Shown here: piece after piece, positions 1 through 64,000 of the stretch | Layout of the letters: each line of letters begins with the position of its first letter | How positions within the stretch are numbered: the stretch's first letter is position 1 | IMG/VR virus record: IMGVR_UViG_3300047444_000299 | Location: 1-64,000 of that record | DNA: 64,000 bases | Direction: 5' to 3' (one strand) | Origin: a virus | Taxonomy: Duplodnaviria > Heunggongvirae > Uroviricota > Caudoviricetes | Notes under the pieces: generated by a model | The model's database searches: none | What the model was told of the DNA's origin: nothing | What the model saw: only the letters and a program-made list of their open reading frames with translations | Made by a program: the position numbers and the translations under genes

Positions 1-1
1 C

Positions 2-808
2 GGTATTACCCCTGAATACCTGAAATCGTTTGGTATTGATCCAAATCGTGTGATTCACATCCCGATTTACCATATCGAACAATTGACTTTCGAGTTCGCG
101 GCGCAGCTCAAAGAGATTCAGCGTAACGAGAAAGTTGTATTCTTGGTGGACTCGGTTGGTAACTTGGCTTCGAAGAAAGAAGTTGAGAACGCGGAAAACG
201 AAAACAGCGCTGCGGACATGACCCGTGCCCGTGCATTGAAATCGATGTTCCGTATTATCACCCCGCATTTCCAAGGTAAGAACATTCCTTGTATTGTGAT
301 TAACCACACATACAACGAAATCGGTATGTTCCCAAAACAAATCATGGGTGGTGGTCAGGGCGGTATGTTGTCCTCGAACACGGTTCTGTTTATTTCCAAG
401 TCGCAGGACAAGGACGGTACAGAACTGACTGGATTCAAGTTTACGTTGATCGTGGAGAAATCCCGATTCGTGGTTGAGAAATCCAAGTTCCCGATTCACG
501 TTAGTTTTGCCGGTGGTGTACAGCCACTGTCTGGGATCTTTGAATTGGCGCTTGAGGAAGGATCGCTTGTCAGTCCGACCAAAGGATTCTATCAAATGGT
601 CAACAAGGATACCGGCGAAGTCCTGTACGAAGGTAAGAAATTCCGTCGTGCCGAGCTGGAAGCAACGAATAACTATTTGATGGAAATCCTGAAACGCAAG
701 TCGTTCCGTGATTACGTCGAAGACACGTATATGCTGAAAGCGACTGAAATTGACACGAACCATCAGGAAGAATTCGAAAACTTCCTATCGGATTCGAAGA
801 ATGAATAA
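2..808 (+). CDS. uvsX: UvsX/RecA-like recombinase (5' truncated by window edge)
   Basis: RecA-fold C-terminal motifs (ARALKSMFRIITPHF.., GGGQGG); frame runs open from position 2; T4-like uvsX-41-61 synteny. Confidence 0.8.
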   Translation, partial: GITPEYLKSFGIDPNRVIHIPIYHIEQLTFEFAAQLKEIQRNEKVVFLVDSVGNLASKKEVENAENENSAADMTRARALKSMFRIITPHFQGKNIPCIVINHTYNEIGMFPKQIMGGGQGGMLSSNTVLFISKSQDKDGTELTGFKFTLIVEKSRFVVEKSKFPIHVSFAGGVQPLSGIFELALEEGSLVSPTKGFYQMVNKDTGEVLYEGKKFRRAELEATNNYLMEILKRKSFRDYVEDTYMLKATEIDTNHQEEFENFLSDSKNE

Positions 809-1037
809 GGCTGGAGAGCCTTATATTCTGTTTGATCTAAACGGACAGAATATCGGAGTGACGGAGGCTGGTATCGATGATACCGGCCAGCTTCGATGCA
901 CTTGGGTGTGTATCGACAAAGAACGCAAGTTCACGAACGAAGAAATTGAATTGATGCTCAATCGGGCATTCCAAGACATTCTTCGCCGTGAAGTTGAACG
1001 CGATGAACTAACCAACAGACCAATTGATTTAAATTAA
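801..1037 (+). CDS. hypothetical small protein
   Basis: ATG overlaps uvsX stop; 78 aa; no recognizable motif. Confidence 0.45.
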   Translation: MNKAGEPYILFDLNGQNIGVTEAGIDDTGQLRCTWVCIDKERKFTNEEIELMLNRAFQDILRREVERDELTNRPIDLN

Positions 1038-1046
1038 AGGTGTAGC

Positions 1047-2492
1047 ATGATCGAAGAAAGTATCTTCCAAAATTTGATCTACAACGAAGATTATTTTCGT
1101 ACAGTCATCCCACATCTGAAAAAAGAATACTTTTCGGATTTTGCTGATCAGCGTATGTTTTCGTATATCAGGGGGTTTGGTGACAAGTACAACAAACGCC
1201 CTGATACTACTGTTCTGAAACTGCTACTTGAGAAAGATACCTCTTTGAATGAAGGGGTATATGAATCGTTGTCGGCTCAAATCGACAATCTCAGGACCGC
1301 TGGACCGGATCTATCCCTTACAGATTTCATGGTTGAAGAAACTGAGAATTTCTGTAAGCAGCAAGCTTTGTACAATGCGCTGAAAGATGCGCTGGAAATC
1401 AAGGCTAACGCTGAAATGTCCCCGGACAAACGAAACAAAAAGCTTGCAGACATCGGCTGTATCCCTGATATGCTGCGTGATGCATTGGGCGTGTGTTTTG
1501 ATACATCGGTCGGCCATAACTACATGGAAGACTGGGAAACTCGTTACGAGTCGTATCACAACAAAGAAGCCAAGATTCCGTTTGACATTGAGATTTTGAA
1601 CAAGGTCACCAAAGGTGGTGCCGAGTACAAAACCCTTAACCTGATTCTAGCCGGTTCCAACGCCGGTAAGTCTCTGGGGTTGTGTCATTTGGCCGCTGGC
1701 TATTTGAACCAAGGGCTAAACGTCCTATACATTTCGATGGAAATGTCGGAAGAATCCATTGGTAAGCGTATTGATGCAAACCTACTGAATGTCAGTATGG
1801 ATGATTTGGATGCAATTCCTAAAGAGTATTTTGGTCAAAAGATCGCCAAGCTCAAGGAAAAGACTCTAGGTAAGCTGTTCTTTAAACAGTTCCCAACCGG
1901 TGCTGCGCACGTAGGGCATTTCCGTACCCTTCTGCAAGAGCTGAAAACCAAGAAGAATTTTGTTCCGAATGTTATCATCATCGACTACCTAGGGATCTGC
2001 GCAAGCTCCCGGATCGGCTACGGTGGTGAAAACTCCTATGGCTACGTGAAGGCGATTGCAGAGGAATTGCGTGGTATGGCTATCGAAACCAATACCTGCA
2101 TCTGGTCCGCTGCACAGACTACCCGTGGTTCGTGGGAAAAGAGCGACATTGATATGGGCGACACCGCTGAATCGGCTGGTCTGGTTCACACCGCTGACTT
2201 TATTCTGGGTATCGTTGAAACCGACGAGCTGGCCCAGCAAGGTCAACAGATGTTCAAGCAGGTGAAATCCCGATACGGTGACAAGTCGAAATGGTCCCGG
2301 TTCTTTATCGCCGTGGATAAGGGTCTACAACGCTGGTCTGAGCTTCCTAATAACGGATTCGCGGAAGTGGCTGAGCAACCTAACAAGCCTCAAACCCAGC
2401 ATCAGTCGGCTTCTATAGCTACTGATTCCAAGGTGCCGGGGCGACGTAAGAAAGGTGGGGACAACCCAGAGGCTGCGAAAGTAGTCTGGTAA
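1047..2492 (+). CDS. 41: replicative DNA helicase, DnaB-like (T4 gp41 family)
   Basis: Walker A GSNAGKS, DnaB-like motifs (YISMEMS..), 481 aa; follows uvsX as in T4. Confidence 0.9.
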   Translation: MIEESIFQNLIYNEDYFRTVIPHLKKEYFSDFADQRMFSYIRGFGDKYNKRPDTTVLKLLLEKDTSLNEGVYESLSAQIDNLRTAGPDLSLTDFMVEETENFCKQQALYNALKDALEIKANAEMSPDKRNKKLADIGCIPDMLRDALGVCFDTSVGHNYMEDWETRYESYHNKEAKIPFDIEILNKVTKGGAEYKTLNLILAGSNAGKSLGLCHLAAGYLNQGLNVLYISMEMSEESIGKRIDANLLNVSMDDLDAIPKEYFGQKIAKLKEKTLGKLFFKQFPTGAAHVGHFRTLLQELKTKKNFVPNVIIIDYLGICASSRIGYGGENSYGYVKAIAEELRGMAIETNTCIWSAAQTTRGSWEKSDIDMGDTAESAGLVHTADFILGIVETDELAQQGQQMFKQVKSRYGDKSKWSRFFIAVDKGLQRWSELPNNGFAEVAEQPNKPQTQHQSASIATDSKVPGRRKKGGDNPEAAKVVW

Positions 2493-2589
2493 GCCCCGCA
2501 AATCGATTCTGGGAGGCTTTACATCAAATTCCATGCGATGGTATGGGGTTCGGTGTAAAACCTTTCAAAACAAATTTTAGGCGATTCTG

Positions 2590-2618
2590 TTTAGGTTCGC
2601 CGGAAATAGTGGTATAGT
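2590..2618 (+). promoter_or_regulatory. sigma70-like early promoter TTTAGG-N17-TATAGT
   Basis: (ctg)TTTAGx-N17-TAtaxT pattern recurring in this genome. Confidence 0.45.
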
Positions 2619-2656
2619 TCAATTCTCTTGTGACAACAACCAACCGGAATTACATT

Positions 2657-2947
2657 ATGAGCAAGCCTTTCTCCTTTTCCTCCCTGTTCGGCGGCACCTC
2701 GGCTGCCAAACCAGTCAATCAAATCCTGTCGGGTATCGCTGACCTGATTAGCGAACTGAAAGCGGCTGTAGCAACCCACAACACCAAGATTGCAGAAAAC
2801 GATGCTCAGATCGAAGCTCTGAAAGCTGCATCTGACGCAAGCCGTGCTGAAATTGATGCTGCGACCAACGCACATACCAATCTGGCGGCACTGATCGGCA
2901 CCAAGCCAGTCGTTCAAGAACCCCCGGCACCAGTTGGTGCTGAATAA
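2657..2947 (+). CDS. hypothetical coiled-coil protein
   Basis: Ala/Lys-rich heptad-like sequence; first ATG of ORF (GTG possible at 2630). Confidence 0.4.
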   Translation: MSKPFSFSSLFGGTSAAKPVNQILSGIADLISELKAAVATHNTKIAENDAQIEALKAASDASRAEIDAATNAHTNLAALIGTKPVVQEPPAPVGAE

Positions 2948-3354
2948 TGCATATGAACGATTTGAATCGATTTAACATTCCAAAGCATTTTATTATCGAT
3001 TGGGATCATGTTGAACGTGTGATGCGTGAACGAAACTCCCCAATGGATCGTGACAATCTGGATCGTTATTTCCAGAAACATCCCGGTGGTGCTGGTGGTA
3101 CAACTACCGCAAGTTCTACCAGCGGTACAGTACCGGTCAGGCAAGTTCCTGCGGTACATGAACAATGGTGGGTGAAGGCTCCGAATCGTGATCGCCTGTA
3201 TCTGGTCAATATTCGTAAGATTTCCAGTGCTATCGTAGAAATCACCGTCGAAGGCCAGACCATTGATGGATTGCGCTCCGGTTGCTACGAACGCGATTAC
3301 CTCAAATTTGTTGAACAACATGTGCAACCGGGTCTGGAACCAAAATCAGTCTAA
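2947..3354 (+). CDS. hypothetical protein
   Basis: 135 aa ORF, ATG overlaps upstream stop. Confidence 0.45.
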   Translation: MHMNDLNRFNIPKHFIIDWDHVERVMRERNSPMDRDNLDRYFQKHPGGAGGTTTASSTSGTVPVRQVPAVHEQWWVKAPNRDRLYLVNIRKISSAIVEITVEGQTIDGLRSGCYERDYLKFVEQHVQPGLEPKSV

Positions 3355-3601
3355 TCTCCCGCGTGGGGCGATCTACATCGGTCGCCCTTCAAAATGGGAG
3401 AATCCATATGAAATTGGAATTGATGGAAATCGCACAGAAGTAATTCAAAAGTTCCGTGCGTACCTGTATTCATCTGGGTTGATCAATGACATTCATGAAC
3501 TCTGTGGTAAGGATTTGATTTGCTGGTGCAAACCGAAGAAATGCCACGGCGACATTTTGATTGAATTGGCTAACCCAAGATTGGGTCAATTCTTTGAGTA
3601 G
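3320..3601 (+). CDS. DUF4326-like protein (GRPSKWxNP...CWCxPxxCHGD motif)
   Basis: conserved motif IYIGRPSKWENPY...LICWCKPKKCHGDIL; start uncertain (overlaps upstream ORF). Confidence 0.5.
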   Translation: MCNRVWNQNQSNLPRGAIYIGRPSKWENPYEIGIDGNRTEVIQKFRAYLYSSGLINDIHELCGKDLICWCKPKKCHGDILIELANPRLGQFFE

Positions 3602-3606
3602 GTAAG

Positions 3607-4629
3607 ATGGATCATATAGACCAAGCGTACATCGGGCGGGTTTCCCTCCGATTAGATCAGTTCAAGCAGAAATCACCCGGACGGTACAACTTTAGATGTC
3701 CTATCTGCGGCGACTCGGCTAAGAATAAGTACAAGGCTCGCGCATGGTTCATCGGCCATGATGGTAAGACGTGGTTCAAATGCTTCAACGACGATACATG
3801 CGGGTCCGGTTTTGGATTCTTTCTGAAACGTCATGACCCAGCGCTGTATTCTGAATGGGCTCTTGAGAAATTCAGGGAATATGGTAACGGCAAGCGTCAA
3901 AGCTCGGTCCAAGAAGCCAAGCCGGTACGTCATATGGGTGATCCAGAATTGGTTCACGATTTACCGACGATTGCAAGCCTGCCACATGATCATTTTGCAC
4001 GGGCTTATATCGAAGACCGGAAGTTACCAACGCATTGGCTAGAAAAGTTGTATTTCTGTGAAAGCTGGAAAGAACTGACTAACCAATTTGAGCCGGATAC
4101 ATACAAAACAATCAAATCTGAGGAAGCTCGGATTGTGATTCCCGCTTACAACGAGAAGCGGGAATTGATCTGCTTTCAAGGTCGGAGTCTCGACCCAGAT
4201 GTGGATGAAAAGAAATACCTAACCGTCAAGGTTCAAGATTGCCTCAAAATCTGGGGCATGGACAAGGCGAAAAAGAATGCGCCGGTATTCCTGTTGGAAG
4301 GTGCATTTGATGCAATGTGTTTAAGCAACACTACGGCGATTCTCGGGGGCACTGCGAACCCTAATGATCTACCGGAAGGGTATGATTGGGTGTTCTCGCT
4401 CGATAATGAGCCGCGAAATGTTTCAGTCCTGCGACGATATCAACAATTGATTGATCGCAAGGCAAAGTTTGTGAACTGGCGTGGATGGCCCTACAAATTC
4501 AAAGATGTCAATGAGTGCATCAAGAATGGGATATCCGCCCGTGAGATTCAGCGTTATTTTGAATCAAATATTGTGTCCGGGCTACAAGCTCAACTTGAAT
4601 TTAATCTTTGGAAGAAAGCACCTTTATGA
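3607..4629 (+). CDS. 61: DNA primase (T4 gp61 family; Zn-ribbon + TOPRIM)
   Basis: N-terminal RCPICGDS..KARAW zinc-binding motif typical of gp61; position after helicase. Confidence 0.85.
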   Translation: MDHIDQAYIGRVSLRLDQFKQKSPGRYNFRCPICGDSAKNKYKARAWFIGHDGKTWFKCFNDDTCGSGFGFFLKRHDPALYSEWALEKFREYGNGKRQSSVQEAKPVRHMGDPELVHDLPTIASLPHDHFARAYIEDRKLPTHWLEKLYFCESWKELTNQFEPDTYKTIKSEEARIVIPAYNEKRELICFQGRSLDPDVDEKKYLTVKVQDCLKIWGMDKAKKNAPVFLLEGAFDAMCLSNTTAILGGTANPNDLPEGYDWVFSLDNEPRNVSVLRRYQQLIDRKAKFVNWRGWPYKFKDVNECIKNGISAREIQRYFESNIVSGLQAQLEFNLWKKAPL

Positions 4630-5189
4630 CAACTCCTATTACCCTCGCTACCGTACCTGTATTCGATCTGATCCGCCAATGGGGTTCCGACCGCAATCTG
4701 ATTCTGGGTGCGACTCCGAAAGATCAGTTCTCGAAACTGATTGAGGAATTCAGCGAAATCACTACCGGCATGGAAGAAAGCAACTACGCCGAAATCAAAG
4801 ACGGTATCGGTGATACTGCGGTGGTTCTGACCATTCTGGCAGCACAGATGGGCCTTACAGTCGAGGAATGTTTCGAATACGCCTCGGGTCTGGGTGCAAC
4901 ATTGGTGTACTTCGAGGACGAAGCTGAGTATTCGACCTATATCCGTGCCCTTGTTACCAACTTCGGTAAACTGGCTACCGGTATCAACAAGAAAAACCTG
5001 CCACTGGCGAAAGCTGGTATTGGTCATGGTCTGGGTCTGGTCTGCGCACTGGCTGGCTGCTTGCTGATCGAAGAAACCTTTGATGACGCTTTGCTGGCAT
5101 CGTACAACGTGATCAAAGACCGTAAAGGTAAAATGATCGACGGTGTATTCGTGAAAGAAGCCGACCTGCATATGGTTGGTGCGCTTTAA
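4626..5189 (+). CDS. MazG-like all-alpha NTP pyrophosphohydrolase (possible gp56-type dCTPase/dUTPase)
   Basis: MazG motifs LIRQWG..KLIEEFSE, C-terminal IKDRKG; ATGA overlap with primase stop. Confidence 0.6.
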   Translation: MTTPITLATVPVFDLIRQWGSDRNLILGATPKDQFSKLIEEFSEITTGMEESNYAEIKDGIGDTAVVLTILAAQMGLTVEECFEYASGLGATLVYFEDEAEYSTYIRALVTNFGKLATGINKKNLPLAKAGIGHGLGLVCALAGCLLIEETFDDALLASYNVIKDRKGKMIDGVFVKEADLHMVGAL

Positions 5190-5833
5190 TGCTGACAGTC
5201 GGTAACGATAGCAAACTGTATGGTTTCGATATCGAAACCTTGGGCACAAAGCCCGGTTGTGTAATCGTATCGGCGGCGTTTCTGGTTTTTGACTTCAACG
5301 AAACAAAAACGTTTGACGAATATGTCAACGATGCCCTTTACATCAAATTCAGTGTGAAGCAACAGAAGGATGAAGGTCGTAAGATCGATCCCGACACACT
5401 GGCTTGGTGGAAACGTCAGGATGATGTGGTTCGTAAAGAACTGATGCCATCTGCGAAAGACGTGAGCATTGAAGAAGGTTCGAAACAGATTCTGGAATAT
5501 CTGTCAGAGCGTGGTGTCAACAAAGGCAGTGAAAAGCGTACCTACCGATTCTGCCGGGGTCAGGATTTCGACATCCCGATTCTGGATGATGCAATGGGTA
5601 CGGTCGGGTTGAAATTGCCGGGTGCCTTCTGGAACTCCCGCGATATCCGTTCGTTCATTTCCGGGGCTTTGATGGATCTGACCGCGACTACGCTGTACAA
5701 GGATGATCGGGAATACAAAACCATTCCGGGTTTCCGTATGCATGATGCACGCCATGACATTGCCAAGGCTGTGATCGAAATGCAGAACTGCGTCAAGCTT
5801 GCAATGGGTCAAATGGAAATTACCGACCTGTAA
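5189..5833 (+). CDS. DEDDh 3'-5' exonuclease (DnaQ-like; DexA-like)
   Basis: Exo I motif FDIETLG, later HDARHD; 214 aa. Confidence 0.65.
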   Translation: MLTVGNDSKLYGFDIETLGTKPGCVIVSAAFLVFDFNETKTFDEYVNDALYIKFSVKQQKDEGRKIDPDTLAWWKRQDDVVRKELMPSAKDVSIEEGSKQILEYLSERGVNKGSEKRTYRFCRGQDFDIPILDDAMGTVGLKLPGAFWNSRDIRSFISGALMDLTATTLYKDDREYKTIPGFRMHDARHDIAKAVIEMQNCVKLAMGQMEITDL

Positions 5834-5837
5834 TGTG

Positions 5838-5866
5838 TTTAGATGAAATGGGATTCGTGATAGAAT
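5838..5866 (+). promoter_or_regulatory. sigma70-like early promoter TTTAGA-N17-TAGAAT
   Basis: upstream of the topoisomerase gene. Confidence 0.5.
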
Positions 5867-5893
5867 CCCTTTTCTATTTTAAAGGAATCACTA

Positions 5894-7720
5894 ATGAGCT
5901 TCAAGATTCTAGATGATAAGGCCCATATCCTGCTACGACCGGGAATGTACTGCGGATCGGTGGTTGAAGAAACCCAATCCTTGTTCCTGAATTATCAGTG
6001 GACAAGCGCGAAATTCGTACCGGGTCTGTTCAAGATCATCAACGAACTGATTGACAACTCAATCGATGAACACATTCGAACCAATGGCGAATTTGCCAAT
6101 GCGATTGATATCAAGGTCGATGCCAAAAGCTTTTGGATCAAAGACAATGGCCGGGGTATCCCTGTTGTCCTAGTCGATGACCTAGACGGCGAGAAAATCT
6201 ATACCCCTGTAGCCGCGTGGTGTAAAACCAAGGCTGGATCGAACTTCGGATCTGATACAGACCGGGATACAATCGGTATGAACGGTGTGGGTTCGGCACT
6301 GGCTAACATATTCAGTTCCAAATTCATAGGTACAACCTCAGACGGCAAAATGCATCTGGTGGTGACATGTGAAGACAACGCGACAATTCGTGATGTGTCG
6401 GTGAAGAAATCGACCAAGAAATTCACAGAGGTGTATATCGAACCAGATTTCCCACGGTTCGGTGTTACAGAAATTGATACAACCCTTATTGATTTGATCA
6501 AATCCCGATTGATCAATTTGGCGATTTGCTACCCGGCGATTACTTTCAAGTTGAATGGTGAATCGATCAAGACCGGATCAGCAAAGGCGTGGGTAGACAA
6601 GTTCGCCCCTGAAAACGTTCTACACCACGATGATTCCATCATTCTCGGGTTCATGAATTCTACGGATGAAGAATTCCGTTGCCTATCACTGGTCAACGGC
6701 TTGAACATCAGTCAAGGTGGTACGCATATTGATTACGTCTTGGGTCAAATCTGTGATGTTCTGCGGGATTTGATCAAAAAGAAACACAAGCTCGAAGTTA
6801 CCCCCGGTCAGATTAAGAGCCATCTACAAGTGGTGTCTGTGATCCGTGGTATGAAGAACATGAAATTCGATTCTCAGACCAAGGAACGAATCACCAACCC
6901 GCGTGGTGAAGTATCTGGTTTGTTTGCGAATGTCAAGTTTGACAAGCTGGCTCAGGGCATCATGAAAAATGATGCATTGATTCTGCCGATCATTCAGGCA
7001 CAGCTAGCCAAACAAATGGCGGCTGATGCTCGGGCGGCGACTCTGGCTGAAAAGGCTTTGCAAGCCAAGAAGGTTGCAAAACACATCCCCGCTACAAGCC
7101 GTAAGGCGAGCGAGAAGACCCTATTCATCACAGAAGGCGACTCTGCTATTGGCCCGTTCATTTCGGCCCGTACACAGGATCTGGCAAAGATTTACGGTGG
7201 GTATCCACTGCGCGGTAAGATTCCAAACATTACCGACATGACCACCACTGAAATTCTGAAAACCAAAGAGCTTGGCGATTTGATCAATATCCTTGGGTTG
7301 AAAATTGGTCAGAAAGCAGACGAACCAGATTACGGTACGATTGCGATCATGACTGACCAAGATATCGATGGATTCTCGATTCAAGGTTTGCTGTTGAACT
7401 TCTTTTGGCTTTGGCCGGAACTGTATCAAAAGAATAGAATCAAAATTGTTCGCACGCCTCTTTACGTGGCAACCAAGAAAGATGAACGGAAATATTTCTA
7501 TGACAAGGCTGATTACGAAGCCGCATCTAGCGGTTTGAAAGGCTATGAAATCCGATACATCAAAGGTCTTGGTTCGCTGCGGAAAACTGAGTACAAAGAC
7601 ATTCTGGCAAACCCAGTGATGATTACTGTACAGATTGATGACCCTGTACTATTTGATGCAATGTATGGCTCATACAATAAATTTGGTGATGCCCGTAAGA
7701 AATTAATTGGTGACGTATGA
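5894..7720 (+). CDS. 39: DNA topoisomerase II large subunit (GyrB-like ATPase + TOPRIM; T4 gp39 family)
   Basis: N-terminal ILLRPGMYCGS, GHKL ATPase and TOPRIM motifs; 608 aa. Confidence 0.9.
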   Translation: MSFKILDDKAHILLRPGMYCGSVVEETQSLFLNYQWTSAKFVPGLFKIINELIDNSIDEHIRTNGEFANAIDIKVDAKSFWIKDNGRGIPVVLVDDLDGEKIYTPVAAWCKTKAGSNFGSDTDRDTIGMNGVGSALANIFSSKFIGTTSDGKMHLVVTCEDNATIRDVSVKKSTKKFTEVYIEPDFPRFGVTEIDTTLIDLIKSRLINLAICYPAITFKLNGESIKTGSAKAWVDKFAPENVLHHDDSIILGFMNSTDEEFRCLSLVNGLNISQGGTHIDYVLGQICDVLRDLIKKKHKLEVTPGQIKSHLQVVSVIRGMKNMKFDSQTKERITNPRGEVSGLFANVKFDKLAQGIMKNDALILPIIQAQLAKQMAADARAATLAEKALQAKKVAKHIPATSRKASEKTLFITEGDSAIGPFISARTQDLAKIYGGYPLRGKIPNITDMTTTEILKTKELGDLINILGLKIGQKADEPDYGTIAIMTDQDIDGFSIQGLLLNFFWLWPELYQKNRIKIVRTPLYVATKKDERKYFYDKADYEAASSGLKGYEIRYIKGLGSLRKTEYKDILANPVMITVQIDDPVLFDAMYGSYNKFGDARKKLIGDV

Positions 7721-9015
7721 CCGAAACTACATTAAGTCAATTTGCTGCTGGCCCTTGGCGCGATTTCTCCCTGTACACAATCAGCGAGCGGGCTATCCCA
7801 TCGCTGATTGACGGGTTCAAACCATCACAGCGATTCATTATGTATTCCGCGTTTAAGAATGCATCAAATCGCTGGCTCAAGGTGTCGTCATTGGCGGCGA
7901 TTGCTGAATACGGCTATCACCACGGCGATGCAGCCGCACAGGAAACCGCTCAAAAGATGGCTGCGGATTGGTCGAACAACCAACCATGCCTGCTTGGCGA
8001 CGGTAACTTTGGCGACCGACTGGTTCAAGAGCCGTCAGCCCCTCGGTATGTGTTCGCACAGGTTCACCCGATGGTTCAAAAGCTGTTCAAAGACAACGAT
8101 CTTTGTCCAGCTCATGAAGACCCGGAACACATCCCACCGAAATACTACCTGCCAATCATCCCGATGGTTTTGGTCAATGGTGTTTCCGGGGTTGCAACTG
8201 GGTATGCGACGGACATCCCACCGTATGCATTAAATGATGTAAAAAACCTTTGCATCAAATATGTACAGGGTAAGGACATCGATTCAATTGATGTAATCCC
8301 GACATTCTACGGCTTCAAGGGTAAGATCGAACGTAACCCAAAAGGTGGGTTTGATCAGGTTGGTATTATCGAACTGAAAGGTAAGACTACCGCCATCATC
8401 AGTGAAGTACCGTTCAAGTACGACCGGGTGAAATACATCGCGGTTCTAGACGAGCTGCAAGAAAACGGGCTGATCCTGCGTTACGACGAGGATTGCGGCG
8501 ACCACGGCTTTAGATTCATTGTGGATTTGAAGCGTGGATTTGATACAAAGTCGAACGAAGAATTGATCAAATTGTTCAAGCTGCGTTCGTCTTTCACAGA
8601 AAACCTTACGGTACTGGATCAGGATCGTAAGCTGCGGAAATTCAGTGGGCCGCATGAGGTTGTTAGGGAGTTTTGCGACTTCCGTTTGCCATTCTATTCC
8701 GATAGGATCGCAAAGCAATTGGCGGAATCGGAACATAATTTCAAGGTAGCGGTTGCAAAGATCAAGTTTATCGGTATGATCCTCGACCAGAAGCTTGATT
8801 TTAAAGGGAAAACTAAAGCGGCACTCACAAAGGAGTTGACCGCTACCTTCGATAAGGATATTGTTCCGAGTCTATTAGGAATGGAATTCTACTCGCTGAC
8901 CAAGGATGAAATTGTAGTCCAGATGGGCAAGGCGAAAGCCCTTGACTCAAAACGGAATTACTGGAAAAATGCGACCCCTGCTGGGTTGTTCATAGAAGAT
9001 TTGGAACAGATTTAA
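7717..9015 (+). CDS. 52: DNA topoisomerase II medium subunit (GyrA-like; T4 gp52 family)
   Basis: GyrA-like N-terminus (SERAIPSLIDGFKPSQRFI); overlaps stop of gp39-like gene. Confidence 0.85.
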   Translation: MTETTLSQFAAGPWRDFSLYTISERAIPSLIDGFKPSQRFIMYSAFKNASNRWLKVSSLAAIAEYGYHHGDAAAQETAQKMAADWSNNQPCLLGDGNFGDRLVQEPSAPRYVFAQVHPMVQKLFKDNDLCPAHEDPEHIPPKYYLPIIPMVLVNGVSGVATGYATDIPPYALNDVKNLCIKYVQGKDIDSIDVIPTFYGFKGKIERNPKGGFDQVGIIELKGKTTAIISEVPFKYDRVKYIAVLDELQENGLILRYDEDCGDHGFRFIVDLKRGFDTKSNEELIKLFKLRSSFTENLTVLDQDRKLRKFSGPHEVVREFCDFRLPFYSDRIAKQLAESEHNFKVAVAKIKFIGMILDQKLDFKGKTKAALTKELTATFDKDIVPSLLGMEFYSLTKDEIVVQMGKAKALDSKRNYWKNATPAGLFIEDLEQI

Positions 9016-9033
9016 GGTTCCAGTATTAATCGC

Positions 9034-9060
9034 ACGGCCTGAATGATCGGGCCGTTTTTG
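9034..9060 (+). terminator. rho-independent terminator
   Basis: hairpin ACGGCC-N10-GGCCGT followed by TTTTT after the topoisomerase gene. Confidence 0.6.
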
Positions 9061-9076
9061 CCGGGGGTTGTTGTAA

Positions 9077-9367
9077 GTGTCTGAATTGTCAAAACGTGAT
9101 GTCCAACGTGCTAAACGTGAAGAAATTATCGAAACCCTGTTGGTGATTCGTAGCATTTTGTTCAAATTCGGTATCGATGATACCGCTGAGAACGACGAGT
9201 ATTTTGTTGCGTTTATCAATGAATTGCGAGAACCCCCGGTTACCATCACTGGGGCGCGATTCACGTACATGAGCTATCGCCAGTTGATGGCTCGCTGCCC
9301 AGAAGATCGAATGCGTCATATCTATGACAAAATCACATCTGAGCCGTATGCGATTCCGCTCGAATAA
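9077..9367 (+). CDS. hypothetical protein
   Basis: GTG start after GGGGG; 96 aa. Confidence 0.4.
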   Translation: MSELSKRDVQRAKREEIIETLLVIRSILFKFGIDDTAENDEYFVAFINELREPPVTITGARFTYMSYRQLMARCPEDRMRHIYDKITSEPYAIPLE

Positions 9368-9378
9368 GAGTAAAACTA

Positions 9379-10065
9379 ATGACCAAACGGATTGAACAGG
9401 GGCTGATCGTGGTATCGGCCTGCCTATCAGTTTTGTTGGTCGCGCAGCTACACAAAGCAGATGTACCGGATCAGGCGCGGCAACTCAACGAAATTGAATT
9501 GACCGGACAGCAAATAGCTGTCAGTGAACCAGTTCTAAAAACAGAACCGGCAAAAGAGGTTGTATCAAAACCTGTGGCGCATGTTCATAAAACGATTGAT
9601 GCAGCTCCATCCGAAGACCGGATGTTTGCGTATGCTCAAAAGTGTTTTAAAAACTGGGAATGCTACAAATTAGCGGAAGCGACCTATTTCGAGGATCGCG
9701 GGGGCGGTTTGGATGGCATGAAAGCAGTCGCCAATGTAATCGTGAATCGAACCAATACCGATGGGTTCCCTAGTTCCATCGCGGCGGTTGTGAATCAAAA
9801 GAAATATGTCAAGAAAACTGGGTGGGTGTGTCAATTCAGTTATATGTGCCAATTGAAAGATCGGCGGATGATTGACACCGATTCAAAATACATGGCTGGG
9901 TATGTGGCGTGGACTGCCTACGAAGGGGTGTTGAAAGATACTACCCGTGGGGCTACGCATTACCTGAATGAATCAAAGGTTGCATCAAAACCCAAGTGGG
10001 TCTATGCGTTCAATAAGACCGCAAAGATTGGTGCCCACACATTTTATGTCAGTAAAAACGGTTAG
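9379..10065 (+). CDS. SleB-like cell wall hydrolase (Hydrolase_2 family) with N-terminal TM anchor
   Basis: N-terminal hydrophobic helix; SleB-type motifs (EATYFEDRGGG.., VANVIVNRT.., FP.SI..VV.Q..Q). Confidence 0.65.
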   Translation: MTKRIEQGLIVVSACLSVLLVAQLHKADVPDQARQLNEIELTGQQIAVSEPVLKTEPAKEVVSKPVAHVHKTIDAAPSEDRMFAYAQKCFKNWECYKLAEATYFEDRGGGLDGMKAVANVIVNRTNTDGFPSSIAAVVNQKKYVKKTGWVCQFSYMCQLKDRRMIDTDSKYMAGYVAWTAYEGVLKDTTRGATHYLNESKVASKPKWVYAFNKTAKIGAHTFYVSKNG

Positions 10066-10073
10066 GAGTAGGT

Positions 10074-10457
10074 ATGACGCATTCGGCAGTGTTGTTGGTG
10101 ACTCGAATTCTCCAGAATCGAAACCTTCTGGAATGTAGCGGCGTAGCCAAATTCCGGGAAGACGATGAAGGGTATGTTTCGTGGATTGAATTCCCGAAAC
10201 ATAAAATTCGGATGTACGAAAAGGCAGACCAGAAGCATGGGATTGTGTTTCGATTCGAATTCTATGAATCGAGGAAACCATTCTTCACTGTCGAAGACTA
10301 CCTGCGCAACGGTTCGGAACAGGTGATTTACCTGAAAAAGTCCGAGCTGTTGCAGGCTCCGAAAATGAATAAAATCATTTCGGACATGAACACGGTTGTT
10401 CAGGAAACAATCAATTCCATCAATCATATCGGACGCTATCTGGCGGGTGCTGCATGA
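10074..10457 (+). CDS. hypothetical protein
   Basis: 127 aa ORF contiguous with neighbours. Confidence 0.45.
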   Translation: MTHSAVLLVTRILQNRNLLECSGVAKFREDDEGYVSWIEFPKHKIRMYEKADQKHGIVFRFEFYESRKPFFTVEDYLRNGSEQVIYLKKSELLQAPKMNKIISDMNTVVQETINSINHIGRYLAGAA

Positions 10458-10789
10458 CCACACGAAGTCGTCTGGGGCCGATTGTAGATGAGCCCCGGAA
10501 AAAGTACCGGATCAAACTTGTACCCGGTGCTGATAAGTTGACGTTCAATCGCTTGGTGCGTTATGACCCGGTTGAAAACTATTATATCCCAATATATGAG
10601 ACGGTAACCATCCCAGATGGTGAAGTGATCGATTACTTCCTTACAGAAGACTCGGAATCAAATCCCGTGCATCTGTTCGCTCGTCAATTTGATACAAGGC
10701 TGTTTGTCTTGACTCAAGACGTGGTGGACGGTGCTGTACTGGAACCCGGTAAGGGTAATAACCAGCATTTATGGCTACAAGAAATTTAA
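10454..10789 (+). CDS. hypothetical protein
   Basis: 111 aa ORF, overlapping stop/start. Confidence 0.45.
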   Translation: MTTRSRLGPIVDEPRKKYRIKLVPGADKLTFNRLVRYDPVENYYIPIYETVTIPDGEVIDYFLTEDSESNPVHLFARQFDTRLFVLTQDVVDGAVLEPGKGNNQHLWLQEI

Positions 10790-10806
10790 TCAAATTCGGA
10801 GTTTGT

Positions 10807-11940
10807 ATGTCCACCAACCCATTCCAGCTTTATGATCAATTGATGCAATTGACCTTGATCGGTGATGCATTCTTCTTCAAAGACTTCCCAGCGGACGACC
10901 CGGAACGTATGTATCGGATCTTTAACTACCGACTGGCTAGCTATTCGGATTTCTGCAAACCCGGTGCGCTGGAATGTCGTGGAACGATGTTTCTGGTAGA
11001 TCGCAAAGGCAACTTTGACGATCTGGTTTGCCGACCACCGAAGAAATTTTTCAATCTGGGTGAAAACCCATTCACGATGGAATTGCCGCTGGATGATTTG
11101 GCAATGTGCATGGTCAAGGAAGACGGTTCGTTGATGTCTACCTACTTGCACACCAACGGCGAATTGCGTCTGAAATCGAAAGGTTCTACCGGATCGGTTC
11201 AATGTAATGATGCAATGGCGTTCCTCAAGACCCAACCGGCCCTGCTGGCGGATCTGCGGTTCCTCGCAGCCCGTGACTTTACGGTCAATCTGGAATGGTG
11301 CGCGCCGTGGAACCGTATCGTGGTTGGCTATCAGCAACCGAAACTGATCGGTCTGAGCATCATCGACAATCACACCGGTACTGTTTACGGACAAGACCTG
11401 ATTGATGATTTGGGTCTGGCTGGGGTTGACGATATCTGGGTTGAAGAATTCCAGTACACCGGCTTGTTGGCGGCTGCAATCAACAACCTGACAGGCACCG
11501 AAGGCGTTGTAGCCCTGACCAAACAAGGGGTTTACTTCAAAATGAAATGCCCGTGGTATCTGGCGTTGCACCGTAACAAGGACAACGTACAGAACACCAG
11601 AGCGTTGATCGAACTGATCCTTTCAGAACAGATTGATGACCTCAAGGTTCTGTTCTCGGACGACCCAGCGGTATTGAACAAAATCAATGCTTACGAAAAA
11701 AGTATCAGTTCTGTTTATAACCATACCTGTTCTGTGGTAGAATCATTTCATGACCGCAACAAGGATCTGTCTCAAAAAGACTACGCCATTGCTGCGAAGG
11801 CTGAATATTCCGATTGGGTGTTTAACATCCAAATGTCCAGATTTGTTGGGCGTGACTGGGAAACTCAGGCCAAAGAGTTCATGCAAAAGAACTATTCCAA
11901 TTATATCTTGAAAGAATTTGAGAGTTCGTCTGGTGAATAA
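10807..11940 (+). CDS. rnlA: RNA ligase 1 (T4 Rnl1 / gp63 family)
   Basis: strong similarity to T4 Rnl1 (YRIFNYRLASYSDFCKPGALECRGTMF, KFFNLGENPFTM, KEDGSL nucleotidyltransferase lysine motif); GGAG SD 7 nt upstream. Confidence 0.9.
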   Translation: MSTNPFQLYDQLMQLTLIGDAFFFKDFPADDPERMYRIFNYRLASYSDFCKPGALECRGTMFLVDRKGNFDDLVCRPPKKFFNLGENPFTMELPLDDLAMCMVKEDGSLMSTYLHTNGELRLKSKGSTGSVQCNDAMAFLKTQPALLADLRFLAARDFTVNLEWCAPWNRIVVGYQQPKLIGLSIIDNHTGTVYGQDLIDDLGLAGVDDIWVEEFQYTGLLAAAINNLTGTEGVVALTKQGVYFKMKCPWYLALHRNKDNVQNTRALIELILSEQIDDLKVLFSDDPAVLNKINAYEKSISSVYNHTCSVVESFHDRNKDLSQKDYAIAAKAEYSDWVFNIQMSRFVGRDWETQAKEFMQKNYSNYILKEFESSSGE

Positions 11941-12550
11941 ATTGATCGTCGGTGGCGGTATCTATGAAAAGGGTCGCCACGAAGCATGGGACGCTAAGAG
12001 TAAGCGGAACACCAAAGAATATGAAACTTGGTATGGGTTCCTCAAGCGGTGTTCGGCTGCCATCCAAGCCACTGGAAAATTCAAATCCTATGTGGGATGT
12101 TCGGTTCATCCAGATTTTATCAAATTCCAAGACTTCGCGGAATGGTGCCAACATCAAATCGGATTTGGTAATGACGGCTGGGCATTGGATAAGGATATTC
12201 TGGTGCGGGGTAACAAGGTCTACGGACCTGATACCTGTGTGTTTGTGCCATCGGAATTGAATAGTCTGTTGACCCATGTACAGTCAACCAAAGGGGATCT
12301 ACCAACCGGTGTTTCTATAAAACCTATACGGGTTCCGAAATACAAGACCGATTATGATAAAACCCCAGTTTACAAGGCTCAAATTATGATCAGTGGGGCG
12401 GTGACATTCCTTGGATATTTTGATACCCCAGAAGCCGCCGAAGCTGTTTATAAAGTGGCCAAAACCAAAGAAATTCGTAGACGGGCTGAACTTGTGAAAG
12501 ATCAAATTGACCCACGGGCGTATAACGCATTGATGAATTATGTAGTTTAA
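11933..12550 (+). CDS. homing-endonuclease-like protein (degenerate HNH-like core + AP2 DNA-binding domain)
   Basis: GIYEKG..YxxW...FQDFAEW..WALDKDIL..YGPDTCVFVPSELN core and C-terminal AP2-like YKAQIMISGAVTFLGYFDTPEAAEAVY; non-ATG start; paralog at 45811. Confidence 0.5.
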   Translation: MNKLIVGGGIYEKGRHEAWDAKSKRNTKEYETWYGFLKRCSAAIQATGKFKSYVGCSVHPDFIKFQDFAEWCQHQIGFGNDGWALDKDILVRGNKVYGPDTCVFVPSELNSLLTHVQSTKGDLPTGVSIKPIRVPKYKTDYDKTPVYKAQIMISGAVTFLGYFDTPEAAEAVYKVAKTKEIRRRAELVKDQIDPRAYNALMNYVV

Positions 12551-12558
12551 GGAATATT

Positions 12559-13425
12559 GTGAGTAAATTAGTATTGACAATCGGGGTTCCCGGAAGTGGG
12601 AAGTCTACCCTTGCGCATAAATTTGTGTCGCAAGGGTATGTACAGGTCGAGCGAGACTTGTTGCGTAAAAAGTTCTACGGAACTTGGTATTCAAAAGGTG
12701 TTGATGAAAAACGCATCACCCACGCTCATGAAGAATTAATTCGTAATGCTTTGCGTAGTAACCTGAATGTATTTGTATCAGATACAAACATCAATCCAGT
12801 TACCCGCGAACATTTGATCAAATTTGGATCTAGCCTTGGTGCTGAAATCCAGTTGATCCACGTTGCACCTTACATGCTGCTTGATGATTTGATCCAACGC
12901 AATGCAAATCGCGATGATCAAACTAAAGTGGTTCCTGTAGGTGTGATGCAGCAAATGTATACCAGTTATCGGGAACAGTTTCCGATCATGGCCCCGGCTT
13001 ATGATTCATTGAAACAAGATGCGTTCTTGTTTGATTTGGATGGTACGGTTGCGGAAATGAATGGGATTCGCGGACCATTTGATTGGAAAAAGGTTGGAAT
13101 GGACGATGCACATTCTGATGTGATTGAAGTCTTGAAAGCTCTTGAAGTTGCTGGTAACAAACTGATCGGTGTATCTGGTCGGGATGAAGTATGCCGAGCT
13201 GAAACTATGGAATGGTTGCTGAAACACAATCTCCCAGAACATGGGCTGTGTATGCGCCCAACCGGATCGCAAATCAAAGATTCTGCTGTAAAACATGATT
13301 TGTATCATCGTTACATCGCACCGTATTACAACGTAAAAGGTGTCTTTGATGATAGGACACAAGTTGTAAAAACGTGGCGTAGCATGGGACTCCGGTGTTA
13401 CCAATGTGCCCCCGGCGACTTTTGA
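12559..13425 (+). CDS. pseT: polynucleotide 5'-kinase/3'-phosphatase (T4 PseT family)
   Basis: P-loop GVPGSGKST, HAD phosphatase motif FLFDLDGTVAEMNG, C-terminal WRSMGLRCYQCAPGDF nearly identical in pattern to T4 Pnk. Confidence 0.9.
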   Translation: MSKLVLTIGVPGSGKSTLAHKFVSQGYVQVERDLLRKKFYGTWYSKGVDEKRITHAHEELIRNALRSNLNVFVSDTNINPVTREHLIKFGSSLGAEIQLIHVAPYMLLDDLIQRNANRDDQTKVVPVGVMQQMYTSYREQFPIMAPAYDSLKQDAFLFDLDGTVAEMNGIRGPFDWKKVGMDDAHSDVIEVLKALEVAGNKLIGVSGRDEVCRAETMEWLLKHNLPEHGLCMRPTGSQIKDSAVKHDLYHRYIAPYYNVKGVFDDRTQVVKTWRSMGLRCYQCAPGDF

Positions 13426-13450
13426 TAAAAATATTTTAGAAATTTGTTAG

Positions 13451-13492
13451 AAATCTCCTACTAGATCGCTAAATAGATATAGAAGGAGATTT
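13451..13492 (+). promoter_or_regulatory. stem-loop sequestering the RBS of the GIY-YIG gene
   Basis: 8-bp inverted repeat AAATCTCC...GGAGATTT; 3' arm contains the AAGGAG SD 8 nt before ATG 13496. Confidence 0.5.
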
Positions 13493-13495
13493 TTA

Positions 13496-14197
13496 ATGAA
13501 CGAACATTATTGCTTATATCAAATTACAAACCTAATCAACGGTAAGATTTATGTTGGCGTCCACAAGACTGCTGACCCGCTAGATGGATATTTAGGATCT
13601 GGCCCATTAATACGAAAGGCTGTCGCGAAATATGGTCGTGAAAATTTCAGAAAAGATATTCTGGAAACTTATGAGGATTATGAATCCTTAAATCGCGCAG
13701 AAGCTGAAATCGTAACCAGAGAATTTATTGAACGTCCTGATACATATAACCTTGATTTGGGTGGTCGTGGTGGGAAGATTTTTACCGAAGATATGAAATC
13801 AAAAATTTCACAGTCTCAAAAAGATAGGTTTAAATCGAACCCAGACGCATGGAACACAGACATACGCCGCGTGGCTCAACGTAAGTATTTGGATTCCTTA
13901 ACCAAAGAAGATTATATAAGGATGTTTAGCAAACCGGGTGAATCAAATCCTATGTATGGGATTCCATGTCATTACAAAATGACAGATTCTGAGCGAGCTA
14001 ATTGGGCTGCCAATATTTCCGCTGCCAATAAAGGCAAGAAGCGAACCGATGCGCAAAAACAGAATTATTCTGACTACGCCAAACAGCGTTTTTGGATTGT
14101 GAATCAAAATGGTACGTGCGCTCATTGTCTGGATATTAATGATCCACGATTACTGGGTGGTGAATGGCAACGTGGTAAAAAGTGGAAAACTGTATGA
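13496..14197 (+). CDS. GIY-YIG homing endonuclease (Seg/I-TevI-like) with NUMOD3 repeats
   Basis: N-terminal YCLYQITNLINGKIYVGVH...GYLGSG (GIY-YIG), NUMOD3-like SERANWAANISAANKGKK. Confidence 0.8.
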   Translation: MNEHYCLYQITNLINGKIYVGVHKTADPLDGYLGSGPLIRKAVAKYGRENFRKDILETYEDYESLNRAEAEIVTREFIERPDTYNLDLGGRGGKIFTEDMKSKISQSQKDRFKSNPDAWNTDIRRVAQRKYLDSLTKEDYIRMFSKPGESNPMYGIPCHYKMTDSERANWAANISAANKGKKRTDAQKQNYSDYAKQRFWIVNQNGTCAHCLDINDPRLLGGEWQRGKKWKTV

Positions 14198-14442
14198 CTG
14201 ATAAGAAATTGTTCCAATTGGTTGCTAAGACCAAGCCTCAAGAAAAGATGACCCCAGAAATGAAAGCGGCTCTTGATGAAATGTATCAAGAGATTCTTAC
14301 AGGGGATGTTGATTTCATTATGGCAACAGGGGATTCTAACGGCGAAGACCCAGTTGGTTTTATTACCAATCTGGATACTGCGGGATCTAACCTGATGCTT
14401 GATCAAATGAAATTGGGCATTCTCATGGGCCAGATTGATTGA
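14194..14442 (+). CDS. hypothetical protein
   Basis: ATGA overlap with endonuclease stop; 82 aa. Confidence 0.4.
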   Translation: MTDKKLFQLVAKTKPQEKMTPEMKAALDEMYQEILTGDVDFIMATGDSNGEDPVGFITNLDTAGSNLMLDQMKLGILMGQID

Positions 14443-14768
14443 GAACCCTAACCGTGATTTTTGATGTGGTGTCGGTTTCATCGCCGTTCACCTCGTCAAG
14501 AATTACTCGGTATTACCAAGATACCCCAGAATCGGTGTTTGATATTATTCATGATTACCTAAAACTGTTCTTCAAAAATACAGGAATTGGGTATGTGGAT
14601 ATCGGTATCCGAGCTGATAGGGGTGCTTTCTCGAAGACATCCATGCAGAGGATTCGAGATATTATTGTGGAAAAAATTCTTGGTTATGCCGATGGCGATT
14701 TACCACTAACACAACTTCAACAATCGTTGTTATTCGACCGGTTAGAATCTGGTCGTCCAAAGAAATAA
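14439..14768 (+). CDS. hypothetical protein
   Basis: 109 aa ORF, non-ATG start; weak. Confidence 0.3.
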   Translation: MRTLTVIFDVVSVSSPFTSSRITRYYQDTPESVFDIIHDYLKLFFKNTGIGYVDIGIRADRGAFSKTSMQRIRDIIVEKILGYADGDLPLTQLQQSLLFDRLESGRPKK

Positions 14769-14778
14769 AGGATCTATT

Positions 14779-15822
14779 GTGAGCGAATTTGTTAAATATT
14801 CTTCCATCGAAAACTCTTACCAGCAACGTTTCCTCGACAAATGCGCTATGCATGTCGGGGATGCACAGATGGTTGCGGTGGAGAAAATCCACGGTGCCAA
14901 CTTTTCGTGGATTGCTGACGGGACATCTGTTCGGGTAGCCAGTCGTAACGATTTGATCGATGAATTGGAAACCTTCTACGGCCATACCCGGTTCTTCAAT
15001 CGGTACACACCGGTTGTAAAAGCTCTGTATGGTCTGGCTAAGAACGAGTTCCCCGGATTGGTTCAAATCAATCTGTTCGGTGAAATTTTCGGTGGTCGGT
15101 ATAATGGCGAATGCGCTCAGTCTGCCAAGAAAGTTCAAGATGGTGTGAACTACCATCCTGATAACGAATTCATGGCATTTGACCTGAAACTGACATTCGA
15201 TACCGGTGTGAGCCGTTATGTTCCATTCGTGGACTTGATCGATCTGCTATTTGATGCAAACTTCATCGCTCGGTTGCCGTTCGCAGACCGTATGCGTCAT
15301 GCGCCGGTTATCAAAATTGGTACTCTGGAAGAACTGATCAAAATTGATCCATTGTTCTATACCCACGTACCACAAGCATACGGACTCGAAACTGAATACC
15401 GTGAAAAGACTCCACTTGACTACGCGGAAGGTTTTGTGATCTGCGGGTATGAAGAAGACTTCTACATCGGCAACGAGCGTGTGATTCTGAAACAGAAAAA
15501 CGCCTTGTACGGTGAAAAAGTTAAAGAAGTCAAGATCAAATCGGCGGTGAACCTGTCGGAAGCCCAACAAGCCCTGCTGGATAAGGTTTGTTCGTACATG
15601 AACGAGAACCGCGTAAATGCAGTTCTATCAAAAGGTGTGTATGACCAGAAGTCGTTCGGCAGGCTGCAAGGCGATTTCACCCGTGATGCACTGGAAGACT
15701 TCGAGAAAGACGAGGGCTACCGGGCACAGGACTCCGAAGAATGGAATGTTCTGGGTAAACGTGTCGGTTCCCATGCGGCTCAGGTAATCAAGCCGGTTTG
15801 GATCAATCTCGATTTTTCGTAA
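14779..15822 (+). CDS. rnlB: RNA ligase 2 (T4 Rnl2 / gp24.1 family)
   Basis: N-terminus KYSSIENSY..VAVEKIHGANFS matches the Rnl2 KxHGxN adenylyltransferase motif; GTG start. Confidence 0.85.
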   Translation: MSEFVKYSSIENSYQQRFLDKCAMHVGDAQMVAVEKIHGANFSWIADGTSVRVASRNDLIDELETFYGHTRFFNRYTPVVKALYGLAKNEFPGLVQINLFGEIFGGRYNGECAQSAKKVQDGVNYHPDNEFMAFDLKLTFDTGVSRYVPFVDLIDLLFDANFIARLPFADRMRHAPVIKIGTLEELIKIDPLFYTHVPQAYGLETEYREKTPLDYAEGFVICGYEEDFYIGNERVILKQKNALYGEKVKEVKIKSAVNLSEAQQALLDKVCSYMNENRVNAVLSKGVYDQKSFGRLQGDFTRDALEDFEKDEGYRAQDSEEWNVLGKRVGSHAAQVIKPVWINLDFS

Positions 15823-15867
15823 TTGATGTAATCCTCCTAGGTAAATATGTCTAGGAGGACATCACTA

Positions 15868-16353
15868 ATGTCAAATTTTGAAAAAGCAATTAAAATTGTT
15901 CTGGCCCATGAAGGTGGGTATGTCAACAATCCGGCTGATCCGGGTGGTGAAACCAATTTTGGGATTACCAAACGAACCTACCCGAATGTAGATATCAAGA
16001 ATCTAACGGTAGACGGTGCAAAAGCCATCTATCTACGCGATTGGTGGCAGCCGAATGGTTATGATTCCATCATTAACGACGACGCGGCAACCAAGATTTT
16101 TGATACCGCCGTCAACGTCGGCAGCAAACGAGCATATCGATTCGCACAACAAGCCATGAATAAACAGGGTAAAGGTCTACAGGAAGACGGGGTGTTTGGG
16201 GTAGCTTCTATTACCGCACTGAATGCTTCCGATCCTGTACGATTCCTAGCCGATTTCCGTTCGATTCAAGCTGATTACTATAAAGGACTGGTAGCGGCCA
16301 AGCCGTCTCTATCTGTTTTCCTACGCGGTTGGCTGGCTCGGGCACAATCTTAA
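15868..16353 (+). CDS. GH108-family lysozyme-like protein with peptidoglycan-binding domain
   Basis: AHEGGYVNNPADPGGETNFGITKRTY motif (GH108) and PG_binding_3-like C-terminus; GGAGG SD. Confidence 0.75.
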   Translation: MSNFEKAIKIVLAHEGGYVNNPADPGGETNFGITKRTYPNVDIKNLTVDGAKAIYLRDWWQPNGYDSIINDDAATKIFDTAVNVGSKRAYRFAQQAMNKQGKGLQEDGVFGVASITALNASDPVRFLADFRSIQADYYKGLVAAKPSLSVFLRGWLARAQS

Positions 16354-16360
16354 AATAATC

Positions 16361-16400
16361 GAAACAGAATGTTGACACCCGTGTTTCATTCTGTTTTAAT
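16361..16400 (+). promoter_or_regulatory. sigma70-like promoter (TTGACA-N17-TTTAAT) embedded in a 10-bp inverted repeat AAACAGAATG/CATTCTGTTT
   Basis: perfect 10-bp inverted repeat whose loop contains TTGACA; lies upstream of natV. Confidence 0.45.
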
Positions 16401-16424
16401 GGCCACACATTGAGGGGATCAAGC

Positions 16425-17495
16425 GTGAGCAAAGTTAAAAAGTACGACCTAGCGGTTTTTATCGGGCGAATGGCACCACTGCATAATGCCCATCTGGAAA
16501 ACATTCAATTGGCAGATTCGATTGCTGATCGCGTTGTTGTGATTCTCGGCGGTGCTAACGCTCCGCGTGATGAACGAAATCCATTCAGTAACCAAGACCG
16601 TTCTCGAATGGTCGAAGCTGCAACCAGTGAAGCCGGGATCAAAGGTGTTGGCCTAGCCTTCATCAATGACAACCCATCCGATGATTTGTGGGCCGCTGAA
16701 ATCATGCGTCTGGCAAATCGTTACATTATGGGCATAGAGGCTCCGCGAATCGCAATCGTTGGGCACAAGAAAGATGATAGTTCATTCTATCTCGATTTGT
16801 TCCCAACGTGGGAATTCGTAGAAACCGGCGCAAAGATGCATGGCGACGAAGAAATGGCGGCAACATCAATCCGCAAACTGATGTTTGAGGATAATTTCGA
16901 ACCTGCCATGTACATGATGCCAGCATCTGTATACAACTACGTCAATTACGAATTCATCGGCTCCCCAGAGTATGATGCAATCCGTGAAGAATACATGTTC
17001 CACCAAGCTTACCCAGCAAAACGCCGTGCGTCTTACCCGATCAACGACGTTACCGCTGATGCTGTTGTTCTGTGCAAAAGCCACATCCTGTTGATTCGCC
17101 GTAAAAACATTCCCGGTAAAGGCAAACTGGCCCTACCCGGTGGATTCGTCAACACCAACGAAACGGTTGAAGACGGCGCGATTCGTGAACTGGATGAAGA
17201 AACAAAACTGCATGTACCTGAAAAGGTGTTGCGCAAGTCGATCATTGACGAAAAGCGGTTCGATAATCCGAAACGTTCCCTTCGCGGTCGGCTGATGACC
17301 TTCGCATTTACTTTCAAGATTGATACAAATCATGACGGTAGCTTGCCACGGGTTTACGGTTCCGATGACGCTGATAAGGCGTTCTGGGTTCCAATCTCGG
17401 ATATCTCGGCCCCTGAAAACGCGGCTGACTTTTTCGAAGACCACCACAACATCATCATGACCATGATCGGTCGTGCTGCGAAACAACAAAACTAA
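16425..17495 (+). CDS. natV: bifunctional NMN adenylyltransferase / Nudix hydrolase (NatV-like)
   Basis: N-terminal cytidylyltransferase motif (LAVFIGRMAPLHNAH), C-terminal Nudix box (GGFVNTNETVEDGAIRELDEET); GTG start with GAGGGGA SD. Confidence 0.85.
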   Translation: MSKVKKYDLAVFIGRMAPLHNAHLENIQLADSIADRVVVILGGANAPRDERNPFSNQDRSRMVEAATSEAGIKGVGLAFINDNPSDDLWAAEIMRLANRYIMGIEAPRIAIVGHKKDDSSFYLDLFPTWEFVETGAKMHGDEEMAATSIRKLMFEDNFEPAMYMMPASVYNYVNYEFIGSPEYDAIREEYMFHQAYPAKRRASYPINDVTADAVVLCKSHILLIRRKNIPGKGKLALPGGFVNTNETVEDGAIRELDEETKLHVPEKVLRKSIIDEKRFDNPKRSLRGRLMTFAFTFKIDTNHDGSLPRVYGSDDADKAFWVPISDISAPENAADFFEDHHNIIMTMIGRAAKQQN

Positions 17496-17520
17496 TTCAA
17501 TTTTCGAGGAGTTCGAAAGA

Positions 17521-19014
17521 ATGACAGCTTTCAATACAGAGTTTAACAAAGACAACGCAATCCTGATGGATTTCAACCCGGATAACCTGATCCTGAAATC
17601 CGATTCATACAAAGGTGGTCACTGGGAAATGCTCCCGGCTGGCGCTCAGTACCTGTATTCCTACGGGGAATCGCGTGGATCTGATCAATACGCTGTACGT
17701 GGTGTCAACGAAGGTTACACCTACACAGTTTTCCACGGTCTGCAAGGTATTCTGAAACGTCACTTCTCTAGTCGCCTGACTATGAAAGATGTTGATGAAG
17801 CCGAAGAACTGGTAGAGCTGCATATGGGACCGGGCGTTTTCAACCGTAAAGGTTGGGAACAGATTGTTACCCAGTTCAAAGGTAAACTGCCACTGCGTAT
17901 CCGCTGCCTGAAAGAAGGTACGGTTGTTCCTACCGGCAACGTTCTGTGGACTGTTGAAAACACCCACCCGGACTTTGCATGGTTGGTTTCGTACTTCGAA
18001 CCGCTGTTCCTGCAAGCGTGGTATCCAATTACGGTTGCTTCTGTTTCGTACAGCATCCGTCAAGTGGTAGAACAAGCTTTCCGTCAGTCGGTTGACGAAG
18101 GTGTTGGTAGCCAATTCAAGCTTCACGATTTCGGCTATCGCGGTGTATCCAGTAACGAATCGGCCCGTATTGGTGGTGCTGCTCACTTGGTGGCCGGTTG
18201 GATGGGTAGCGATACCATTCAGGCTGTTATCGAACTGAAAATGCACTACGGCGTGAAGAAAGGCGAAATGCCTGCCTTCTCGGTTCGTGCAACGGAACAC
18301 AGTGTTGTGTGTGCAAACTCCAACGCTGACACCCGCGACGATTCCAACGCTCTGGAAATGGCGATCCAACTGCTGGAGAAACACAAGGGCATCGTAGCCT
18401 GTGTGGGTGATACCTATAGCATTCGCCGTTTCGCGGAATGGTGTGCAACCGATCCGATCAAAACCCGAATCATCAATTCCGGTGGTACGTTTGTACTGCG
18501 CCCAGACTCTGGCAACCCGCTGGAAATTCCGGTCGAAATCATCGGTATCCTGATGGCTGGGTTTGGTTACACCGTGAACAGCAAAGGCTACAAAGTCCTG
18601 CCGAGCTGCATCCGAGTTCTGCAAGGCGACGGTATCAACGAATCCAGCATTCGTGGCATCTACGACAATATGTTCAAAAAGTCGCGTATGTACTCTGCTG
18701 ATAACATCGTTTTCGGTATGGGCGGCGCCCTGCTGCAACACTGCGACCGTGATTGGCTCAAATTTGCCATGAAAGCGGCTGCACTGTGCAAAAACGGCAT
18801 CTGGACTGACCTGTTCAAAGACCCGGACACCGATTCAGTTAAACGGTCGAAGAAAGGTCGAGTGACCACGTTCAAAGATTCGAGTGGGAAATACTTCTCG
18901 GATCGTATCGAACTGCAAGAAACCAATCACACAATCGTTGACCAACTGGTTACGGTGTGGGAAGACGGCGACCACATTATGCAGTGGGCGTTTAGCGAAA
19001 TCCGCATCCCGTAA
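17521..19014 (+). CDS. nadV: nicotinamide phosphoribosyltransferase (NAMPT, NadV-like)
   Basis: NAMPT motifs (LKSDSYKGGHW, FGYRGVSS, GSDT); 498 aa; GAGGAG SD. Confidence 0.9.
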   Translation: MTAFNTEFNKDNAILMDFNPDNLILKSDSYKGGHWEMLPAGAQYLYSYGESRGSDQYAVRGVNEGYTYTVFHGLQGILKRHFSSRLTMKDVDEAEELVELHMGPGVFNRKGWEQIVTQFKGKLPLRIRCLKEGTVVPTGNVLWTVENTHPDFAWLVSYFEPLFLQAWYPITVASVSYSIRQVVEQAFRQSVDEGVGSQFKLHDFGYRGVSSNESARIGGAAHLVAGWMGSDTIQAVIELKMHYGVKKGEMPAFSVRATEHSVVCANSNADTRDDSNALEMAIQLLEKHKGIVACVGDTYSIRRFAEWCATDPIKTRIINSGGTFVLRPDSGNPLEIPVEIIGILMAGFGYTVNSKGYKVLPSCIRVLQGDGINESSIRGIYDNMFKKSRMYSADNIVFGMGGALLQHCDRDWLKFAMKAAALCKNGIWTDLFKDPDTDSVKRSKKGRVTTFKDSSGKYFSDRIELQETNHTIVDQLVTVWEDGDHIMQWAFSEIRIP

Positions 19015-19030
19015 TTGATGTAAATAAAAA

Positions 19031-19052
19031 GGAGCCGAAAGGCTCCTTTTTT
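19031..19052 (+). terminator. rho-independent terminator
   Basis: GGAGCC-GAAA-GGCTCC followed by TTTTTT. Confidence 0.8.
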
Positions 19053-19053
19053 G

Positions 19054-19082
19054 TTTAGAATGAATCGAAACTGTGATATGAT
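19054..19082 (+). promoter_or_regulatory. sigma70-like early promoter TTTAGA-N17-TATGAT
   Basis: matches the recurrent (ctg)TTTAGA-N17-TAtaAT pattern of this region. Confidence 0.5.
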
Positions 19083-19106
19083 TCTGTTTCTAATGAGGAA
19101 TTAAGA

Positions 19107-19307
19107 ATGTACGACGAAACCGATGACAGCCTCCCGTTCAACTCTAGTTCGGAATTCAACGAGCGTAAGTTTCAATTCATTTTGAACTACTGCCTTGCCG
19201 AACGTACCAGTGGTAATGGCTCAGACATGGGATATGCCCACAACCGAAACGATTTGGTTGAAGCTGCGAGTAGCTTGTATGAAAAAGCCCTCGAAATCTG
19301 TCAGTGA
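19107..19307 (+). CDS. hypothetical protein
   Basis: 66 aa ORF downstream of promoter. Confidence 0.4.
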   Translation: MYDETDDSLPFNSSSEFNERKFQFILNYCLAERTSGNGSDMGYAHNRNDLVEAASSLYEKALEICQ

Positions 19308-19320
19308 GCCTGACGGCTTG

Positions 19321-19512
19321 ATGGCTGGGAAGGTAATCAAAATCACCCCACACGTCCCATTTTACAAACAGAATGGGTGTTCTGTCACGAAAGAGTGGCA
19401 AGAAAACTTTACAGATCGAATCGGAAACAAAGCAATCCTGACTCATTGTGAGTACACGGATAAGAAAGGCAAAATTCATACCTGTGTTATCCGGGTAAAG
19501 TGGAGTAATTGA
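19321..19512 (+). CDS. hypothetical protein
   Basis: internal ATG chosen to avoid overlap; 63 aa. Confidence 0.3.
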   Translation: MAGKVIKITPHVPFYKQNGCSVTKEWQENFTDRIGNKAILTHCEYTDKKGKIHTCVIRVKWSN

Positions 19513-20321
19513 TGGAATTCAGACTGATTTCTGATACACATTTAGAATGGTATGCATCCTTTGCGATGCCGTCACTGCCACACATCAACGGTGACAAGGA
19601 ACGTGTGTTGGTCATCGCCGGGGATTTCCATACCCTGAAACGGGCTGAGAACGTTGCACCCCTGTTGACTGAATACGGCCAGAGATTCAAGGCGGTTGTG
19701 TACGTTCCGGGGAATCACGAATACTACGGCAGCGTAATCAAACCGATGTCCAACCTGTTCAATTTCCAGAAAATGAACCCGGAAGGCTTGGATAACATCC
19801 ACTTCCTGATTCGTGACTCTATCGTAATTGATGGAATTCGTTTCGTCGGGGCCACGCTCTGGACTGACATGAATGATCGCGACCCTATCGCGGAATATCA
19901 ATTGAGTACCGGAATGAACGATTTCCGGGTGATTGATTACCATGATGAAAAGTTTGATCATTATGGTAAGTTCAAGGCGCGGCACTGGCAAGCCGAGCAT
20001 CACAAGGATTTGACGTATATCGCAGAGGAAGTTGGTAATTCGATGGAACCCTGTGTGGTTGTGACACACCATCCACCAAGTGCCCGTAGTCTCGACCCAA
20101 AGTTTGCAGATGCATCAAATTACTACATGAACTACGGCTATCACTCGGTATTGGACGAATTCATTCTGGATCGCCCTAGCATCAAATTCTGGTGCCACGG
20201 CCACGTTCATATCGTTCATGACTACATGATTGGTGACACCAATGTCATTTGCAACCCGTATGGCTACCCTGATCAAGACGACACAGGGTTTCTCGAAAAA
20301 AGTTTTTACAGAATTCATTGA
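19512..20321 (+). CDS. calcineurin-like metallophosphoesterase (CpdA/Icc-like phosphodiesterase)
   Basis: MPP motifs DTHLE, AGDF, GNHEYYG, TLWTD..., VVTHHPP, HGHVH; 270 aa, the size of cAMP phosphodiesterase CpdA. Confidence 0.7.
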   Translation: MEFRLISDTHLEWYASFAMPSLPHINGDKERVLVIAGDFHTLKRAENVAPLLTEYGQRFKAVVYVPGNHEYYGSVIKPMSNLFNFQKMNPEGLDNIHFLIRDSIVIDGIRFVGATLWTDMNDRDPIAEYQLSTGMNDFRVIDYHDEKFDHYGKFKARHWQAEHHKDLTYIAEEVGNSMEPCVVVTHHPPSARSLDPKFADASNYYMNYGYHSVLDEFILDRPSIKFWCHGHVHIVHDYMIGDTNVICNPYGYPDQDDTGFLEKSFYRIH

Positions 20322-20345
20322 CATTATGTTTTGAGTCGGTAGAAT
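20318..20345 (+). promoter_or_regulatory. sigma70-like promoter TTGACA-N16-TAGAAT
   Basis: near-consensus hexamers overlapping the 3' end of the phosphoesterase gene. Confidence 0.6.
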
Positions 20346-20374
20346 GGCGATATCAAAACAAAACGGTGATTGTA

Positions 20375-20644
20375 ATGAAACAGATTAAAGCGTTCTACGC
20401 GGCAAAGGTTACCCCTGTGCTTCGCCCGGTAGCGGTCTTCTTGATCATTCTGGGTAGTGCCGCACCGGTCGGTAAAGCAATCGGTATTATGGTATATGGT
20501 TGGATTTGTGGTATGAGCCAACCTACCACGATGTACGAAGACGTATTTGTCATGATCGGTTCGGCATTCGTCGGGGTTATGACTATCGCCTATTACATGA
20601 GTGCAATTTACCGAATTATGAAAAAACATTTCGAAACTGTTTAA
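20375..20644 (+). CDS. small integral membrane protein (NfeD-like partner candidate)
   Basis: about 3 hydrophobic helices; immediately upstream of the SPFH gene. Confidence 0.5.
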   Translation: MKQIKAFYAAKVTPVLRPVAVFLIILGSAAPVGKAIGIMVYGWICGMSQPTTMYEDVFVMIGSAFVGVMTIAYYMSAIYRIMKKHFETV

Positions 20645-20688
20645 AACAGAATCAAAATGTAGTATGATGTACATGTAACCCGGTCATA

Positions 20689-22071
20689 ATGACCACAAAC
20701 AAAACAAAGGATAGATTAGTGAGCAGTATTCTCGGATTTGAAGTAAACAAGAAACTCGGTTGGATGGCTGGTGTCGCAGTCGCCGCTCTGTTGTTCGTTT
20801 GGCTCATGTTTAGCAGCATGTTCTATTACAACAGCGCTGGCTACATCACTCAGGTTCAAACCAAGTTCCCAACTCAGGGTGAAAAGGTTGTTAGCACTAC
20901 AGGTTACACCTACATCGGTTTCGGTACGGTAACCCCGTGGCCCCGTCAGATGTCGGTTCAATCTGTTCTGGATACATCGACATTGCCGAAAGGTGACTTC
21001 GACGGATTGGGTTCTTCTCTGATTCCAGCCTTCGGCGTAACGTTCCTTGGTGGTGTGGTTGCCACGGTTGATGCAAACGTTCGTGTGGCCCTGCCAGAAG
21101 GTGAAACCTTCCTGCAACTGGCTCGAACCTACCGCACCCCGGACAACTTTGTTCTGCAATCGATCATGCCGGTAATGAAATCTACGCTGCAATCGACTGC
21201 CCAGTTGATGACCGCCGATGATTACTACAACGGACGTTCGACTGAATTCCGTCAGAGCTTTCAAGATCAAATCACCGATGGTTCGTATGTTGTGAGCCGC
21301 GTTGAAAAACAAGTCAAGAACACCCGTGCTGCGGCTCAAGGTGCAATCGTACAGAATGGTACAGCTCAAGGTGAATTCGGCGGCGACACCACTACTGTTG
21401 TGACCACCGAAAAGGTACTCGACCCAAAATCCGGTCTGCCGATTCGTCTGGAACGTCAGTTCTCGAAACTCGGTGTAACCGTAGCCGATGCGAACATTTT
21501 GAACATCGATCCGTCGCCTCAGTTCAAAGAGCGTATGAAAGCGGTTCAACAGTCGCAAGCTGATTTGTCTATTGCTCGCCAAGGTCGTCAGACTGCCGAC
21601 GAACAAAAGAAATTGGTTACCGCCAAGGGTGAAATGGAAGTTGAGCAGAAACGCCAAACTACCATGAAAGATCAGGTTGAACGTACCACCAACGCCGAAA
21701 CCGAAAAGCAATTGGCACTGACCAATGCTAATCGTGAGCAGGAAAAGGCTTCGATTGAGAAAGCAACTTCTCAGATCAAATACGAACAAGCCCAGATTGA
21801 TGCAAAGACCACCAAAGAGAAAGCCGAAGCCGAGGCGTATGCCAAGAAAGCGGTAATCATGGCGGATGGTGCTTTGACTCAGAAACTGGCGGCGCGTGTT
21901 GAAATCGAAAAGGTTTGGGCTAACGCATTCGAACATGCCAAGGTTCCACAACTGGTTATGGGTGGTTCTGGTGATGGCACTGGTCGTCAATCCGATGCAC
22001 AAACCCTGCAACAACTGGTAGGTATCAAAGCTGCGAAAGACCTCATGCTGGATATGAAAGTCTCTCAATAA
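20689..22071 (+). CDS. SPFH/band-7 (flotillin/HflKC-like) membrane protein with long C-terminal coiled coil
   Basis: N-terminal TM helix; SPFH-like core; Ala/Glu/Lys/Gln-rich coiled coil; alternative GTG start at 20720 has a better SD. Confidence 0.65.
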   Translation: MTTNKTKDRLVSSILGFEVNKKLGWMAGVAVAALLFVWLMFSSMFYYNSAGYITQVQTKFPTQGEKVVSTTGYTYIGFGTVTPWPRQMSVQSVLDTSTLPKGDFDGLGSSLIPAFGVTFLGGVVATVDANVRVALPEGETFLQLARTYRTPDNFVLQSIMPVMKSTLQSTAQLMTADDYYNGRSTEFRQSFQDQITDGSYVVSRVEKQVKNTRAAAQGAIVQNGTAQGEFGGDTTTVVTTEKVLDPKSGLPIRLERQFSKLGVTVADANILNIDPSPQFKERMKAVQQSQADLSIARQGRQTADEQKKLVTAKGEMEVEQKRQTTMKDQVERTTNAETEKQLALTNANREQEKASIEKATSQIKYEQAQIDAKTTKEKAEAEAYAKKAVIMADGALTQKLAARVEIEKVWANAFEHAKVPQLVMGGSGDGTGRQSDAQTLQQLVGIKAAKDLMLDMKVSQ

Positions 22072-22087
22072 TCAAAATTGAATAAGG

Positions 22088-22110
22088 AACCCGGCGAAAG
22101 TCGGGTTTTT
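22088..22110 (+). terminator. rho-independent terminator (family B: ACCCGGCGAAAGTCGGGTTTTT)
   Basis: hairpin + T-tract; identical sequence recurs at 53551 and 55893. Confidence 0.75.
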
Positions 22111-22113
22111 AAT

Positions 22114-22386
22114 ATGAAAAAGATCCCAAATTTGTTTCTAAAAGGTTTCGCCTCGGTACGTGCTAATGACGGTTTCCAATTTGGTGTAACCGGTCACAGT
22201 ACGATGATCGTCAAGCGACGTTTCACCGAAAACTTCAAATCGCATTACACCAAGTTCGATGATCAAACCGATTATATTCTGGTTCAACCTGTCAACCCGG
22301 TGGCCCTGAAAGGCTTCTTGAATGACATGAAAGGCACCAACGTAAGCGGCGACGAGCTGATTCGTCTTTTGATGGAACAGCTTTGA
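22114..22386 (+). CDS. hypothetical protein
   Basis: ATG immediately after the terminator; 90 aa. Confidence 0.45.
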   Translation: MKKIPNLFLKGFASVRANDGFQFGVTGHSTMIVKRRFTENFKSHYTKFDDQTDYILVQPVNPVALKGFLNDMKGTNVSGDELIRLLMEQL

Positions 22387-22979
22387 TCGTCACCGGTATT
22401 GGCTCTAGGGATATTGATGCAATCCAATTTGAGATTTGTCAGAAAGTCGCTAGAGTCTTCGCTAATAAAGGCTGGCATTTGCGGTCTGGTGGTGCTAGAG
22501 GCGCGGATAGTGCTTGGGAATTGGGATTTTCCGAATCTGATCGAAAGACAATCTATCTCCCAGAACCAAATTTCAACGGTCGCCCTAATACCGGGTGTTA
22601 TAAAGTCCCTGATACATTCGGGGATGTTTGGTTCGAAGCCCGCGAAATAGCAAGCCGACTTCATACCCGATTTGATCAACTCGATGAATTTGGACAGAAC
22701 GCCCATACCCGCAACGTGTTTCAGGTATTAGGTGACGACCTCAAGTCAAAAGCTGATTTGGTCGTCGTGTGTGCCCCACCAAGAGGCAAAACGGTCAAGG
22801 GTGGTACGGCTACAGCGTTCAATCTTGCAAAGGGCTTGAGAATCACCACATTCAATCTCTGGGAGCCCCAAGATCGGGAAGCCCTTTATAAAATCTACGC
22901 ACAGGAATTGATGCATGAACTCGCTCAGCGTTCCAACACCGGTCACGATCTTTTCGCAGCGTGTGTTGATTCACCTTAA
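22383..22979 (+). CDS. SLOG/DprA-like Rossmann-fold protein (standalone)
   Basis: GIGSRD...GWHLRSGGARGADSAWELG...TIYLPEP...VVVCAPP pattern typical of DprA/LOG/SLOG domains. Confidence 0.55.
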   Translation: MIVTGIGSRDIDAIQFEICQKVARVFANKGWHLRSGGARGADSAWELGFSESDRKTIYLPEPNFNGRPNTGCYKVPDTFGDVWFEAREIASRLHTRFDQLDEFGQNAHTRNVFQVLGDDLKSKADLVVVCAPPRGKTVKGGTATAFNLAKGLRITTFNLWEPQDREALYKIYAQELMHELAQRSNTGHDLFAACVDSP

Positions 22980-23007
22980 CGAAATCAAAGAAGTCATCGC
23001 CAAGGCG

Positions 23008-23217
23008 ATGGTTAACGCCCCGGTAACCGGGTTGAATCGAAAATCCCTCAAGCTGGAATTTGATGTAAAGGTTTCACCTGCATGTTGGGATTTCTTCGAG
23101 GCGAACGGTCACGATTTGCTGTATCTCGGTGGCTGGGAATTCAACGAATTCAATATGGGTGAGGATTTCACAATCGAAATCGGTATTACCGGCACCTACG
23201 AATCCAGCTTTCGATAA
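23008..23217 (+). CDS. hypothetical protein
   Basis: start uncertain (ORF extends upstream to 22915). Confidence 0.3.
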   Translation: MVNAPVTGLNRKSLKLEFDVKVSPACWDFFEANGHDLLYLGGWEFNEFNMGEDFTIEIGITGTYESSFR

Positions 23218-23233
23218 TTATTTTTCGATTCTG

Positions 23234-23262
23234 TTTATTACAACTCAAAACTGATATAGAAT
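23234..23262 (+). promoter_or_regulatory. sigma70-like promoter TTTATT-N17-TAGAAT (possibly leaderless)
   Basis: -10 ends 6 nt before ATG 23269 and there is no SD. Confidence 0.4.
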
Positions 23263-23268
23263 AGGCTC

Positions 23269-23571
23269 ATGAGCAAACAACTAAGCAATACATTGGTGCA
23301 ATATTCGGCGGTAGCTGATACCCAAAAGATCAAACTGAATATCGGTGATGTTCGGGATCTGACTGCCCGCAAGACCTTCTACGAATCCGCAACTGTTTCG
23401 GCTATCACCATCCTCAGTTGGGTTGCCGACAATCTGCCGATTTCGTTTGAAGAACGCAAAAACATCGAAGCCCTGATTCAATCGGTGGCGAAAGAACCGG
23501 GTTTGGACAAAATCGAGCTGTCTGAGCAGCTTAACACCCTGTTGGCGATTGCCAACCACTACACCAAGTAA
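23269..23571 (+). CDS. hypothetical protein
   Basis: 100 aa ORF. Confidence 0.45.
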   Translation: MSKQLSNTLVQYSAVADTQKIKLNIGDVRDLTARKTFYESATVSAITILSWVADNLPISFEERKNIEALIQSVAKEPGLDKIELSEQLNTLLAIANHYTK

Positions 23572-23579
23572 GGTATTTG

Positions 23580-23939
23580 ATGAAAAGTCAAAAAGGCAAT
23601 TCGGCGGTTGAATTACTGATCTACGGCGCAATTCTGATGGTGATCCTGTTGTTTGGCGGTGCCAAAGCGATTCTGTATCTGGCTACCGGCAATGATGTGG
23701 TTGTCACTGTGTCCGACAAGGGCGAACGCTGTAAGTCGGTCGGCAACTGCACGTACCTGATTTATACCGATCATGGCACATTCGAGAACCGAGATTCGTG
23801 GTTGAATTGGAAATTCAATTCGTCCGACATCTACGGCGATATCAAGCGTGATACCAAGTATCAGTTCCATACCAATGGTATTCGCGTACCGTTCCTGAGC
23901 TGGTATCCAAACATTTCTAAGGTACAGGAAGTCAAGTAA
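23580..23939 (+). CDS. hypothetical membrane-anchored/secreted protein
   Basis: N-terminal hydrophobic segment (AVELLIYGAILMVILLFGGA). Confidence 0.45.
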   Translation: MKSQKGNSAVELLIYGAILMVILLFGGAKAILYLATGNDVVVTVSDKGERCKSVGNCTYLIYTDHGTFENRDSWLNWKFNSSDIYGDIKRDTKYQFHTNGIRVPFLSWYPNISKVQEVK

Positions 23940-24421
23940 TGGGAACACTTCTGGGTGGTATTTTCGCAGTCGCCGCATTGGCACATCAATTTGATGTGGA
24001 CAAGGGTGGTAAGGCATACATCCTGCATTGCATTACCGTAATGCAGAATGCTCAAAAGATGGGCGTTACCAGCGAAGTCAGTCTTGCACTCGCGGCTTGC
24101 CATGATGTCAAGGAAGACCACCCGGAACTGCTTCAACATTTATTGATTCATGCCAAAGCCCACGGTGTCATTGACGAATTCGAATCTGGTCTGGATTTAC
24201 TGACCCGGCGCCCTGATGAATCCTATGAGGATTTCATCAAACGCATTATCGCATCGGGCAGGATCGACATTATTCGGATTAAAAAGGCCGATCTTAAACA
24301 CAACTCCTGCATTACAAGGCTCAAGGGCGTGCGTCCTAGCGATATCGCTAGGATTCAGACCTACCACAAAGCTTGGATGGAATTGGAGAACACGGAAAAA
24401 AATCTGAATGTTGTTATCTGA
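23939..24421 (+). CDS. HD-domain phosphohydrolase, SpoT/Mesh1-like small alarmone hydrolase candidate
   Basis: H...LALAACHDVKED motif equals the RelA/SpoT hydrolase LLHDVVED signature; 160 aa, the size of SAH enzymes. Confidence 0.6.
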   Translation: MGTLLGGIFAVAALAHQFDVDKGGKAYILHCITVMQNAQKMGVTSEVSLALAACHDVKEDHPELLQHLLIHAKAHGVIDEFESGLDLLTRRPDESYEDFIKRIIASGRIDIIRIKKADLKHNSCITRLKGVRPSDIARIQTYHKAWMELENTEKNLNVVI

Positions 24422-24599
24422 TTATAAAAAATTGCTTGCAAGTCACGACTGGTTCTATCAGTATAGCGATGACGGCAAGGTGTATCGCTCGGGGAGAGCA
24501 GCGTTTGAGACACTTTGCCGTCAACAGGCAATTTTGGATTTGGACGCTTCGATCTGGAACGAACATTGCCCACCTGATTACAAGCTGTACAAAAAATAA
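24408..24599 (+). CDS. hypothetical small protein
   Basis: 63 aa. Confidence 0.3.
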   Translation: MLLSDYKKLLASHDWFYQYSDDGKVYRSGRAAFETLCRQQAILDLDASIWNEHCPPDYKLYKK

Positions 24600-24632
24600 C
24601 CAAAAACATAAAGCATTAGGAGCAGGGTCGGA

Positions 24633-25466
24633 ATGGGCGCAGTTGCGGCAGTTGCAGATATGGGTTGTGCAGAAAGTGTTTGCATTTCCTTTGCAGGTGG
24701 TGTAGTCAAATTTGGTCCGTCCTACGACGATCTGGTACATCAAGCAGTCGATGATGTCAAGGTCATCCAAGGGGATGTCCGCAACCTTCCGAAGAATTTG
24801 ATTAAAATCTTCGACAAGTATGCAACCAAGCAATCGCTCGGCAGCGAGTTTACTCCCTGCGATGATGTCGGAGATAGTGGGTACGACATCGAATTTATCT
24901 CCGAAGTGTTGGGTAAGTGCTTTATTTTCATCGGGAATGGCTCGTTCGCGGAGGTTTTCAGCATCGACCCTGAATGGGTGCTGAAAGTCAACTGCCATGA
25001 CAACTTTCATTCGCCGGTTGACGGTGGGTTTGGGTGGATGAAGACCTGCACCAAGCATCAAGGGAACCCGTACATTCCTAACCTTTCATCGATTGAACAG
25101 CGTGGACATCTGTACATCGCTGTGGTAGAGCATCTGCATTTGGGTGTTGGCCTGTCGTTTGAGGATGGTTCGCTGGGTGACCTGTCAGAAGAATCCTATA
25201 GCCCTGACTTTGATGTAAACCTGTACATGGACGAAGCTGAATTTACATTCGGCCAGTTCATCAAACACAGCCCAAAAGATGCAATTGAAGCAGCTCGGGT
25301 TTACGAATCACATCGTAAAGATGTACGCGGCTGTGATGACATCAGCCGGGACAATGTTATGCACCGGGGCGGGTTTCCGGTACTGACAGACCCGATCTGT
25401 GATACAGGTAGTGGCTATACGCAATTGGAACAAGGCTCGTCGTTTTCATGGATGTCGAAAAACTGA
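24633..25466 (+). CDS. protein-kinase-fold protein 1 (APH/ePK-like)
   Basis: Gly-rich loop IGNGSFAEVF, VLKV lysine, catalytic DDISRDN, metal-binding LTDPI. Confidence 0.5.
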   Translation: MGAVAAVADMGCAESVCISFAGGVVKFGPSYDDLVHQAVDDVKVIQGDVRNLPKNLIKIFDKYATKQSLGSEFTPCDDVGDSGYDIEFISEVLGKCFIFIGNGSFAEVFSIDPEWVLKVNCHDNFHSPVDGGFGWMKTCTKHQGNPYIPNLSSIEQRGHLYIAVVEHLHLGVGLSFEDGSLGDLSEESYSPDFDVNLYMDEAEFTFGQFIKHSPKDAIEAARVYESHRKDVRGCDDISRDNVMHRGGFPVLTDPICDTGSGYTQLEQGSSFSWMSKN

Positions 25467-26059
25467 TTGATTGTCTAATTACTGGTGATTTGCAGGGGGC
25501 ATTCCAACATGCTCCCCGCGTTTTCCACGAAACCCTAGAGCTGCAACGCTTGATGCCGGTGGGTTGGAAATATCACGGAACAGGGTTCTACTCGTCGGTG
25601 ATTGGGCAAATTGATTCTGATAAGGTGTTCAAGCTGTCGTGGAAAGGGTCCGATCCTTGGATTCAGTACGCGGAGCATGTAACCCGGCATATGGATTTAA
25701 ATCCATTGATGCCGAAAATTTATAATCTGGTTGTAGATGATGGTCGAGCAATTGCCTGTATGGAACGGCTCTATGAGTCTGAAATCGTTCATAGTGTTGG
25801 TATGTCGAATGTTGTAAAACTCTGTAGAAATCAATGGTTTAGCAATCAGTTTAAAACTCTGAATGCCAAGCGAAAGAAAATTGCAGATTTTTTGCGATAT
25901 CAGTTTGACATGCGCGGGAACCGGAATTACAATACAAACAACCTAGCAGATATTGTGATTTGGATGGCTGGGTTACCGGATGCGAAAGTGGATTGTCACG
26001 GGTCAAACTGGATGATTCGCACCACCGGACAACTCGTTCTTACCGATCCAATTGGATAA
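25448..26059 (+). CDS. protein-kinase-fold protein 2 (paralog of upstream gene)
   Basis: HGTGFYSSVI G-loop, VFKL lysine, catalytic VDCHGSNWMI (HxDxxxxN), LVLTDPI. Confidence 0.5.
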   Translation: MDVEKLIDCLITGDLQGAFQHAPRVFHETLELQRLMPVGWKYHGTGFYSSVIGQIDSDKVFKLSWKGSDPWIQYAEHVTRHMDLNPLMPKIYNLVVDDGRAIACMERLYESEIVHSVGMSNVVKLCRNQWFSNQFKTLNAKRKKIADFLRYQFDMRGNRNYNTNNLADIVIWMAGLPDAKVDCHGSNWMIRTTGQLVLTDPIG

Positions 26060-26074
26060 ACAAAGGAAATTGTT

Positions 26075-26467
26075 ATGAAAACTTCTATGATGGTATTGGC
26101 ACTTGCACTCGGTTCTCTGGCACTGACAGGCTGTGCCTCGAAACAAGACGAACAGCACAGCGAAGCTCGAACCGATGGTACGCGGGTATTCTACAACTGC
26201 TCGTCCCTCATTCAGAAACAGTTGGTGATCCAACAGTTCAACCAATGCTACCTGAATGGGCCGAAGACCAAAGAAAACCGATTCGACTGTGAAGAAGTCG
26301 CCCGGTCGATGGCATGTGATCGGATGGTGGAAATCACCCGGAGCGAACCAGCTCCGGTTCAAGCACCGGCCCCTGTAGTAGTCTCCCCGGTGGTGATTTC
26401 GCCCCCAGCTTCGGTGGTACAGGTTAACCCTGTTCCAACCCCGGCCCCAGTGGCAACCGTTCAGTAA
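26075..26467 (+). CDS. lipoprotein with Pro-rich C-terminal tail
   Basis: signal peptide + lipobox LALTGC; PAPVQAPAPVVVSPVV tail. Confidence 0.6.
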   Translation: MKTSMMVLALALGSLALTGCASKQDEQHSEARTDGTRVFYNCSSLIQKQLVIQQFNQCYLNGPKTKENRFDCEEVARSMACDRMVEITRSEPAPVQAPAPVVVSPVVISPPASVVQVNPVPTPAPVATVQ

Positions 26468-26487
26468 TACAACCCAACCCCTCAAAG

Positions 26488-26510
26488 GGCGGCGTTAGCC
26501 GCCTTTTTTA
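26488..26510 (+). terminator. rho-independent terminator
   Basis: GGCGGC-GTTA-GCCGCC + TTTTTT. Confidence 0.8.
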
Positions 26511-26527
26511 TTGCTCGGAATAATTTG

Positions 26528-26845
26528 ATGCAACCTATAATTGATAAAATCGACCAGCCGTATAAGGTTGGTGACATCGTTGTTTATTCGGCCCTGAAAG
26601 GTCAATCGGCGGTTACCCAAATTCATGTGGTTCGAAAGGTCGATGAAAAGAAGGGGAATGTCAGTACCCATAAATTAGGTCGAGTACGCGATTCGCAACC
26701 ACCTTATGCATACATCGGCCCGTATTATGTGGTTGGTGATCGCAAGTCCTGTATCCAAACCCCATCCCGTGGTGTAATTCTTCCACCCGGTTACATTCAG
26801 TTCGTGGATGAAACCCATCCTGATATGAGCCCATATTCACACTAA
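26528..26845 (+). CDS. hypothetical protein
   Basis: 105 aa. Confidence 0.45.
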   Translation: MQPIIDKIDQPYKVGDIVVYSALKGQSAVTQIHVVRKVDEKKGNVSTHKLGRVRDSQPPYAYIGPYYVVGDRKSCIQTPSRGVILPPGYIQFVDETHPDMSPYSH

Positions 26846-26849
26846 ACTG

Positions 26850-26878
26850 TTTGTAATTCTGTTTCGGTATGGTATTAT
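26850..26878 (+). promoter_or_regulatory. sigma70-like promoter TTTGTA-N17-TATTAT within inverted repeat TTCTGTTT/AAACAGAA
   Basis: pattern as in other early promoters here. Confidence 0.4.
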
Positions 26879-26908
26879 GGTCGTACCAAAACAGAATGGG
26901 TGTCGGTA

Positions 26909-27187
26909 ATGCTTGTTGACAGATTTGGCAGAGAAATGTATCCGGGTGACTGGTTTATTCGAATGGATCAAAACAATGAAGGTCGTCTGTACCTCATTGA
27001 AGGTTATCCGAAAGAAGGTCATGTAGCCGTCCATGAACACTTACCGGCATTTGCCGGTGCGTATCCGCGTGACAAGATCCAGTCTTATACCCCGGCACGT
27101 TTGAAACAGGTGATCAAACTCCCACGTTTCGCTCTCTGGTATCCGAAAGAGCTATTGCCGAAGGTGGTTGCATCCAATGAGCAATAG
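26909..27187 (+). CDS. hypothetical protein
   Basis: 92 aa. Confidence 0.4.
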   Translation: MLVDRFGREMYPGDWFIRMDQNNEGRLYLIEGYPKEGHVAVHEHLPAFAGAYPRDKIQSYTPARLKQVIKLPRFALWYPKELLPKVVASNEQ

Positions 27188-27482
27188 CCGTCGCAAATTC
27201 CTTTGCATGGATTGTAAAGTGGATACCGGTAAAATCGGTGAGCATTACATGCTGGCCGATTCGACTTGGAATTTGATCCATGATTCTAATAAAGGTATGC
27301 TCTGTATTGGTTGTGTCGAATCCCGATTGGGGCGCCAGCTAATCAGTACAGATTTCAATGATTCTCATGTAAACAAACCGTTTCCGGGGAAATTTTTCAG
27401 TGGACGACTCCACAATCGAATTAACAATATCGAAATTGATGCAAATCGAACAGGCCACCAGAGCGTTAGAAGCGCTGCGTGA
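27177..27482 (+). CDS. hypothetical Zn-ribbon protein
   Basis: CMDC...CIGC cysteine pairs. Confidence 0.4.
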   Translation: MSNSRRKFLCMDCKVDTGKIGEHYMLADSTWNLIHDSNKGMLCIGCVESRLGRQLISTDFNDSHVNKPFPGKFFSGRLHNRINNIEIDANRTGHQSVRSAA

Positions 27483-27575
27483 ATTGATGGAATTGGGTAA
27501 ACCAGTCGATCAAGATCATATGGACCTGTTGGATTCGGCGTTGTTTCGACTCAACACAGGATTGGAAAGCTAGTA

Positions 27576-27851
27576 ATGACAACAAAGATTTTCGGCGCAA
27601 CTTGGTGTGCTAATTGCAAAACCGCAAAACAGTTTCTCGAAGCAAACGGCTATATCGTAAGCGAGCAACGTGAAACCTCTGCGCCATATGAAGCAAATCC
27701 GAAGTACGTTCGGTATGTGAATATCGATGAATTCCCGGACGAAGCCCAAGCGAACAACATCCGTTCACTCCCAACCCTGATTACCGAAGCCGGTGATCGT
27801 GTGATTGGCTCTGCGAAGATTAAAGAGTATGTCACTTCTCAAAGCAATTGA
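27576..27851 (+). CDS. glutaredoxin/NrdH-like redoxin
   Basis: KIFGATWCANCKTAKQFL thioredoxin-fold CxxC. Confidence 0.6.
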   Translation: MTTKIFGATWCANCKTAKQFLEANGYIVSEQRETSAPYEANPKYVRYVNIDEFPDEAQANNIRSLPTLITEAGDRVIGSAKIKEYVTSQSN

Positions 27852-28329
27852 TCGTGCTTACCGGGTATCCCAAGAGCGCAAATATGATCGTATCTACTGG
27901 TCCCTTGACCTGCATGGTACGGTTCTGCATGGGAACTACCAACAGAATACATATGAATGGATTTCGCCAGAGATTCCGGGCATCTTGAAACAGCTCTCAG
28001 AATTTAATGAAACCCATTTCATCCTCTGGAGTTCTCTACACCCGGAAGAAATTCCGAATGTATTGAAGTTTTTCAAGAATGCGGGTATCCATGTATTCGC
28101 AGTCAACAGCAACCCACTGGAAGGCAACACCCAGACTGGGAATTTTGATGCAAAGTTTTACACCTCCATCATCGTAGATGATAAAGCTGGGTTTGATCCT
28201 GCTGACTGGGATCATGTTTACCGGGCTACGCTTCATTACCGGGAACGATATGGGTTTGCCGATAGGTATCATCACCCACATCGATCCAACATCGAACCGT
28301 GGCCGCTTGGCTGTGCGCAATACAAATAA
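27805..28329 (+). CDS. HAD-like hydrolase with atypical motif I (DLHGT)
   Basis: IYWSLDLHGTVL, ILWSS, IVDDKAG resemble HAD motifs I/II/IV; start uncertain. Confidence 0.35.
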   Translation: MALRRLKSMSLLKAIDRAYRVSQERKYDRIYWSLDLHGTVLHGNYQQNTYEWISPEIPGILKQLSEFNETHFILWSSLHPEEIPNVLKFFKNAGIHVFAVNSNPLEGNTQTGNFDAKFYTSIIVDDKAGFDPADWDHVYRATLHYRERYGFADRYHHPHRSNIEPWPLGCAQYK

Positions 28330-28332
28330 TAA

Positions 28333-28357
28333 AAGGCCCGGTTTTCCGGGCTTTTTA
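28333..28357 (+). terminator. rho-independent terminator
   Basis: GCCCGG-TTTT-CCGGGC + TTTTT. Confidence 0.8.
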
Positions 28358-28403
28358 TTGCCTACAGATTCTATCGATACAAAATCTTTTTGTTTTGAAA
28401 GTG

Positions 28404-28432
28404 TTTAGAATAGGCGGAAACTGCGGTAGAAT
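28404..28432 (+). promoter_or_regulatory. sigma70-like promoter TTTAGA-N17-TAGAAT (near-leaderless)
   Basis: shares the GAAAGTGTTT...TAGAAT module with 37231-37266; ATG 8 nt after the -10. Confidence 0.5.
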
Positions 28433-28440
28433 GACACCAT

Positions 28441-28824
28441 ATGGCAGATACAGCCGACCACCAAAACAGAATTAGGAGCATTATGATGTATTCAACAAAT
28501 CAATTCAGTCGTGACCTCGCCATTGCTACCTATCGCGAATATCGTGATCCGAACGTCCGTCGTAACAAGGTCAATTCCTTGTACGAAAAGTTTGGTGTGT
28601 CCGAAGTTCTGTTTGATGGTCGAATTGTTGGTTGGAATATTGGTTCGAATCAATTTGTCTGCTTCAAGAAACGTTACGCCACCGAAGCTGATGCCAGACT
28701 GGTTACGTCTGTGGGTATGGTCAAATCAAGAGGCCGTCACGCCGCAACCAATGTTTATCACTGCAAAAACTGCGACGGTTGGCACGCGACCAGTAAAGGT
28801 CATATGGCCGGGAAGTATAAATGA
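28441..28824 (+). CDS. hypothetical protein
   Basis: 127 aa; C-terminal CKNCDGWH. Confidence 0.45.
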   Translation: MADTADHQNRIRSIMMYSTNQFSRDLAIATYREYRDPNVRRNKVNSLYEKFGVSEVLFDGRIVGWNIGSNQFVCFKKRYATEADARLVTSVGMVKSRGRHAATNVYHCKNCDGWHATSKGHMAGKYK

Positions 28825-29021
28825 TTCTCCACACAGAATTTGATACAAAGATTGAATGCAACCCTAGCCGTGCGGTAATGGAAGACTTTTCTGTTCGCAC
28901 CGGCCAAGCTGTAGAAGATTTGATGTTATGTGACGTTGATTCCATGTTTCACGATATCGCGGGTATTGTAGAACGCGAATTTGACTGGTCTGAGCGTATT
29001 ACTGATCGTATGGGAGAGTAA
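28821..29021 (+). CDS. hypothetical protein
   Basis: ATGA overlap; 66 aa. Confidence 0.4.
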   Translation: MILHTEFDTKIECNPSRAVMEDFSVRTGQAVEDLMLCDVDSMFHDIAGIVEREFDWSERITDRMGE

Positions 29022-29026
29022 GAAGT

Positions 29027-29224
29027 ATGTTTGATATTCTGGTTAAATCGGTTCGTATGGCTCTGGCTAACACCCCACACGGTCGTAAATTGCTGGCAAG
29101 TTGGAAAGACTCCCAGATCAAAGCGGAATTGAAAGACCCATGCTTCTTTGGTGCGAAGAATGCACTCAAGACAAAGGAACATGCTGTAAAGCATTTTGAG
29201 AAATTGGCGGATATGCGTAAATGA
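29027..29224 (+). CDS. hypothetical protein
   Basis: GGAGAG SD; 65 aa. Confidence 0.45.
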   Translation: MFDILVKSVRMALANTPHGRKLLASWKDSQIKAELKDPCFFGAKNALKTKEHAVKHFEKLADMRK

Positions 29225-29883
29225 CAGAATACAAGGATTACCTCGGAAGGCCACTCAAGGTGGGCGATTTCGTGGTAGCTGCCGGGAATCGCGGTTGGTT
29301 CGACAAAGGTGTGGTAGTCGGATATACCCCGACAATGGTTCGCACTAGCTGCGGCCTATACGGGGCTGGGCAATTGATGATTTCCACCGAACAGTTCCAC
29401 GCGTCTGGGCATTCGGAATGGATGCAACAGACCCATGACCAGTACAAAGACAAGCTCGACCCAAGCAAGCCGATTGAAAAGCCGAAACAAACTTGGAAGT
29501 ACCTGATTTCCATTGTGCAGGACCGAGACACCAAGGCTCGTTTCGGTGTTGTTATGAAACTGAATGGTAATTCCCAAGAGCTGTTCAATGATTCACGTCA
29601 AGTTTGGCTGAAAGATCGTAACTATTTCGACGGTGATAAGGCACATTACCTGAGAAAGATCCGTAACCCAGTTTGGTCGTACAGTAGCGGTAGTAAGATC
29701 CAACAATACATTGATGGGTTTGATACAAACTATAGCTGGTATAGCGGTAAGGGTGAAACCCTGTCCACTGTCAAAGTGCATGGTATGGAAACCCTGATCA
29801 ATAGCCCAATGCCAATTGATCAATTCATTACATCGTTCCCGAAATTTAATCTAGCCGAGCTACGTTCAAACGGTAAAATCTAA
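29221..29883 (+). CDS. hypothetical protein
   Basis: 220 aa. Confidence 0.5.
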   Translation: MTEYKDYLGRPLKVGDFVVAAGNRGWFDKGVVVGYTPTMVRTSCGLYGAGQLMISTEQFHASGHSEWMQQTHDQYKDKLDPSKPIEKPKQTWKYLISIVQDRDTKARFGVVMKLNGNSQELFNDSRQVWLKDRNYFDGDKAHYLRKIRNPVWSYSSGSKIQQYIDGFDTNYSWYSGKGETLSTVKVHGMETLINSPMPIDQFITSFPKFNLAELRSNGKI

Positions 29884-30521
29884 TGCCAAAGCGAATTCGA
29901 ACTAAGACTAAGCGGTACTGGTATTTTGTGACCCAAGATTTTATGGGTAACGAAATGGAATTGAAACCTCGCCTACCACATTCAGCCGGTGAAGACGAAC
30001 CGCGTGTTAAACGCATCTGTGTGGCTCCGACCGCTGGGCATTGTATGTCAGCGATCAATATATTCGGTAGCGATCCGGTGTTTGTGTATCGAACTACCCG
30101 CCAACTGAAAGCCGAAAAGGCGTGGGATGTTGGGGATTCTCCAATCACCCACGAACATTTCCTACGCCGTCCAAGCAAGTTCGAATTCGTCTCTGCGATT
30201 TCCCCTGAGTGGGTTAAGAAATGTCGCAGTCGTGGTGCATTTGATGACCGGGGATTCAAACCCGGCACCAATGGCTATAAAGAGCAGAGGCGCCAAAAGG
30301 AACAAGTGATCCGTGCGGTTGTCCAATTAGATCGGCGGTTAGGTATTATTGCTGAATCCAATGATCGATTCCATTACGAAGGTGAACAGAAGCTGTTGGG
30401 TGAGGTCTGGCCTGAGCAATCCCCGTGGAATGATATGAACACCCGTGGTTATGTTCTGGAAATGCTTGGGATTGCACAGCGAGCCGTCAAAGAGCCCATC
30501 GTGATTCCCTGCCTACCATAA
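29883..30521 (+). CDS. hypothetical protein
   Basis: 212 aa. Confidence 0.5.
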   Translation: MPKRIRTKTKRYWYFVTQDFMGNEMELKPRLPHSAGEDEPRVKRICVAPTAGHCMSAINIFGSDPVFVYRTTRQLKAEKAWDVGDSPITHEHFLRRPSKFEFVSAISPEWVKKCRSRGAFDDRGFKPGTNGYKEQRRQKEQVIRAVVQLDRRLGIIAESNDRFHYEGEQKLLGEVWPEQSPWNDMNTRGYVLEMLGIAQRAVKEPIVIPCLP

Positions 30522-30539
30522 CAAAATTTTCAAATTCTG

Positions 30540-30568
30540 TTTAGATTCATCGGAAACAGGTGTATCAT
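30540..30568 (+). promoter_or_regulatory. sigma70-like promoter TTTAGA-N17-TATCAT
   Basis: ctgTTTAGA pattern, inverted repeat CTGTTT/AAACAG in the spacer. Confidence 0.45.
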
Positions 30569-30650
30569 TAGCCTAACAACCCAGAACGACTAACGATAAT
30601 CTGGGTAAGGAATAATATCGAAATAAAAATCAAATTAACGGTGGAGTAGC

Positions 30651-30860
30651 ATGGGTACATATCTAAAGAGTTTGCATTACATCAATATGACGCTATCAAT
30701 GATGGGGATCATATTCAGCCTGTACATCATTGGGTGGGTTCCGGTAGAAAACAATTTCTTGATTGGAGCCTCATGTTTCTTCATGTTTCTGGGCTGCATG
30801 GTCGCAAGCACCCTCGGGTGGCTCAAGTCCATCGCCAAGAAGACCCCACCGGGAGTTTGA
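30651..30860 (+). CDS. small membrane protein (2 TM)
   Basis: GGTGGAG SD; hydrophobic helices. Confidence 0.5.
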   Translation: MGTYLKSLHYINMTLSMMGIIFSLYIIGWVPVENNFLIGASCFFMFLGCMVASTLGWLKSIAKKTPPGV

Positions 30861-30994
30861 TGTAATACCCCAGCAACGAGCTGTGGTGCGATTACAGACG
30901 TTTTTAAAACACTACCTATGCGATGGTATAGGTAATTTGATTAAAAGGCTTACAGAGGCTTACAGAGCCTCTTAGGCATTGTGAGATTTATAGC

Positions 30995-31387
30995 ATGTCG
31001 AATTTGATTCAAATCTCGGAGAAAATCCGCGACCACCTAACCAAACAGCGTAAGCAGTCCAAAACCCCATATGGCGGTATGATTACCCCTAACTGCGCAT
31101 ATCGCGGTGGTAATGGGTTGATGTGTGCAGTTGGATGTCTGATCAAAGATGAAGTCTATTCTGAAAATCTGGAATCGCTGACCGCCGATATGCCCGAAGT
31201 TGTCAACGCGATTCGCGATTCGCTTGGGGTTGAAATCACTTCGGATATGATCCAACTGTGCATGGATTGGCAATCGTATCATGATGATAGTCATAATGGG
31301 TTTCACTACGAAAATTGGACGGATGGTACTAGCGGCGAGTCCAGCCCAGAGCTGTTCCACATCCACATGATGGGTGTTCACGGCTAA
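30995..31387 (+). CDS. hypothetical protein
   Basis: 130 aa. Confidence 0.45.
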   Translation: MSNLIQISEKIRDHLTKQRKQSKTPYGGMITPNCAYRGGNGLMCAVGCLIKDEVYSENLESLTADMPEVVNAIRDSLGVEITSDMIQLCMDWQSYHDDSHNGFHYENWTDGTSGESSPELFHIHMMGVHG

Positions 31388-31587
31388 TGAAAATCCAGAT
31401 CGGCAACACTCAATGGGCAACGGTTTGTGATCGGTGTAACAGAACCATTCATACTGGGGTTTATGTTGCTGATCTGGATCTTTGCACCTATTGCATCAAT
31501 ATGGGGAATATCCGCAATGTCTTGGCTAAAGTGGCAGAACGGGCGACAAAACAGTGGGTACGACACACTCCGGCTTTTGCAAGGTAA
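31387..31587 (+). CDS. Zn-ribbon small protein
   Basis: CDRC...CTYC; ATGA overlap with upstream gene. Confidence 0.45.
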   Translation: MKIQIGNTQWATVCDRCNRTIHTGVYVADLDLCTYCINMGNIRNVLAKVAERATKQWVRHTPAFAR

Positions 31588-31858
31588 GAAATTCGATTTC
31601 TGGCTTCTGCGATTCCGTCAAGGTAGTTGTATTAAATGGCACGTCGATCCGGTTGAAACTGGTCTTCGCCATTTCCGATTGAACATCTTTGTCAAACCAG
31701 CCGAGATTGGTGGGGAATTCCAAACCACCGGTTCAATCATCAAGAACAGAATTTTCTGTCTGTTCCGCCCCGATATTCATCGACATTCCGTAACGCCTAT
31801 CATTAAAGGCACGCGTTACGTTTTATCATTTGGTTTTGTATTGAAAGAGAAAGTATGA
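31517..31858 (+). CDS. 2OG-Fe(II) oxygenase-like (PF13640-like HxD...H...R core); N-terminus unresolved
   Basis: WHVDP (HxD), GGEF, RHSV, RYVLSF pattern; overlaps the Zn-ribbon ORF in another frame (ORF extends to 31427). Confidence 0.4.
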   Translation: MSWLKWQNGRQNSGYDTLRLLQGKKFDFWLLRFRQGSCIKWHVDPVETGLRHFRLNIFVKPAEIGGEFQTTGSIIKNRIFCLFRPDIHRHSVTPIIKGTRYVLSFGFVLKEKV

Positions 31859-32349
31859 TTACAATTCGTAAAACAACACCTAGTAAGGCATGGCGTCTGA
31901 TTCGGCATAAACCTACCGGGGATATTCTGACCGATGAACACAACCTGTATCAACTAAACCACGAAGACCTCAAAAATAAGATGATTGCAACTCATGATGC
32001 AATCGCCAATGGTCAAACCGTTCCGATGTACAATTTCGGTCGGTACTGGCAGCAACCAAAGCCTAGCTCACTCGAAGAATTTGAACAATTGGATCATATT
32101 CCAGTGATGCGTGGTGATTTCGAGTTTGATGCAATCCACAACGGCACCAGTAGCATTCAGATTTACTTTAGATCCCGTGCCGGGACGCGGTACACCCTAA
32201 AAGGTGACCACGCCAACGATTTCTTCCAGCGTGTGGGTAAAAGCAAAATCCTGATGTCGCCGGATGGGTTTTACACGTTTAACTTCACATTTACAAAATC
32301 CAGCACGAAAGTCTTTCTATTACTTGAACCGGACAACGCCCATGTCTAA
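31855..32349 (+). CDS. hypothetical protein
   Basis: 164 aa. Confidence 0.45.
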   Translation: MITIRKTTPSKAWRLIRHKPTGDILTDEHNLYQLNHEDLKNKMIATHDAIANGQTVPMYNFGRYWQQPKPSSLEEFEQLDHIPVMRGDFEFDAIHNGTSSIQIYFRSRAGTRYTLKGDHANDFFQRVGKSKILMSPDGFYTFNFTFTKSSTKVFLLLEPDNAHV

Positions 32350-32554
32350 TCCTGTTCGATACGCCTATACAGGCAACGGGAAGAACAAGGGTGGCGTTTA
32401 CGAACTGGTGTTGGATGCGACGGAACATAACACCATCATTTGCGCCGGGATTCTGAAACATATTGAAGTCATTATGTATCGGGATATCGGTACACATCAA
32501 ATCTACCTGCGTGAGAAATCTGATTTCCATAGCAAAATGAAGATCCTTGTATGA
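32342..32554 (+). CDS. hypothetical protein
   Basis: 70 aa. Confidence 0.35.
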   Translation: MSNPVRYAYTGNGKNKGGVYELVLDATEHNTIICAGILKHIEVIMYRDIGTHQIYLREKSDFHSKMKILV

Positions 32555-33075
32555 ATTCAGTCACAACCGATAGCGGGCTAACCATTTATGAAACCCCTAC
32601 ATTCTACGAACGATCCGATTGGGAACATCTTATGCCATTCGGATTTGCGCCGGGTGGCTATATGTTTCGCTGCACCGGCTGCAAGGACAGTTGGAATGGC
32701 GTCGATAAGCGAGCGTCTTATTGTTTTGAATGTGCCACAAAGCGACATGCAGAATACAAAGTCGAAATCGAAACTTTCGATCCGCTTGTTGAAATCCAGA
32801 AAGTCGCCAGAATCGTCGGGAACACCAGAGAACACCAAAAAGATGTTCTGGCTAGCGCCCTCGAAGAACTGGGAGAGCTTTCCGTCGAGGTTCGAATCGC
32901 CCACGGCACCAAACCCGGACCTGCCGGGGTCGATGGTATCGTAGGTGAAGCGATTGATTTGATCCTTTGCGGCTTCGACATGATCCACACAGAGCTTGGT
33001 GTGCTTGACCCGGATGTTATCTATCCGATCATGAGAAAGAAGCTCGCCAAGTGGCAGCGAAAATATTCGAAATAA
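32551..33075 (+). CDS. Zn-ribbon + MazG-like NTP pyrophosphohydrolase fusion
   Basis: N-terminal CTGC...CFEC; C-terminal MazG-like EHQKDVLASALEELGELSVE. Confidence 0.5.
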   Translation: MNSVTTDSGLTIYETPTFYERSDWEHLMPFGFAPGGYMFRCTGCKDSWNGVDKRASYCFECATKRHAEYKVEIETFDPLVEIQKVARIVGNTREHQKDVLASALEELGELSVEVRIAHGTKPGPAGVDGIVGEAIDLILCGFDMIHTELGVLDPDVIYPIMRKKLAKWQRKYSK

Positions 33076-33080
33076 AATGC

Positions 33081-33108
33081 TTGCACCCGGAACAGAATCT
33101 GGTATTCT
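33081..33108 (+). promoter_or_regulatory. sigma70-like promoter TTGCAC-N16-TATTCT
   Basis: weak. Confidence 0.3.
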
Positions 33109-33134
33109 AGTCGAAATCAAACAGCAAGGAATGA

Positions 33135-33473
33135 ATGATGTCCTTTATCACTGTAACCCCGAAGTTCGATGCGTTTGTCAAATTCTGTTCCGAACAGGAT
33201 CCCGAAGCCAAGATCGATCATTTCACCTACGACACCTGCGCGATTGGTGAATTCACCCCAACGTACAATGAACTGTACCCGGATGACCTGAAAAGCCCTA
33301 CAGGTGTTGTCCATCAAATTATCGATGAACTGTCTGTGGTGAAACCTGAGTTGAGTGATAATTTCGGCAACAAGCTCGGCTACGCATTGGGTCGCCCTGA
33401 TATCGCCACCTACGGCGGTATGTCCCAGTGGTTACATCAATTCCAACATACCGTAATCGAGGCTGCACAATAA
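33135..33473 (+). CDS. hypothetical protein
   Basis: 112 aa; AAGGAA SD. Confidence 0.45.
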   Translation: MMSFITVTPKFDAFVKFCSEQDPEAKIDHFTYDTCAIGEFTPTYNELYPDDLKSPTGVVHQIIDELSVVKPELSDNFGNKLGYALGRPDIATYGGMSQWLHQFQHTVIEAAQ

Positions 33474-33664
33474 TGTGGGCTTTGGGTTACATCATCATGT
33501 GGCTTGTTGTCATCTGGTGTTTGTGTGCTGGGTTCATGTTGACATTCATCGGGAGTCAGTTCCAAAAGGAATTGGGTATCGTTGGGGTTATCATGATGAT
33601 CATCGGCGCGGTCGGTGGTTGGAAGCTGTACACCATGATCAATATTACGGTAGCGATTTCATGA
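33473..33664 (+). CDS. small membrane protein (2 TM)
   Basis: hydrophobic; ATG overlaps upstream stop. Confidence 0.4.
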   Translation: MWALGYIIMWLVVIWCLCAGFMLTFIGSQFQKELGIVGVIMMIIGAVGGWKLYTMINITVAIS

Positions 33665-34107
33665 AAAACGTAAAACTGAAAGATTTCCGCCAAGGAGTGA
33701 CCATGTATTACGTGATGGCGTTCCCGCTCGAAAATAAATGTGGTGATGCCAAGGTCGAGACGTATAGCATCAAATCCCGTGCGTATCTGAAACCGCTACG
33801 TGGTAAAGGTTTCATGCGTACCATTCTGGCGGGGTCGTTGTGGTTCAAAGAATCGCACCCTAGTAGTTTTTACACAGGCCGCAAACCATATGTTTCGGAA
33901 CATTCCATTCAAGATTCCGGTGTGGCGGTTGGGAAGACTAACTACAACTTCCATCGGATGTTCCATACCCGGAAACAAGCCCAGCGTTATGCAGATCGGA
34001 TGAACGCCGGTCGCCTGACTCACGAAGAACGTCTGCACGCTCTTGAAATGATTGACCGCGATCGTATGTTCGCAAGTTTTGACACATATTGGGATGATCG
34101 GTACTGA
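33661..34107 (+). CDS. hypothetical protein
   Basis: ATGA overlap; 148 aa. Confidence 0.45.
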   Translation: MKNVKLKDFRQGVTMYYVMAFPLENKCGDAKVETYSIKSRAYLKPLRGKGFMRTILAGSLWFKESHPSSFYTGRKPYVSEHSIQDSGVAVGKTNYNFHRMFHTRKQAQRYADRMNAGRLTHEERLHALEMIDRDRMFASFDTYWDDRY

Positions 34108-34403
34108 TGCACGTTCCATTTTCGATGAGTGACGAGCCGGATCTAGGCGACGAATTCAACGGGATGACCAGCTATGGTGCTGGGGATCGTGACACCAGTT
34201 GGCGGGATTACGAAGAAATTCGTATCCCACCAGAACCCAAACCTGAATTCGTATTCATGACAGAAATGGATTTAGTTCGATCTGATGTGTTCATGAAACA
34301 TATCCGAATGGCGCTGAAAGGCAAAGACCGGCAAATTCATGAACTCCGCGTGGAAAATCTCCAGTTGGCGGAAAGGCTCGGGTGGAAACAGATTGGTAAG
34401 TGA
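34107..34403 (+). CDS. hypothetical protein
   Basis: 98 aa. Confidence 0.4.
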   Translation: MHVPFSMSDEPDLGDEFNGMTSYGAGDRDTSWRDYEEIRIPPEPKPEFVFMTEMDLVRSDVFMKHIRMALKGKDRQIHELRVENLQLAERLGWKQIGK

Positions 34404-34677
34404 CGATTGCTGGGAATTCCAATTATTCGTAGAAGAACATTCGTTCGACGGTGGCATTGACATTTTCGAACGAATCGGTGATGCGTGTTGGAATGACGGC
34501 AAAGTGGATGGTGTTTCCATCAATAGCAGTTCGTCCTACGGGCCGGAAACTCCGGGTGGTGAATACTATGGTGATTTTGAAATAGGTGATGAAACTTTTA
34601 GCTTCCACCTTGAATCATCAAATAGACGCGGTGATGTAATGCACTCATGGGAACGGCATGTATACGACGAATCTTGA
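34393..34677 (+). CDS. hypothetical acidic protein
   Basis: TTG start with GGTGGA SD (ATG alternative at 34339). Confidence 0.3.
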   Translation: MVSDDCWEFQLFVEEHSFDGGIDIFERIGDACWNDGKVDGVSINSSSSYGPETPGGEYYGDFEIGDETFSFHLESSNRRGDVMHSWERHVYDES

Positions 34678-34858
34678 TCCAAGCCTTGAACAACAGCGGG
34701 ATATGTTCGCGAATGCGATCCAAGACGCTGTGACGCGGGCTGGTATTATCAGAAAAGACGCGGGTGAACTGTCTGGCCCGCAATTGCTTCAATTTCTCGG
34801 TGACCTGACAGACCACTACATCCAACTTTGTGAGAATCAGAATGAAACGTTGGCTTAA
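34658..34858 (+). CDS. hypothetical protein
   Basis: 66 aa. Confidence 0.35.
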   Translation: MYTTNLDPSLEQQRDMFANAIQDAVTRAGIIRKDAGELSGPQLLQFLGDLTDHYIQLCENQNETLA

Positions 34859-35063
34859 AAATTTGATGGAAGTTCCTCAGAATATGATGGAAATCGGGCC
34901 AACCGCTATGATTGACCTGAATGAAGTCTCTGCGGTCTACAAGGAATCGCTTGAGCTGGTCATTCGCATTGGTGGGATGGGCGTAATCAAGCTATCCAGT
35001 CGCCAATTGCATCAATCGGTTGATTACACCTACAATGCCATCGCGGAACGTCTGATCAAATGA
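34842..35063 (+). CDS. hypothetical protein
   Basis: 73 aa. Confidence 0.35.
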   Translation: MKRWLKNLMEVPQNMMEIGPTAMIDLNEVSAVYKESLELVIRIGGMGVIKLSSRQLHQSVDYTYNAIAERLIK

Positions 35064-35332
35064 CAGATATCGTTCGCACTATGTACGGTGAAACCGTGAT
35101 GGGAATGAAGGTCGCCGGGTATCGGTGGGAAACTCCAATCCCTATAGAGCTGCAAGGCTCCGAAACCATGCCGTCCTATGCTTCGCATTGGAGTACCGGC
35201 CCGAAGGATTCTGTTCGTTTGTTCACCGAACCGGATGTTCGAAACCTGATTGCCGAATTACTTGCAACAAGAAAGCTTGACTCGAAACAGATTGATCTTG
35301 TACAATCGATCCAAGTTAACCAACCTGAGTAA
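35060..35332 (+). CDS. hypothetical protein
   Basis: 90 aa. Confidence 0.4.
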   Translation: MTDIVRTMYGETVMGMKVAGYRWETPIPIELQGSETMPSYASHWSTGPKDSVRLFTEPDVRNLIAELLATRKLDSKQIDLVQSIQVNQPE

Positions 35333-35337
35333 ACAGA

Positions 35338-35748
35338 ATGAATATCAAGAAAACATCGTGGCATTTCAAGCTGGTCGCTTTCTTCAACGATAGCTACCCA
35401 TCCAGTAGCCTTTGCATCTATATCCGCCAACTGATCATCGCAATGGGTATGGCTCTGTTTCTGGCGGTGATTTGTGTAGCGGGACTTATTGTTTTCGTGG
35501 GTGCCCCTCTACAGGCAATCGCCGGGTGGTTCGGGTTGATTTCTATCACCAAAGGTGAGTTGATCGCTGGTGGTGTTGTCCTCGGTGTCTATCTGGCCGC
35601 TGGTGTGGTGTCCGGTGCTGTCTGGTCGTGGAAGCAATACCGCGCCCGGAACCCGTACAAAAAACCATTGCCGAAAGAACCGAACATTGTTATGGCGTAC
35701 ATCAAAGCCAAGAAAGAAATGTTCTGCCCGCAAATCAAATTTGTTTAA
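35338..35748 (+). CDS. membrane protein (3 TM)
   Basis: hydrophobic helices. Confidence 0.45.
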   Translation: MNIKKTSWHFKLVAFFNDSYPSSSLCIYIRQLIIAMGMALFLAVICVAGLIVFVGAPLQAIAGWFGLISITKGELIAGGVVLGVYLAAGVVSGAVWSWKQYRARNPYKKPLPKEPNIVMAYIKAKKEMFCPQIKFV

Positions 35749-35757
35749 GGAAGTAGC

Positions 35758-35952
35758 ATGAGTACCATTTTTAAAAATGATGAAGGTAAGGTTGTCTGGG
35801 AACACCATGAAACCTTTACCCCACAAATCGGAACCCAATTCGAAGCAGATTATGTTTTGTATAAGGTTAAATCCGTGAAGCTGCAAGTCGTATCGCAAGG
35901 GCAGGGTGCCGCCGTCGTCCAAGCTCTTACCTCATTTGTCGAGCTGGAATAA
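35758..35952 (+). CDS. hypothetical protein
   Basis: AGGAAG SD; 64 aa. Confidence 0.4.
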   Translation: MSTIFKNDEGKVVWEHHETFTPQIGTQFEADYVLYKVKSVKLQVVSQGQGAAVVQALTSFVELE

Positions 35953-36137
35953 TGAAACTTACCGGGAATTGCCGCTATCGCAGTACATTTTTCGGTAAAT
36001 TGGTTCTTCAAGTCGAATATTCTCGCGAATACTCCACCTGTGGCGGTATGGATTCTGAAACCGCCTTGGAATGGCGTGACGCGAAGCTCCAAGACTTGAA
36101 TATCATCCAACCTGTTGAAGTGAGACGTGATGCCTGA
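35952..36137 (+). CDS. hypothetical protein
   Basis: 61 aa. Confidence 0.35.
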   Translation: MKLTGNCRYRSTFFGKLVLQVEYSREYSTCGGMDSETALEWRDAKLQDLNIIQPVEVRRDA

Positions 36138-36672
36138 GCCAACTCTATACACATGCCATGCCTGCAACGGCCACTGCCGATTTGAATACGATTTGAACAA
36201 ATCGATTGATTGTGCGGTTTGTAAAGGCGAAGGCTACGTGCCACTCGAATTGCTGGATGTTAAACCAGTTAAACAATCGTTTGATGAAAATTTTAGCATT
36301 CATGGCATTCTGGCTATGGCTGGGGTTACCGATTTCTCCCACGGTATGAAAGGATCAATTCCGTTCAAAATCGGGGATAAGTTCAAAACACTTCGCGGTA
36401 TCGAAGTCGAATGCATCCAGCTCAGTGACACCAGAGGCTATGAAACCGCCCGGTTCTCTGACGGTGGGTGGCGTTATAACCGGGATCATGACCGTGGGCG
36501 TGCAACCGCTTCTCGGTGGGATAGTCCTTGGAACATTTTACCGAATTACCCAAAACCAGTTACCGAACCTGTGTGGGGTCTATGCCCGCACAAAAAGAAA
36601 ACCGGTGGATGTCCTTTCCACAACCTTCAATGCGGGTATCCGAAATGCGATACCACACCAACTGAGAAATAA
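36130..36672 (+). CDS. Cys-rich hypothetical protein
   Basis: CHAC..C...CAVC and C-terminal CPFHNLQCGYPKC. Confidence 0.45.
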   Translation: MPEPTLYTCHACNGHCRFEYDLNKSIDCAVCKGEGYVPLELLDVKPVKQSFDENFSIHGILAMAGVTDFSHGMKGSIPFKIGDKFKTLRGIEVECIQLSDTRGYETARFSDGGWRYNRDHDRGRATASRWDSPWNILPNYPKPVTEPVWGLCPHKKKTGGCPFHNLQCGYPKCDTTPTEK

Positions 36673-36675
36673 AGA

Positions 36676-36963
36676 ATGATTATTGCAATCGCAATCGTAA
36701 CCAACAAGCAATTGATGCAAACCATCCACAATCTGACCCCAAAACTGTTGGCAGAAGACAACCTTGCCGAACGTATCGCAGGTAATGCACTCAATCGTAT
36801 TTCGGATGTAAGTGCGCCGGACGAACTGTTCGCAAACGCAATGGTTACCGCACTGGATCAAGCTGACCAGCCGTTTGCTGTTGAAGTGCGTGATTGGATC
36901 TACAAGCACCTCAAAATCGAACCAACTCCGGTTACCATGACCAACGATAAGGTTGCCGGATGA
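36676..36963 (+). CDS. hypothetical protein
   Basis: 95 aa. Confidence 0.4.
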   Translation: MIIAIAIVTNKQLMQTIHNLTPKLLAEDNLAERIAGNALNRISDVSAPDELFANAMVTALDQADQPFAVEVRDWIYKHLKIEPTPVTMTNDKVAG

Positions 36964-37190
36964 TTCTCTCGGTAGCAGTCGCCACTAATATGGCCCTATT
37001 CAGTTATGCGGTGGAATCGTCTGGTGTTGACAATGCGGTGGAAAAAGCATTCACCGAAATTGATGCGATGTTGGAACATGATGAATTTGTGATCAATGTA
37101 GTCATCGATCCACTCAAACCAGAAGACCAGAATGCGTCTGATGAAGTAGAACGGTTGCTGAGTTTGCGATACAACATCGCAGACCTGTAA
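36960..37190 (+). CDS. hypothetical acidic protein
   Basis: 76 aa. Confidence 0.4.
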   Translation: MILSVAVATNMALFSYAVESSGVDNAVEKAFTEIDAMLEHDEFVINVVIDPLKPEDQNASDEVERLLSLRYNIADL

Positions 37191-37200
37191 TTTGATACAA

Positions 37201-37226
37201 AGCCTCGGGAAACCGGGGCTTTTTTA
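37201..37226 (+). terminator. rho-independent terminator (family A: AGCCTCGGGAAACCGGGGCTTTTT)
   Basis: 8-bp stem with GAAA tetraloop + T-tract; identical at 47794 and 53927. Confidence 0.8.
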
Positions 37227-37238
37227 TTTCGAAAGTGT

Positions 37239-37266
37239 TTGACATAGAATAGAATCGTGGTAGAAT
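37239..37266 (+). promoter_or_regulatory. sigma70-like promoter TTGACA-N16-TAGAAT
   Basis: near-consensus; shared module with 28388-28432. Confidence 0.65.
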
Positions 37267-37290
37267 TCTCACATCGACGGAGGAATCAAC

Positions 37291-37674
37291 ATGGCAGCCA
37301 ATCAAATACACCCTTGCATGTGGTGTCAATACCCACTTCACCATCTGGAAGAATGTCCAGAATGCGCCAAGCCGGTGGATGAAGAACTGCTTGATCGGGT
37401 TATGTTTCAAGAAAATATGTTGCGGGTGGTTCGCACTCTGAAATTGATGCAAATGAGTTTGAACAAAACCCGAACCGAGAAACTGCAAGGCACCTATCCA
37501 TCTGATGGTGAATATCAACCCGAAATCGAGCTATGTGATGCTTGGGGTAATATCATCGTCTGGGAAGTTGATAAGCGACGGTGGACGATTGTATCCCTGA
37601 CCCACTGGGAACAATACAAGGTCTGCTATCCGCGTTGGGCCTATTTACCACAAACACCGGAGATTGTATTGTGA
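37291..37674 (+). CDS. hypothetical Zn-binding protein
   Basis: GGAGG SD; CMWC..ECPEC. Confidence 0.5.
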   Translation: MAANQIHPCMWCQYPLHHLEECPECAKPVDEELLDRVMFQENMLRVVRTLKLMQMSLNKTRTEKLQGTYPSDGEYQPEIELCDAWGNIIVWEVDKRRWTIVSLTHWEQYKVCYPRWAYLPQTPEIVL

Positions 37675-37895
37675 AACTGAAATCGAAACATAAATGGTTT
37701 GGCGTTGGTGGGGTGTTCTTCCTGAGCTTGGTTGGGATGTTCTCATTACCAGAACATAATATCTTGTTTGGGTTCTTGCAATTTCTTGTATCGTTCATTT
37801 TTATGCTGGTTTCGGTTTGCTACGGACTCGCTGGTATGGAAGACGCTAAAGTATTCGAACGGTTCTTTAAATGGTTGAAAACCGATGACGTGTAA
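37671..37895 (+). CDS. small membrane protein
   Basis: GTG overlapping upstream stop; 2 TM. Confidence 0.35.
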   Translation: MKLKSKHKWFGVGGVFFLSLVGMFSLPEHNILFGFLQFLVSFIFMLVSVCYGLAGMEDAKVFERFFKWLKTDDV

Positions 37896-38325
37896 TTGTG
37901 ATATCGAATCAATTGCCAAGCGTGAAATGATCAAATTGGTGTACAACCAAGATTATTTCTTCGCCAAGAAAGGTGATGTGGTCTACGCGGATCGCGCTGA
38001 CTGGAAGGATAAACATAGTTCATGTTTGTCCTATTGGTTCACCCCGGAAGACTTTGGTAAATCTTATGCTGAATGTCGGGTTGGTAAACAACTTCTGGAT
38101 CAAGAAACCCCAGATCCATTGTTCCAATTGGTGTTCTCCCAGCATTATCATGGAACCAATTCGTTGCAACAAGTCAAGTTTCCGTCGATGGAATGGAATG
38201 ATGTTTCATTAGCCGCGATGCAGTTTGCCAGAGCAATGGAAATCCCAGAAATCCGCCGCAACTTCTGGAAGCTCGACACCCCGGAAGTAATGTATACAAT
38301 CCGAATTGATAAGGTTGAAGTATGA
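37885..38325 (+). CDS. hypothetical protein
   Basis: 146 aa. Confidence 0.45.
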   Translation: MTCNCDIESIAKREMIKLVYNQDYFFAKKGDVVYADRADWKDKHSSCLSYWFTPEDFGKSYAECRVGKQLLDQETPDPLFQLVFSQHYHGTNSLQQVKFPSMEWNDVSLAAMQFARAMEIPEIRRNFWKLDTPEVMYTIRIDKVEV

Positions 38326-38888
38326 ATATTGATGGATATGTAAAAATCACTGGTACAGAACTTACCACCAAGGCAAGCGCTGTATTGCAATACCTCACAG
38401 AACAAAACAAGCTTCTTGAACAACAAGATGTTGCGAATCGACTGGAATTTGAAGCAAAGTGTGTTTCAGATACCGCTGAGCTTGACGCATACCGGGACTC
38501 TGGTAAGGCGTGGGGCGATTACGAACGGGCTCGAATCAAACACACCACCTACGAACCGGTCAAGTTCCTTGGGTTGTTCAAAGTCGGCACCAACGAAGTC
38601 GTAAGTGTTTACGGTATCAACCGTGAATTGGAATCGATCAATTACAAGTTCTGGTCGAATATGTACGATGTGGCTGACCTGACCTTTGACGCTCTCAATC
38701 ATTTCTATGATTACGAGTTGGATTGGCGCCCGGATGCCACCAAGAAATACGACATCGGTTTTGTGACGAATTTGATCGGTATGGCCGATAAGCCGGAAAT
38801 CTATCTGAGCATCGATATCTACCAGAAGCTCAATGCCCTGTGGTCGGGTCTGTCTGCGGACAACACCCAAGAGCTGTTGGTGGGTTAA
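38322..38888 (+). CDS. hypothetical protein
   Basis: 188 aa. Confidence 0.5.
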   Translation: MNIDGYVKITGTELTTKASAVLQYLTEQNKLLEQQDVANRLEFEAKCVSDTAELDAYRDSGKAWGDYERARIKHTTYEPVKFLGLFKVGTNEVVSVYGINRELESINYKFWSNMYDVADLTFDALNHFYDYELDWRPDATKKYDIGFVTNLIGMADKPEIYLSIDIYQKLNALWSGLSADNTQELLVG

Positions 38889-38932
38889 TAGCTACAAAAA
38901 TTGAAATTCACTGTTGATTTAACGAGAATAGA

Positions 38933-39220
38933 ATGAATCAAGAACATCCAAAATATCCGGGCTTTTACTTTGTTCCTCTGGAAGCCGATCCAAATTTGGT
39001 CGAATTAACTTTGGCCGAACGTCAGGTTATGTTGTCCGAGGAAGGCAACTACGCGGTTATGCTGGCGGATATGTCCAATCCAAGTTATCGGGTAGACGTG
39101 CATTGCGCGTGTGATAACGCACGAATCCCAACCCACCGCCATAAAGAAAATCTGGTTCACAAGACCGATGGTTTCAAAGACTACCTGCAACATCGAGTTG
39201 CTGCGGTATTGATGCATTGA
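38933..39220 (+). CDS. hypothetical protein
   Basis: 95 aa. Confidence 0.4.
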   Translation: MNQEHPKYPGFYFVPLEADPNLVELTLAERQVMLSEEGNYAVMLADMSNPSYRVDVHCACDNARIPTHRHKENLVHKTDGFKDYLQHRVAAVLMH

Positions 39221-39498
39221 GTACATGTGATCATGATGACCCGGACGCTACCTGTCCGTTCGCGTTCACAATGGAAAGCGAAAAGGTTCAAAACTATGGC
39301 TGCCTCCCGGAACCGTGGGATATCCGCACCATGCGGGTACATCACGGTAAGACATGGGCGTGTCATAAAGACAATACAAAACCATGCGTTGGCGGTATTC
39401 AGTTCTTGAAAGAACGCGGGGAACCGTACAAGGTCATTGATTCGGTATTGCTTACCGAAGACGATGACTGGAACAAATACATCAGGCCAGTGGAATAA
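39217..39498 (+). CDS. hypothetical Cys/His-rich protein
   Basis: 93 aa. Confidence 0.4.
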   Translation: MSTCDHDDPDATCPFAFTMESEKVQNYGCLPEPWDIRTMRVHHGKTWACHKDNTKPCVGGIQFLKERGEPYKVIDSVLLTEDDDWNKYIRPVE

Positions 39499-39728
39499 TG
39501 AACAAATTTAAAGATTTGCTGGAAATGTTGGGTGAAGCCCCGGATGGTCAGTTGGATAAATCGATGGCGGTCAAGTTCGCAGAAATGGCGAAAAAAGATA
39601 CCAACCCAACCGCTAAAGAAGTCCTCGACATTCTAGATCAATCCGCGTATGCCGCGTTGGCGAGTCAATTCACCATGATTGTTATGGACCACCTCTGGAA
39701 ACAGTTGAAAGAATTGGAAGCCGCGTAA
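39498..39728 (+). CDS. hypothetical protein
   Basis: 76 aa. Confidence 0.4.
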   Translation: MNKFKDLLEMLGEAPDGQLDKSMAVKFAEMAKKDTNPTAKEVLDILDQSAYAALASQFTMIVMDHLWKQLKELEAA

Positions 39729-39835
39729 TGGGATATGTCGAATGCACTCGTTGCCCTTGGTGGGCGCATTGGAAATTCATGGGGCCGAACTATTCATGCC
39801 CTAAATGTGGCTCGGCCACAAGGAGTCTGGATTGA
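39728..39835 (+). CDS. Zn-ribbon mini-protein (35 aa)
   Basis: CTRC...CPKC; TAATG overlap. Confidence 0.3.
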   Translation: MGYVECTRCPWWAHWKFMGPNYSCPKCGSATRSLD

Positions 39836-39901
39836 CAGAACAAGAATGGCAAGAAGCCGAGGAATTGGCGGAACGTCGGCGCAATCAAGAGGACTGGGAT
39901 A

Positions 39902-40366
39902 GTGACCATGACTAATGTTCTGGGATGGGCTGTTGTGAACCTCGAAACCCAACAGTTGCATTTGTGCGGGATCGATGATCGCGATGTAATCGAACGACTG
40001 TTCGGCTCAGACCCAAAGTGCAAGATCGTCAATTTGATTGATGAACAACTGCTGTTGGATGCCAAAGCAGATGCGGAACGAATGCACAATCTGTTCCCAG
40101 ATGAACGACGCCGGAGCATCGATTTTCATTTCGCGTTGTGTAAGATCCATAATGAGCAAGCCCAATGGTTAATGCGGTTCTCGAAGTATGGGGATAGCAC
40201 AGACCGGGCGTTGTACAAAGAACTGAATCGCCGGGATAAGCAACTCAAACGGTTCCGTGAGTTGGTTCGTGACATCCGCAATTCCAAGGCTCACTGCACA
40301 ACCAATCTTTGGTATGCGGAAATTGATGCAGTTGTCCGCGATATTGATGCAATGGTGGGTGAATGA
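39902..40366 (+). CDS. hypothetical protein
   Basis: 154 aa; GTG or ATG(39908) start. Confidence 0.45.
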   Translation: MTMTNVLGWAVVNLETQQLHLCGIDDRDVIERLFGSDPKCKIVNLIDEQLLLDAKADAERMHNLFPDERRRSIDFHFALCKIHNEQAQWLMRFSKYGDSTDRALYKELNRRDKQLKRFRELVRDIRNSKAHCTTNLWYAEIDAVVRDIDAMVGE

Positions 40367-40623
40367 CTTTGCGTAAGGGTATCAAACCAACAATTGGCGA
40401 ATTGAAATACGTTTTTCCGGGGTTTGATGTTATTATCCCCGGTGAACGATTCACCTACAAGGGATATGATATATTCCAAAATCAATATGGTCATTTTATG
40501 ATCAAGTTGAACGGTGAGGGGATTGATGTTGCATATAGCACATTGAGCGAAACCTTGCAGGTTATTGATCGATTGAATGGTAAACCCGAAGTCATGGGCA
40601 TCAACATTTGTGGTGGCTGGTAA
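40363..40623 (+). CDS. hypothetical protein
   Basis: 86 aa. Confidence 0.4.
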   Translation: MTLRKGIKPTIGELKYVFPGFDVIIPGERFTYKGYDIFQNQYGHFMIKLNGEGIDVAYSTLSETLQVIDRLNGKPEVMGINICGGW

Positions 40624-40922
40624 TGCTGACATTAGAATATCACCCAGACGGGCTTTGTGTTCCTGATGCAAAGACTATGCAAATCGCTAAAAGTTTTGTC
40701 GCGGCGGCGAATGATACATCCTCACATACCATCTTGTTTTCTCAGGCAATGCTTCTGGATGCGTTCCGGGTTTTGATCAAACGTGGTGATGTTGACCCGA
40801 CAAGGGTTGTTATCCGATTCGAGAACAACGCCATGTATTGCAACAGGGATGGTCATGTGAGTGATTGGCCGCGTGGGTTCTGTGACCACACCGAAAACTA
40901 CCTGATGGAACTGCTGTCATGA
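40623..40922 (+). CDS. hypothetical protein
   Basis: 99 aa. Confidence 0.4.
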   Translation: MLTLEYHPDGLCVPDAKTMQIAKSFVAAANDTSSHTILFSQAMLLDAFRVLIKRGDVDPTRVVIRFENNAMYCNRDGHVSDWPRGFCDHTENYLMELLS

Positions 40923-41242
40923 ATCGGTTCGATATCACAGCCTACGCCGAAGCCACCACAAGTTGGGGAGAGGATTGCTATGTAGGGGCTCTAACAATTA
41001 CCCCGTCTGAGAAAGGTCAGTGGGTAAAGGCCGAAGACATGGAATTGCTGCAACTCAAGCTGGATACCATTACCGCTGATCGTGATGCCGAAAAGGCCAT
41101 GAAAGCCACCGCCCGGATGCAACGGGATGAACAGACCAAATTGGCTAGAATCCGTCAAGAAGCTCTGGATGATATCTGCGGTAGGTATAAACGCGGTACT
41201 TTGACAATTCTGGATATTCTTCCGCACTGTGGGAATTTATAA
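40919..41242 (+). CDS. hypothetical protein
   Basis: 107 aa. Confidence 0.4.
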   Translation: MNRFDITAYAEATTSWGEDCYVGALTITPSEKGQWVKAEDMELLQLKLDTITADRDAEKAMKATARMQRDEQTKLARIRQEALDDICGRYKRGTLTILDILPHCGNL

Positions 41243-41421
41243 TGAAAATTTTCATCTTGTGGGTAATGCTTAGTTCCCACGGTATTGCCATATCCAATCA
41301 AGAATACAATTCGCTGGAAGCTTGTCATGCAGCCGAATTGCAGCTCCAAAAAGAATTTCCACAAGGAGGGGATTGGGGCGACTACTCAATCCATGTCAAA
41401 ACATCATGTACACAGAAGTAA
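41242..41421 (+). CDS. small secreted protein (signal peptide)
   Basis: MKIFILWVMLSSHGIAIS signal-like N-terminus; 59 aa. Confidence 0.35.
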   Translation: MKIFILWVMLSSHGIAISNQEYNSLEACHAAELQLQKEFPQGGDWGDYSIHVKTSCTQK

Positions 41422-42149
41422 ACCTAAGCTCGGAAGCTATTGCAAACTTCCGGGCGGTATTGGCGGATTTACCGCCATATGATCCAAATAACCCAGTATT
41501 CAATCTCCCTGATCTAACCGGGAAGGTTGTCAGAGATTACGGCCCAATTCATAAATTTGAGAGTATTGATAGAATGAAAACCAAAACCACCGTACAAGCC
41601 TTGCTCAACGTTCTGGTAGGCCGCGACCCAAACGAAGAAATTATCATCGAAGACAATCAACTTCGGGTTGTGTCTACGGTTGACCTATTGTCCGAACGAC
41701 CTATGCCGGGTGGCAAGCAAACCCACTCGTTTCCCACCACAACATTTATCCGGGATGCAATTCGGGAACAACTTCCAAAAGCCATCTGTAATGCCGATAC
41801 CAAAACCGACCCAGAATTGCGCGCATTGGTTAATCAACCACTAGCCACATCGGTTAAAGTTGAAACCCGTGGCCGTCCGCGTAAACCAGCGGGTGCCCCA
41901 AAATCGCCATATACTACGAAAGCTTCCAAACCGGTTAAACCTGCCAAGGGTATTGACAACGCCCGTAGAGCATGGAAACCAGAAGACATCAAAACAATGG
42001 CAGCCCTGCGGGAGAACGGCGCAAGCTTCGAGGATATTGGTAAAGTCTTCGGACGTTCCGGGAAAGCAATTGAATGTCAGTTGAATTACCTGCGCAACCC
42101 ACGACCTAAGCCACCAGCCCCGGTCAGTAATTCGGTTCCATTGATGTAA
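41406..42149 (+). CDS. DNA-binding protein (AT-hook RGRPRKP + C-terminal HTH)
   Basis: GRPRKPAGAPKSP AT-hook-like; C-terminal MAALRENGASFEDIGKVFGRSGKAIECQLNYL helix-turn-helix. Confidence 0.5.
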   Translation: MYTEVNLSSEAIANFRAVLADLPPYDPNNPVFNLPDLTGKVVRDYGPIHKFESIDRMKTKTTVQALLNVLVGRDPNEEIIIEDNQLRVVSTVDLLSERPMPGGKQTHSFPTTTFIRDAIREQLPKAICNADTKTDPELRALVNQPLATSVKVETRGRPRKPAGAPKSPYTTKASKPVKPAKGIDNARRAWKPEDIKTMAALRENGASFEDIGKVFGRSGKAIECQLNYLRNPRPKPPAPVSNSVPLM

Positions 42150-42319
42150 TGCTTTTGATCATTTTATGGGGCGTAATGATTGTTTACGCCCTTGGCTGGG
42201 TTATCGCCTCGGCTATATTGATTTTGATTGATAAACACAATAAATGGTTCTATTTGGTGCTGGCATTGAGTTGGCCGTGGTTATTGTGGAATCTATGGGG
42301 ATTCAGGGTATGGAAGTAA
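42149..42319 (+). CDS. small membrane protein (56 aa)
   Basis: two hydrophobic helices; TAATG overlap. Confidence 0.35.
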   Translation: MLLIILWGVMIVYALGWVIASAILILIDKHNKWFYLVLALSWPWLLWNLWGFRVWK

Positions 42320-42588
42320 AAGGTAAAGGAATTGAAGTCGGGGATATTGTCCTCGGCTACCACAAAGGCTATTGGTTGGTTCTTGAACAAACCAAAAGGC
42401 TGGGTGGTAATACCAATCTGCTCAGATACCAACGAGTTGATAGAGTTTCCAAGACGCCACTAATCAAATCCTGCGACCAAGCATGGTGTACAAAGATCGA
42501 TCCAGAAGCGTTGTATCACAAACAAATCACAGAAGCATATGAATTGATGGATATGCTGATGAAGGCCAAATCTAAAGGTACTAATTGA
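42310..42588 (+). CDS. hypothetical protein
   Basis: 92 aa. Confidence 0.4.
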   Translation: MEVKGKGIEVGDIVLGYHKGYWLVLEQTKRLGGNTNLLRYQRVDRVSKTPLIKSCDQAWCTKIDPEALYHKQITEAYELMDMLMKAKSKGTN

Positions 42589-42947
42589 TGGAAAGAACAC
42601 AAATCGCCCTAGCGGATAAAATCCGTGAATGGGAATTGAGCGCTGGGGAAAGCTTTACCGACTATTACATGCACGATTCTGTAAAGGATGTATCGTGGGC
42701 GTTTTGGTTGCTGGGGAAAGGTTTCACCGAACGAGCCAATGAATTGATCGATTTGATTCAAGCCGGTGAAACATGCATCGATCAAGAGTTGCTGTATGAG
42801 ATTTATCCACAAGATATCACCGAGGGTGAATCTAGTTGGGATTCGGATATACATTCCGCGAATATCTGTTTGTGGGCTGAATTTCTGGTAGCGTCTGATC
42901 GGTATTGGAAAGACATTACCGAATGGTTCGCAGATCAAAATGATTGA
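42585..42947 (+). CDS. hypothetical acidic protein
   Basis: 120 aa. Confidence 0.45.
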   Translation: MMERTQIALADKIREWELSAGESFTDYYMHDSVKDVSWAFWLLGKGFTERANELIDLIQAGETCIDQELLYEIYPQDITEGESSWDSDIHSANICLWAEFLVASDRYWKDITEWFADQND

Positions 42948-43413
42948 AATCGAACGCAAATTCCTAATTGATGCAACCATGTTGCCGGGATGCTTAACCC
43001 CAACCCGAATCGCCCAAGGCTATTTGAATCAAGATCCTGACAAGACCGTCAGGATTCGGATCGCCGGGGATAAAGGATTCATTACCATCAAAGGTAAATC
43101 CAGCGACAACGGCCTATCCCGGTACGAATGGGAAAAGGAAATTGATCTAAACGACGCCAAAGACTTGTTGGGAATGTGTTCCAATATCATCGACAAGTCC
43201 CGGTATCATATGATTCATCAAGGCAAGCTCTGGGAAATTGATGTATTCCACGGCTTGAACGAAGGATTGGTTGTCGCAGAAATTGAGTTGACTTCCGAAA
43301 CAGAATTGTTTAATTTACCGGAATGGATTACCCAAGAGGTTACGGGCAACCCAGATTACTACAATTCGAATTTAGCTGTATGTCCCTTTAAGTGGTGGTT
43401 TGAGTATGAATAA
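42940..43413 (+). CDS. CYTH-domain protein (triphosphate tunnel metalloenzyme; CyaB/ThTPase-like)
   Basis: N-terminal MIEIERKFLI (ExExK signature), later VAEIEL. Confidence 0.6.
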   Translation: MIEIERKFLIDATMLPGCLTPTRIAQGYLNQDPDKTVRIRIAGDKGFITIKGKSSDNGLSRYEWEKEIDLNDAKDLLGMCSNIIDKSRYHMIHQGKLWEIDVFHGLNEGLVVAEIELTSETELFNLPEWITQEVTGNPDYYNSNLAVCPFKWWFEYE

Positions 43414-43627
43414 ATTTGACATTTCGACCCGGATGGATACCGTCCGGGGATTCTTGGACGACCCCGATACCCATCAAGCCATTCTGGTAATTACCGATAC
43501 CCCGAATGGTCAGTGGGTGCGGGTAGGGGATGTTGAAGCTTATGCCAAGATCAAAGTCGAAAGGGCTACTAAGGTTTTGATGCAACAACATGCGGATGAA
43601 ATCTCCGAATTGTTAGGGTGTAAGTAA
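43400..43627 (+). CDS. hypothetical protein
   Basis: 75 aa. Confidence 0.4.
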   Translation: MSMNKFDISTRMDTVRGFLDDPDTHQAILVITDTPNGQWVRVGDVEAYAKIKVERATKVLMQQHADEISELLGCK

Positions 43628-43827
43628 TGCTAAGAAAATATCCCAAGGGTGCTACCCACTGCGTCTATCCGAATGATATGCAAGACGAGCTGTTTTATCG
43701 CCGGGGATCGGAAACCCTCGAAATCTTTATCATGGGTAGACATGAATGGTTCCCATCTAGGAAACCATTTGGTTATCTCGATGAAATCCATAAGCTGGAA
43801 AATCCAGATCAATTGGTGGGCGAATGA
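43627..43827 (+). CDS. hypothetical protein
   Basis: 66 aa. Confidence 0.35.
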   Translation: MLRKYPKGATHCVYPNDMQDELFYRRGSETLEIFIMGRHEWFPSRKPFGYLDEIHKLENPDQLVGE

Positions 43828-44321
43828 AAGTACAAATCAAAGATATCTATAATCAATTTGATGGTAGAATTTCGGTAGGTCCGCTGGGGATGTTCAAACA
43901 CGCTTTGTTTTGCAAAGTCCCGGATCATGGTCGAACCATCATCACCGATTATGAGTCCCTGAAAAACCTTCGGGATGAATTGGGCAAATACCTGAATGAT
44001 GTCAGGCCGGTGGTGATTCCACAAGAGCTGTGCAATACCATCAATGCCAAAAGCGAACAGCACAGAAAGGAATTGTTCAACCTGAATTTCCTGCTTGAAG
44101 CTATGACCGCTGATCGGGATTCTGAAATCGAACATAAAAACCTTGCTCGGTATCATCGGGATTTGAAGGAACAACAAATCAAGGATCTTGAATCGAAATT
44201 GAATGATGCCAATATGATCAAATCCCAATGGCGTAGTTTGGCCCACAAACATGAGCAAACTATCCTCGATTTGAAATACCGGATTGTCGAGCTGGAAAAT
44301 CCAGTTGTGGTGGGTGACTGA
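43824..44321 (+). CDS. hypothetical coiled-coil protein
   Basis: 165 aa. Confidence 0.45.
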   Translation: MKVQIKDIYNQFDGRISVGPLGMFKHALFCKVPDHGRTIITDYESLKNLRDELGKYLNDVRPVVIPQELCNTINAKSEQHRKELFNLNFLLEAMTADRDSEIEHKNLARYHRDLKEQQIKDLESKLNDANMIKSQWRSLAHKHEQTILDLKYRIVELENPVVVGD

Positions 44322-44509
44322 TGGATCTACCTAATGTGTTTAGAAGCTTTTGGTGTGACCATCGGTATAAGCAGATTCGGACATGGAATGCCTGTTTCTT
44401 CGGAATTCCTCTGTGGAGTTATGCTGATATCCAATGCATCAAATGTGGTCGGACCAAGACCATCACCGGATCGCAATATCTGGACAGTGATGGGAAATTG
44501 ATCAAATGA
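44321..44509 (+). CDS. hypothetical Zn-binding small protein
   Basis: 62 aa. Confidence 0.35.
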   Translation: MDLPNVFRSFWCDHRYKQIRTWNACFFGIPLWSYADIQCIKCGRTKTITGSQYLDSDGKLIK

Positions 44510-44697
44510 GCATGGAAGAATTGTTTGAAAAGGCCCGGTTGGCTATGGGAGCTACCCCAGAAATACGCCTAGCTAAAGCCAGAGCAAGGACTATCGCATT
44601 CAATAAGAAATTGATTGAACAATATCGGTGCTCTGAATGTGGGGTTGATACCTTGAATTACTCCCATACCTTCAAATGTTCCTATAGGGGCTTGTGA
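44506..44697 (+). CDS. hypothetical small protein
   Basis: 63 aa; CSECG. Confidence 0.35.
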   Translation: MSMEELFEKARLAMGATPEIRLAKARARTIAFNKKLIEQYRCSECGVDTLNYSHTFKCSYRGL

Positions 44698-44870
44698 TGT
44701 TTTTACAAATCGAGAAATGTCCGTTTTGTGGTGGAAATGCTGACACCGACAATAATATGCGGTCTGTCTGGGTAGAATGCTATACCTGCGGTGGTAAAGG
44801 CCCATGCTTCAATGGTAGAGACGCTACCTATAATGCGGTCAGGGCTTGGAATCAGCGGGTGACCAAATGA
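44697..44870 (+). CDS. Lar-family restriction alleviation protein-like (57 aa)
   Basis: EKCPFCGG...VWVECYTCGGKGP...AVRAWNQRV matches the Lar signature CPFCGG...C..CGA.GP...AWN.R. Confidence 0.55.
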   Translation: MFLQIEKCPFCGGNADTDNNMRSVWVECYTCGGKGPCFNGRDATYNAVRAWNQRVTK

Positions 44871-45088
44871 CAGCATTCAGAGTTAGGCGGATTGTCGATA
44901 AAGCAGAATTCGGGGTAATTGAATCAAATCATATTGGGTTATTCGATATGGTCGATGAATTCACCGATCCGTATGCTTTCGAATTCACCAGTACCCGATT
45001 CAGTACCCGGACAAATAATTGGGGTCATGGTATCATGTGGCAGCGGTTTGTGTACCCATCCCGGATGTTGGAGCATTTTCATACATGA
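44867..45088 (+). CDS. hypothetical protein
   Basis: ATGA overlap; 73 aa. Confidence 0.35.
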   Translation: MTAFRVRRIVDKAEFGVIESNHIGLFDMVDEFTDPYAFEFTSTRFSTRTNNWGHGIMWQRFVYPSRMLEHFHT

Positions 45089-45429
45089 AAGAATTGATCG
45101 GTCAAGAAGTTCGGCGGATTCATCCCTGTGTAGGTGAATTAGTGGTAGGTGGGGTTTATACCATTACCAATGTCAATCTAAGGATACCGACCAGAATCAT
45201 GGTTTCCGGGGCTGATACGTGGTTTCTATTTGATGCATTCGAGGTAATCAAAAAGGTCTGGATTCTATATGAATGGTATTACGATTTCTGCAATACATGG
45301 GATTGCATCGTCAATATATTCGATTCCGAAGACAAGGCTATCGCCGCCAAGATTGTGGAAGAACAAAAACCCCAGTACAAGAACAAAGAGCAGTATTACA
45401 CCACAATAGATTGTCGGGAAGTATTGTAA
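45085..45429 (+). CDS. hypothetical protein
   Basis: 114 aa. Confidence 0.4.
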   Translation: MKELIGQEVRRIHPCVGELVVGGVYTITNVNLRIPTRIMVSGADTWFLFDAFEVIKKVWILYEWYYDFCNTWDCIVNIFDSEDKAIAAKIVEEQKPQYKNKEQYYTTIDCREVL

Positions 45430-45656
45430 TGTTGCATGACCTTGACGAAATCGAGAGGCTTTATCCGGTATTACCCAAATGCCCATTCTGTCAAGGATAT
45501 TCATCCCCAAATAGCCATATGGGTAAATGCTGGGTAGGATGTGATGTCTGCGGAGCAAGAGGCCCGAAGTTTGTCATGGAATTTAATGATACAAAACCAG
45601 CCTATGTCCGAGCGATCATGGCATGGGCATCCAGAAATGGGAATATTGTTTTATGA
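45429..45656 (+). CDS. Lar-family restriction alleviation protein-like (paralog)
   Basis: LPKCPFCQG...KCWVGCDVCGARGP...AIMAWASRNG. Confidence 0.55.
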   Translation: MLHDLDEIERLYPVLPKCPFCQGYSSPNSHMGKCWVGCDVCGARGPKFVMEFNDTKPAYVRAIMAWASRNGNIVL

Positions 45657-45814
45657 TCAAAATCGAAGACTGGATTCTAGAAGACATCCGAAGACTCCGT
45701 AAAATCCCCCAGCCATCCAGAAGCTCCGACGAGCATCAATACTTAAAGCTGTTGATGGAATACAACAATAAGGTTGAAGAATTCAATATCAGGCTTCGGC
45801 GGTTGAAGAAATGA
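45653..45814 (+). CDS. hypothetical small protein
   Basis: 53 aa. Confidence 0.3.
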   Translation: MIKIEDWILEDIRRLRKIPQPSRSSDEHQYLKLLMEYNNKVEEFNIRLRRLKK

Positions 45815-46374
45815 AGAAAGTGGCTGGTATCGGTATATACGAAAAGGGTAAGTACCCTGCATCAATTACATTGAATGGTGAAACCACCCAAACCAAGGCG
45901 TATAAGGATTGGGTCAATCTATGTAGTTTCTGTGGGTCTGAATCCTACCTGACCCAGAGTCCGTCGTATGTCGGTAAAATCCTTGACCAGCAATGGATCA
46001 AATTCCAAGACTTCGCGGAATGGCATTCAGAGAATCATAGGGAAGGGTGGGTATTATCCACCAGTTGTTCCAATTTGATTGGCCCTGATACCAGCTTTTT
46101 TGTCCCTAGGGAAGTGATGCAATTCATCAATCCCCGAAAGAAACCTATGGTCGTGACCAAAACCCATGTCAAGTTGTCCATGACCCTACAAGGGGTTGAA
46201 TGTACATTCGGGAAATATCGAAACATCCCGGACGCCATGATGGTCTATAGCGGACTGTTTCTGGTAGAGATTACCAGATTGATTAAAGAATATGCCCTAT
46301 CTGAATGGTTGGGCGGCAAGTTGAAAACATTAGCAAACACCACACCGAATATCCGGTATGCGAAAAATATCTAA
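45811..46374 (+). CDS. homing-endonuclease-like protein (paralog of 11933..12550 core, without AP2)
   Basis: GIYEKGKY...YKDW...SYVG...FQDFAEW...IGPDTSFFVPREV shared with the rnlA-pseT intergenic gene. Confidence 0.45.
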   Translation: MKKVAGIGIYEKGKYPASITLNGETTQTKAYKDWVNLCSFCGSESYLTQSPSYVGKILDQQWIKFQDFAEWHSENHREGWVLSTSCSNLIGPDTSFFVPREVMQFINPRKKPMVVTKTHVKLSMTLQGVECTFGKYRNIPDAMMVYSGLFLVEITRLIKEYALSEWLGGKLKTLANTTPNIRYAKNI

Positions 46375-46388
46375 AGAGAATTGAAAGA

Positions 46389-46865
46389 ATGAACAAAAAG
46401 AACATCGCTGTCGCCCTTTGCTTCGAAAACATCAGTACCTTGATGAACGGCCAATTTGAATCAATGGAAGAAGTATTGAAGGATGTCAAGGACGCTATTG
46501 CTGGTTTGGATGAACCCGCCAATGGTGATTTAGGCGAGCTGACATTGGTGATGATTTCCGCCCAAGATGATGAAACCCAAGATACCATCGATGAAGCCAA
46601 TCTACTGGGGCAAATCCTTGAGCATTGGTTCGGCCCATCCTTGGCTAAACTCGCCATGTCCGGTAATGTCGAAGTTGGTATGACGGTGTATCTGTATAAT
46701 CCGGGTCAGGCTGGAATCGTCGGACGGGTGATTGACTTTGATACCGAAACCTGTGACGAACCTTATATTGGGGTTGAATGGTTGAATGAAGACGGGGATG
46801 TTATCGCTGGTAGTGCTGGTGGCCCGGAAATGTTTACATCGGTATTTGATTACCCTATGCTGTAA
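46389..46865 (+). CDS. hypothetical acidic protein
   Basis: 158 aa. Confidence 0.45.
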   Translation: MNKKNIAVALCFENISTLMNGQFESMEEVLKDVKDAIAGLDEPANGDLGELTLVMISAQDDETQDTIDEANLLGQILEHWFGPSLAKLAMSGNVEVGMTVYLYNPGQAGIVGRVIDFDTETCDEPYIGVEWLNEDGDVIAGSAGGPEMFTSVFDYPML

Positions 46866-46907
46866 AAATGTAAAAGATGTAGGGGAAAAGTTTTAGACCA
46901 GAATTTT

Positions 46908-46987
46908 TTGGTGGGAAATTTTTTTGGAATCGACATTGGGGAAACTTTTTGTCGATTTCTATATGGTGGGAAATTTTTTTGGAATCG
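46908..46987. repeat. 23-bp direct repeat GGTGGGAAATTTTTTTGGAATCG x2
   Basis: two identical copies about 55 bp apart in an ORF-free region. Confidence 0.7.
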
Positions 46988-47058
46988 GGTAGGGTGTCTA
47001 ATAACCTGCCCAAAACCACTAAACTGCCAAGGAATCCATAGGTATGGAACCTTAAATT

Positions 47059-47107
47059 CACCCCCTCCCCACCCCCGGCACCCCCACCACACCACTAGCC
47101 CCTCCCC
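47059..47107. repeat. C-tract cluster (CCCCCTCCCCACCCCCGGCACCCCCACCACACCACTAGCCCCTCCCC); G4-prone on complement
   Basis: six or more C-runs of 4-5 within 49 nt. Confidence 0.7.
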
Positions 47108-47384
47108 ATTCGGAATAGAACTAGTATCCACCACTCACTAGTCTACCATATCAATTCCCAATAGTTCAACCCTATTCTACTACCATTCATCCGTTCCCGA
47201 ATCGATACACAATAGACTCCATTCCTTTGCATCAATTCCTAACCCATTGCATCAAACTCCCTAGTAGTCTGTAAGCCTCTGTAGTCGCGTATAACCCGTG
47301 ATAGAATCAAATCCACCTAATGCCCTAGGCTATACCATATCGAGTCCTATAGATCATTGTAGTTCGATTGAATCATATTAGAAT

Positions 47385-47472
47385 TGATTGCATCAAATGC
47401 TTGACACACTCACTGTATGGTATAGAATGAGCATACACCAACCGAAACCCTGAACCATATAGGAGTTACACA
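47385..47472 (+). promoter_or_regulatory. promoter TTGACA-N16-TAGAAT + conserved leader (CACCAACCGAAAC..AGGAG)
   Basis: near-consensus hexamers, leader shared with downstream cassettes. Confidence 0.6.
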
Positions 47473-47778
47473 ATGTCTAAACGTACTGAATTCGAACTAC
47501 TCGAAGCGCATCTAACCCTACAACTGAAAAAGCATGTCGAAGCCAAGACTACCGGGAAACCATCAAAGAAAGGTTCTAAGGTAGCTCGGGACTTTATCCA
47601 AGTGTCTATGTTGTGTGGTAAGTGGTCATTAGATGGGATGCATTACATTCCGCTTGTGGTTGATGTTGAGGCGATTGATAACGCTATAGCCGAAATGGAA
47701 GCAAAGAAAGCTGCTAGGGCATTGGGTTATCAGGACCGAGATATCAAGGTCGAAGGGTTTGTAAAGGTTAGTAAGTAA
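47473..47778 (+). CDS. Lys-rich small basic protein (possible DNA/RNA-binding)
   Basis: 101 aa, strong promoter + SD. Confidence 0.5.
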   Translation: MSKRTEFELLEAHLTLQLKKHVEAKTTGKPSKKGSKVARDFIQVSMLCGKWSLDGMHYIPLVVDVEAIDNAIAEMEAKKAARALGYQDRDIKVEGFVKVSK

Positions 47779-47793
47779 CCTAAACCATTGATA

Positions 47794-47818
47794 AGCCTCG
47801 GGAAACCGGGGCTTTTTG
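47794..47818 (+). terminator. rho-independent terminator (family A)
   Basis: AGCCTCGGGAAACCGGGGCT + TTTTT. Confidence 0.8.
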
Positions 47819-47869
47819 TTATGTGATCCAATCCCTATAATAGAATCAAAAATAATTTGTTTTGGGGGG

Positions 47870-47897
47870 TTGACACCATAAAAACCCATGCCATACT
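47870..47897 (+). promoter_or_regulatory. sigma70-like promoter TTGACA-N16-CATACT
   Basis: lies about 130 nt upstream of ATG 48031. Confidence 0.45.
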
Positions 47898-48030
47898 GAC
47901 ATCACGCAAAAGGAATACAGATTTTAAAGATTTAAGGAACTTGTTAGCAGATGCACGCACTAAACGACTCAATTGCCTAGGTTCGCATTATCAACCGACC
48001 AAACCAATTTGATGTTTAGGAGATTCAAAA

Positions 48031-48507
48031 ATGCGCCAAGTATCTAAAGCTGCTCAGGAACAAACTGTTACCACAAACGTTCTGGAAACCGCTACTACCG
48101 CGTTGTCACTCGCGGAGGATGCATTGATCAAGGCTAAAGAAGCTTTGGCCGCTGCTGGGGGTTCCAAGGGCTCTAAAGGTGGTTCCAAGGGTAAGGCTGT
48201 GACCATTCAACCCCAAACCCCTGTAAACGGTTCTGATGCGTCCAAGGGATCGGCTGGACGTAACCCAAGCCCGGAACAACTCGAAATTCGATCTGCGATT
48301 ATCGAGGCTTTGCAGTCCGGGGAAATCCGATTCTTTACCATTGCCGAAGTTACCGACGCAATGAAAGCCGATAGAATCCAAACCCGAAACGCGGTTAACT
48401 ATCTGGAAGCCCAAGGGGTAGTAACCCGATACGGTGAAAAACTCCCAGAAGGTCGCGGCCAGCGGGAACTGATCTACAAGGCCGGGACCATTCCACCGGT
48501 TGCCTAA
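48031..48507 (+). CDS. putative winged-helix DNA-binding protein with Gly/Ser/Lys-rich linker
   Basis: disordered GGSKGSKGGSKGK segment; C-terminal wHTH-like region. Confidence 0.45.
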   Translation: MRQVSKAAQEQTVTTNVLETATTALSLAEDALIKAKEALAAAGGSKGSKGGSKGKAVTIQPQTPVNGSDASKGSAGRNPSPEQLEIRSAIIEALQSGEIRFFTIAEVTDAMKADRIQTRNAVNYLEAQGVVTRYGEKLPEGRGQRELIYKAGTIPPVA

Positions 48508-48527
48508 AAGATCCTGATAAGCTCTAA

Positions 48528-48551
48528 AGCCCCTTAACCGGGGCTTTTTTG
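48528..48551 (+). terminator. rho-independent terminator
   Basis: AGCCCC-TTAACC-GGGGCT + TTTTTT. Confidence 0.75.
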
Positions 48552-48562
48552 TTTTCAATAGC

Positions 48563-48590
48563 TTGACAATCTGTTTCAATGGGTTACATT
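48563..48590 (+). promoter_or_regulatory. sigma70-like promoter TTGACA-N16-TACATT
   Basis: upstream of the 48640 ORF. Confidence 0.45.
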
Positions 48591-48639
48591 ACCATATAGG
48601 AACATTCTTACATTCTCATACCTTAATCAATGGTGACTT

Positions 48640-48870
48640 ATGAAACTGTTTTATGTAGCAATCTATATGGTTGTGTGTAGTCTCCCTGTAGCGTTCCTGT
48701 CAATCTATATGGCATGGGATAGGACTCCCCCAAACCTGCGCCTAGTACAGTTGGATCAAATCCTTAGAACCGGTTCCCTGACCTATATCGGGTTGATTGT
48801 CGGTAGTCTGTTGGTGTTTCTGGTTTGGCTGATGCTTCCGGGTGACCGGGTTCGCAATGTGTATCAGTGA
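48640..48870 (+). CDS. small membrane protein (2 TM)
   Basis: 76 aa. Confidence 0.45.
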   Translation: MKLFYVAIYMVVCSLPVAFLSIYMAWDRTPPNLRLVQLDQILRTGSLTYIGLIVGSLLVFLVWLMLPGDRVRNVYQ

Positions 48871-49439
48871 ATAATTGCTGAATTTGATGGAATTCTAGTG
48901 AATTATTCTGAATGGTTCCGGGGCTGATTAGTGAATTCTGCTGTAATTTGATGCTATTGCGGGATTTGATGCATTTATTATTGCATCAAAATATTGAACA
49001 CTCACTAGGCAGCCCGAACGAATTCCCCATTTTTCTGTAACGTTTTCGATACACCGTAACGTTTTCAATACACCACATAAATTTTCGATCAATTCAATTC
49101 CCCAACCATTTCCGAACCATTCCTAAGCTGATTCTATTACCTTCCAACCATTCCAAATCTATATCTATTTTCCTGATATTCTCCCCTAAAAATATGCATA
49201 ATACCAATATACATTATGGATTTAATCAATCCCAATATATGGGATGATTTTGATTGATTTAGGCTTGCATTCTGTTCTGAATCTGCTAGGCTATTGTCTA
49301 TTCACTAATGCTTTTCTAACCTTCTAATGGTTATATGACTACTCACTTGATGGCTGGATTGATTGTTATCGGGTTGTTGCTATCCCTAACCGGATCAATG
49401 GTTTGTGGTTATGGTGATATGCCTAGGCATTCCCTTTGC

Positions 49440-50030
49440 TGGATTATTTGGTTTGATATCTCTATAGGTATGTTGGGGGTATCCCTGCTATTGCTTATTG
49501 GTTTGATGATGTTCTAGGGGTTTGATGATGTTCTATATGGTTTGGATGATATCATTGGTTTGTGATGGTTTGATGATCTATGCGGTTCAATGCATGGTTA
49601 AACATTCGTTTTGGCAGGTGGTGGTTTTTGATTCATCCTTATTGATTAGTGGTATTGCAATGTTTGTGGTATTGTGCTATGGGTTTAAATCTCTGCGGCT
49701 TGTTCGGTTGAATAGGGGTTGATATTATGTTTCGGTTGATTAATGCTTTAGAGGTTTGCGGCTGGTTTGGATTGATTTGTGTTTCTGGTTTGATTTTGGA
49801 ATCATTCCGGGTTATCATTTGATTCTACTGATTGAGGGGATTTGATCATGGTTACTATGATTCTAGGCTTCGCGGTATTGCTGGGGTTTTTGTTTCACTA
49901 TTGCCCGGTTGATACTGCTAAGGGTTGATATTCTGCTAGGTTTGGGGCGATTCTGGTGGAATATTAGCATTTAGGGTTTGCATTTAATTTTGAATTGGTT
50001 TATTGTTTGATTTTGATTTAATCACTTGAC
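49440..50030. repeat. iteron-like degenerate GGTTTGAT / GGTTGAT repeat array
   Basis: more than 20 occurrences of GGTTTGAT-like words, including tandem GGTTTGATGATGTTCTA x2. Confidence 0.6.
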
Positions 50031-50042
50031 TTGGCGAATTAC

Positions 50043-50396
50043 ATGACTCTGTATAACTCTATCAAATTGTTGGAAGCGTTCCGGGACTTTTGTTTGTCTA
50101 AGGGCAAATCGGTTATTGTTCACATTGAACCGGGTAAGGGTGCAAACTGGAATGTTTGCGCGGTTGGTCAATTCGGGGAATTCAAAAAGGTAAAGGTCGG
50201 GAATTGGGGCCGGGGCCATACAATGGCCGAAAAGCTGTCTGATGCGTTTGATTGTTTCAATAACCGTCAAACCTATCAGGATTTGTGTAAAGCTGATCGA
50301 GCCGAGGAATTGTTCCCGACATTCGATAAGCTGGCGGTTCGATTGACTGCTGATATCGAAGCATTCCAAGCCCAATGGATGAAAGCTAAAAAGTAA
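50043..50396 (+). CDS. hypothetical protein
   Basis: 117 aa. Confidence 0.45.
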   Translation: MTLYNSIKLLEAFRDFCLSKGKSVIVHIEPGKGANWNVCAVGQFGEFKKVKVGNWGRGHTMAEKLSDAFDCFNNRQTYQDLCKADRAEELFPTFDKLAVRLTADIEAFQAQWMKAKK

Positions 50397-50399
50397 TTT

Positions 50400-50457
50400 G
50401 CATTTGATGCAATCCCCTGTATACTGCTGATACCAACCAAATACAGGGGATTTGAAA
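50400..50457 (+). promoter_or_regulatory. PeSL-like cassette (stem-loop + TTGCAT-N16-TATACT + conserved leader)
   Basis: TTGCATTTGATGCAA palindrome, TATACT, CCAACCAAATACAGGGGA leader. Confidence 0.55.
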
Positions 50458-50841
50458 ATGGCTTTAGAAATATCGGCGGTATCTGATCTGTTTAACTACG
50501 GTATGACTGAAGACGGAACCCCTTTTATAGCTGAACGTTATTTCATAGAAGCCGAAGCGACTAACGGCCAGCGTTGGATTCATACCGCACGGTTTGATTC
50601 TGTTGTCAAGGTTGACGGCGGCGAAGAATGCGACGGAATGGTATTTTTTGAAGACCATCGCCAAGAAGCAAGCGATAAATGCGAAGCATTGGCCGAACGT
50701 ATCCGGTTATTCATGAATGCCGGTGGTAAGCTTGATCCTGTACACTGGATTGAATCTGATCCTAGATATGGTTCGAATGCCTATCAAACCCTAGATTCAC
50801 AAGGATATTTCCGGGATCTGGAAAGAAAAGAAGAATATTAA
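50458..50841 (+). CDS. hypothetical protein
   Basis: 128 aa after cassette. Confidence 0.5.
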   Translation: MALEISAVSDLFNYGMTEDGTPFIAERYFIEAEATNGQRWIHTARFDSVVKVDGGEECDGMVFFEDHRQEASDKCEALAERIRLFMNAGGKLDPVHWIESDPRYGSNAYQTLDSQGYFRDLERKEEY

Positions 50842-50845
50842 GCAT

Positions 50846-50870
50846 AAGCCCCTGATTCTAGGGGCTTTTT
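50846..50870 (+). terminator. rho-independent terminator (family C: AGCCCCTGATTCTAGGGGCTTTTT)
   Basis: identical at 58604, 60314 (1 mismatch) and 61886. Confidence 0.8.
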
Positions 50871-50880
50871 ATTTCTTCAA

Positions 50881-50955
50881 AATAATTGCATCAAATTGCT
50901 TGCATTGGTCTGGGGTTGGGTTATACTGACCATACACCAACCGGAGACATCAACC
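50881..50955 (+). promoter_or_regulatory. PeSL-like cassette (type a: TTGCATCAAATTGCTTGCATT-N15-TATACT + leader)
   Basis: conserved with about 30 other copies. Confidence 0.55.
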
Positions 50956-51189
50956 ATGAAATCCAAAATCAAAGTTACCGTACAAGTTGAAGACTACAAA
51001 GGCAATATGGTTGATGTTGTTGGATGCAAAAGCCTGAAACAAAATATCCACGGTAACTGGGTTGGTTATGTTGGCCGGGAACGTATCGAAAACTTTAGCT
51101 GCGCATTTGATGCCGCCCAATGGTTCCTAGGCGCTGATATGGCTGGCGACGAAATCACCGCTTTCATGACCAAACATATCATGCATTAA
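50956..51189 (+). CDS. hypothetical protein
   Basis: 77 aa. Confidence 0.5.
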   Translation: MKSKIKVTVQVEDYKGNMVDVVGCKSLKQNIHGNWVGYVGRERIENFSCAFDAAQWFLGADMAGDEITAFMTKHIMH

Positions 51190-51267
51190 TTGATGCAAAG
51201 GGGCTTGCATTTGATGTAAACCCCTGCTAGAATGATCTTACACCAACCAAATACAGGATTCGCCAAC
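51190..51267 (+). promoter_or_regulatory. PeSL-like cassette
   Basis: GGGGCTTGCATTTGATGTAAACCCC hairpin, TAGAAT, leader. Confidence 0.55.
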
Positions 51268-51579
51268 ATGAAATTTTACAGCCTCCCAGTGAACGTACAA
51301 GCTCAAGTCAAAGCCGAATGGATGGCAGGTAAGATCATGTCGGCTAATGATCGTATGCGGTACTTTGCCCAAAATGGCTACAAAACAGCGGCGGAATATC
51401 ATCAAGCTGTACTAGCCGAAGCCCCAACCGTTGAAGAACTGAAAATAATCATTATCGAATTGATGAAATCCCGGTTTATCCAACATGGTTTTGAGGACTG
51501 GATGAATCAAATCCCTAACGCGGCCATGATCTGCCGTAACTATAACGAACTGGTCATGATGACTAAGGCCGGGAAATAA
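51268..51579 (+). CDS. hypothetical protein
   Basis: 103 aa. Confidence 0.5.
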   Translation: MKFYSLPVNVQAQVKAEWMAGKIMSANDRMRYFAQNGYKTAAEYHQAVLAEAPTVEELKIIIIELMKSRFIQHGFEDWMNQIPNAAMICRNYNELVMMTKAGK

Positions 51580-51648
51580 TTTCATCAAAGGGGTTGCATC
51601 AAATGCAGCCCCTGCTATACTGATGACACACAAACAGGAGTTACCAAC
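51580..51648 (+). promoter_or_regulatory. PeSL-like cassette
   Basis: hairpin + TATACT + leader with AGGAG. Confidence 0.55.
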
Positions 51649-51861
51649 ATGCAATTGATCAAAGCGGTTGACGCGAAGCTGGGCAACATTATAGCCATGC
51701 CGGTGACTGTCCATACTGGGGTTGTCCAAATGGTTATGGGCAAACTGGTATCCCGGACGTTTGAAGACGTTGACGGCTGGATTACCTTGACCATTGAAAC
51801 CAAGGCCGGTAAGGTCGCGCATGATTATCCCTTTGATGATTTGATTGTAAAGGAGGTTTGA
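51649..51861 (+). CDS. hypothetical protein
   Basis: 70 aa. Confidence 0.5.
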   Translation: MQLIKAVDAKLGNIIAMPVTVHTGVVQMVMGKLVSRTFEDVDGWITLTIETKAGKVAHDYPFDDLIVKEV

Positions 51862-51863
51862 AC

Positions 51864-51980
51864 ATGATCGGCCAAACCCGGATAACAAAGAAAGAGTTTT
51901 ATAAACTCGGTGGTTTGTCAAATCCTAAGTTGTTTCGCAAATCCGCTAATGGTGTTTGGTCCTATTGGAAAGGGGAATAA
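51864..51980 (+). CDS. mini-protein (38 aa)
   Basis: AAGGAGG SD 7 nt upstream. Confidence 0.4.
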   Translation: MIGQTRITKKEFYKLGGLSNPKLFRKSANGVWSYWKGE

Positions 51981-51983
51981 ACC

Positions 51984-52187
51984 ATGTATAACCATAAGGC
52001 TTTGATGGGGTTGGAAGCGCGTATAAACGATGATCTAGAGGTCATTGGGATTATCACCGATTCCTATCATGAGGGGCAAACCCACTGGCTGCAAATCGAT
52101 GGCAGCTATGAACTCGCTGTGCAAGCGGTGGCGGTTGTTCTGGATCTGGGCAAGGGTACAAGCTTTGCACGTCCTAAAGCGTTCTAG
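51984..52187 (+). CDS. hypothetical protein
   Basis: 67 aa. Confidence 0.45.
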   Translation: MYNHKALMGLEARINDDLEVIGIITDSYHEGQTHWLQIDGSYELAVQAVAVVLDLGKGTSFARPKAF

Positions 52188-52199
52188 GGGCGGTTTAAA

Positions 52200-52320
52200 C
52201 GATATTCTAAACCCGGCATTGTCCGGGTTTTATTTTGTCTATTGGTATTGACAAGCTGTCGGAGAATATGAGAAAATGAATTGACGACCTATATTTGTGG
52301 TTGGCATGAAAATTTCCTCA
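52200..52320 (+). repeat. conserved intergenic element (TTGACA...AATATGAGARAATGAATTGACGACC...TTGGCAYGAAAATTTCC), copy 1
   Basis: three near-identical copies (52200, 53571, 53953). Confidence 0.6.
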
Positions 52321-52400
52321 ATTATTTGCATCAAATTGCTTGCATTCTGTTTTGATTCAATTATACTGACCACACACCAAACGAAATCGGGGGCTACAAC
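52321..52400 (+). promoter_or_regulatory. PeSL-like cassette (type a)
   Basis: as above. Confidence 0.55.
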
Positions 52401-52610
52401 ATGAACCGTAAAGAAGTTTTCCTAAAGATCAAAGCTGTCGCGGCGGTTGATGGTTTTACTAAACTTGACGTGCTGCCGATGTTCAAAGGCGTAGCACCCT
52501 CGGTTGTTGATTCGTACCTGAAAAAAGCGTATGAACTCGGGTTTATTACCCTGAATGCAGGCAACCCGCTTTGCATGTACCCGACTATCAATCTGATCAA
52601 TCTCAAATAA
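52401..52610 (+). CDS. hypothetical protein
   Basis: 69 aa. Confidence 0.5.
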   Translation: MNRKEVFLKIKAVAAVDGFTKLDVLPMFKGVAPSVVDSYLKKAYELGFITLNAGNPLCMYPTINLINLK

Positions 52611-52685
52611 TTTGATGGAAAGGGGTTGTATTTGATGCAACCCCTGTTATACTAACCACACCAAACGAAATCAGGAGTTACCAAA
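52611..52685 (+). promoter_or_regulatory. PeSL-like cassette
   Basis: GGGGTTGTATTTGATGCAACCCC + TATACT + leader. Confidence 0.55.
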
Positions 52686-53015
52686 ATGATCGTTGACCAA
52701 ACCCCAGTAATGAAAACAATCGAAATCAAGATCATAAACCAGTCCGGCGAAGTGGTGTATCATCAATCCGAAATAACTTTCGGCTTCCCGCCAGCCTTTG
52801 TCGGTGCTGTTATCGAAAAGGTTTGCGTCTGCGAATTAGACGATGATGATCATGGTGATTTGAACAACTTGCATGTAATGGGCAATATGTCAAGCCGTCG
52901 ATTCGGTAAGGATTGGGAATTTACAGTTTCGGCGGTTGTTGTTTACCCTAAATCGGTGGGGGTGGCTGATGGCGACATGCACGCCATGTCACTGGCCTAT
53001 AAAAACACCCTGTAA
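52686..53015 (+). CDS. hypothetical protein
   Basis: 109 aa. Confidence 0.5.
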   Translation: MIVDQTPVMKTIEIKIINQSGEVVYHQSEITFGFPPAFVGAVIEKVCVCELDDDDHGDLNNLHVMGNMSSRRFGKDWEFTVSAVVVYPKSVGVADGDMHAMSLAYKNTL

Positions 53016-53092
53016 TTAATTGATGTAAAGGGTTTGACATTTGATGCAAACCCTTTATACTGATCATACACCAACCGAAACAGGATTTGATC
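53016..53092 (+). promoter_or_regulatory. PeSL-like cassette
   Basis: as above. Confidence 0.55.
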
Positions 53093-53320
53093 ATGGCCGC
53101 CACTGAACTGCAAAAATGGCAAGCAATGCAAACTAAAGCACATGCCCAAGCAAATGCGGGGTTTGCATTGTCGGTTAATGTTGAAATGTTGTTGAACCAC
53201 GAACTGCCAGCCGAAAAGATGCGCGAAGAATTGGCAAAGTTTTTGGAAGACTGGAAACAGGGTTGGGATAAAGCAATTGACGATTATGTTCAAACCGGTA
53301 TTAAATTAGGGGAAATTTAA
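53093..53320 (+). CDS. hypothetical protein
   Basis: 75 aa. Confidence 0.5.
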   Translation: MAATELQKWQAMQTKAHAQANAGFALSVNVEMLLNHELPAEKMREELAKFLEDWKQGWDKAIDDYVQTGIKLGEI

Positions 53321-53321
53321 A

Positions 53322-53525
53322 ATGAAAGCAGTTTCATTCTTTACTGATGACATCAAGATCATAGCCCACACCGCAACCCATGCCGATGATATTGGCAAAC
53401 CGATATCAGTCCGGGAGTTTGCGCAAGGCCAGCCGGTAAGCCTGTACACCATGCACAATGGTGACCTGATGCTGATTCGCAATGATGCACACCGGACGTT
53501 TATCGAAGGCCCGGAAATGGTTTAA
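53322..53525 (+). CDS. hypothetical protein
   Basis: GGGGAA SD; 67 aa. Confidence 0.45.
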   Translation: MKAVSFFTDDIKIIAHTATHADDIGKPISVREFAQGQPVSLYTMHNGDLMLIRNDAHRTFIEGPEMV

Positions 53526-53549
53526 ATCAAATCCTAATGAACCCGGCGA

Positions 53550-53577
53550 AAGTCGGGTTTATTTTTGTCTGTACTAG
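53550..53577 (+). terminator. rho-independent terminator (family B)
   Basis: ACCCGGCGAAAGTCGGGT + T-tract. Confidence 0.75.
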
Positions 53578-53640
53578 TTGACACACCCCAGAAAAATATG
53601 AGAGAATGAATTGACGACCCTAAAAACATATTGGCACGAA
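53571..53640 (+). repeat. conserved intergenic element, copy 2
   Basis: as 52200. Confidence 0.6.
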
Positions 53641-53728
53641 AATTTCCCGAATTATTTGCATCAAATTGGTTGTATTGCATCAAATACCCTGTATACTGAC
53701 CATACACCAACCGAAAGAGGCTGCAAAA
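53641..53728 (+). promoter_or_regulatory. PeSL-like cassette (type a)
   Basis: as above. Confidence 0.55.
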
Positions 53729-53920
53729 ATGAAACAGCAAATCATAAAATCCGCTGATGAATCGAAAATCGCTAAAATCAAGTTTGATTCTGAATATCAA
53801 GAATGGCAAGTCCGGTTGTATCATGTTGTAGGCGGTAAAGAAGTGTTTCAAAAGGATGCAACCTATTTCACCACTGATAAAGAAGACGCAACCGGCACCG
53901 CCCAAGCAATGATCAAGTAA
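53729..53920 (+). CDS. hypothetical protein
   Basis: 63 aa. Confidence 0.5.
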   Translation: MKQQIIKSADESKIAKIKFDSEYQEWQVRLYHVVGGKEVFQKDATYFTTDKEDATGTAQAMIK

Positions 53921-53926
53921 GAAAAG

Positions 53927-53951
53927 AGCCTCGGGAAACCGGGGCTTTTTA
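53927..53951 (+). terminator. rho-independent terminator (family A)
   Basis: AGCCTCGGGAAACCGGGGCT + TTTTT. Confidence 0.8.
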
Positions 53952-53952
53952 T

Positions 53953-54049
53953 TGCATCAAATACTTGACCTGAATAAATTTTTCATGTTAAAATGGGCTG
54001 ACGACCCCAAAAAGGTGTTGGCATGATTATTTCCCGAAAAAATTTTAAA
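53953..54049 (+). repeat. conserved intergenic element, copy 3
   Basis: as 52200. Confidence 0.55.
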
Positions 54050-54128
54050 ATAATTGCATCAAATGGCTTGTATTGCATCAAATTAGGCGTATACTGACCA
54101 CACACCAACCGAAACAGGGAACACGAAC
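54050..54128 (+). promoter_or_regulatory. PeSL-like cassette (type a)
   Basis: as above. Confidence 0.55.
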
Positions 54129-54602
54129 ATGAACGCATTTGCCCAAGCCCACAAGTTGACTAAAGAAATCATTCAACCGGGTGACAGCTATGCAGCCACG
54201 TTTGCCCTGTGCCTGAAACACCTAAACCAGAAGGCCAAGACCATGCAAATCAAACCAGAAGCCGTACAGTTTATCGAAACCGCTATTGCCGATTCCAAGG
54301 CTTATATAGCGCGTCTGGAAGCGTTCAAGGCAACCGACCCTAAAGGTTACATTGTAGTCACTGGCTCGGGCCGCATCCCGGTTACATTCAACATTCAAGC
54401 GGATACCGCGAATATCGGCAACATTGAAACCGCGAACCGCTTCAATGATCTGCGGATTGCCCAAGCAATGGGCCGCAAAGTAACCAACGGCAACAAAGAA
54501 CAAGGGGTAGCGGTTTACGTTGTTGACCAAATCGAATGGGAAATCGGTCAACAGCAAAAACTGATCGATGACTTAACCGAAGCCCTGAAAAAACACAAAT
54601 AA
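54129..54602 (+). CDS. hypothetical protein
   Basis: 157 aa. Confidence 0.5.
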   Translation: MNAFAQAHKLTKEIIQPGDSYAATFALCLKHLNQKAKTMQIKPEAVQFIETAIADSKAYIARLEAFKATDPKGYIVVTGSGRIPVTFNIQADTANIGNIETANRFNDLRIAQAMGRKVTNGNKEQGVAVYVVDQIEWEIGQQQKLIDDLTEALKKHK

Positions 54603-54677
54603 ATCAAAATAGGGGTTTGCAATTTGATGCAAACCCCTATAGAATGATCTTACACCAACCAAATAGAGGGTTTGAAC
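54603..54677 (+). promoter_or_regulatory. PeSL-like cassette
   Basis: as above. Confidence 0.55.
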
Positions 54678-55004
54678 ATGGATCACCATTACTACGCATC
54701 ATCCTGCTACGGCTGGGGAACTGGTGACACAAAGGAAGCTGCGATAAAGGAATCGGCAAAGCAACTGGGGGTTAGCACTCTAAGCCGTCATAAACCTGAT
54801 GGGGTTATGACTGTTGTGTGTCGTGTGGCCTTGCCGAAGGCTGCGCACTATTCAATCAGCCACTATATGCCGAATCTGATCACGAAAGAAGACGGCGTAA
54901 ACGATACCCGCAAGGGTGAAACCGTGCCGATATCTGAGGTTGAATATGTACGGGTTGTTTCGACTACCGGGAAATTTAAACCCGCACCGAAAGACCCTGA
55001 ATAA
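54678..55004 (+). CDS. hypothetical protein
   Basis: 108 aa. Confidence 0.5.
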   Translation: MDHHYYASSCYGWGTGDTKEAAIKESAKQLGVSTLSRHKPDGVMTVVCRVALPKAAHYSISHYMPNLITKEDGVNDTRKGETVPISEVEYVRVVSTTGKFKPAPKDPE

Positions 55005-55080
55005 AAATAAAATAGGGGGTTGCATTTGATGCAATCCCCTTTTATACTACTATCACACCAAACGAAATCGGGGCTACAAA
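55005..55080 (+). promoter_or_regulatory. PeSL-like cassette
   Basis: as above. Confidence 0.55.
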
Positions 55081-55320
55081 ATGCATACCATCAAAATCAC
55101 CAAATCCCCACGCGCAATAACCGAAGTCGATGCCTCGAACCTGATGTTTACCGGGTTCCGCCGCATCATGCGCGACGATGAACCATGCGCCTATGGTTCG
55201 ATTGGTTCGACCCTGTACCGTATCGAGTGCGAACCGCCGACCAATGGGGAATATCTGGTTAAGGTTTATATCGAGCAAGAATTGCTTGCATCGGCGTATA
55301 TGGATCGTTTCGACAACTAA
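55081..55320 (+). CDS. hypothetical protein
   Basis: 79 aa. Confidence 0.5.
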   Translation: MHTIKITKSPRAITEVDASNLMFTGFRRIMRDDEPCAYGSIGSTLYRIECEPPTNGEYLVKVYIEQELLASAYMDRFDN

Positions 55321-55389
55321 AATCAAAATAGGGGTTGTATTTGATGCAACCCCTGTTATACTGACCATACCAACTAAGGAGCGGCCAGC
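55321..55389 (+). promoter_or_regulatory. PeSL-like cassette
   Basis: leader ends AAGGAGCGGCCAGC. Confidence 0.55.
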
Positions 55390-55560
55390 ATGTTAGACAA
55401 CAAATTCTCAAAGGGTGACAAAGTGCTGGCCGCTGGCCCTTTTTGGTTGACGATTACCGAAGTACGCGCAAACGGCTGGTATAGCTGCCGGTTTGGTTCT
55501 ATCGGCGGTGATGCTGGATCTTTCCGGGAACGCGAACTAATCCCATATACAGGAGCATAA
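55390..55560 (+). CDS. hypothetical small protein (56 aa)
   Basis: AAGGAG SD; below the ORF-track length cut-off. Confidence 0.45.
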   Translation: MLDNKFSKGDKVLAAGPFWLTITEVRANGWYSCRFGSIGGDAGSFRERELIPYTGA

Positions 55561-55563
55561 TCC

Positions 55564-55878
55564 ATGCCAATGATTACAACCCCCGGCGAATATAAAGCCT
55601 ATATTGACGTTTTCGTTTCGGATAATGGGCATTTGCGCCATATCGCCAGCTTTCAACTAGGTTCGGATTCTAGTCGGGTATTTGCCAAATCATGGCTAGA
55701 CCGGTTTGCCGAACATGGCGAAGCCCTGTTATCTAAGCCCATACAAGCCTATTTGGAAGCTTTGCGGGCGAAAGGCGCAGACCTGACCATCAAACCGCAT
55801 TTAACCGGCTCAGAACGCATCCAGACCCTCGAAGAAATGGAAAAAGAAGACCCGGACATTTTCAAAAACCCGGAATAA
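55564..55878 (+). CDS. hypothetical protein
   Basis: CAGGAG SD; 104 aa. Confidence 0.5.
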   Translation: MPMITTPGEYKAYIDVFVSDNGHLRHIASFQLGSDSSRVFAKSWLDRFAEHGEALLSKPIQAYLEALRAKGADLTIKPHLTGSERIQTLEEMEKEDPDIFKNPE

Positions 55879-55891
55879 CACCAACCCAATA

Positions 55892-55919
55892 GACCCGGCG
55901 AAAGTCGGGTTTATTTTTG
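55892..55919 (+). terminator. rho-independent terminator (family B)
   Basis: ACCCGGCGAAAGTCGGGT + T-tract. Confidence 0.75.
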
Positions 55920-56059
55920 TTCCGGGGTTGCATTTTGTTTTGAGTGTGGTATGCTTTAGTTACTGGGGAGGCCCGGAGGAAATCATCGGAGGAACCTGAG
56001 ATTTGAGTTGGCATGATTCTTGATATAGCAATTTGAATGCCAGAAATTATTTTAAAATA

Positions 56060-56133
56060 ATTGCATCAAATGCTTGCATTGCATCAAATTGCTGCCATAA
56101 TAACCACACACCAACCGAAACCGGAGAAACAAA
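56060..56133 (+). promoter_or_regulatory. PeSL-like cassette (type a, -10 CATAAT)
   Basis: as above. Confidence 0.5.
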
Positions 56134-56343
56134 ATGTCTACTTCTACTAAAGCATTCCTAGCCGCGATTGACATCGAATCGAAAAATGCGATTCTGGATT
56201 CCATCGCCAAGCATTGCGGCATTACCCGTGAAGCCGCGTATGATGAGGTAACAGACCCGGAAGCCGAACACCTGTTAGATTATATGGTCGCGCCGTTTCG
56301 GTTGGGTGCGTCGGTTTTGATGCAAAAACACGGATTCAAATAA
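56134..56343 (+). CDS. hypothetical protein
   Basis: 69 aa. Confidence 0.5.
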   Translation: MSTSTKAFLAAIDIESKNAILDSIAKHCGITREAAYDEVTDPEAEHLLDYMVAPFRLGASVLMQKHGFK

Positions 56344-56419
56344 TTTGATAGAAAGGGGTTGCATTTGATGCAATCCCTTGCCATAATAACCACACACCAA
56401 CCGGAAAGAGGCTTTCAAA
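56344..56419 (+). promoter_or_regulatory. PeSL-like cassette
   Basis: as above. Confidence 0.55.
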
Positions 56420-56725
56420 ATGTCCGATATGACTGTAGCAAATACCATCCGTCAACAACTCGGCGGGCATAAATTCGCGGTAATGTGTGGCGTCAAGCAA
56501 TTTGTAGGCGGTGAGAATTTCCTACAATTCAAAATGCCGTCCAATTTCGCGAAAGATAAAATCAATTTGGTTAAAATTATCTTGACCCCGGCTGATTTGT
56601 ACGATATCGAATTTTATTATGTCCGTGGAATCAACCTGAAAATGGTTTGCAAAGTCGAGGGAATTTATAACGATATGCTGCAAAGCGAATTTACCCGCGT
56701 AACTGGTCTGGATACGCACCTGTAA
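56420..56725 (+). CDS. hypothetical protein
   Basis: 101 aa. Confidence 0.5.
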   Translation: MSDMTVANTIRQQLGGHKFAVMCGVKQFVGGENFLQFKMPSNFAKDKINLVKIILTPADLYDIEFYYVRGINLKMVCKVEGIYNDMLQSEFTRVTGLDTHL

Positions 56726-56802
56726 AAATTTGATAAAAAGGGTTTGCAATTTGATGCAAACCCTTTATACTGATCATACACCAACCGAAACGAGTAACCA
56801 TC
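56726..56802 (+). promoter_or_regulatory. PeSL-like cassette
   Basis: as above. Confidence 0.55.
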
Positions 56803-56964
56803 ATGACCCTGACTTACAAGCAAATCCAGATTATCGAACTAGTCAAGTCCGCTGGTCAAGAAGGCGCGGAGGATATGCTTGTTTGCATGGGTTGGGCGGC
56901 TGACCACAAGGCGGCAAAGGCTATGATTAAAAAGGCCCAAGCTGCGCAAAATAAACCAAAATAA
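56803..56964 (+). CDS. hypothetical small protein (53 aa)
   Basis: follows cassette; below the ORF-track cut-off. Confidence 0.4.
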   Translation: MTLTYKQIQIIELVKSAGQEGAEDMLVCMGWAADHKAAKAMIKKAQAAQNKPK

Positions 56965-56965
56965 A

Positions 56966-57028
56966 ATTTGTATTGCATCAAATTGATGTTATACTGACCA
57001 TACACCAACCGAAACAGGAGTTACAAAA
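56966..57028 (+). promoter_or_regulatory. PeSL-like cassette
   Basis: TATACTGACCATACACCAACCGAAACAGGAG. Confidence 0.55.
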
Positions 57029-57475
57029 ATGAACTATGCAGACAACGGCGAAAACATCAGTAACAAACTGTTTAAATATCTGCCATTGGGCGACATAATG
57101 CGCGTTCGGGCTGGGCATGATCTGGGGCTTTGCCGAATCGTCATGATTCAAGACGATGATTATAACTTTGAGGATCTTTGCGGTGACTGCTACAAGCCGG
57201 AAGCTTGCCCGGATATCGAAGTAACTACATTAGCACGCCAGAAACGAGCATTCCGCGCCCGTGTGAACCGTGAAGGCGTATGGGGCGTGATTTTGCAATG
57301 CCGACCTGATCCAACGTGCGAATGGGTTGACGTGGAATCGGTGTGGGGGTTGGTTGGCAAGGATTTTTTCGAATCAGGCTATGATTCTGAATTTGTCAAG
57401 CTCGCGGATCAATGGTTGATGGAAAAAGTCGATTTTGATTATATGATTGGGTTGATTCGTACCTTTTCAAAATAA
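57029..57475 (+). CDS. hypothetical protein
   Basis: 148 aa. Confidence 0.5.
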   Translation: MNYADNGENISNKLFKYLPLGDIMRVRAGHDLGLCRIVMIQDDDYNFEDLCGDCYKPEACPDIEVTTLARQKRAFRARVNREGVWGVILQCRPDPTCEWVDVESVWGLVGKDFFESGYDSEFVKLADQWLMEKVDFDYMIGLIRTFSK

Positions 57476-57549
57476 AATCAAAATAGGGGGTTGTATTTGA
57501 TGCAACCCCTTGCCATAATAACCACACCAACCGAACCGGAGTTAACAAA
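57476..57549 (+). promoter_or_regulatory. PeSL-like cassette
   Basis: as above. Confidence 0.55.
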
Positions 57550-57840
57550 ATGTCTTTTCGCCTCCCAGCTAAAACCAACCCATTGCGCGCACTGTTTGAC
57601 CTAGAACTGTTGGTCAAGATCGAAAGCCGGGAATTGGTTGTTACCCTGTTCGAAGCTCGCGGTTCGGCTCGCCGGTTGTTTGAATCTGATATCCGCGTGC
57701 AATCGGTTGCCTTTGTCATTGTCGAGGCTAATGGAATGGTTAGCCTTATCGCGTTTGAACGGAACCGCGAACATGGTGGAACCCCAGTTCATAAAATTTT
57801 GTGGAATTTCGGCAAGGCATGGGAAACCATCAAAATTTAA
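57550..57840 (+). CDS. hypothetical protein
   Basis: 96 aa. Confidence 0.5.
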   Translation: MSFRLPAKTNPLRALFDLELLVKIESRELVVTLFEARGSARRLFESDIRVQSVAFVIVEANGMVSLIAFERNREHGGTPVHKILWNFGKAWETIKI

Positions 57841-57914
57841 TTGCATCAAAGGGGTTGTATTTGATGCAACCCCTGCTATACTAACCCCATACCAACCAAC
57901 AAAGGGGTTTGATC
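57841..57914 (+). promoter_or_regulatory. PeSL-like cassette
   Basis: as above. Confidence 0.55.
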
Positions 57915-58004
57915 ATGGGCCAGCCACACACAAACGTCGATACACTGGGACTCTGGTTAGTAACCATTCTGGCGGTATTGTCCGTGGTCTGGACGTTTAG
58001 TTAA
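57915..58004 (+). CDS. membrane mini-peptide (29 aa)
   Basis: cassette-driven; hydrophobic LGLWLVTILAVLSVVW. Confidence 0.3.
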   Translation: MGQPHTNVDTLGLWLVTILAVLSVVWTFS

Positions 58005-58041
58005 TTTCTTGTTAGCCTGACCTTTTCCCGGAGTCTATCCC

Positions 58042-58239
58042 ATGCTCAATGTCATAACCCCAGCTACAAGCTCGCCTAAGCCCCTACAAGGCGTTTTCGG
58101 TCAATACGTGGCATATCGGGCCGAACATAACCCGCTTTCGGGCCGCTGGATGGTTCTGAGCGAGTTTGACCAATGTATTCAGGCAGGTCTAAGCAAGGCT
58201 GCCGCCGAATCGCTGGCGGATACCCTTAATCAAATTTAA
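58042..58239 (+). CDS. hypothetical protein
   Basis: 65 aa. Confidence 0.4.
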   Translation: MLNVITPATSSPKPLQGVFGQYVAYRAEHNPLSGRWMVLSEFDQCIQAGLSKAAAESLADTLNQI

Positions 58240-58315
58240 ATTTGATCCAAACCCTTGACCGGTGGATTTTGTTCTGTAATAATCCACCTATACCAATCGA
58301 AACGGAATTAACACC
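58240..58315 (+). promoter_or_regulatory. PeSL-like cassette variant (TTGACC-N17-TAATAA)
   Basis: leader CCAATCGAAACGGAA. Confidence 0.45.
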
Positions 58316-58588
58316 ATGTTGACCCAAACCAGCCTAAAACATCCGGTTATGCAGGAACGAATTCTCGCCGGGTTGATCGAAGCCCAAGAAAAGGCCGAAA
58401 AGACCGGGCATGGTCGGGCGTATGTCGCGAACTCGAAAAGCAATAACATCATGCGAATCGATGTTTTCAAGCCTGACCAATTGGCATGGCTGCCTAAAGG
58501 CGGCGTCATTGTGTACGGTGCCGAGTCCCGGACCATTACCCCTATGGTCGAGGCGGCATTAGGCTCGAAGCTGTCCGACCTGATCTAA
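58316..58588 (+). CDS. hypothetical protein
   Basis: 90 aa. Confidence 0.5.
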   Translation: MLTQTSLKHPVMQERILAGLIEAQEKAEKTGHGRAYVANSKSNNIMRIDVFKPDQLAWLPKGGVIVYGAESRTITPMVEAALGSKLSDLI

Positions 58589-58603
58589 CCCGGATTCAAT
58601 CAA

Positions 58604-58630
58604 AGCCCCTGATTCTAGGGGCTTTTTTAT
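58604..58630 (+). terminator. rho-independent terminator (family C)
   Basis: AGCCCCTGATTCTAGGGGCT + TTTTTT. Confidence 0.8.
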
Positions 58631-58632
58631 TT

Positions 58633-58718
58633 CTTAAAATAATTTGATGCAACCCCTTGCAATGGTCTGAATTAGGTGTAAACTTACCCCATACCAAACG
58701 AAATCAGGAGTTAAGAAC
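58633..58718 (+). promoter_or_regulatory. PeSL-like cassette variant
   Basis: leader CCAAACGAAATCAGGAG. Confidence 0.45.
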
Positions 58719-59141
58719 ATGAAATTCGAAGCCGGTCAAACCTACGCAACCCGCTCAATTTGTGATGCTGATATGGTCATATCGATTAAGGTTGTATCGC
58801 GTACCGCCAAACGTCTCAAAACAGAAGACGGCAAAACCCTCGGGATCTATGAATATGAGGGGATCGAACAGGTTCGCCCGTGGGGCCGTTATAGCATGTG
58901 CCCAATTATCGGCGCTGATGATCTGGTAAAGGCCAAACAACCAACCCAAGCCCCGGCGGTTAAAGCCCCGGTAACCCTTAACAGCCTGATGGCCGAAGGC
59001 GAGAAACTGTTTACCCCGGATCAATTCAGCGACCTTAAAAACATGTTGGGCGGTCTGCTAGGGGTAGCGATTCAAACCAAACCAGAACCGAAACCAACCG
59101 CGCAAATTATCAACTTTGCCGACTACAAGAAAAGGGGTTGA
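58719..59141 (+). CDS. hypothetical protein
   Basis: 140 aa. Confidence 0.5.
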   Translation: MKFEAGQTYATRSICDADMVISIKVVSRTAKRLKTEDGKTLGIYEYEGIEQVRPWGRYSMCPIIGADDLVKAKQPTQAPAVKAPVTLNSLMAEGEKLFTPDQFSDLKNMLGGLLGVAIQTKPEPKPTAQIINFADYKKRG

Positions 59142-59143
59142 TC

Positions 59144-59494
59144 ATGCTGTATACATTGATGGGTTTGGTTCTGATGAATGGGGCAACAGGCCCAATGGAT
59201 ACCGTCGATACAATCGAGGGGATGCATTTGGAACAATCGGTTTGTGTGGCTCGGGCAAAGGTTCTGGCGGAGGAACTCGGGGGCGCAAAATGCCGACCTG
59301 AAAAGGAATTAGATCCTGATTCGCCATATGAAAACTCAAATACAAAAATTCAATTGCCCTCGGGCCGGGTGATTGACTTGTTCTATACTCGGGGATATTG
59401 GTTCTATCCAATGGATTTAACCGACCCTGACCGGGAGCTAGTCGAGCAATGGACCGGGTTTGTGTATAGCCGCGACGATGGCAAACGATATTGA
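59144..59494 (+). CDS. hypothetical protein (hydrophobic N-terminus)
   Basis: 116 aa. Confidence 0.45.
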   Translation: MLYTLMGLVLMNGATGPMDTVDTIEGMHLEQSVCVARAKVLAEELGGAKCRPEKELDPDSPYENSNTKIQLPSGRVIDLFYTRGYWFYPMDLTDPDRELVEQWTGFVYSRDDGKRY

Positions 59495-59564
59495 TTAAAA
59501 AGTTTGCATTGCATCAAATAGCTGTTATACTGCTAACACACCAACCGAAACAGGGAATTGAAAC
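59495..59564 (+). promoter_or_regulatory. PeSL-like cassette
   Basis: as above. Confidence 0.55.
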
Positions 59565-59816
59565 ATGAAAACCACTCGCCAAACCTTCGACCTAGTAGAC
59601 GTTAAGAAATTCGAATTTTCGCACGTTACTGGTAATGGGAATTCGGTTTATAGTTTTATCATTCAAACCCCAGCCGGTGACCTGATCGAAGGCAAGACCC
59701 AACCGGGGCTAAAACAGCACCTGTCGAGCAACCCTGAAAAGCTGGCAAACGTGGCAATTGATACAACCCCAGCCGGTCGGGTTATCATGAAAGATGCCAG
59801 CCGGGTACAAAAATAA
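59565..59816 (+). CDS. hypothetical protein
   Basis: 83 aa. Confidence 0.5.
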   Translation: MKTTRQTFDLVDVKKFEFSHVTGNGNSVYSFIIQTPAGDLIEGKTQPGLKQHLSSNPEKLANVAIDTTPAGRVIMKDASRVQK

Positions 59817-59890
59817 TTTGATTCAAGGGGTTGTATTTGATGCAACCCCTGCTATACTAACCACACCAACCGAAACCGGGAGTTTACAAA
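59817..59890 (+). promoter_or_regulatory. PeSL-like cassette
   Basis: as above. Confidence 0.55.
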
Positions 59891-60121
59891 ATGGCTAAAG
59901 TTATACGATGCAAGAAATCGACCAACCCAAATCCGCCAGCCTTTACTGTTACGTTTGCGGGCCGTCCGTTGAATGCCCCGGTTGGTGCGAATTTGAATGT
60001 TTCTTGCACGGTGTACGCGGATGATCTGGAATCGGCAAGAATCGCGATATATCAGGAATACGAACATTTGGTTCGGGTTGATATCAAACCCCGCGTTTTC
60101 ATTCCCGGCGATATATTGTAG
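59891..60121 (+). CDS. hypothetical protein
   Basis: 76 aa. Confidence 0.5.
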   Translation: MAKVIRCKKSTNPNPPAFTVTFAGRPLNAPVGANLNVSCTVYADDLESARIAIYQEYEHLVRVDIKPRVFIPGDIL

Positions 60122-60147
60122 GACTCAAACCAAAACCCCGCGAACAA

Positions 60148-60309
60148 ATGCGCGGCGTGTGTCCTGAGAATGGCCGGGATGATAATAACACCGCGCAGGT
60201 TCGGGCCTGTTACGGTGACCACGGGGAATGCTGGTTAGATCAAGATTTGCATGGCGTCAAGTATTGGAATCAAGAAGACTTGATTTTGATTAAAGCGGCG
60301 GACGAATAA
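60148..60309 (+). CDS. hypothetical small protein (53 aa)
   Basis: no SD and no cassette; weak. Confidence 0.25.
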   Translation: MRGVCPENGRDDNNTAQVRACYGDHGECWLDQDLHGVKYWNQEDLILIKAADE

Positions 60310-60313
60310 GCTA

Positions 60314-60339
60314 AGCCCCTGATCCTAGGGGCTTTTTAT
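60314..60339 (+). terminator. rho-independent terminator (family C variant)
   Basis: AGCCCCTGATCCTAGGGGCT + TTTTT. Confidence 0.8.
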
Positions 60340-60340
60340 T

Positions 60341-60424
60341 TTCAATTATTTGCATCAAATCGCTTGACCATGATTCAAAACACTGTAAACTGACCATATC
60401 GAAACCAAAAACAGGAATTCAAAC
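60341..60424 (+). promoter_or_regulatory. PeSL-like cassette variant (TTGACC-N18-TAAACT)
   Basis: as above. Confidence 0.45.
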
Positions 60425-60838
60425 ATGACTACCCAAATCGAATTGATAGCCGAAGCTGTAGCCAATGCCGCCGAAGGTTGCGAAGCGTTCAATGTCAAGA
60501 TCAAAGAACTGTTTCCGACCTTTCTAGCTAAAGCTCGCCCATACAAATGTTTGGGTGATAATGTGACGGTTGATTTTTACAACGTCGCGGATAAATCGGA
60601 ATGCGCAAGCGGTATCCTGTTAAATGCAACCGGCCAAATGCGTTTTATGATGCATCTAAACGGCAACTCGGCGCATAATGTAGCTGCATCTTTTGATGTT
60701 GAATTGCTTAGTTGGTCGCACCACTTGCGAAATGCTGGCGTGAAATTCCGCAAGATCAAAGGCAAAACCCCAGCCGAAGCCCTGCAAAAGTTGGTGGTAT
60801 GGTTCGAAAAGAACGCGGATCTAATCAAATCGGTCTAA
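60425..60838 (+). CDS. hypothetical protein
   Basis: 137 aa. Confidence 0.5.
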   Translation: MTTQIELIAEAVANAAEGCEAFNVKIKELFPTFLAKARPYKCLGDNVTVDFYNVADKSECASGILLNATGQMRFMMHLNGNSAHNVAASFDVELLSWSHHLRNAGVKFRKIKGKTPAEALQKLVVWFEKNADLIKSV

Positions 60839-60840
60839 TT

Positions 60841-61188
60841 ATGGACAACGAACTGTTAGCCCCGTGTGGCAAATGCCCACGGGTTACCGATAAAGAATCG
60901 GGCTATATCGCTGGGGCGTCTGTAATGCTGTTTAAGACGTTCAACGGTTCAAGCCGATACGTTTATCAGGTTCAAGGCCGAAACGTCGCTGTGATGCTTA
61001 TAGCGAGCCATAGCAGCCAATTAGGCCGGGTTGTATCGGTGTTTTGCATGGGGGATTATGCGAACGCTGGATTGTTCCGAAAGTTGTGGTATGTTGCGGC
61101 AAAAGACTTTAAACATTTGCGGTTAGGGGATGAACTTTCAACCTGTCCGCAACTAGCCGAATTAATTCATGAAATCAAGGGGATTTAA
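60841..61188 (+). CDS. hypothetical protein
   Basis: 115 aa. Confidence 0.45.
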   Translation: MDNELLAPCGKCPRVTDKESGYIAGASVMLFKTFNGSSRYVYQVQGRNVAVMLIASHSSQLGRVVSVFCMGDYANAGLFRKLWYVAAKDFKHLRLGDELSTCPQLAELIHEIKGI

Positions 61189-61190
61189 CC

Positions 61191-61412
61191 ATGTGCAAAC
61201 AATTTATTAAAAATTCAGATATGCGCGAACTAGTCAAGTTTGCCGAAGGGATCGGCTATACTGTTGAACTAACCAAAAACAAACATTTAAAGTTTTTGCT
61301 ACCGGGTAACTCCCCAATTTTTACCAGTTCCACCCCTTCGGATTATCGAAGCTGGACCAATTGCAAAGCTCGACTAAAACGCCTTGTGTCCGGCTCGGGG
61401 GTTGCGGCATGA
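61191..61412 (+). CDS. hypothetical protein
   Basis: 73 aa. Confidence 0.45.
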   Translation: MCKQFIKNSDMRELVKFAEGIGYTVELTKNKHLKFLLPGNSPIFTSSTPSDYRSWTNCKARLKRLVSGSGVAA

Positions 61413-61591
61413 TCGAACGCAATAGGGCCGCATCCGGGCGCGTAGGGAACGTGGTTTTTGGTCTGGCTTGTGTAGGTGATGGGTTGGTACGGGTTTTGTC
61501 GCTGGGGTTCCTACACACCCGACTAACCCTGACCGTTTCCAAATACCAGACAAAACGCCATATTATGCGGCTCAAATCCAGCCGAAAATAA
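61409..61591 (+). CDS. hypothetical protein
   Basis: ATGA overlap; 60 aa. Confidence 0.35.
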   Translation: MIERNRAASGRVGNVVFGLACVGDGLVRVLSLGFLHTRLTLTVSKYQTKRHIMRLKSSRK

Positions 61592-61667
61592 TTTGATGCA
61601 ACCCCTTGACGTGGCTTGTGTGGCCTGTATACTGACCACACACCAACCAAAAACAAGGAATTCAAAA
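61592..61667 (+). promoter_or_regulatory. PeSL-like cassette variant (TTGACG-N17-TATACT)
   Basis: as above. Confidence 0.5.
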
Positions 61668-61880
61668 ATGGCAAACCATATCCAGAACCTGCAAACACAA
61701 GTTGACCAACTAACCACACAAGTTAACTTGGCGGATGATAGCCTGCAAGCGTTTCGCGCATATCTGGCGTCACCTAAGTTTACAGGCGACGGGGCTGGCG
61801 AGCTACAAGGTTACATATCGATTCAAGACGTTGAACACCGTCTAAGCGAAATTTGGCGGGAGTTGCACGGCCTGAATTGA
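61668..61880 (+). CDS. hypothetical coiled-coil protein
   Basis: 70 aa. Confidence 0.5.
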   Translation: MANHIQNLQTQVDQLTTQVNLADDSLQAFRAYLASPKFTGDGAGELQGYISIQDVEHRLSEIWRELHGLN

Positions 61881-61885
61881 ACGAA

Positions 61886-61911
61886 AGCCCCTGATTCTAG
61901 GGGCTTTTTCT
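61886..61911 (+). terminator. rho-independent terminator (family C)
   Basis: AGCCCCTGATTCTAGGGGCT + TTTTT. Confidence 0.8.
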
Positions 61912-61920
61912 TTTCTTTAA

Positions 61921-62001
61921 AATAATTGCATCAAATGCTTGCATTGCATCAAAACCCCTGCAATAATACAGGCACACCAACCAACAACGGGGAACACCAA
62001 C
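61921..62001 (+). promoter_or_regulatory. PeSL-like cassette (type a)
   Basis: as above. Confidence 0.5.
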
Positions 62002-62334
62002 ATGAATCAGCACCCAATGGCAAAAGCATACGTTTCGGCCTTTGTCAAGAATGGCGGCAAGAAATTTAAACACAAATTCAATCTGTACGGGTTGGATCAA
62101 ATCATAACCTTCGGATATCGTCGGTTTGCTTTTAACCTGAAAACAGTGTACGGCACTGCCAGCTATGAACTGGAATTCATTCCCCAGTGCGCAACCCGTC
62201 CGGGCGACTGTGATGAAATTTATCTAAGCCCATACCCGAATTTTGGGGATTGGTTAGAATGCGATTCAGTTGCAAAGGCTGAATATGAGGAATTTATGGG
62301 GATTGTATCCAAGACAATTGGAATCCGAAAATAA
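62002..62334 (+). CDS. hypothetical protein
   Basis: 110 aa. Confidence 0.5.
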   Translation: MNQHPMAKAYVSAFVKNGGKKFKHKFNLYGLDQIITFGYRRFAFNLKTVYGTASYELEFIPQCATRPGDCDEIYLSPYPNFGDWLECDSVAKAEYEEFMGIVSKTIGIRK

Positions 62335-62410
62335 TTTGATAGAAAGGGGTTGCATTTGATGCAATCCCTGTTATACTGCTAACACACCAACCGAAACAGG
62401 GGATTCACAA
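62335..62410 (+). promoter_or_regulatory. PeSL-like cassette
   Basis: as above. Confidence 0.55.
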
Positions 62411-62611
62411 ATGGCTTTCAAACTCACTAAAACCCGGTTCACTGGCCTAGCGTATTATCAGCAACAGCCGGGCTTGTGGCGGATTGCGGACATACATGAT
62501 TCACCGTTAAACGCGCAGGGGTTGCCGCGTGCGGTTGGTCCCCAGTACCAGACCAAATCGGAATTACTGGCGGATCTGGAAAGATACGCAAAAGAAAGCT
62601 GGGGCTATTGA
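62411..62611 (+). CDS. hypothetical protein
   Basis: 66 aa. Confidence 0.5.
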   Translation: MAFKLTKTRFTGLAYYQQQPGLWRIADIHDSPLNAQGLPRAVGPQYQTKSELLADLERYAKESWGY

Positions 62612-62790
62612 GAATGATTTTTAAAGATACTTTTATCGACAAAAAGACCGGCAAACAATTTACCGTCGAAATTCAATTAGACCAGATTGAAATTGCCAAA
62701 ATTATGGCACAACGGGCGATTGATTCACAAGCTGGCCTGTCGGTATCGCTAAACGGTAATATCAGGTGCCGGGTTATTAAAAAGCTCTAA
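62608..62790 (+). CDS. hypothetical protein
   Basis: ATGA overlap; 60 aa. Confidence 0.4.
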   Translation: MRMIFKDTFIDKKTGKQFTVEIQLDQIEIAKIMAQRAIDSQAGLSVSLNGNIRCRVIKKL

Positions 62791-62866
62791 AATCAAAAAT
62801 AGGGGTTGTATTTGATGCAACCCCTGCTATACTACTGGAAAGCCAACCAAAACAGGGAATCGAAAA
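62791..62866 (+). promoter_or_regulatory. PeSL-like cassette
   Basis: as above. Confidence 0.55.
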
Positions 62867-63082
62867 ATGGTCATGAAATTAGCCCAAATCATAGAAGCAA
62901 TCAAAAACAACCATCTGGAAACAGTTAAAAAGGAATTGGTCCGGTATGGGGATATTTTGGAATCGAACGATTGGGAAAGCGAGAAAGGTTGTCACCGCCG
63001 CTATATCATCAAACGGCTGGATTCGGTTTTTGTGGTGGCAATGTTGAACGGTGATACCCTCACAATTAAACAACAAAACTAA
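62867..63082 (+). CDS. hypothetical protein
   Basis: 71 aa. Confidence 0.5.
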   Translation: MVMKLAQIIEAIKNNHLETVKKELVRYGDILESNDWESEKGCHRRYIIKRLDSVFVVAMLNGDTLTIKQQN

Positions 63083-63091
63083 TTGACAACC

Positions 63092-63134
63092 AACCCGGCC
63101 TAGACTATGATTGGTTCTAGGCCGGGTTGTTTTA
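63092..63134 (+). terminator. rho-independent terminator (13-bp stem AACCCGGCCTAGA/TCTAGGCCGGGTT)
   Basis: long perfect hairpin followed by GTTTTA. Confidence 0.65.
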
Positions 63135-63180
63135 CCGGGAGACAAACACCCCGGCTGCCTGTTAGAATTTTTCCAAAAAT

Positions 63181-63263
63181 TTTAAAATAATTGCATCAAA
63201 TGCTTGCATTGCATCAAATACATGTCATAATGTCCCTACACCAACCGAAAAGAGGGTTACAAA
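63181..63263 (+). promoter_or_regulatory. PeSL-like cassette (type a, -10 CATAAT)
   Basis: as above. Confidence 0.5.
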
Positions 63264-63599
63264 ATGGAACTGCAAAACATAGCTAAGCTGGCGTTTGATG
63301 CAATGGGGCCAGCCGGTCACCATGCAAGGGTTGGGCGCGGTTGTGGTCGGGTTTACGTTGAACTGTTTACAGACCAATATAAAAGCATTCGCAAGGGTTC
63401 GGTGGTTGCCAAGGCTTTCGAGAAAGCCGGGTTTAAAATGTTCCCACGTCCAAACCATACCGGCGTGCAAATTTATATCGGTTACGACAATTCGACCGGG
63501 ATCGAATGGAATAAGGCCGAAGCTGTAGCCGCTTCCCTCAAGGCTAACGGGTTGGGCGAACATGGTTTAAAATGCACCGTTAGCGGTGACGGTGATTAA
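63264..63599 (+). CDS. hypothetical protein
   Basis: 111 aa. Confidence 0.5.
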   Translation: MELQNIAKLAFDAMGPAGHHARVGRGCGRVYVELFTDQYKSIRKGSVVAKAFEKAGFKMFPRPNHTGVQIYIGYDNSTGIEWNKAEAVAASLKANGLGEHGLKCTVSGDGD

Positions 63600-63678
63600 A
63601 ATTTGATACAAAGGGGTTGTATTTGATGCAACCCCTGTTATACTGACCCTACCAAATACGAATTTAGGAGTTTCAAAA
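63600..63678 (+). promoter_or_regulatory. PeSL-like cassette
   Basis: leader CTACCAAATACGAATTTAGGAG. Confidence 0.55.
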
Positions 63679-63921
63679 ATGGCACGTCAATCCCGTTACA
63701 CCGTTAAAGACCTACGCGCAGATATCGCGGAAATGAATAAAACCCTGATGCCGTCCGGTTACTATCTGGGGGTTGAATGTCGCAACGGCTATACCGGTCT
63801 GGATGAATACCGGGTAAGTACAGACCCGGCAAAGCGCGACACTTGTGTACGAAATATCGAATGCGGTTCGCCTCGGGATTGTTGGGACGCGGCTCGCATG
63901 TATTCACCCCGCGAAGCCTAA
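63679..63921 (+). CDS. hypothetical protein
   Basis: 80 aa. Confidence 0.5.
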   Translation: MARQSRYTVKDLRADIAEMNKTLMPSGYYLGVECRNGYTGLDEYRVSTDPAKRDTCVRNIECGSPRDCWDAARMYSPREA

Positions 63922-64000
63922 AAATTTCATCAAATAGGGGTTGCATCAAACTGTAATCCCTATATACTGACCCTACCAAATACGAATTTAGGAGTTTCAA
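63922..64000 (+). promoter_or_regulatory. PeSL-like cassette (runs off window end)
   Basis: same hairpin/TATACT/leader as 63600. Confidence 0.5.

What the first reader, a model, noticed from the sequence alone, without database searches (positions are those of the whole stretch)
44697..45656. Two paralogous Lar-family restriction-alleviation-like mini-proteins
The 57-aa ORF at 44697 (below the ORF-track cut-off) and the 75-aa ORF at 45429 both carry the Lar signature CPFCGG...[C]..CG(G/A).GP...A(W/I).AW(N/A).R. Rac-prophage Lar alleviates EcoKI restriction. Two copies may target different type I R-M systems. Neighbouring 60-70-aa Zn-binding ORFs (44321, 44506) may belong to the same anti-restriction cluster.
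Basis: partly seen in the sequence, partly recalled or inferred. Interest (0 to 1): 0.6.

Follow-up and report, generated by a model that had tools for sequence, protein, structure and literature searches.

The report
Two divergent Lar-family zinc-ribbon mini-proteins
A T4-like phage carries two small, real genes of the widespread "Lar" zinc-ribbon family, whose one tested member helps phage DNA escape a bacterial restriction enzyme; this is an ordinary find, and what the two proteins do has not been tested.

Summary
ORFs 44697-44870 (57 aa, Lar-1) and 45429-45656 (75 aa, Lar-2) exist as described, in a chain of small + strand genes joined by ATGA/TGATG overlaps. The window is a T4-like phage related to Pseudomonas phages Astolliot and Milchi.

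- **Family support:** Lar-1 passes the Pfam PF14354 threshold (30.1 vs 28.6 bits) and narrowly misses TIGR03655. Lar-2 is just below Pfam (26.5 bits, E 7.6e-6). Reciprocal profile searches, a shared Cys4 zinc ribbon plus C-terminal helix, and a predicted fold matching viral "Lar" proteins all tie Lar-2 to the family.
- **Real genes:** Both are under purifying selection (dN/dS 0.11-0.36).
- **Not a recent duplication:** Neither is the other's nearest relative. Lar-2 is conserved in six related contigs. Lar-1 is in two.
- **Function is inferred only.** The single tested member, Rac Lar/RalR, is 25% identical to Lar-1 and undetectable pairwise with Lar-2, and its mechanism is disputed.
- **Neighbours:** 44321 and 44506 show synteny but no functional link. 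Homologues of two other neighbours (43627, 45085) are fused to Lar domains elsewhere.

Two Lar genes per phage, and tandem Lar-Lar proteins, are already common. I rate this a new member of a known kind, of modest interest.

The parts
44697..44870 (+). Lar-1: 57-aa canonical Lar-family protein with Cys4 zinc ribbon (C8, C11, C28, C31) and a C-terminal helix carrying A47...W51-N-Q-R
   Evidence: PF14354 30.1 bits (gathering score 28.6), TIGR03655 38.3 (cut-off 39.6), phrog_599 E 3.5e-9. An identical protein is named 'Lar family restriction alleviation protein' by JGI. AF2 pLDDT 89.1, two-strand hairpin plus helix. dN/dS 0.11 against the L003 orthologue. TGATG overlap with the upstream gene.
45429..45656 (+). 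Lar-2: 75-aa divergent Lar-family protein with an extra N-terminal helix, Cys4 (C18, C21, C38, C41) and the motif SPNSHxGxCWVxCxxCGARGPKF. The WNxR motif is reduced to W-A-S-R.
   Evidence: PF14354 26.5 bits (below the gathering score, E 7.6e-6), TIGR03655 14.3, phrog_599 E 2e-6. Alone it matches PF14354 members such as P0019 at 50 bits. AF2 pLDDT 80.2. Foldseek on BFVD returns many 'Lar' proteins at TM 0.55-0.65. Orthologues in L003, L004, L006, L007 and L008 give dN/dS 0.11-0.36. TAATG overlap upstream and ATGA overlap downstream.
45085..45429 (+). 114-aa gene directly upstream of Lar-2. Its N-terminal ~57-aa 'IGxxVRRIHP' domain has a homologue fused in frame to a Lar domain elsewhere.
   Evidence: P0012 (131 aa, contig L035) joins this domain (26/54 identical, E 4e-16) to a Lar domain scoring 34.2 bits on PF14354. 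A stand-alone 59-61-aa form precedes Lar-2 in L004 and L008. No Pfam, PHROG or PDB match for the N-terminal domain.
43627..43827 (+). 66-aa 'PxGATH' small protein, present next to or near Lar in every related locus. A family member is fused to a Lar domain.
   Evidence: Homologues in L003, L004, L006, L007, L008 and L035. In L003 it directly precedes Lar-1. The N-terminus of P0035 (125 aa, L036) matches the family profile (hhalign 86.9%, E 4.2e-6) and its C-terminus is a Lar domain.
44867..45088 (+). 73-aa gene of unknown function. Together with Lar-1 it forms the stretch that is absent between 44506-like and 45085-like genes in relative L008.
   Evidence: In L008 the 44506 homologue (3580-3780) is followed directly by the 45085N homologue (3774-3959) and Lar-2. 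Homologues of 44867 occur in L035 and L036 near Lar fusions. No family match.
44321..44509 (+). Function unknown.
   Evidence: phrog_7696 (unknown function) E 1.4e-5, nothing in Pfam or NCBIfam. Homologues in L007 and L008 upstream of Lar-2. The link is synteny only.
44506..44697 (+). Function unknown.
   Evidence: No family match. Homologues in L006, L008, L035 and L036. The link is synteny only.

Best explanation
Shown: the window comes from a T4-like phage. ORFs 44697-44870 and 45429-45656 are real protein-coding genes in a long chain of translationally coupled small accessory genes. Both encode single-domain Lar-family (PF14354) proteins: a four-cysteine zinc ribbon followed by one C-terminal helix, with a slightly basic net charge. 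Lar-1 is a canonical member that keeps the WNxR helix motif. Lar-2 belongs to a divergent clade that has lost it and gained an N-terminal helix. They are two separate lineages of the family living in one genome, not a recent tandem duplication.

Inferred: each is a small host-takeover or counter-defence factor that acts by binding, not by catalysis. The zinc ribbon and helix would dock onto a host DNA-processing complex. By analogy with Rac Lar, the most likely target is a type I restriction-modification enzyme, pushed from cleavage towards methylation so that incoming unmodified phage DNA survives and progeny become modified. Because the helix surface differs between the two proteins, they probably recognise different targets, and Lar-2's target may not be a type I enzyme at all.

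My confidence in family membership is about 0.9 for Lar-1 and 0.8 for Lar-2. My confidence in the restriction-alleviation mechanism is about 0.3-0.4.
For: - Phage identity: topoisomerase II large subunit is 75% identical to Pseudomonas phages Astolliot and Milchi and about 46% to other T4-like phages. Genes are nearly all on the + strand.
- Gene reality: ATGA/TGATG/TAATG start-stop overlaps. Orthologues give dN/dS 0.11-0.36.
- Family: PF14354 scores 30.1 and 26.5 bits, TIGR03655 38.3, phrog_599 hits both. JGI names the identical Lar-1 protein Lar family.
- Reciprocal test: a profile of the two ORFs plus orthologues finds 1623 cluster representatives at E<=1e-3. All 20 that I rescanned pass the PF14354 gathering score.
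- Conserved residues: CPFC, CxxC, A and W are invariant, including in Rac RalR.
- Structure: confident AF2 models with the same hairpin-plus-helix layout. The Lar-2 model matches viral proteins labelled Lar. Weak tblastn hits of Lar-1 fall mostly on genes annotated 'Lar-like restriction alleviation protein'.
- Function by analogy: Lar is reported to reduce EcoKI restriction and is believed to enhance de novo methylation, mechanism unknown (PMC3177214, citing King & Murray 1995).
Against: - No member of this phage clade has been tested.
- The only characterised member is very distant: Lar-1 25% identity at pairwise E 8e-4, Lar-2 undetectable.
- Lar-2 fails both curated cut-offs, and Lar-1 fails TIGR03655 by 1.3 bits.
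- RalR has been reinterpreted as a DNase toxin (PMC4041452).
- A Lar homologue in phage Bas63 was conditionally important in hosts that lack intact type I systems but carry type IV systems (bioRxiv 10.1101/2024.10.10.617714).
- The host and its restriction systems are unknown.
- The cultured relatives Astolliot and Milchi lack both genes, so the genes are dispensable accessories.
- The family's domain also occurs fused to DnaE1 (PMC3919608), so it may be a general-purpose module.
Confidence: 0.4

Rival explanations
1. They are counter-defence or host-takeover factors aimed at something other than type I R-M, such as type IV restriction or another host complex. The Lar zinc ribbon would serve as an adaptor that works together with neighbouring small domains (PxGATH, IGxxVRRIHP).
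For: Bas63 gene 32, a Lar homologue, was less essential only in the strain lacking type IV systems, while type I was not intact in two of the strains where it mattered (bioRxiv 10.1101/2024.10.10.617714). The Lar-2 clade has lost the WNxR motif kept by about two thirds of family domains. Homologues of two neighbouring genes are fused to Lar domains. The same small genes travel together in shuffled order in eight related loci.
Against: The Bas63 inference is indirect. Each fusion is seen in one or two metagenomic contigs only. Synteny among related phages may reflect common descent alone. The partner domains match nothing known.
Confidence: 0.25
2. They are small nucleic-acid-binding zinc-ribbon proteins serving the phage's own DNA or RNA transactions (replication, recombination or transcription control), not defence evasion.
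Confidence: 0.15
3. They are RalR-like non-specific DNases that degrade host DNA or act as toxins.
For: Purified RalR was reported to cleave methylated and unmethylated DNA with Mg2+/Ca2+ and to be toxic (PMC4041452). T4-like phages do degrade host DNA (general knowledge).
Against: RalR positions where mutations reduced toxicity (14, 37, 39, 49, 51, 52) are mostly not conserved. Lar-1 keeps only N51 and naturally has Q at the position of the inactivating K52Q change. Lar-2 keeps none. That position is variable across the family. There is no nuclease-like fold or acidic metal-binding cluster. Rfam finds no RNA family in the window at all.
Confidence: 0.08
4. They are chance ORFs with a fortuitous CxxC...CxxC pattern, not genes.
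For: Both are short (57 and 75 aa). The window has many CxxC...CxxC ORFs.
Against: Profile E-values of 1e-6 to 1e-9. Orthologues in up to six contigs with dN/dS far below 1. Start-stop coupling with neighbours. Confident structure predictions.
Confidence: 0.01

Closest known systems
Lar / RalR of the E. coli Rac prophage (b1348, 64 aa), the founding member of PF14354 / TIGR03655
   Same: Same domain: CPFC...CxxC zinc ribbon followed by a helix with conserved A and W. Lar-1 also keeps the W-N-x-R motif. All are small, stand-alone, mildly basic proteins encoded by a phage.
   Different: Only 25% identity to Lar-1, and no pairwise signal to Lar-2; the link runs through intermediates such as P0019 and P0020. 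RalR sits beside recET in a temperate prophage with an antisense sRNA, RalA. Here the genes sit in an accessory-gene chain of a virulent T4-like phage. Residues linked to RalR toxicity are not conserved.
Ral of phage lambda (functional analogue of Lar; no sequence relationship, from my own knowledge and PMC3177214)
   Same: The proposed working model is the same: a small early phage protein that lowers type IA restriction and is believed to enhance de novo methylation.
   Different: Unrelated sequence and fold. Not a family member. No evidence here for any effect on methylation.
Lar-like genes annotated in cultured phages (phi80, Pectobacterium phiTE/CB7, Salmonella KFSST1 with two copies, Bas63 gene 32)
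   Same: Same PHROG/Pfam family. Weak tblastn hits of Lar-1 land on these genes. KFSST1 carries two annotated Lar-like genes, so two copies per genome is not new.
   Different: Identities of 30-44% with non-significant database-wide E-values. None is from the Astolliot/Milchi-like T4-type group, whose cultured members lack the gene. Apart from the Bas63 gene-essentiality screen, I found no functional test of these homologues.
Tandem Lar-Lar proteins from metagenomes (e.g. P0013, P0015, P0019, P0025)
   Same: Two Lar domains acting in one genome or one product. 24 of the top 150 profile hits have two or more Lar stretches.
   Different: In those proteins the two domains are in one chain, and in the sequences I read both keep WNxR (P0013, P0025). 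Here the two domains are separate genes 560 bp apart and one has lost the motif.
Elf1 zinc-ribbon fold (PDB 9er2_O, 8rap_M, 6ir9_M)
   Different: 14% identity and rmsd 3.0 A. This is a fold-level resemblance only, with no evidence of common function.

Membership tests
Lar_restr_allev (Pfam PF14354) | Whole-protein score at or above the Pfam gathering score (28.6 bits): Lar-1 | tested here: met
   30.1 bits, E 5.6e-7, residues 4-54 on profile 2-57/58.
Lar_restr_allev (Pfam PF14354) | Whole-protein score at or above the Pfam gathering score (28.6 bits): Lar-2 | tested here: not met
   26.5 bits, E 7.6e-6, residues 15-70 on profile 3-58/58. It is 2.1 bits short. One orthologue (P0005) carries a precomputed PF14354 hit.
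Lar family, NCBIfam TIGR03655 (anti_R_Lar, subfamily model) | Score at or above the curated cut-off (39.6 bits) | tested here: not met
   Lar-1 38.3 bits (E 1.2e-9, 1.3 bits short). Lar-2 14.3 bits (E 0.037).
Lar family (any model) | Reciprocal homology: a profile of the candidates retrieves accepted family members | tested here: met
   Profile A2 finds 1623 representatives at E<=1e-3. 20 of 20 rescanned hits pass the PF14354 gathering score. Lar-2 alone hits P0019 (a two-domain PF14354 protein) at 50 bits.
Lar family (any model) | Four-cysteine zinc ribbon, CPxC...CxxC | tested here: met
   C8/C11/C28/C31 (Lar-1) and C18/C21/C38/C41 (Lar-2) are invariant in all homologues and in RalR. They flank the beta-hairpin in the AF2 models. 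Zinc binding itself was not tested.
Lar family (any model) | C-terminal helix with A-x3-W-N-x-R | tested here: inconclusive
   Lar-1 has A47...W51-N-Q-R. The Lar-2 clade keeps A and W only (WASR, WSIG, WEIG, WDVG, WMVR). A rough regex count finds about 113 of 168 family domains with WNxR, so the motif is common but not universal.
Lar family (functional definition) | Alleviates restriction and enhances modification by a type I (EcoKI-family) enzyme in vivo | not testable with these tools
   Known only for Rac Lar (King & Murray 1995, as cited in PMC3177214 and PMC4041452). Needs plating assays.
RalR/RalA type I toxin-antitoxin (DNase toxin) | Residues whose mutation reduces RalR toxicity (14, 37, 39, 49, 51, 52) are conserved | tested here: not met
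   In alignment A1, C14 aligns to G in Lar-1, R49 to A in both, N51 is kept in Lar-1 only, K52 aligns to Q (Lar-1) and S (Lar-2), and the 37/39 region is not alignable.
RalR/RalA type I toxin-antitoxin (DNase toxin) | A partner antisense or trans sRNA antitoxin (RalA) | tested here: inconclusive
   The Rfam scan of the whole window at gathering thresholds returned no family. I did not verify that Rfam holds a RalA model, and a divergent sRNA would be missed.

The most novel reading that the evidence does not exclude
In this group of T4-like phages (Astolliot/Milchi relatives known mostly from metagenomes), the divergent Lar-2 clade is not a stand-alone type I anti-restriction protein. It would be the zinc-ribbon adaptor of a multi-part small-protein module. 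Its partners would be the 'PxGATH' (43627) and 'IGxxVRRIHP' (45085 N-terminal) domains, which are sometimes fused to Lar in one chain (P0035, P0012). Loss of the WNxR motif would mark a new target. Lar-1 would be a separately acquired canonical Lar with the classical role.
Probability: 0.15. Interest if true: 0.5.

Novelty: new member of a known kind. Interest (0 to 1): 0.3.

Why it matters
Lar-like genes are annotated in hundreds of phage genomes on the strength of one 1995 experiment, and the family's mechanism is still unknown. This locus adds little that is new in kind. JGI already labels Lar-1 as Lar family, and two copies per phage are already seen.

It does offer a compact test case: a canonical and a motif-less Lar side by side in a virulent T4-like phage, plus two unknown small domains that are fused to Lar elsewhere. 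Expressing the two proteins, alone and with those neighbours, against panels of restriction systems could show whether the family name predicts function. It could also show what the WNxR helix does.

Tried and rejected
- Megablast of 40-50 kb of the window against 50,697 phage records: no match.
- tblastn of either protein against phages at E<=1e-3: no match. At E<=10, Lar-1 gave only weak hits, mostly on annotated Lar genes, and Lar-2 gave almost nothing.
- Syntenic regions of Astolliot and Milchi: no Lar-like ORF.
- Word-indexed homologue searches returned only 2-10 proteins because the queries are short. The exhaustive profile search was needed.
- Look-up of the exact Lar-1 protein's contig: not on record.
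- PDB sequence search with the Lar profile: only noise, best E 0.067 on an RRM.
- Partner domains (43627 family, 45085 N-terminal family) against Pfam, PHROGs and PDB: nothing.
- Promoter and terminator scan of 41-49 kb: counts not above the shuffled expectation, so I make no claim about the transcription unit or timing. 'Early' is inferred from position among small accessory genes only.
- Rfam: no family in the window. tRNA scan: none.
- Considered and rejected: recent tandem duplication, DNase toxin (residues not conserved) and chance ORFs (dN/dS).
- Longer Lar fusion proteins were scanned for informative partner domains: none is known to Pfam.
Full report
**1. The observation**

Lar-1 runs from ATG 44697 to TGA 44870 (57 aa). 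Lar-2 runs from ATG 45429 to TGA 45656 (75 aa). Both lie on the + strand in an uninterrupted chain of small genes whose stops and starts overlap:
- TGATG at 44321 and 44697
- ATGA at 44506, 44867, 45085, 45653 and 45811
- TAATG at 45429

The quoted signature is present. One small correction: Lar-2 reads CPFCQG rather than CPFCGG. The two proteins align over 59 residues at 34% identity.

**2. What the window is**

The window is almost entirely + strand coding, at 43-48% G+C, with no tRNAs. By my own reading of the translations, which no tool confirmed, its first 20 kb encodes a T4-type replication and recombination set:
- RecA/UvsX-like protein, DnaB-like helicase, primase and both topoisomerase II subunits
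- RNA ligases and a polynucleotide kinase-phosphatase-like protein
- An NMN adenylyltransferase/Nudix plus nicotinamide phosphoribosyltransferase pair

The topoisomerase large subunit is 75% identical to that of Pseudomonas phages Astolliot (genus Otagovirus) and Milchi, and about 46% identical to other T4-like phages. There is no nucleotide-level match to any of 50,697 phage records. The window is therefore an uncultured T4-like phage related to those two.

**3. Family membership**

| Model | Lar-1 | Lar-2 | Cut-off |
|---|---|---|---|
| Pfam PF14354 (Lar_restr_allev) | 30.1 bits, E 5.6e-7 | 26.5 bits, E 7.6e-6 | 28.6 bits |
| NCBIfam TIGR03655 | 38.3 bits | 14.3 bits | 39.6 bits |
| PHROG 599 (Lar-like restriction alleviation protein) | E 3.5e-9 | E 2e-6 | none |

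An identical Lar-1 protein is already in the JGI collection under the name "Lar family restriction alleviation protein".

To test Lar-2 more strictly I built a profile from the two ORFs and their five closest homologues (A2) and searched 1.84 billion cluster representatives:
- 1623 representatives matched at E<=1e-3.
- All 20 hits that I rescanned pass the PF14354 gathering score.
- Lar-2 on its own scores about 50 bits against several of them, for example the two-domain protein P0019.

The four cysteines, an alanine and a tryptophan are invariant across both ORFs, all their homologues and Rac RalR.

AlphaFold2 gives confident models, with pLDDT 89.1 and 80.2. Both show the same beta-hairpin zinc ribbon and C-terminal helix, and Lar-2 has an additional N-terminal helix. 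The Lar-2 model matches many viral proteins labelled Lar at TM 0.55-0.65. I conclude that both are Lar-family proteins. Lar-1 is canonical and Lar-2 is a divergent clade.

**4. Are they real genes, and are they paralogues?**

Related contigs show that both are conserved genes:

| Locus | Source | Lar-1 type | Lar-2 type |
|---|---|---|---|
| window | – | yes | yes |
| L003 | 69.7-kb contig | yes, 74% identical | yes, 69% identical |
| L004 | 14.8-kb contig | no | yes, 97% identical |
| L006 | 75.9-kb IMG/VR contig | no | yes |
| L007 | 182.9-kb IMG/VR contig | no | yes |
| L008 | 167.8-kb IMG/VR contig | no | yes |

Nei-Gojobori dN/dS against these orthologues is 0.11 for Lar-1 and 0.11-0.36 for Lar-2. 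That indicates purifying selection on the protein, although dS is near saturation in several pairs.

Lar-2 is thus the stable member of this region, and Lar-1 is variable. In L008 the homologue of ORF 44506 is followed directly by the homologue of ORF 45085 and then by Lar-2. Lar-1 and ORF 44867 therefore form a stretch that is present in the window and absent in L008.

Neither Lar is the other's closest relative. Among 161 family sequences, Lar-2 ranks 54th for Lar-1 and Lar-1 ranks 23rd for Lar-2. They are family paralogues in the broad sense but not a recent local duplication. The cultured relatives Astolliot and Milchi have neither gene, in the syntenic region or elsewhere.

**5. The neighbours**

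Neither matches any anti-restriction family. ORF 44321 matches only phrog_7696, which has unknown function, and ORF 44506 matches nothing. Both do recur near Lar-2 in related contigs, but among related phages that may be no more than shared ancestry.

Two other neighbours have a stronger link:
- **ORF 45085.** This is the gene immediately upstream of Lar-2. Its N-terminal about 57 residues are 48% identical (E 4e-16) to the N-terminal half of P0012. P0012 is a 131-aa protein on contig L035 whose C-terminal half is a Lar domain scoring 34.2 bits on PF14354.
- **ORF 43627.** This 66-aa gene is present in every related locus and lies directly upstream of Lar-1 in L003. It belongs to a family whose profile matches the N-terminus of P0035 (hhalign probability 86.9%, E 4.2e-6). 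P0035 is a 125-aa protein on contig L036 that also ends in a Lar domain.

Such fusions suggest that these small domains work with Lar. Each fusion rests on only one or two metagenomic contigs, and the partner domains match nothing in Pfam, PHROGs or the PDB.

The same gene set travels together in different orders in eight loci. It comprises the CYTH protein at 42940-43413, ORFs 43627, 44506 and 44867, the N-terminal domain of 45085, and Lar.

**6. Mechanism**

What is known about the family is thin:
- Rac Lar lowers EcoKI restriction and is believed, like lambda Ral, to enhance de novo methylation. The mechanism is unknown (PMC3177214; PMC6158711).
- The same protein, renamed RalR, was later reported to be a Mg2+/Ca2+-dependent non-specific DNase toxin with an sRNA antitoxin. 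Mutations at positions 14, 37, 39, 49, 51 and 52 reduced toxicity, and K52Q abolished cleavage (PMC4041452).
- In a knockout screen of phage Bas63, a Lar homologue mattered in hosts without intact type I systems but with type IV systems.

What the sequences here show:
- Lar-1 is 25% identical to RalR, and Lar-2 shows no pairwise similarity to it.
- At the RalR toxicity positions, Lar-1 keeps only N51 and naturally carries Q where K52Q inactivates RalR. Lar-2 keeps none.
- The residue after W-N is variable across the family (R, K, T, E, Q and others). The WNxR motif itself is present in about two thirds of domains and is lost in the whole Lar-2 clade.
- Both proteins are mildly basic rather than acidic DNA mimics.

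My best reading is that these are binding modules, not enzymes, acting as accessory host-takeover or counter-defence factors. By family analogy the most likely target is a type I R-M complex. The two proteins probably have different targets, and Lar-2's may lie outside type I. I put about 0.9 and 0.8 on family membership, and 0.3-0.4 on the restriction-alleviation mechanism.

The rivals, in decreasing likelihood:
1. Another defence target, possibly together with the fused-domain neighbours.
2. A nucleic-acid-binding role in phage DNA or RNA transactions. A Lar-like domain replaces the C-terminal domain of one DnaE1 (PMC3919608).
3. A RalR-like DNase.
4. Chance ORFs, which conservation excludes.

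**7. Novelty**

Lar-like genes are routinely annotated in cultured phages, and the weak tblastn hits of Lar-1 fall mostly on such genes. Salmonella phage KFSST1 has two annotated copies. In addition, 24 of the top 150 profile hits are proteins with two or more Lar domains in one chain. Two copies in one genome is therefore not unusual.

What is modestly new:
- The Lar-2 clade lacks the motif, is mostly unannotated, and is so far confined to this T4-like group.
- Two unknown neighbour domains are linked to Lar by fusion.

My verdict is a new member of a known kind. The interest is low to moderate, and the functional claim still rests entirely on experiment.

Noticed in passing
window 45085-45429; locus L035 677-1072 (P0012): The N-terminal 'IGxxVRRIHP' domain of the gene upstream of Lar-2 is fused in frame to a Lar domain in a metagenomic relative (26/54 identical, E 4e-16). 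In L004 and L008 the same domain is a stand-alone 59-61-aa gene overlapping the start of Lar-2. The window's version has an extra C-terminal half that weakly matches phrog_3002 and phrog_14326 (E 1.5e-4).
   Followed up: partly
window 43627-43827; locus L036 3611-3988 (P0035); L003 2806-3066 and L035 457-720: The 'PxGATH' small-protein family is present in every related locus. One member is fused to a Lar domain (hhalign 86.9%). Two other members end in a CxxC-x-GC-x2-CGSKGHG knuckle that resembles the second knuckle of Lar (CxxCGAKGP).
   Followed up: partly
window 46866-47472: An unusually long (about 600 nt) non-coding gap in an otherwise tightly packed genome. It has an exact 23-nt direct repeat (ggtgggaaatttttttggaatcg at 46910-46932 and 46965-46987), a C-rich tract (about 47063-47110) and a near-consensus sigma-70-like promoter at 47401-47428 (11/12). 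No Rfam family matches.
   Followed up: no
window 45811-46374: A 187-aa HNH-endonuclease-like gene (phrog_953 E 1e-15, 32% identical to a Milchi HNH endonuclease) sits two genes downstream of Lar-2. It is also present in L004. It may be a homing endonuclease contributing to the mosaic gene order here.
   Followed up: no
window 16410-19014: By eye, not tested with a tool, two adjacent genes look like an NMN adenylyltransferase/Nudix (NadR-like) protein and a nicotinamide phosphoribosyltransferase. That would be an NAD+ salvage pair like those known in some large T4-like phages.
   Followed up: no
window, whole (e.g. 27204, 31426, 32671, 36154, 37315, 39743): At least eight further + strand ORFs carry CxxC...CxxC zinc-ribbon-like patterns unrelated to Lar. 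Small zinc-binding proteins are abundant in this phage's accessory region.
   Followed up: no
window 48001-52000: AT skew changes sign (-0.063 against +0.03 to +0.11 elsewhere). The only sizeable - strand ORFs lie here (48106-48579, 51412-51921), which suggests a short block transcribed in the opposite direction.
   Followed up: no
window 42940-43413; L003 3069-3803: A CYTH-domain protein is the conserved anchor of this accessory region in all relatives, including Astolliot and Milchi. In L003 it is fused to a 93-aa module that is a separate gene in L004.
   Followed up: no

Follow-up and report, generated by a model that had tools for sequence, protein, structure and literature searches.

A conserved single-copy noncoding element in T4-like phages, tentatively read as a Rho-type transcription boundary

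Introduction

Why should a T4-like phage leave about 600 bp free of genes, and what might such a stretch do? To our knowledge, large conserved noncoding elements are rare in these gene-dense genomes. The stretch in question follows an ORF that ends at position 46865, and it is the widest gap among the plausible plus-strand genes of the window, by which we mean the whole 64,000 nucleotides of viral DNA that were analysed. All plausible genes of the window lie on the plus strand. The window comes from a T4-like phage and encodes a gp41-type helicase, a primase, both topoisomerase II subunits, two RNA ligases and NAMPT; neither tRNAs nor Rfam matches at gathering score were found anywhere in its 64 kb. 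The closest sequenced isolates are the Pseudomonas phages Astolliot and Milchi, with 73% DNA identity in the topoisomerase gene. These two T4-like myoviruses have been argued to be misfiled under Otagovirus (10.1101/2024.10.22.619576). The element is absent from the text of the paper on Milchi (10.1101/2024.10.22.619576), and the Astolliot record has no annotation over it. The ORFs that flank it in the window have no PHROG match, and genes for HNH or AP2 endonucleases lie directly upstream of it in the window, in Milchi and in one further relative (L015).

Results

Distribution and conservation

What lies in the ORF-free stretch is a genuine noncoding element, present once per locus and conserved across 14 or more related T4-like phages. 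Fourteen distinct genomes carry it with the same ordered parts and at the same location, always after a long array of small plus-strand ORFs and before genes with promoters of their own. The conserved order is an A/T-tract array, a variable hairpin, the block CCACTAAAC, a second short hairpin, a C-tract with CCCTCCCC units and a G-poor extension. The original prediction, made from the letters of the window, had called the locus atypical and probably functional and had proposed looking for it in relatives; its presence in 14 diverged genomes, with order and position kept, bears this out. That order, spacing and key blocks are preserved despite a DNA identity of only 73% in the topoisomerase gene speaks for direct selection on the element.

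A sequence profile built from 13 copies gave exactly one match per locus and none elsewhere in the 64-kb window, such that extra copies of the core can be rejected. The copy in contig L016, which was outside the training set of the profile, was recovered with an E value of 2e-12. The surroundings of the element are far more fluid. The flanking genes change between relatives, the ORF upstream of the element in the window recurs only in L008, and the gene calls after the element differ in L008 and L011-L013.

The proteins encoded on either side have almost no homologues among the 5.8 billion sequences searched. Related contigs were reached through a few flanking-protein matches and through homologues of a CYTH-domain protein, whose gene always lies 1-3.5 kb upstream of the element. 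A blastn search with the L004 copy led to the element in Astolliot and Milchi, and a degenerate two-gap pattern to two IMG/VR contigs that carry it. Nothing was returned by megablast and tblastn searches of INPHARED with the region and both flanking ORFs as queries, by a distant-mode blastn search that started from the window copy, by exact or near-exact motif scans and flanking-protein scans of IMG/VR, or by scans of JGI metagenomes with a degenerate DNA pattern and the downstream protein. The collections searched gave no match outside this phage clade, and no similar element was found in Rfam or in the literature searched. Contigs from two other samples that match the window are 100% identical to it and therefore carry no comparative information. 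The comparisons below cover 12 genomes for composition, 12 relatives for reading frames and 13 sequences for the hairpin statistics.

Coding potential

With GTG or TTG allowed as start codons, three ORFs overlap the stretch:

46850-47134, minus strand: ORF of 94 aa with a GTG/TTG start
46855-47061, minus strand: ORF of 68 aa with a GTG/TTG start
46908-47141, plus strand: ORF of 77 aa with a GTG/TTG start

The claim that the region holds no ORF of 60 aa or more thus fails to the letter (the ORFs with such starts are 68-94 aa long), while the noncoding character that it implied is upheld. Across the 12 relatives, the open frame shifts register or closes, and stops occur in every frame. Because no reading frame is kept, the region is best read as noncoding, and a hidden small gene was rejected.

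The left module

The element begins with an A+T-rich part, in which we distinguish the following features:

46879..46990, plus strand: left module, an array of A/T tracts built from A3-5 T5-7 GG/GA units, e.g. GGGAAATTTTTTTGGAATCG
46883-46932 and 46938-46987, plus strand: 55-nt tandem duplication, copies 78% identical
46926..46959, plus strand: predicted hairpin GGAATCGACA...TGTCGATTTC

The module opens with a conserved GTAGnGnAAAA motif and is poor in C, with more G than C and 66% A+T. The A/T-tract unit is found in all 14 relatives, in 3 to about 9 copies that are irregularly spaced at 13-35 nt. Two exact 23-mers (GGTGGGAAATTTTTTTGGAATCG) had drawn attention to this part of the sequence. They are indeed present, with no further copy at up to 3 mismatches and 0 expected in shuffles, at 46910-46932 and 46965-46987, which is 2 nt to the right of the starts first given for them (46908 and 46963). 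These 23-mers are the conserved ends of the tandem duplication. The long duplication is confined to the subclade of the window (the window, L008, L013, L019 and L011) and is missing from L004, L007, L014, Astolliot and Milchi. An interpretation of the 23-bp repeats as evenly spaced iterons had to be given up, given the spacing of 13-35 nt and the variable copy number; they represent instead a lineage-specific duplication of the more general A/T-tract unit.

The hairpin between the repeat copies appears both in ViennaRNA folds and in the RNAalifold consensus and is specific to the same subclade. With respect to duplex stability, the left module falls within the 1.2-1.4% least stable windows; other places in the window are less stable still, and the idea that this module melts most easily of all was rejected.

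A scan for intrinsic terminators, defined as a GC-rich stem directly before a T-run, gave no site within 46866-47400 of the window. In a relaxed search, the window showed one hairpin adjacent to a T-run; its stem is A/U-rich and ends near 46973, and its dG taken together with hairpin B is -12. L004, Astolliot and Milchi alone carry a GGCCG..CGGCC hairpin followed by ATTTTTT (dG about -10), and weaker versions occur in L016, L014, L007 and L011. Judged by its sequence, this arrangement looks like a moderate intrinsic terminator; in the window, its counterpart is weak. After the left-module hairpin comes TTGGAAT or TTGGATT and then a G-rich box.

The conserved core

The middle of the element consists of two predicted hairpins and the block between them:

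46980..47018, plus strand: hairpin H1, with outer pairing TGG/CCA, inner stem GGGTAGG/CCTGCCC and an A/U-rich loop; it includes the G-rich box
47016..47024, plus strand: CCACTAAAC, the most conserved block, with ACTAAA invariant in 14 of 14 sequences
47029..47053, plus strand: short hairpin H2, AAGG-AA-TCCATA-GG-TATGGA-A-CCTT

The arms of H1 vary between relatives and yet pair (GTGGGG/CCCCAC, GTCGGG/CCCGAC, GTCGAT/ATCGAC). Its mean z is -1.8 over 13 sequences, the plus strand is the more stable one in 10 of these 13, and G-U pairs in several of the stems favour the plus strand as well. L014 and L017 have a C-rich box where the other genomes have the G-rich one. A pairing between the upstream G-box and the C-tract was considered and rejected, as these two genomes have a C-box in its place.

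H2 exists in several sequence types, which share a GG..CC..GG..CC skeleton. With a mean z of -0.86, it is barely more stable than its shuffles, i.e., its thermodynamic support is weak, and it offers no evidence of covariation because its paired G and C residues are invariant. The covariation term of RNAalifold is +4.5, which amounts to no net covariation support, and the 13-sequence core alignment yields no consensus base pairs. The flanks of L008 are the closest to those of the window, yet its H2 is of the L004 type. This lack of step between H2 types and flanks suggests recombination within the element.

The covariance models of Rfam 15 gave only chance-level, inconsistent matches at E values up to 10 for the window and Astolliot copies, and a known RNA family was rejected. 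All relatives have a -10-like A/T hexamer at a distance of 13-19 nt before ACTAAAC. A sigma-70 promoter with TTGGAA as its -35 element and the H1 loop as its -10 element was rejected, since the distance between the two ranges from 14 to 20. When compared by eye, CCACTAAAC, GGCAC and GTAGCG had too many mismatches to be read as DnaA boxes, IHF sites, sigma-54 elements or ops-like sequences.

The C-rich tract

A short A/T spacer separates H2 from the C-tract, and the right part of the element contains:

47059..47108, plus strand: C-tract with six C4-5 runs and two CCCTCCCC-type units; strongly G4-prone on the minus strand
47018..47260, plus strand: rut-like tract with more C than G, depleted in G and unstructured, covering the C-tract and a less conserved extension
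47227-47235 and 47247-47255, plus strand: two orphan TTGCATCAA motifs, the 9-mer of the promoter cassettes, here without a good -10 element

The six C4-5 runs that had been predicted were found within 47061-47108, as compared to a maximum of 4 per 50 nt in 300 dinucleotide shuffles. Every relative has C-run tracts with 1-3 CCCTCC(CC) units. The minus strand has at least four G4-5 runs with loops of 1-4 nt, which is the pattern expected of a G-quadruplex, its folding being predicted. Here, too, the initial expectation was confirmed by a G4Hunter check, which gave -2.92 over 47047-47112, with the next best site in the 64 kb reaching |1.6|. With these G-runs and a G4Hunter magnitude of 2.92, the element resembles G-quadruplex and i-motif tracts as far as predicted structure goes. 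Cytosines may be modified in a T4-like phage. The literature searched described no function of G-quadruplexes in T4-like phages.

The composition of this part is unusual over a longer distance than the C-tract itself. In the window, the tract has 19-28 C and 3-8 G per 60 nt. The four 60-nt bins that follow the anchor on its right contain 15-32 C and 1-13 G each in every one of the 12 genomes tested, and the 180 nt to its left are poor in C with more G than C. The excess of C over G spans about 240-300 nt and persists where the sequence can no longer be aligned between clades. The difference C-G amounts to +70 over the 240 nt from 47001 to 47240 (z 6.5), which is the maximum of the window.

The same tract is predicted to be nearly free of structure. 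RNA windows of 120 nt in 47071-47191 have minimum free energies of -6.4 to -12.3 kcal/mol, as against a mean of -28.5 with a standard deviation of 6.4; only 0.8% of all RNA windows reach -12 or above, which places the tract among the least structured 1%, and RNAalifold predicts no pairs in it. A second ORF-free tract at about 48991-49240, some 2 kb downstream, is the runner-up both in C-G excess and in lack of structure, and it likewise follows a gene without a canonical terminator. Two such tracts in one window suggest that elements of this kind form a class and that the first is no isolated case.

Predicted transcription units around the element

At the right end of the element, a predicted promoter opens the next transcription unit:

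47388..47428, plus strand: promoter cassette with TTGCATCAA, ATGC and TTGACA-16-TAGAAT at 47401-47428, an 11/12 match
47473-47778, plus strand: gene of the next transcription unit, which begins at the cassette promoter and ends in a terminator at 47793-47814

The original prediction had placed an AT-rich stretch ending in a strong promoter at this end. A promoter-like site is there (TTGACA-16-TAGAAT, 47401-47428), but the stretch before it has a GC content of about 0.40 and is poor in G and rich in C, which does not agree with the first description.

The last strong promoter-like site upstream of the element lies at 37239-37266 (11/12) and adjoins a canonical terminator at 37199. From 37239 to the element, over about 9.6 kb, the plus strand has no canonical terminator with a GC stem and a T-run. 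A promoter-like site at 46833-46861 scores 9/12 only, and no counterpart to it was seen on reading L004 and Astolliot. The part of the window from 47.4 to 64 kb contains at least 11 canonical terminators, several of them near-identical, and many TTGACA promoters. The terminator-promoter composites in this downstream region fit the description of PeSLs (PMC4122927). A5T4-5 motifs and TTGCATCAA also precede ordinary promoters.

Discussion

Several functions had been listed for the locus at the outset, namely a replication origin, a packaging or recombination site and a noncoding RNA; the evidence singles out none of them. We tentatively regard the element as a possible Rho-type terminator or insulator, which would end the 9.6-kb transcription unit ahead of the cassette zone and which carries conserved accessory modules for which this role gives no explanation. 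A C-rich, unstructured tract that is specific to one strand and common to every relative points to a role at the level of the transcript, namely Rho loading and termination, which was absent from that first list. The tract shows sequence features expected of a rut site, for which C should exceed G clearly over some 70-80 nt or more, with little RNA structure and no translation; with no conserved frame and stops in all frames, ribosomes would not shield the RNA. We favour this interpretation because it alone explains why composition is conserved on one strand over about 300 nt, and because it also explains the second tract nearby.

We infer that the element is transcribed on the plus strand and that Rho acts there. 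Polymerase would enter after passing through the long series of small genes upstream, whose last strong promoter is at 37239-37266. Past 46865, it would transcribe a leader rich in U-tracts and hairpins and then about 250-300 nt of untranslated, C-rich, G-poor and essentially unfoldable RNA, onto which host Rho could load as onto a rut site. Release before the strong promoter at 47401 would insulate the promoter-terminator cassettes downstream. In several relatives, the GGCCG..CGGCC hairpin with its ATTTTTT might act first, with Rho as a back-up.

There is precedent for such boundaries, as Rho-dependent sites between the immediate-early and delayed-early transcription units of T4 are established (PMC2988021). 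Rut sites are unstructured and often rich in C (PMC2988021), and the element differs from typical ones in that its tract is much longer and, with six C4-5 runs, far richer in C. By its C-rich, G-poor and untranslated RNA after an operon, it is comparable to lambda tR1 (rutA-boxB-rutB beside boxA). Lambda combines boxA, boxB and rut in one layout. The conserved single-stranded block and the small hairpin before the C-rich tract recall this layout by resemblance only: CCACTAAAC shows no match to lambda boxA (CGCTCTTTA), and the loop of H2 lacks the conserved pentaloop of lambda boxB.

Some findings do not sit easily with a Rho-type boundary. Everywhere else, the phage uses compact canonical intrinsic terminators, and a conserved 600-bp element of many parts seems more than termination needs. 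Rut sites are usually poorly conserved. In contrast to known Rho terminators, the element, for which Rho dependence is a prediction, has blocks that are conserved across a phage clade and present in a single copy, and it is unusual for a rut site that the core (H1, CCACTAAAC, H2 and the first C-runs) is conserved in sequence. The swap of the G-box for a C-box in L014 and L017 hints at a constraint that is independent of strand and acts at the level of the DNA. CCACTAAAC, the two hairpins and the A/T-tract array, which the Rho model leaves unexplained, may serve a second function or modulate the terminator. If the Rho reading is right, we are dealing with an unusually elaborate, new version of a known type of signal. 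As a Rho-loading boundary element, it would provide a defined and deletable site for studying how early transcription is partitioned and timed, and two cultured phages, Milchi and Astolliot, carry it.

An origin of DNA replication, or another unique cis-acting site at the DNA level, is somewhat unlikely and comes next in our estimation. The AT-rich repeats would then serve protein binding and unwinding, the inverted repeat and the GC-rich blocks would be structural, and the G4-prone tract, or else transcription through the site, would promote initiation. In favour of such a site, the element occurs as a single copy per locus, has several parts and keeps its position although its gene neighbours differ. 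The left module is suitably A+T-rich (66%) and unstable (within the least stable 1.2-1.4% of duplex windows), its repeats vary in number as iterons do, and the flip from G-box to C-box is what one would expect of a feature of double-stranded DNA.

The origins of T4 are intergenic and linked to promoters but share no common motif, and oriE has direct repeats (PMC3016281); lack of similarity to them does therefore not speak against an origin. The element is like them in being intergenic, near promoters and in possession of an AT-rich, repeat-bearing part. T4 oriF and oriG consist of a middle promoter and an A+T-rich unwinding element and are primed by an R-loop (PMC3016281), whereas the element seems to have no conserved promoter directly upstream of its AT-rich part, judging by L004 and Astolliot. 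In oriE, the 12-nt repeats are evenly spaced (PMC3016281), while those of the element lie at irregular distances of 13-35 nt. Sites of lower stability exist elsewhere in the window, and the locus does not coincide with a switch of the transcribed strand. A C-rich sense transcript has an unfavourable polarity for a persistent R-loop, given the stability of RNA-DNA hybrids. An origin does not explain a strand-specific depletion of G over 300 nt of non-conserved sequence, and nothing like the C-rich tract is part of the T4 origins that have been described. Should the element be an origin after all, it would be a rare sequence-conserved candidate in the T4-like clade, where origins are notoriously unconserved.

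Less likely still is a noncoding RNA, made from a promoter of its own or processed from the 3' end of the operon. In such an RNA, H1, CUAAAC and H2 would form a structured 5' domain followed by a trans-acting, C-rich tail, whose CCCUCCCC units, for example, could pair with G-rich or Shine-Dalgarno-like sequences, or which could bind a host protein. Conservation of the core is roughly on a par with that of core genes, H1 keeps its pairing with different arms and with G-U pairs that favour the plus strand, and the CCCTCC(CC) units recur 1-3 times in every relative. The -10-like A/T hexamer 13-19 nt before ACTAAAC, present in all relatives, could mark a start site; however, a start at ACTAAAC would leave H1 outside the RNA, and a distance of 14-20 between the -35-like TTGGAA and the -10-like hexamer is a misfit for one promoter. 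On the side of structure, the absence of an Rfam match even at E values up to 10, the RNAalifold covariation term of +4.5, the lack of consensus pairs in the 13-sequence core alignment and an H2 that barely exceeds its shuffles all argue against an RNA of this kind, and no terminator hairpin defines or stabilises a 3' end. Moreover, a tail with anti-Shine-Dalgarno pairing would also strike the AGGAG ribosome-binding sites of the phage itself.

The element might also be a landmark in the DNA that has no dedicated mechanism, such as a recombination anchor or an insertion hot spot in a hyperplastic region, built in part from pieces of promoter cassettes, or with a G4-prone tract that is merely tolerated; we hold this to be improbable. 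It would agree with the mosaic of flanking genes among relatives, with the presence of genes for HNH or AP2 endonucleases close upstream of the element in the window, in Milchi and in L015, and with H2 types that do not follow the flanks, as in L008 with its H2 of the L004 type. The occurrence of A5T4-5 and TTGCATCAA upstream of ordinary promoters would fit as well. A landmark would not require order, spacing and key blocks to be kept at 73% DNA identity of the topoisomerase gene, it leaves the compositional constraint on non-conserved sequence unexplained, and the element occurs in one copy only, unlike the dispersed cassettes.

A PeSL is a compact stem-loop terminator joined to a sigma-70-type early promoter, and PeSLs are dispersed in hyperplastic regions (PMC4122927); these conserved regulatory cassettes have been proposed as substrates for recombination in T4-like phages (PMC4122927). 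The promoter at the right end of the element (47388-47428) is typical of the cassettes in this phage and resembles PeSLs in this respect (Arbiol 2010; Comeau 2014, PMC4122927), and the element borders a zone full of near-identical terminator-plus-promoter cassettes. Its body is another matter, being about 10 times longer than a PeSL, present in a single copy and devoid of a canonical GC stem-loop terminator, with conserved blocks that are absent from the cassettes.

Finally, in the least probable of the functions considered, the T4-like phage would use the element to control Rho, either through a regulated switch or through a decoy: as a switch, the CCACUAAAC box and the hairpins would act as a nut-like site that decides on termination in the adjacent super-rut tract, and as a decoy, abundant poly(C)-like RNA, made only at the end of the 9.6-kb operon, would titrate host Rho and thereby time delayed-early read-through across the genome. 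How T4-type phages get past Rho-dependent termination is an old question (PMC2988021), which either version, if true, would make approachable through a concrete sequence.

A genome terminus, cos site or terminal repeat was rejected, as at least 9 contigs cross the site and the downstream ends fall in cassette repeats. The contigs of relatives and the records of Astolliot and Milchi end 2-4.5 kb downstream of the element, within dispersed cassette repeats, and it is because of these promoter-terminator repeats, rather than genome termini, that contigs end near the locus. Only two contigs, L006 and L016, break inside the C-tract, while at least 9 run through it, and trouble with sequencing or assembly in the C-tract is the simplest explanation for the two breaks. 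The C-tract and the neighbouring cassette repeats are places at which metagenome assemblies of these phages break.

Gene neighborhood and structure of the element in related phages

Relatives of the window were located by using the CYTH-domain protein as a handle. Its gene (window 42940-43413) has homologues in all related loci and is an invariable neighbor of the conserved noncoding element at 46866-47472, lying 1-3.5 kb upstream of it. Homologues of the protein number in the thousands, in bacteria as well as in phages. Directly upstream of the element, several relatives carry endonuclease genes, and this stretch may be a hot spot for the insertion of homing endonucleases. In the window, the HNH ORF shares 70 nt with the ORF that follows.

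Endonuclease genes, HNH-type (PHROG 953) or AP2-type
45811-46374, window
4286-4999, related locus L010
10882-11481, related locus L015

The ORF-free gap around the element measures approximately 1.1-1.2 kb in some relatives, twice that of the window (L011 9444-10643; L017 10830-11919), and the A/T-tract units of the left module are far more numerous in L017. The interior of the C-tract is where the public contigs of two relatives break off, namely L006 (at its position 1) and L016 (at position 10283, the end of the 182,615-bp contig RCUN01000039.1). These breaks suggest that coverage is lost, or that lengths are heterogeneous, in the C-runs.

Terminator-promoter composites and their 9-mer

The zone at 47780-64000 is densely packed with near-identical composites of a terminator and a promoter, which resemble the PeSL cassettes of T4-like phages, and each of them borders one or two small ORFs. 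The contigs of at least four relatives terminate within these repeats, as does a JGI contig from the same phage as the window (at window 49149).

Terminators, examples
50846-50867, 58602-58625, 60313-60334, 61883-61908
37199-37222, 47793-47814
53536-53563, 55888-55915

The exact 9-mer TTGCATCAA is found 63 times in the window (27 copies on the plus and 36 on the minus strand), and allowing at most one mismatch gives 158 matches over the whole window, versus 30 expected. Past 47 kb, it holds fixed positions within the promoter cassettes, either 4 nt 5′ of the -35 or 8 nt 5′ of a TATACT/CATAAT -10, and is often doubled, with copies 18-20 nt apart. Left of 47 kb, the copies are mainly on the minus strand and apparently lie close to gene junctions. 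TTGCATCAA is a candidate site that may be bound by a phage or host transcription factor, possibly as an analogue of the MotA box.

Examples of TTGCATCAA
47388-47396, plus
53656/53675, plus
54054/54073, plus
56061/56079, plus
61926/61944, plus
63191/63209, plus
26525, minus
42968, minus
57861, minus

A second ORF-free tract

A second ORF-free tract, which is G-poor, is present at 48871-49334. As RNA it is nearly unfoldable (MFE 0 to -5 per 120 nt), and it carries the tandem 19-mer GTAACGTTTTCGATACACC (copies at 49037 and 49056), CCAACCATTCC-type repeats and a decayed version of the 47388 promoter (TTGCATCAAAATATTGAACACTCACTAGG at 48981). In L008 and L011-L013, a homologous 76-aa gene is followed by a gap of about the same size. 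The adjoining stretch at 49335-50030 is rich in T and G (AT skew -0.18 at 48-50 kb), the reverse of the composition of both C>G tracts, and carries small ORFs as well as repeats, for example GGTTTGATGATGTTCTA, with two exact copies at 49500 and 49519.

Follow-up and report, generated by a model that had tools for sequence, protein, structure and literature searches.

PeSL-like promoter and stem-loop units precede small genes in the hyperplastic region of a T4-type phage

Thirty-one repeated units, all on the + strand, were identified by a composite search and hand curation between 47,376 and 64,000 of the 64,000-nt phage DNA analysed here (the window). They are probably PeSL-type early promoter/attenuator cassettes that also provide recombination substrates. 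PeSLs were defined and studied experimentally in other phages (Arbiol et al. 2010, PMC2839356; Comeau et al. 2014, PMC4122927). The arrangement is thus already known from other T4-like phages; here it occurs in a new lineage, and comparison with relatives shows gene-by-gene differences. An earlier sequence-only reading had counted about 31 repeated units before small genes, which agrees with our count, and had likened them to the PeSLs of T4-type hyperplastic regions. The latter view is supported by every sequence-level feature of the published elements, namely a T4-type context, a sigma70-like promoter, a G-run/C-run stem-loop overlapping the promoter, an A/T-rich upstream part followed by a Shine-Dalgarno (SD) site and ATG, confinement to a variable region and unit-bounded indels between relatives.

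Judging from its gene content, the genome is that of a T4-type phage. The window encodes a UvsX C-terminal domain, a DnaB/gp41-like helicase, a primase, topoisomerase II subunits, Rnl1, PNK, Rnl2 and AsiA (PF09010, E 4.5e-12). Pseudomonas phage Milchi, a distant relative, has the T4 gene order gp43-RegA-gp62/44-gp45-gp46/47-gp55 and T4 baseplate genes.

Each unit is about 85 bases long, lies in an intergenic space of 65-85 bp and follows a constant order: a -35 (TTGYAT), a spacer of 16-17 nt, a -10 (TATACT, CATAAT or TAGAAT), an A/C-rich leader (ACACCAACCGAAAC), an SD site and ATG, the start codon at all units. Among the 31 units, the -35 was TTGCAT in 13, TTGTAT in 10, TTGCAA in 3 and TTGAC(A/C/G) in 5; the spacer was 16 nt in 24 and 17 nt in 7; and the -10 was TATACT in 20, CATAAT in 4, TAGAAT in 3, AATAAT in 2 and TAAACT in 2. 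A TGn extension was present in 17 units, and the distance from the end of the -10 to the ATG was 27-34 nt in 29 of 30. Motif counts far exceeded chance: the 23-mer hairpin GGGGTTGYATTTGATGCAACCCC had 12 matches (up to 3 mismatches) against 0 expected, the leader core 19 matches (up to 2 mismatches; 18 inside the array) against 0.67 expected, and TATACT had 23 + strand copies, 22 of which lay past 48 kb, compared with two - strand copies. The description of the units as near-identical holds for these core motifs but not for whole 82-nt units, whose pairwise identity averaged 68% and reached at most 88%.

A unit does lie at 47.4 kb, where the array had been said to begin, but it is isolated (unit 1, 47376..47472; TTGCATCAAATGC, TTGACA, 16 nt, TAGAAT, leader ACACCAACCGAAAC, ATG at 47473). 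Other promoters or non-coding sequence occupy 47.8-50.4 kb, and the dense array starts only at 50.4 kb. The remaining 30 units are packed into 50.4-64.0 kb at a density of about one per 467 bp, and none was found in the other 47 kb of the window. Hand curation gave 46 + strand ORFs of 29-158 aa, 40 of which (29-157 aa) make up the small-gene array proper (50458..63921, + strand). As previously noted, these small ORFs have no recognisable domain: none of the 46 had a Pfam hit at E<=0.001, two had marginal hits (E 0.002-0.004), and 11 matched PHROGs families of unknown function. Their suggested role as a reservoir of host-takeover or anti-defence mini-proteins is conjectural. It had also been stated that a unit precedes almost every small ORF. 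With 31 units for 46 ORFs, however, about one third of the ORFs have no unit of their own and lie inside operons of 2-4 genes, such as the three-gene operon 51649-52187 behind unit 5 (51569..51648), the two-gene operon behind unit 13 (55310..55389) and the four-gene operon 60425-61591 behind unit 24 (60339..60424).

The stem-loop, previously regarded as part of the unit, is a strong hairpin in 16 units (GGGGTTGYA...TGCAACCCC) and absent as a strong stem from the other 15. Where present, it is GC-clamped and 9-13 bp long, with the -35 within its 5' arm and the 3' arm in the spacer. The hairpin class includes unit 4 (51180..51267; GGGGCTTGCA..TGTAAACCCC; ATG at 51268), unit 5 (flipped loop, TCAAA), unit 7 (52601..52685), unit 8 (53009..53092), unit 11 (54592..54677; a 10-bp stem with an extra T-A pair inserted), unit 12 (54995..55080), unit 13, unit 15 (56334..56419; -10 CATAAT), unit 16 (56719..56802), unit 18 (57466..57549), unit 19 (57830..57914), unit 23 (59806..59890), unit 27 (62325..62410), unit 28 (62781..62866), unit 30 (63592..63678) and unit 31 (63916..64000), which is cut by the window end.

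Canonical intrinsic terminators, with a GC hairpin and a T-run, were also found on the + strand, at 50846..50875 and with starts at 47793, 48526, 52209, 53536, 53925, 55888, 58602, 60313, 61883 and ~63091. Such a terminator lay upstream of none of the 16 hairpin units and of 9 of the 15 hairpin-less units (Fisher p = 2.5e-4). The nine are unit 3 (50875..50955, ATG at 50956; terminator 50846), unit 6 (52315..52400; 52209), unit 9 (53645..53728; 53536), unit 10 (54043..54128; 53925), unit 14 (56049..56133, TTGCATCAAATGCTTGCATTGCATCAAA; 55888), unit 21 (58632..58718; 58602), unit 24 (60313), unit 26 (61914..62001; 61883) and unit 29 (63179..63263; ~63091). The other hairpin-less units are unit 1, unit 2 (50373..50457; a weak hairpin of -4 kcal/mol, TTGCAT, 16 nt, TATACT, ATG at 50458), unit 17 (56943..57028; without an upstream terminator), unit 20 (58230..58315; TTGACC, 17 nt, AATAAT), unit 22 (59479..59564) and unit 25 (61581..61667). 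Additionally, a tandem TTGACA element (52248..52330, + strand; TTGACA-N18-GAGAAAAT..GAATTGACGACC..TTGGCAYGA..ATTTCC) sits between the terminator and the hairpin-less unit 6, with other copies at 53578-53660 and 53965-54050 and a variant at 55925-56050.

Unit hairpins resemble Rho-independent terminators in being GC-rich, in directly following a stop codon and in stability (mean -16.2 kcal/mol for both), but they differ in the 9 nt downstream of the stem, which contain 2-5 T, compared with 4-7 in the canonical terminators. Lacking a U-tract, they are therefore not canonical intrinsic terminators and would at best be attenuators or factor-dependent. Stem pairing was analysed in 40 copies from four genomes. 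In total, 97% of cells were paired, compared with 44-58% when the partner was slid, and G.T exceeded A.C by 32 to 4, with G.T cases over 7 of the 10 pairs, although these counts are not independent events because the copies are related by descent. Two-sided changes occurred at 3 of the 10 stem pairs (G-C to U-A, C-G to U-A via U.G, and the closing A-U to G-C), and the GGGTTTG..CAAACCC variant of unit 8 is a compensatory G-C to T-A change. The G.T excess is what a + sense RNA or a + strand hairpin would tolerate; the asymmetry is partly confounded, because the 5' arm doubles as the -35, which constrains it for another reason.

Taken together, each unit is probably a fixed-geometry expression cassette for a T4-type early gene. 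Host sigma70 RNA polymerase would start about 7 nt after the -10, producing a leader of about 25 nt that is G-poor, unstructured and A/C-rich and leads into the SD and ATG. The hairpin would fold in read-through RNA of the upstream gene, where, shortly ahead of the following promoter, it may attenuate transcription and perhaps also shield the 3' end of the upstream mRNA, so that neighbouring mini-operons are insulated from each other. Units behind a canonical terminator, which would already insulate, have no hairpin. T4 AsiA blocks -35 recognition. The AsiA of this phage could likewise shut off -35-dependent promoters, which would fit an early class. Finally, the 60-190 bp of shared sequence could serve the T4-type recombination machinery, including the UvsX in the window, as a substrate for unequal or inter-genome crossovers that delete, insert or swap whole promoter-plus-ORF modules.

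The units share many properties with the PeSLs of the coliphages RB49 and phi1 (PMC2839356). Both are clustered in hyperplastic regions of T4-type phages and are intergenic composites: an A/T-rich stretch follows the stop codon of the preceding gene, the -35/-10 is sigma70-like, a GGGG...CCCC stem-loop can overlap the -35, and a small ORFan with its SD and ATG comes next; in both, relatives differ by element-bounded indels or replacements, with crossovers between the -10 and the ATG. Unlike the RB49/phi1 elements, which have near-perfect TTGACA/TATAAT hexamers and five stem-loop subclasses, the present units have TTGYAT/TATACT, a single stem-loop position with the 5' arm at the -35, a conserved A/C-rich leader, a constant -10-to-ATG distance (27-34 nt), terminators before hairpin-less units only and a very high density. 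Moreover, promoter, terminator and mini-circle activities were demonstrated experimentally for RB49/phi1, whereas the units here are predicted from sequence. The PeSL/PmSL elements of T4/PST and KVP40/nt-1 (PMC4122927) likewise have lineage-specific stems and hexamers and precede each of a run of consecutive small ORFs with many indels. The nt-1 hexamers (TTGYVH...TAWWAT) are close to TTGYAT, but its stem (A3-4G3...C3T3-4) differs. No Mot-box (PmSL) class is evident here, and no MotA domain was found in the AsiA-encoding window. Lambdoid morons (promoter-gene-terminator; PMC2839356) are also autonomous single-gene modules gained or lost between related phages; unlike the co-oriented units with their 60-190 nt of homology, they have no shared flanks and are often antisense to their neighbours.

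Plasticity was assessed mainly against one metagenomic relative (L003), whose topoisomerase subunit is 98% identical. This relative also has 92% of the core ORFs and 90% of those in the middle block, compared with 60% in the array, where 21 of 35 covered ORFs have homologues and 14 are absent. A collinear, invariant region, which would speak against PeSLs, was thus not what we found. Alignment covers 61% of the array, split into 14 blocks, and ~93% of the core, in 3 blocks. Indels relative to L003 are bounded by units. Units 6 and 10 mark the left and right edges of a 1.58-kb five-gene indel, units 16 and 17 are the left and right partners of a one-module indel (gene 56803-56964), and the genes following units 12 (55081-55320) and 14 are replaced. 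In the five-gene and the one-module indel alike, the junctions fall within homologous units; the overlaps measure 43 nt and 145 nt, and the sequence is chimeric. In one, the relative's sole unit is the hairpin of unit 56744 joined within the shared leader to gene 57029; in the other, the ~190-nt repeat of terminator, TTGACA element and unit bordering the five-gene indel is chimeric across it. By their sequence, these two indels show the signatures of cassette-to-cassette crossover. The isolate pair Milchi/Astolliot shows the same pattern, with 10 gaps over 19.6 kb of array and no gap in the 4.6 kb that follow.

A role of the cassettes as substrates for recombination and modular exchange, as originally proposed, therefore agrees with the unit-bounded indels and the two chimeric junctions, but their causal role is weakened by an adjacent cassette-free small-gene block (36.9-46.9 kb). 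No repeated intergenic motif was found in this block, yet it is nearly as mosaic as the array (70% of ORFs common to L003, ~52% alignable), so cassettes are not required for turnover. The units might instead be strong early promoters that pass vertically along with their genes and mark gene borders while neither driving nor targeting exchange; turnover would then stem from general short-homology or illegitimate recombination, together with relaxed selection on small early genes that are dispensable. We regard this as a substantial possibility, though clearly the lesser one. It is favoured by an insertion (54663/54668) with a single end in a unit and the right end at an SD site, outside a unit; in the leader of unit 11 the relative carries a 965-nt insertion with three ORFs. 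The lack of any sign of concerted evolution also favours it, unit identity being 0.68 both within the genome and between window and relative. Against it stand the chimeric junctions, the experimentally demonstrated mini-circles between RB49/phi1 PeSLs (PMC2839356) and the 15 of 26 alignment-block ends inside units covering 21% of the sequence, although some are expected there, given that units resemble one another throughout and that events disrupting genes are selected against. Furthermore, the array keeps fewer genes than the cassette-free block, yet these are better conserved (median aa identity 76% versus 65%), which fits module-wise gain and loss.

Much less probably, the palindrome and an 11-mer (TTGCATCAAAT) are duplex-DNA binding sites of a regulator switching ~30 promoters. 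Each unit has the 11-mer twice, in either orientation and separated by about two helical turns; it lies at about -57 and -33 in hairpin-less units and is reversed in hairpin units. A host factor or the 158-aa protein at the head of the array (48031-48507) could be the regulator. The C-terminal winged helix of this protein, modelled at pLDDT >90, matches MarR/ArsR/ROK DNA-binding domains (Foldseek probability ~1.0, E ~2e-3), and its recognition helix is invariant across 26 homologues. However, nothing links this protein to the unit sites, and the 24-kb array locus of Milchi yielded no homologue. The stems change in a compensatory or wobble-preserving way, so the sequence itself is not kept, and an UP element would explain an A/T-rich element at -40 to -60 equally well. 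Milchi has at least 17 units (GGGGTTGTA-loop-TACAACCCC-TG-TATACT); distant relatives such as this phage retain the architecture with compensatory stem changes, but most Milchi hairpins have other loops and arms (TTACGG, TACAA) and no 11-mer.

It seems improbable that the hairpins are cruciforms or single-stranded DNA structures that gp46/47- or endonuclease VII-like enzymes cut or bind to create programmed recombination hot spots. Relatives do encode an SbcCD-like gp46/47, the hairpin start coincides with several block ends, and GGGG...CCCC was speculated to be a DNA-binding protein target (PMC2839356). Nevertheless, G.T above A.C means good pairing in the + strand arms only, whereas a cruciform requires both strands; the crossovers documented here map to the leader or the upstream TTGACA element, outside the hairpin, and hairpin-less units participate equally. 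An integron-like attC array, MITEs, a CRISPR-like array or N4-type hairpin promoters for a phage RNA polymerase, which resemble the array solely in having small ORFs divided by short imperfect palindromes, are contradicted by the unit anatomy and highly implausible: the sigma70 -35/-10 is correctly spaced at a fixed ATG distance in every unit, unit-to-unit spacing is irregular (224-1242 nt), the 23-nt stems have no attC features, terminal inverted repeats and target duplications are absent, and a Pfam-A scan of the 145 window ORFs found no integrase, transposase or Cas domains.

The architecture also occurs in UViG 3300046810_000101, with 25 units within 13.5 kb. A 130-kb Logan contig of 100% identity stops at 52648, within unit 7.

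Composite searching and curation identified 31 units between 47,376 and the window end, all 31 on the + strand (none in 1–47.3 kb and 31 in 47.4–64 kb). Each unit is a repeat of about 85 bases. The sequence-only reading had proposed some 31 near-identical cassettes from 47.4 kb onward. The number stood, and the core motifs recurred far above chance, but near-identity was confined to these motifs, whole units showing a mean pairwise identity of 68%. The extent also had to be narrowed: the unit at 47.4 kb stands alone, and the other 30 lie within 50.4–64.0 kb at a mean spacing of 467 nt. In the alignment, the 5′ part of all units is A/T-rich and includes the stop codon of the preceding gene, and a Shine-Dalgarno (SD) sequence and the start codon of a small ORF follow on the 3′ side. 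A predicted promoter comprising TTGNNN, a spacer of 16–17 nt and a TAnAnT-type hexamer was present in 31 of 31 units. The −35 hexamers were TTGCAT (13 units), TTGTAT (10), TTGCAA (3) and TTGAC(A/C/G) (5), and the −10 hexamers were TATACT (20), CATAAT (4), TAGAAT (3), AATAAT (2) and TAAACT (2). The spacer measured 16 nt in 24 units and 17 nt in seven, and a TGn extension was found in 17 of the 31. The distance from the end of the −10 hexamer to the start codon, which was ATG throughout, was 27–34 nt in 29 of 30 units.

The 23-mer hairpin had 12 matches at up to three mismatches (0 expected), and the leader core ACACCAACCGAAAC had 19 at up to two mismatches (18 in the array; 0.67 expected). On the + strand, TATACT occurred 23 times (22 beyond 48 kb), compared with twice on the − strand. 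A generic sigma70 scan with the E. coli consensus returned 39 sites against 35 expected and was uninformative, because TTGYAT and TATACT score low against that consensus. Copies of TTGCATCAAA outside the array are located within coding regions and appear fortuitous. The T4 late-promoter motif TATAAATA was not found in the window, and no Rfam family reached its gathering score anywhere in it. An antisense RNA, that is, a + strand copy of the leader complement pairing with all leaders, was dropped as a candidate because no − strand matches to ACACCAACCGAAAC were found at up to two mismatches. Unit identity within a genome equalled that between genomes, and concerted evolution was thus unsupported.

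A stem-loop, or a direct-repeat variant of it, had been claimed for the unit in general. A strong hairpin (GGGGTTGYA-loop-TGCAACCCC and variants) was indeed found in 16 of the 31 units, but the other 15, many of which contain TTGCATCAAATGCTTGCATTGCATCAAA, are without one. The 5′ arm of the hairpin contains the −35 hexamer, and the 3′ arm sits in the spacer. A canonical intrinsic terminator consists of a GC-rich hairpin followed at once by a U-rich tract. The unit hairpins are likewise GC-rich, with the same mean RNA folding energy (−16.2 kcal/mol) as the 11 canonical terminators of the region, but they lack the U-rich tail (2–5 T in the 9 nt after the stem versus 4–7 in the 11 terminators) and are therefore not canonical intrinsic terminators. 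A canonical terminator precedes none of the 16 hairpin units but nine of the 15 hairpin-less units (Fisher p = 2.5e-4). This complementarity is the main internal argument for a terminator-like job of the hairpin.

When 40 hairpins from four genomes were aligned, 97% of cells were paired, versus 44–58% with slid partners. Two-sided changes were seen at three of the 10 stem pairs (G-C to U-A, C-G to U-A through U.G, and the closing A-U to G-C), and G.T outnumbered A.C by 32 to 4 over seven of the 10 pair positions, although the 40 copies share descent, so that these events are not independent. The 5′ arm is also the −35 hexamer and is thus constrained for a second reason. The G.T excess fits a + strand, RNA-like hairpin; a symmetric duplex operator or a cruciform would not tolerate such asymmetry. 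Wobble restricted to the + strand, together with the replacement of canonical terminators, points to an RNA-level insulating role for the stem.

These changes also bear on whether the units, beyond promoter and attenuator, might form a regulon of about 30 operators, each a paired 11-mer TTGCATCAAAT plus a palindrome, read by a winged-helix protein encoded at 48,031–48,507. If so, a single phage protein would turn all the early mini-genes on or off together, and the conserved sites would keep modules exchangeable between phages with the same regulator. The 11-mer does recur in two copies per unit, and the putative regulator, conserved and located at the array head, has a confidently modelled MarR/ArsR-type domain. 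Its 158 aa are predicted to comprise a long helix at the N terminus, a linker rich in K, G and S and, at the C terminus, a winged-helix domain that is almost invariant, is modelled at pLDDT >90 and resembles MarR/ArsR/ROK DNA-binding domains. The protein has 26 metagenome homologues, and its gene has its own predicted TTGACA promoter at 47870 with a leader of about 130 nt. However, compensatory stem changes argue against a sequence-specific site, and the loops differ in Pseudomonas phage Milchi. We consider such a regulon improbable.

The window encodes a UvsX C-terminal domain, a DnaB/gp41-like helicase, a primase, the topoisomerase II large and medium subunits, Rnl1, polynucleotide kinase, Rnl2 and NAD-salvage enzymes. 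An AsiA (anti-sigma70) homologue (PF09010, E 4.5e-12) lies at about 9,077–9,364, directly after the topoisomerase II genes, and an anti-sigma factor is annotated at the equivalent position in Milchi. The sole cultured relatives are the Pseudomonas phages Milchi and Astolliot, with about 75% nucleotide identity in conserved genes. A megablast search of the array and core against 50,697 phage records gave distant matches to these two only, and a search with a single unit matched Milchi only. Milchi is a 175-kb myovirus (PMC11780129). Its gene order is T4-like (gp43-RegA-clamp loader-clamp-gp46/47-gp55), and T4 baseplate genes are present; together with the T4-type genes of the window, this identifies the phage as T4-type. 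In the Milchi array, GGGGTTGTA-loop-TACAACCCC-TG-TATACT occurs at least 17 times, each time ahead of an A/C-rich leader, and 25 units were counted within 13.5 kb of UViG 3300046810_000101, a metagenomic relative. When metagenome contigs were scanned for the exact pattern, one contig of 75,886 bp was returned, the same as locus L006 of the viral collection.

Gene content was compared with that of UViG 3300046810_000101, which shows 98% identity to the window in the topoisomerase medium subunit. In the core (1–21 kb), 92% of ORFs were shared, about 93% of the sequence was alignable in three collinear blocks, and the median amino acid identity was 84%. In the middle section (26.5–36.9 kb), the corresponding values were 90%, about 94% and 77%. 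A block of cassette-free small genes (36.9–46.9 kb) shared 70% of ORFs, with about 52% alignable and a median identity of 65%, and the cassette array (51.6–63.1 kb) shared 60%, with 61% alignable in 14 collinear blocks and a median identity of 76%. With the lowest ORF sharing, the array therefore varies most in gene content, and the region is neither collinear nor invariant among relatives, in line with the hyperplasticity that had been proposed. The only core ORFs missing from the relative were a homing-endonuclease gene and a 210-aa ORF (13,496–14,197 and 11,918–12,550); the former is flanked by the genes for polynucleotide kinase and RNA ligase 2 and is one of two core indels. Likewise, Milchi and Astolliot differed by 10 gaps across 19.6 kb of array, whereas the 4.6 kb that follow had none. 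The cassette-free block, with about 30 tightly packed small ORFs at 36,900–46,900 and no repeated intergenic motif, was almost as mosaic as the array. This near-equal turnover serves as a control and indicates that hyperplasticity does not require cassettes.

Fifteen of 26 block ends fell inside units, which make up 21% of the sequence (binomial p = 4e-5), but some enrichment is expected because units are alike throughout and selection removes events that disrupt genes. More telling about cassettes in exchange are two individual events. In the first, a window segment consisting of unit 56744 (56719–56802, with hairpin), the gene at 56803–56964 and unit 56968 (56943–57028, hairpin-less) corresponds to a single unit in the relative, in which the hairpin of 56744 is joined to the gene at 57029 within the common TATACTGAYCATACACCAACC leader. 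In the second, 1.58 kb (52406–53990) with five genes and four units is missing from the relative, whose terminator/TTGACA-element/unit of about 190 nt is a chimera of both window copies flanking this indel. The other events were replacements that run between a start codon and the hairpin that follows, and one three-ORF insertion had its left end alone in a unit.

All published sequence-level features of promoter-early stem-loop (PeSL) cassettes (PMC2839356, PMC4122927) were found, in support of the PeSL-like assignment in the sequence-only reading: a T4-type genome context; predicted sigma70-like −35 and −10 hexamers at a spacing of about 17 nt; a stable G-run...C-run stem-loop at or overlapping the promoter, here in the hairpin class; flanking by the previous stop codon and the next small-ORF start; concentration in a hyperplastic region and rarity in the core; and element-bounded indels or replacements between relatives, including the two chimeric junctions. 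The units differ from published PeSLs in hexamer sequences, a single fixed hairpin position, a conserved leader and spacing, terminator/hairpin complementarity, and density. The assignment of the units to PeSL-type cassettes is thus supported at the sequence level. Such cassettes are known from coliphage, Yersinia and Vibrio T4-like phages, and the Milchi paper (PMC11780129) makes no mention of them; the present case extends them to a separate T4-like lineage, with Pseudomonas-infecting cultured relatives, in which they were previously undescribed. The example is unusually dense and regular, and its fixed geometry eases the design of transcription start site, termination and recombination experiments; the signs of RNA-level insulation and the cassette-free control are two useful additions.

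Other known systems fitted less well. In T4 middle promoters, which depend on MotA and AsiA, and in the corresponding PmSL elements, a Mot box (TGCTTtA) centred at −30 replaces the −35 hexamer, and the phage encodes MotA. The window does encode AsiA, but its units have a −35 TTGYAT 16–17 nt from the −10 hexamer, no MotA domain was found among the 145 window ORFs, TGCTT occurs only in some hairpin-less units at about −38, and TGCTTNA was not enriched; this reading was rejected. An integron array places a tyrosine-recombinase integrase beside promoterless ORFs separated by attC sites. It was rejected as well, since the window has no integrase domain, every unit has a putative promoter and the 23-nt stems are without the attC layout. 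The anatomy also led us to reject MITE, CRISPR and N4-hairpin elements.

In published PeSL work on RB49 and phi1, early promoter activity, stem-loop terminator activity and mini-circles were demonstrated (PMC2839356). For the present PeSL-type units, we infer promoter activity, timing, termination and a causal role in plasticity. Each unit would act as an early promoter for host sigma70, and the short unstructured leader with its SD would allow efficient translation. Just ahead of the following promoter, the overlapping hairpin would attenuate transcription that reads through from the upstream module and perhaps stabilise the 3′ end of the upstream mRNA. AsiA would be available as a shut-off for −35-dependent promoters, and the shared 60–190 nt could be a substrate for T4-type recombination, allowing module-wise deletion, insertion and swapping.

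In the array region, 46 + strand ORFs of 29–158 aa were curated. None matched Pfam at E ≤ 0.001, which bears out the earlier remark that these ORFs lack recognisable domains, and 11 matched PHROGs families, all of unknown function. The claim that almost every small ORF is preceded by a unit was too broad: the region has 31 units, but about one third of the ORFs lie inside operons of 2–4 genes. A related-locus search with the 70-aa protein at 51649–51861 found nothing, and an exact-protein look-up for 54129–54602 matched only a 1.3-kb contig. The approximately 45 orphan, putatively early proteins make up a candidate set to screen for possible host-takeover or anti-defence functions. At the array head of Milchi (locus L001, 1,150–2,260), four tandem paralogous small genes recur at a spacing of about 314–341 nt, so that genes have evidently been duplicated locally in this region.

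Window positions 38,031–52,648 are matched at 100% identity by a Logan contig of 130,361 bp, which ends at 52,648 inside unit 7 (52601–52685). The large contigs of two relatives end 2.3–3.5 kb into the array. Short-read assemblies evidently break at the repeated units, and arrays of this kind are therefore probably under-represented among metagenomic phage genomes.

At 52,248–52,330, 53,578–53,660 and 53,965–54,050, with a variant at 55,925–56,050, a terminator and a hairpin-less unit are separated by a second promoter-like element. It consists of TTGACA-N18-GAGAAAAT followed by a conserved GAATTGACGACC…TTGGCAYGA…ATTTCC and was found in the relative too. Possible identities are a tandem promoter, a small RNA and a sigma54-like site (TGGCAC-N5-TTTCC); the sigma54-like reading of TTGGCAYGAAAATTTCC was set aside because the −12 GC is not conserved. 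The stretch at 48,870–50,040, T/G-rich on the + strand with an AT skew down to −0.48, has no cassette units and contains short direct repeats (GTAACGTTTTCGATACACC and GGTTTGATGATGTTCTA, each present twice) together with several very small hydrophobic ORFs, such as 49335–49517 and 49525–49722. Immediately upstream of unit 1, a non-coding stretch of about 520 bp (46,870–47,390) carries two 50-nt tandem repeats (46883–46932 and 46938–46987), followed by a nearly invariant, near-palindromic block (…CCACTAAACTGCCAAGGAATCCATAGGTATGGAACCTTAA) and a G-free, C-rich tract. The GC skew flips from +0.45 to −0.62 within this stretch, which is better conserved than its flanking genes in three relatives and is a candidate origin, packaging site or non-coding RNA.
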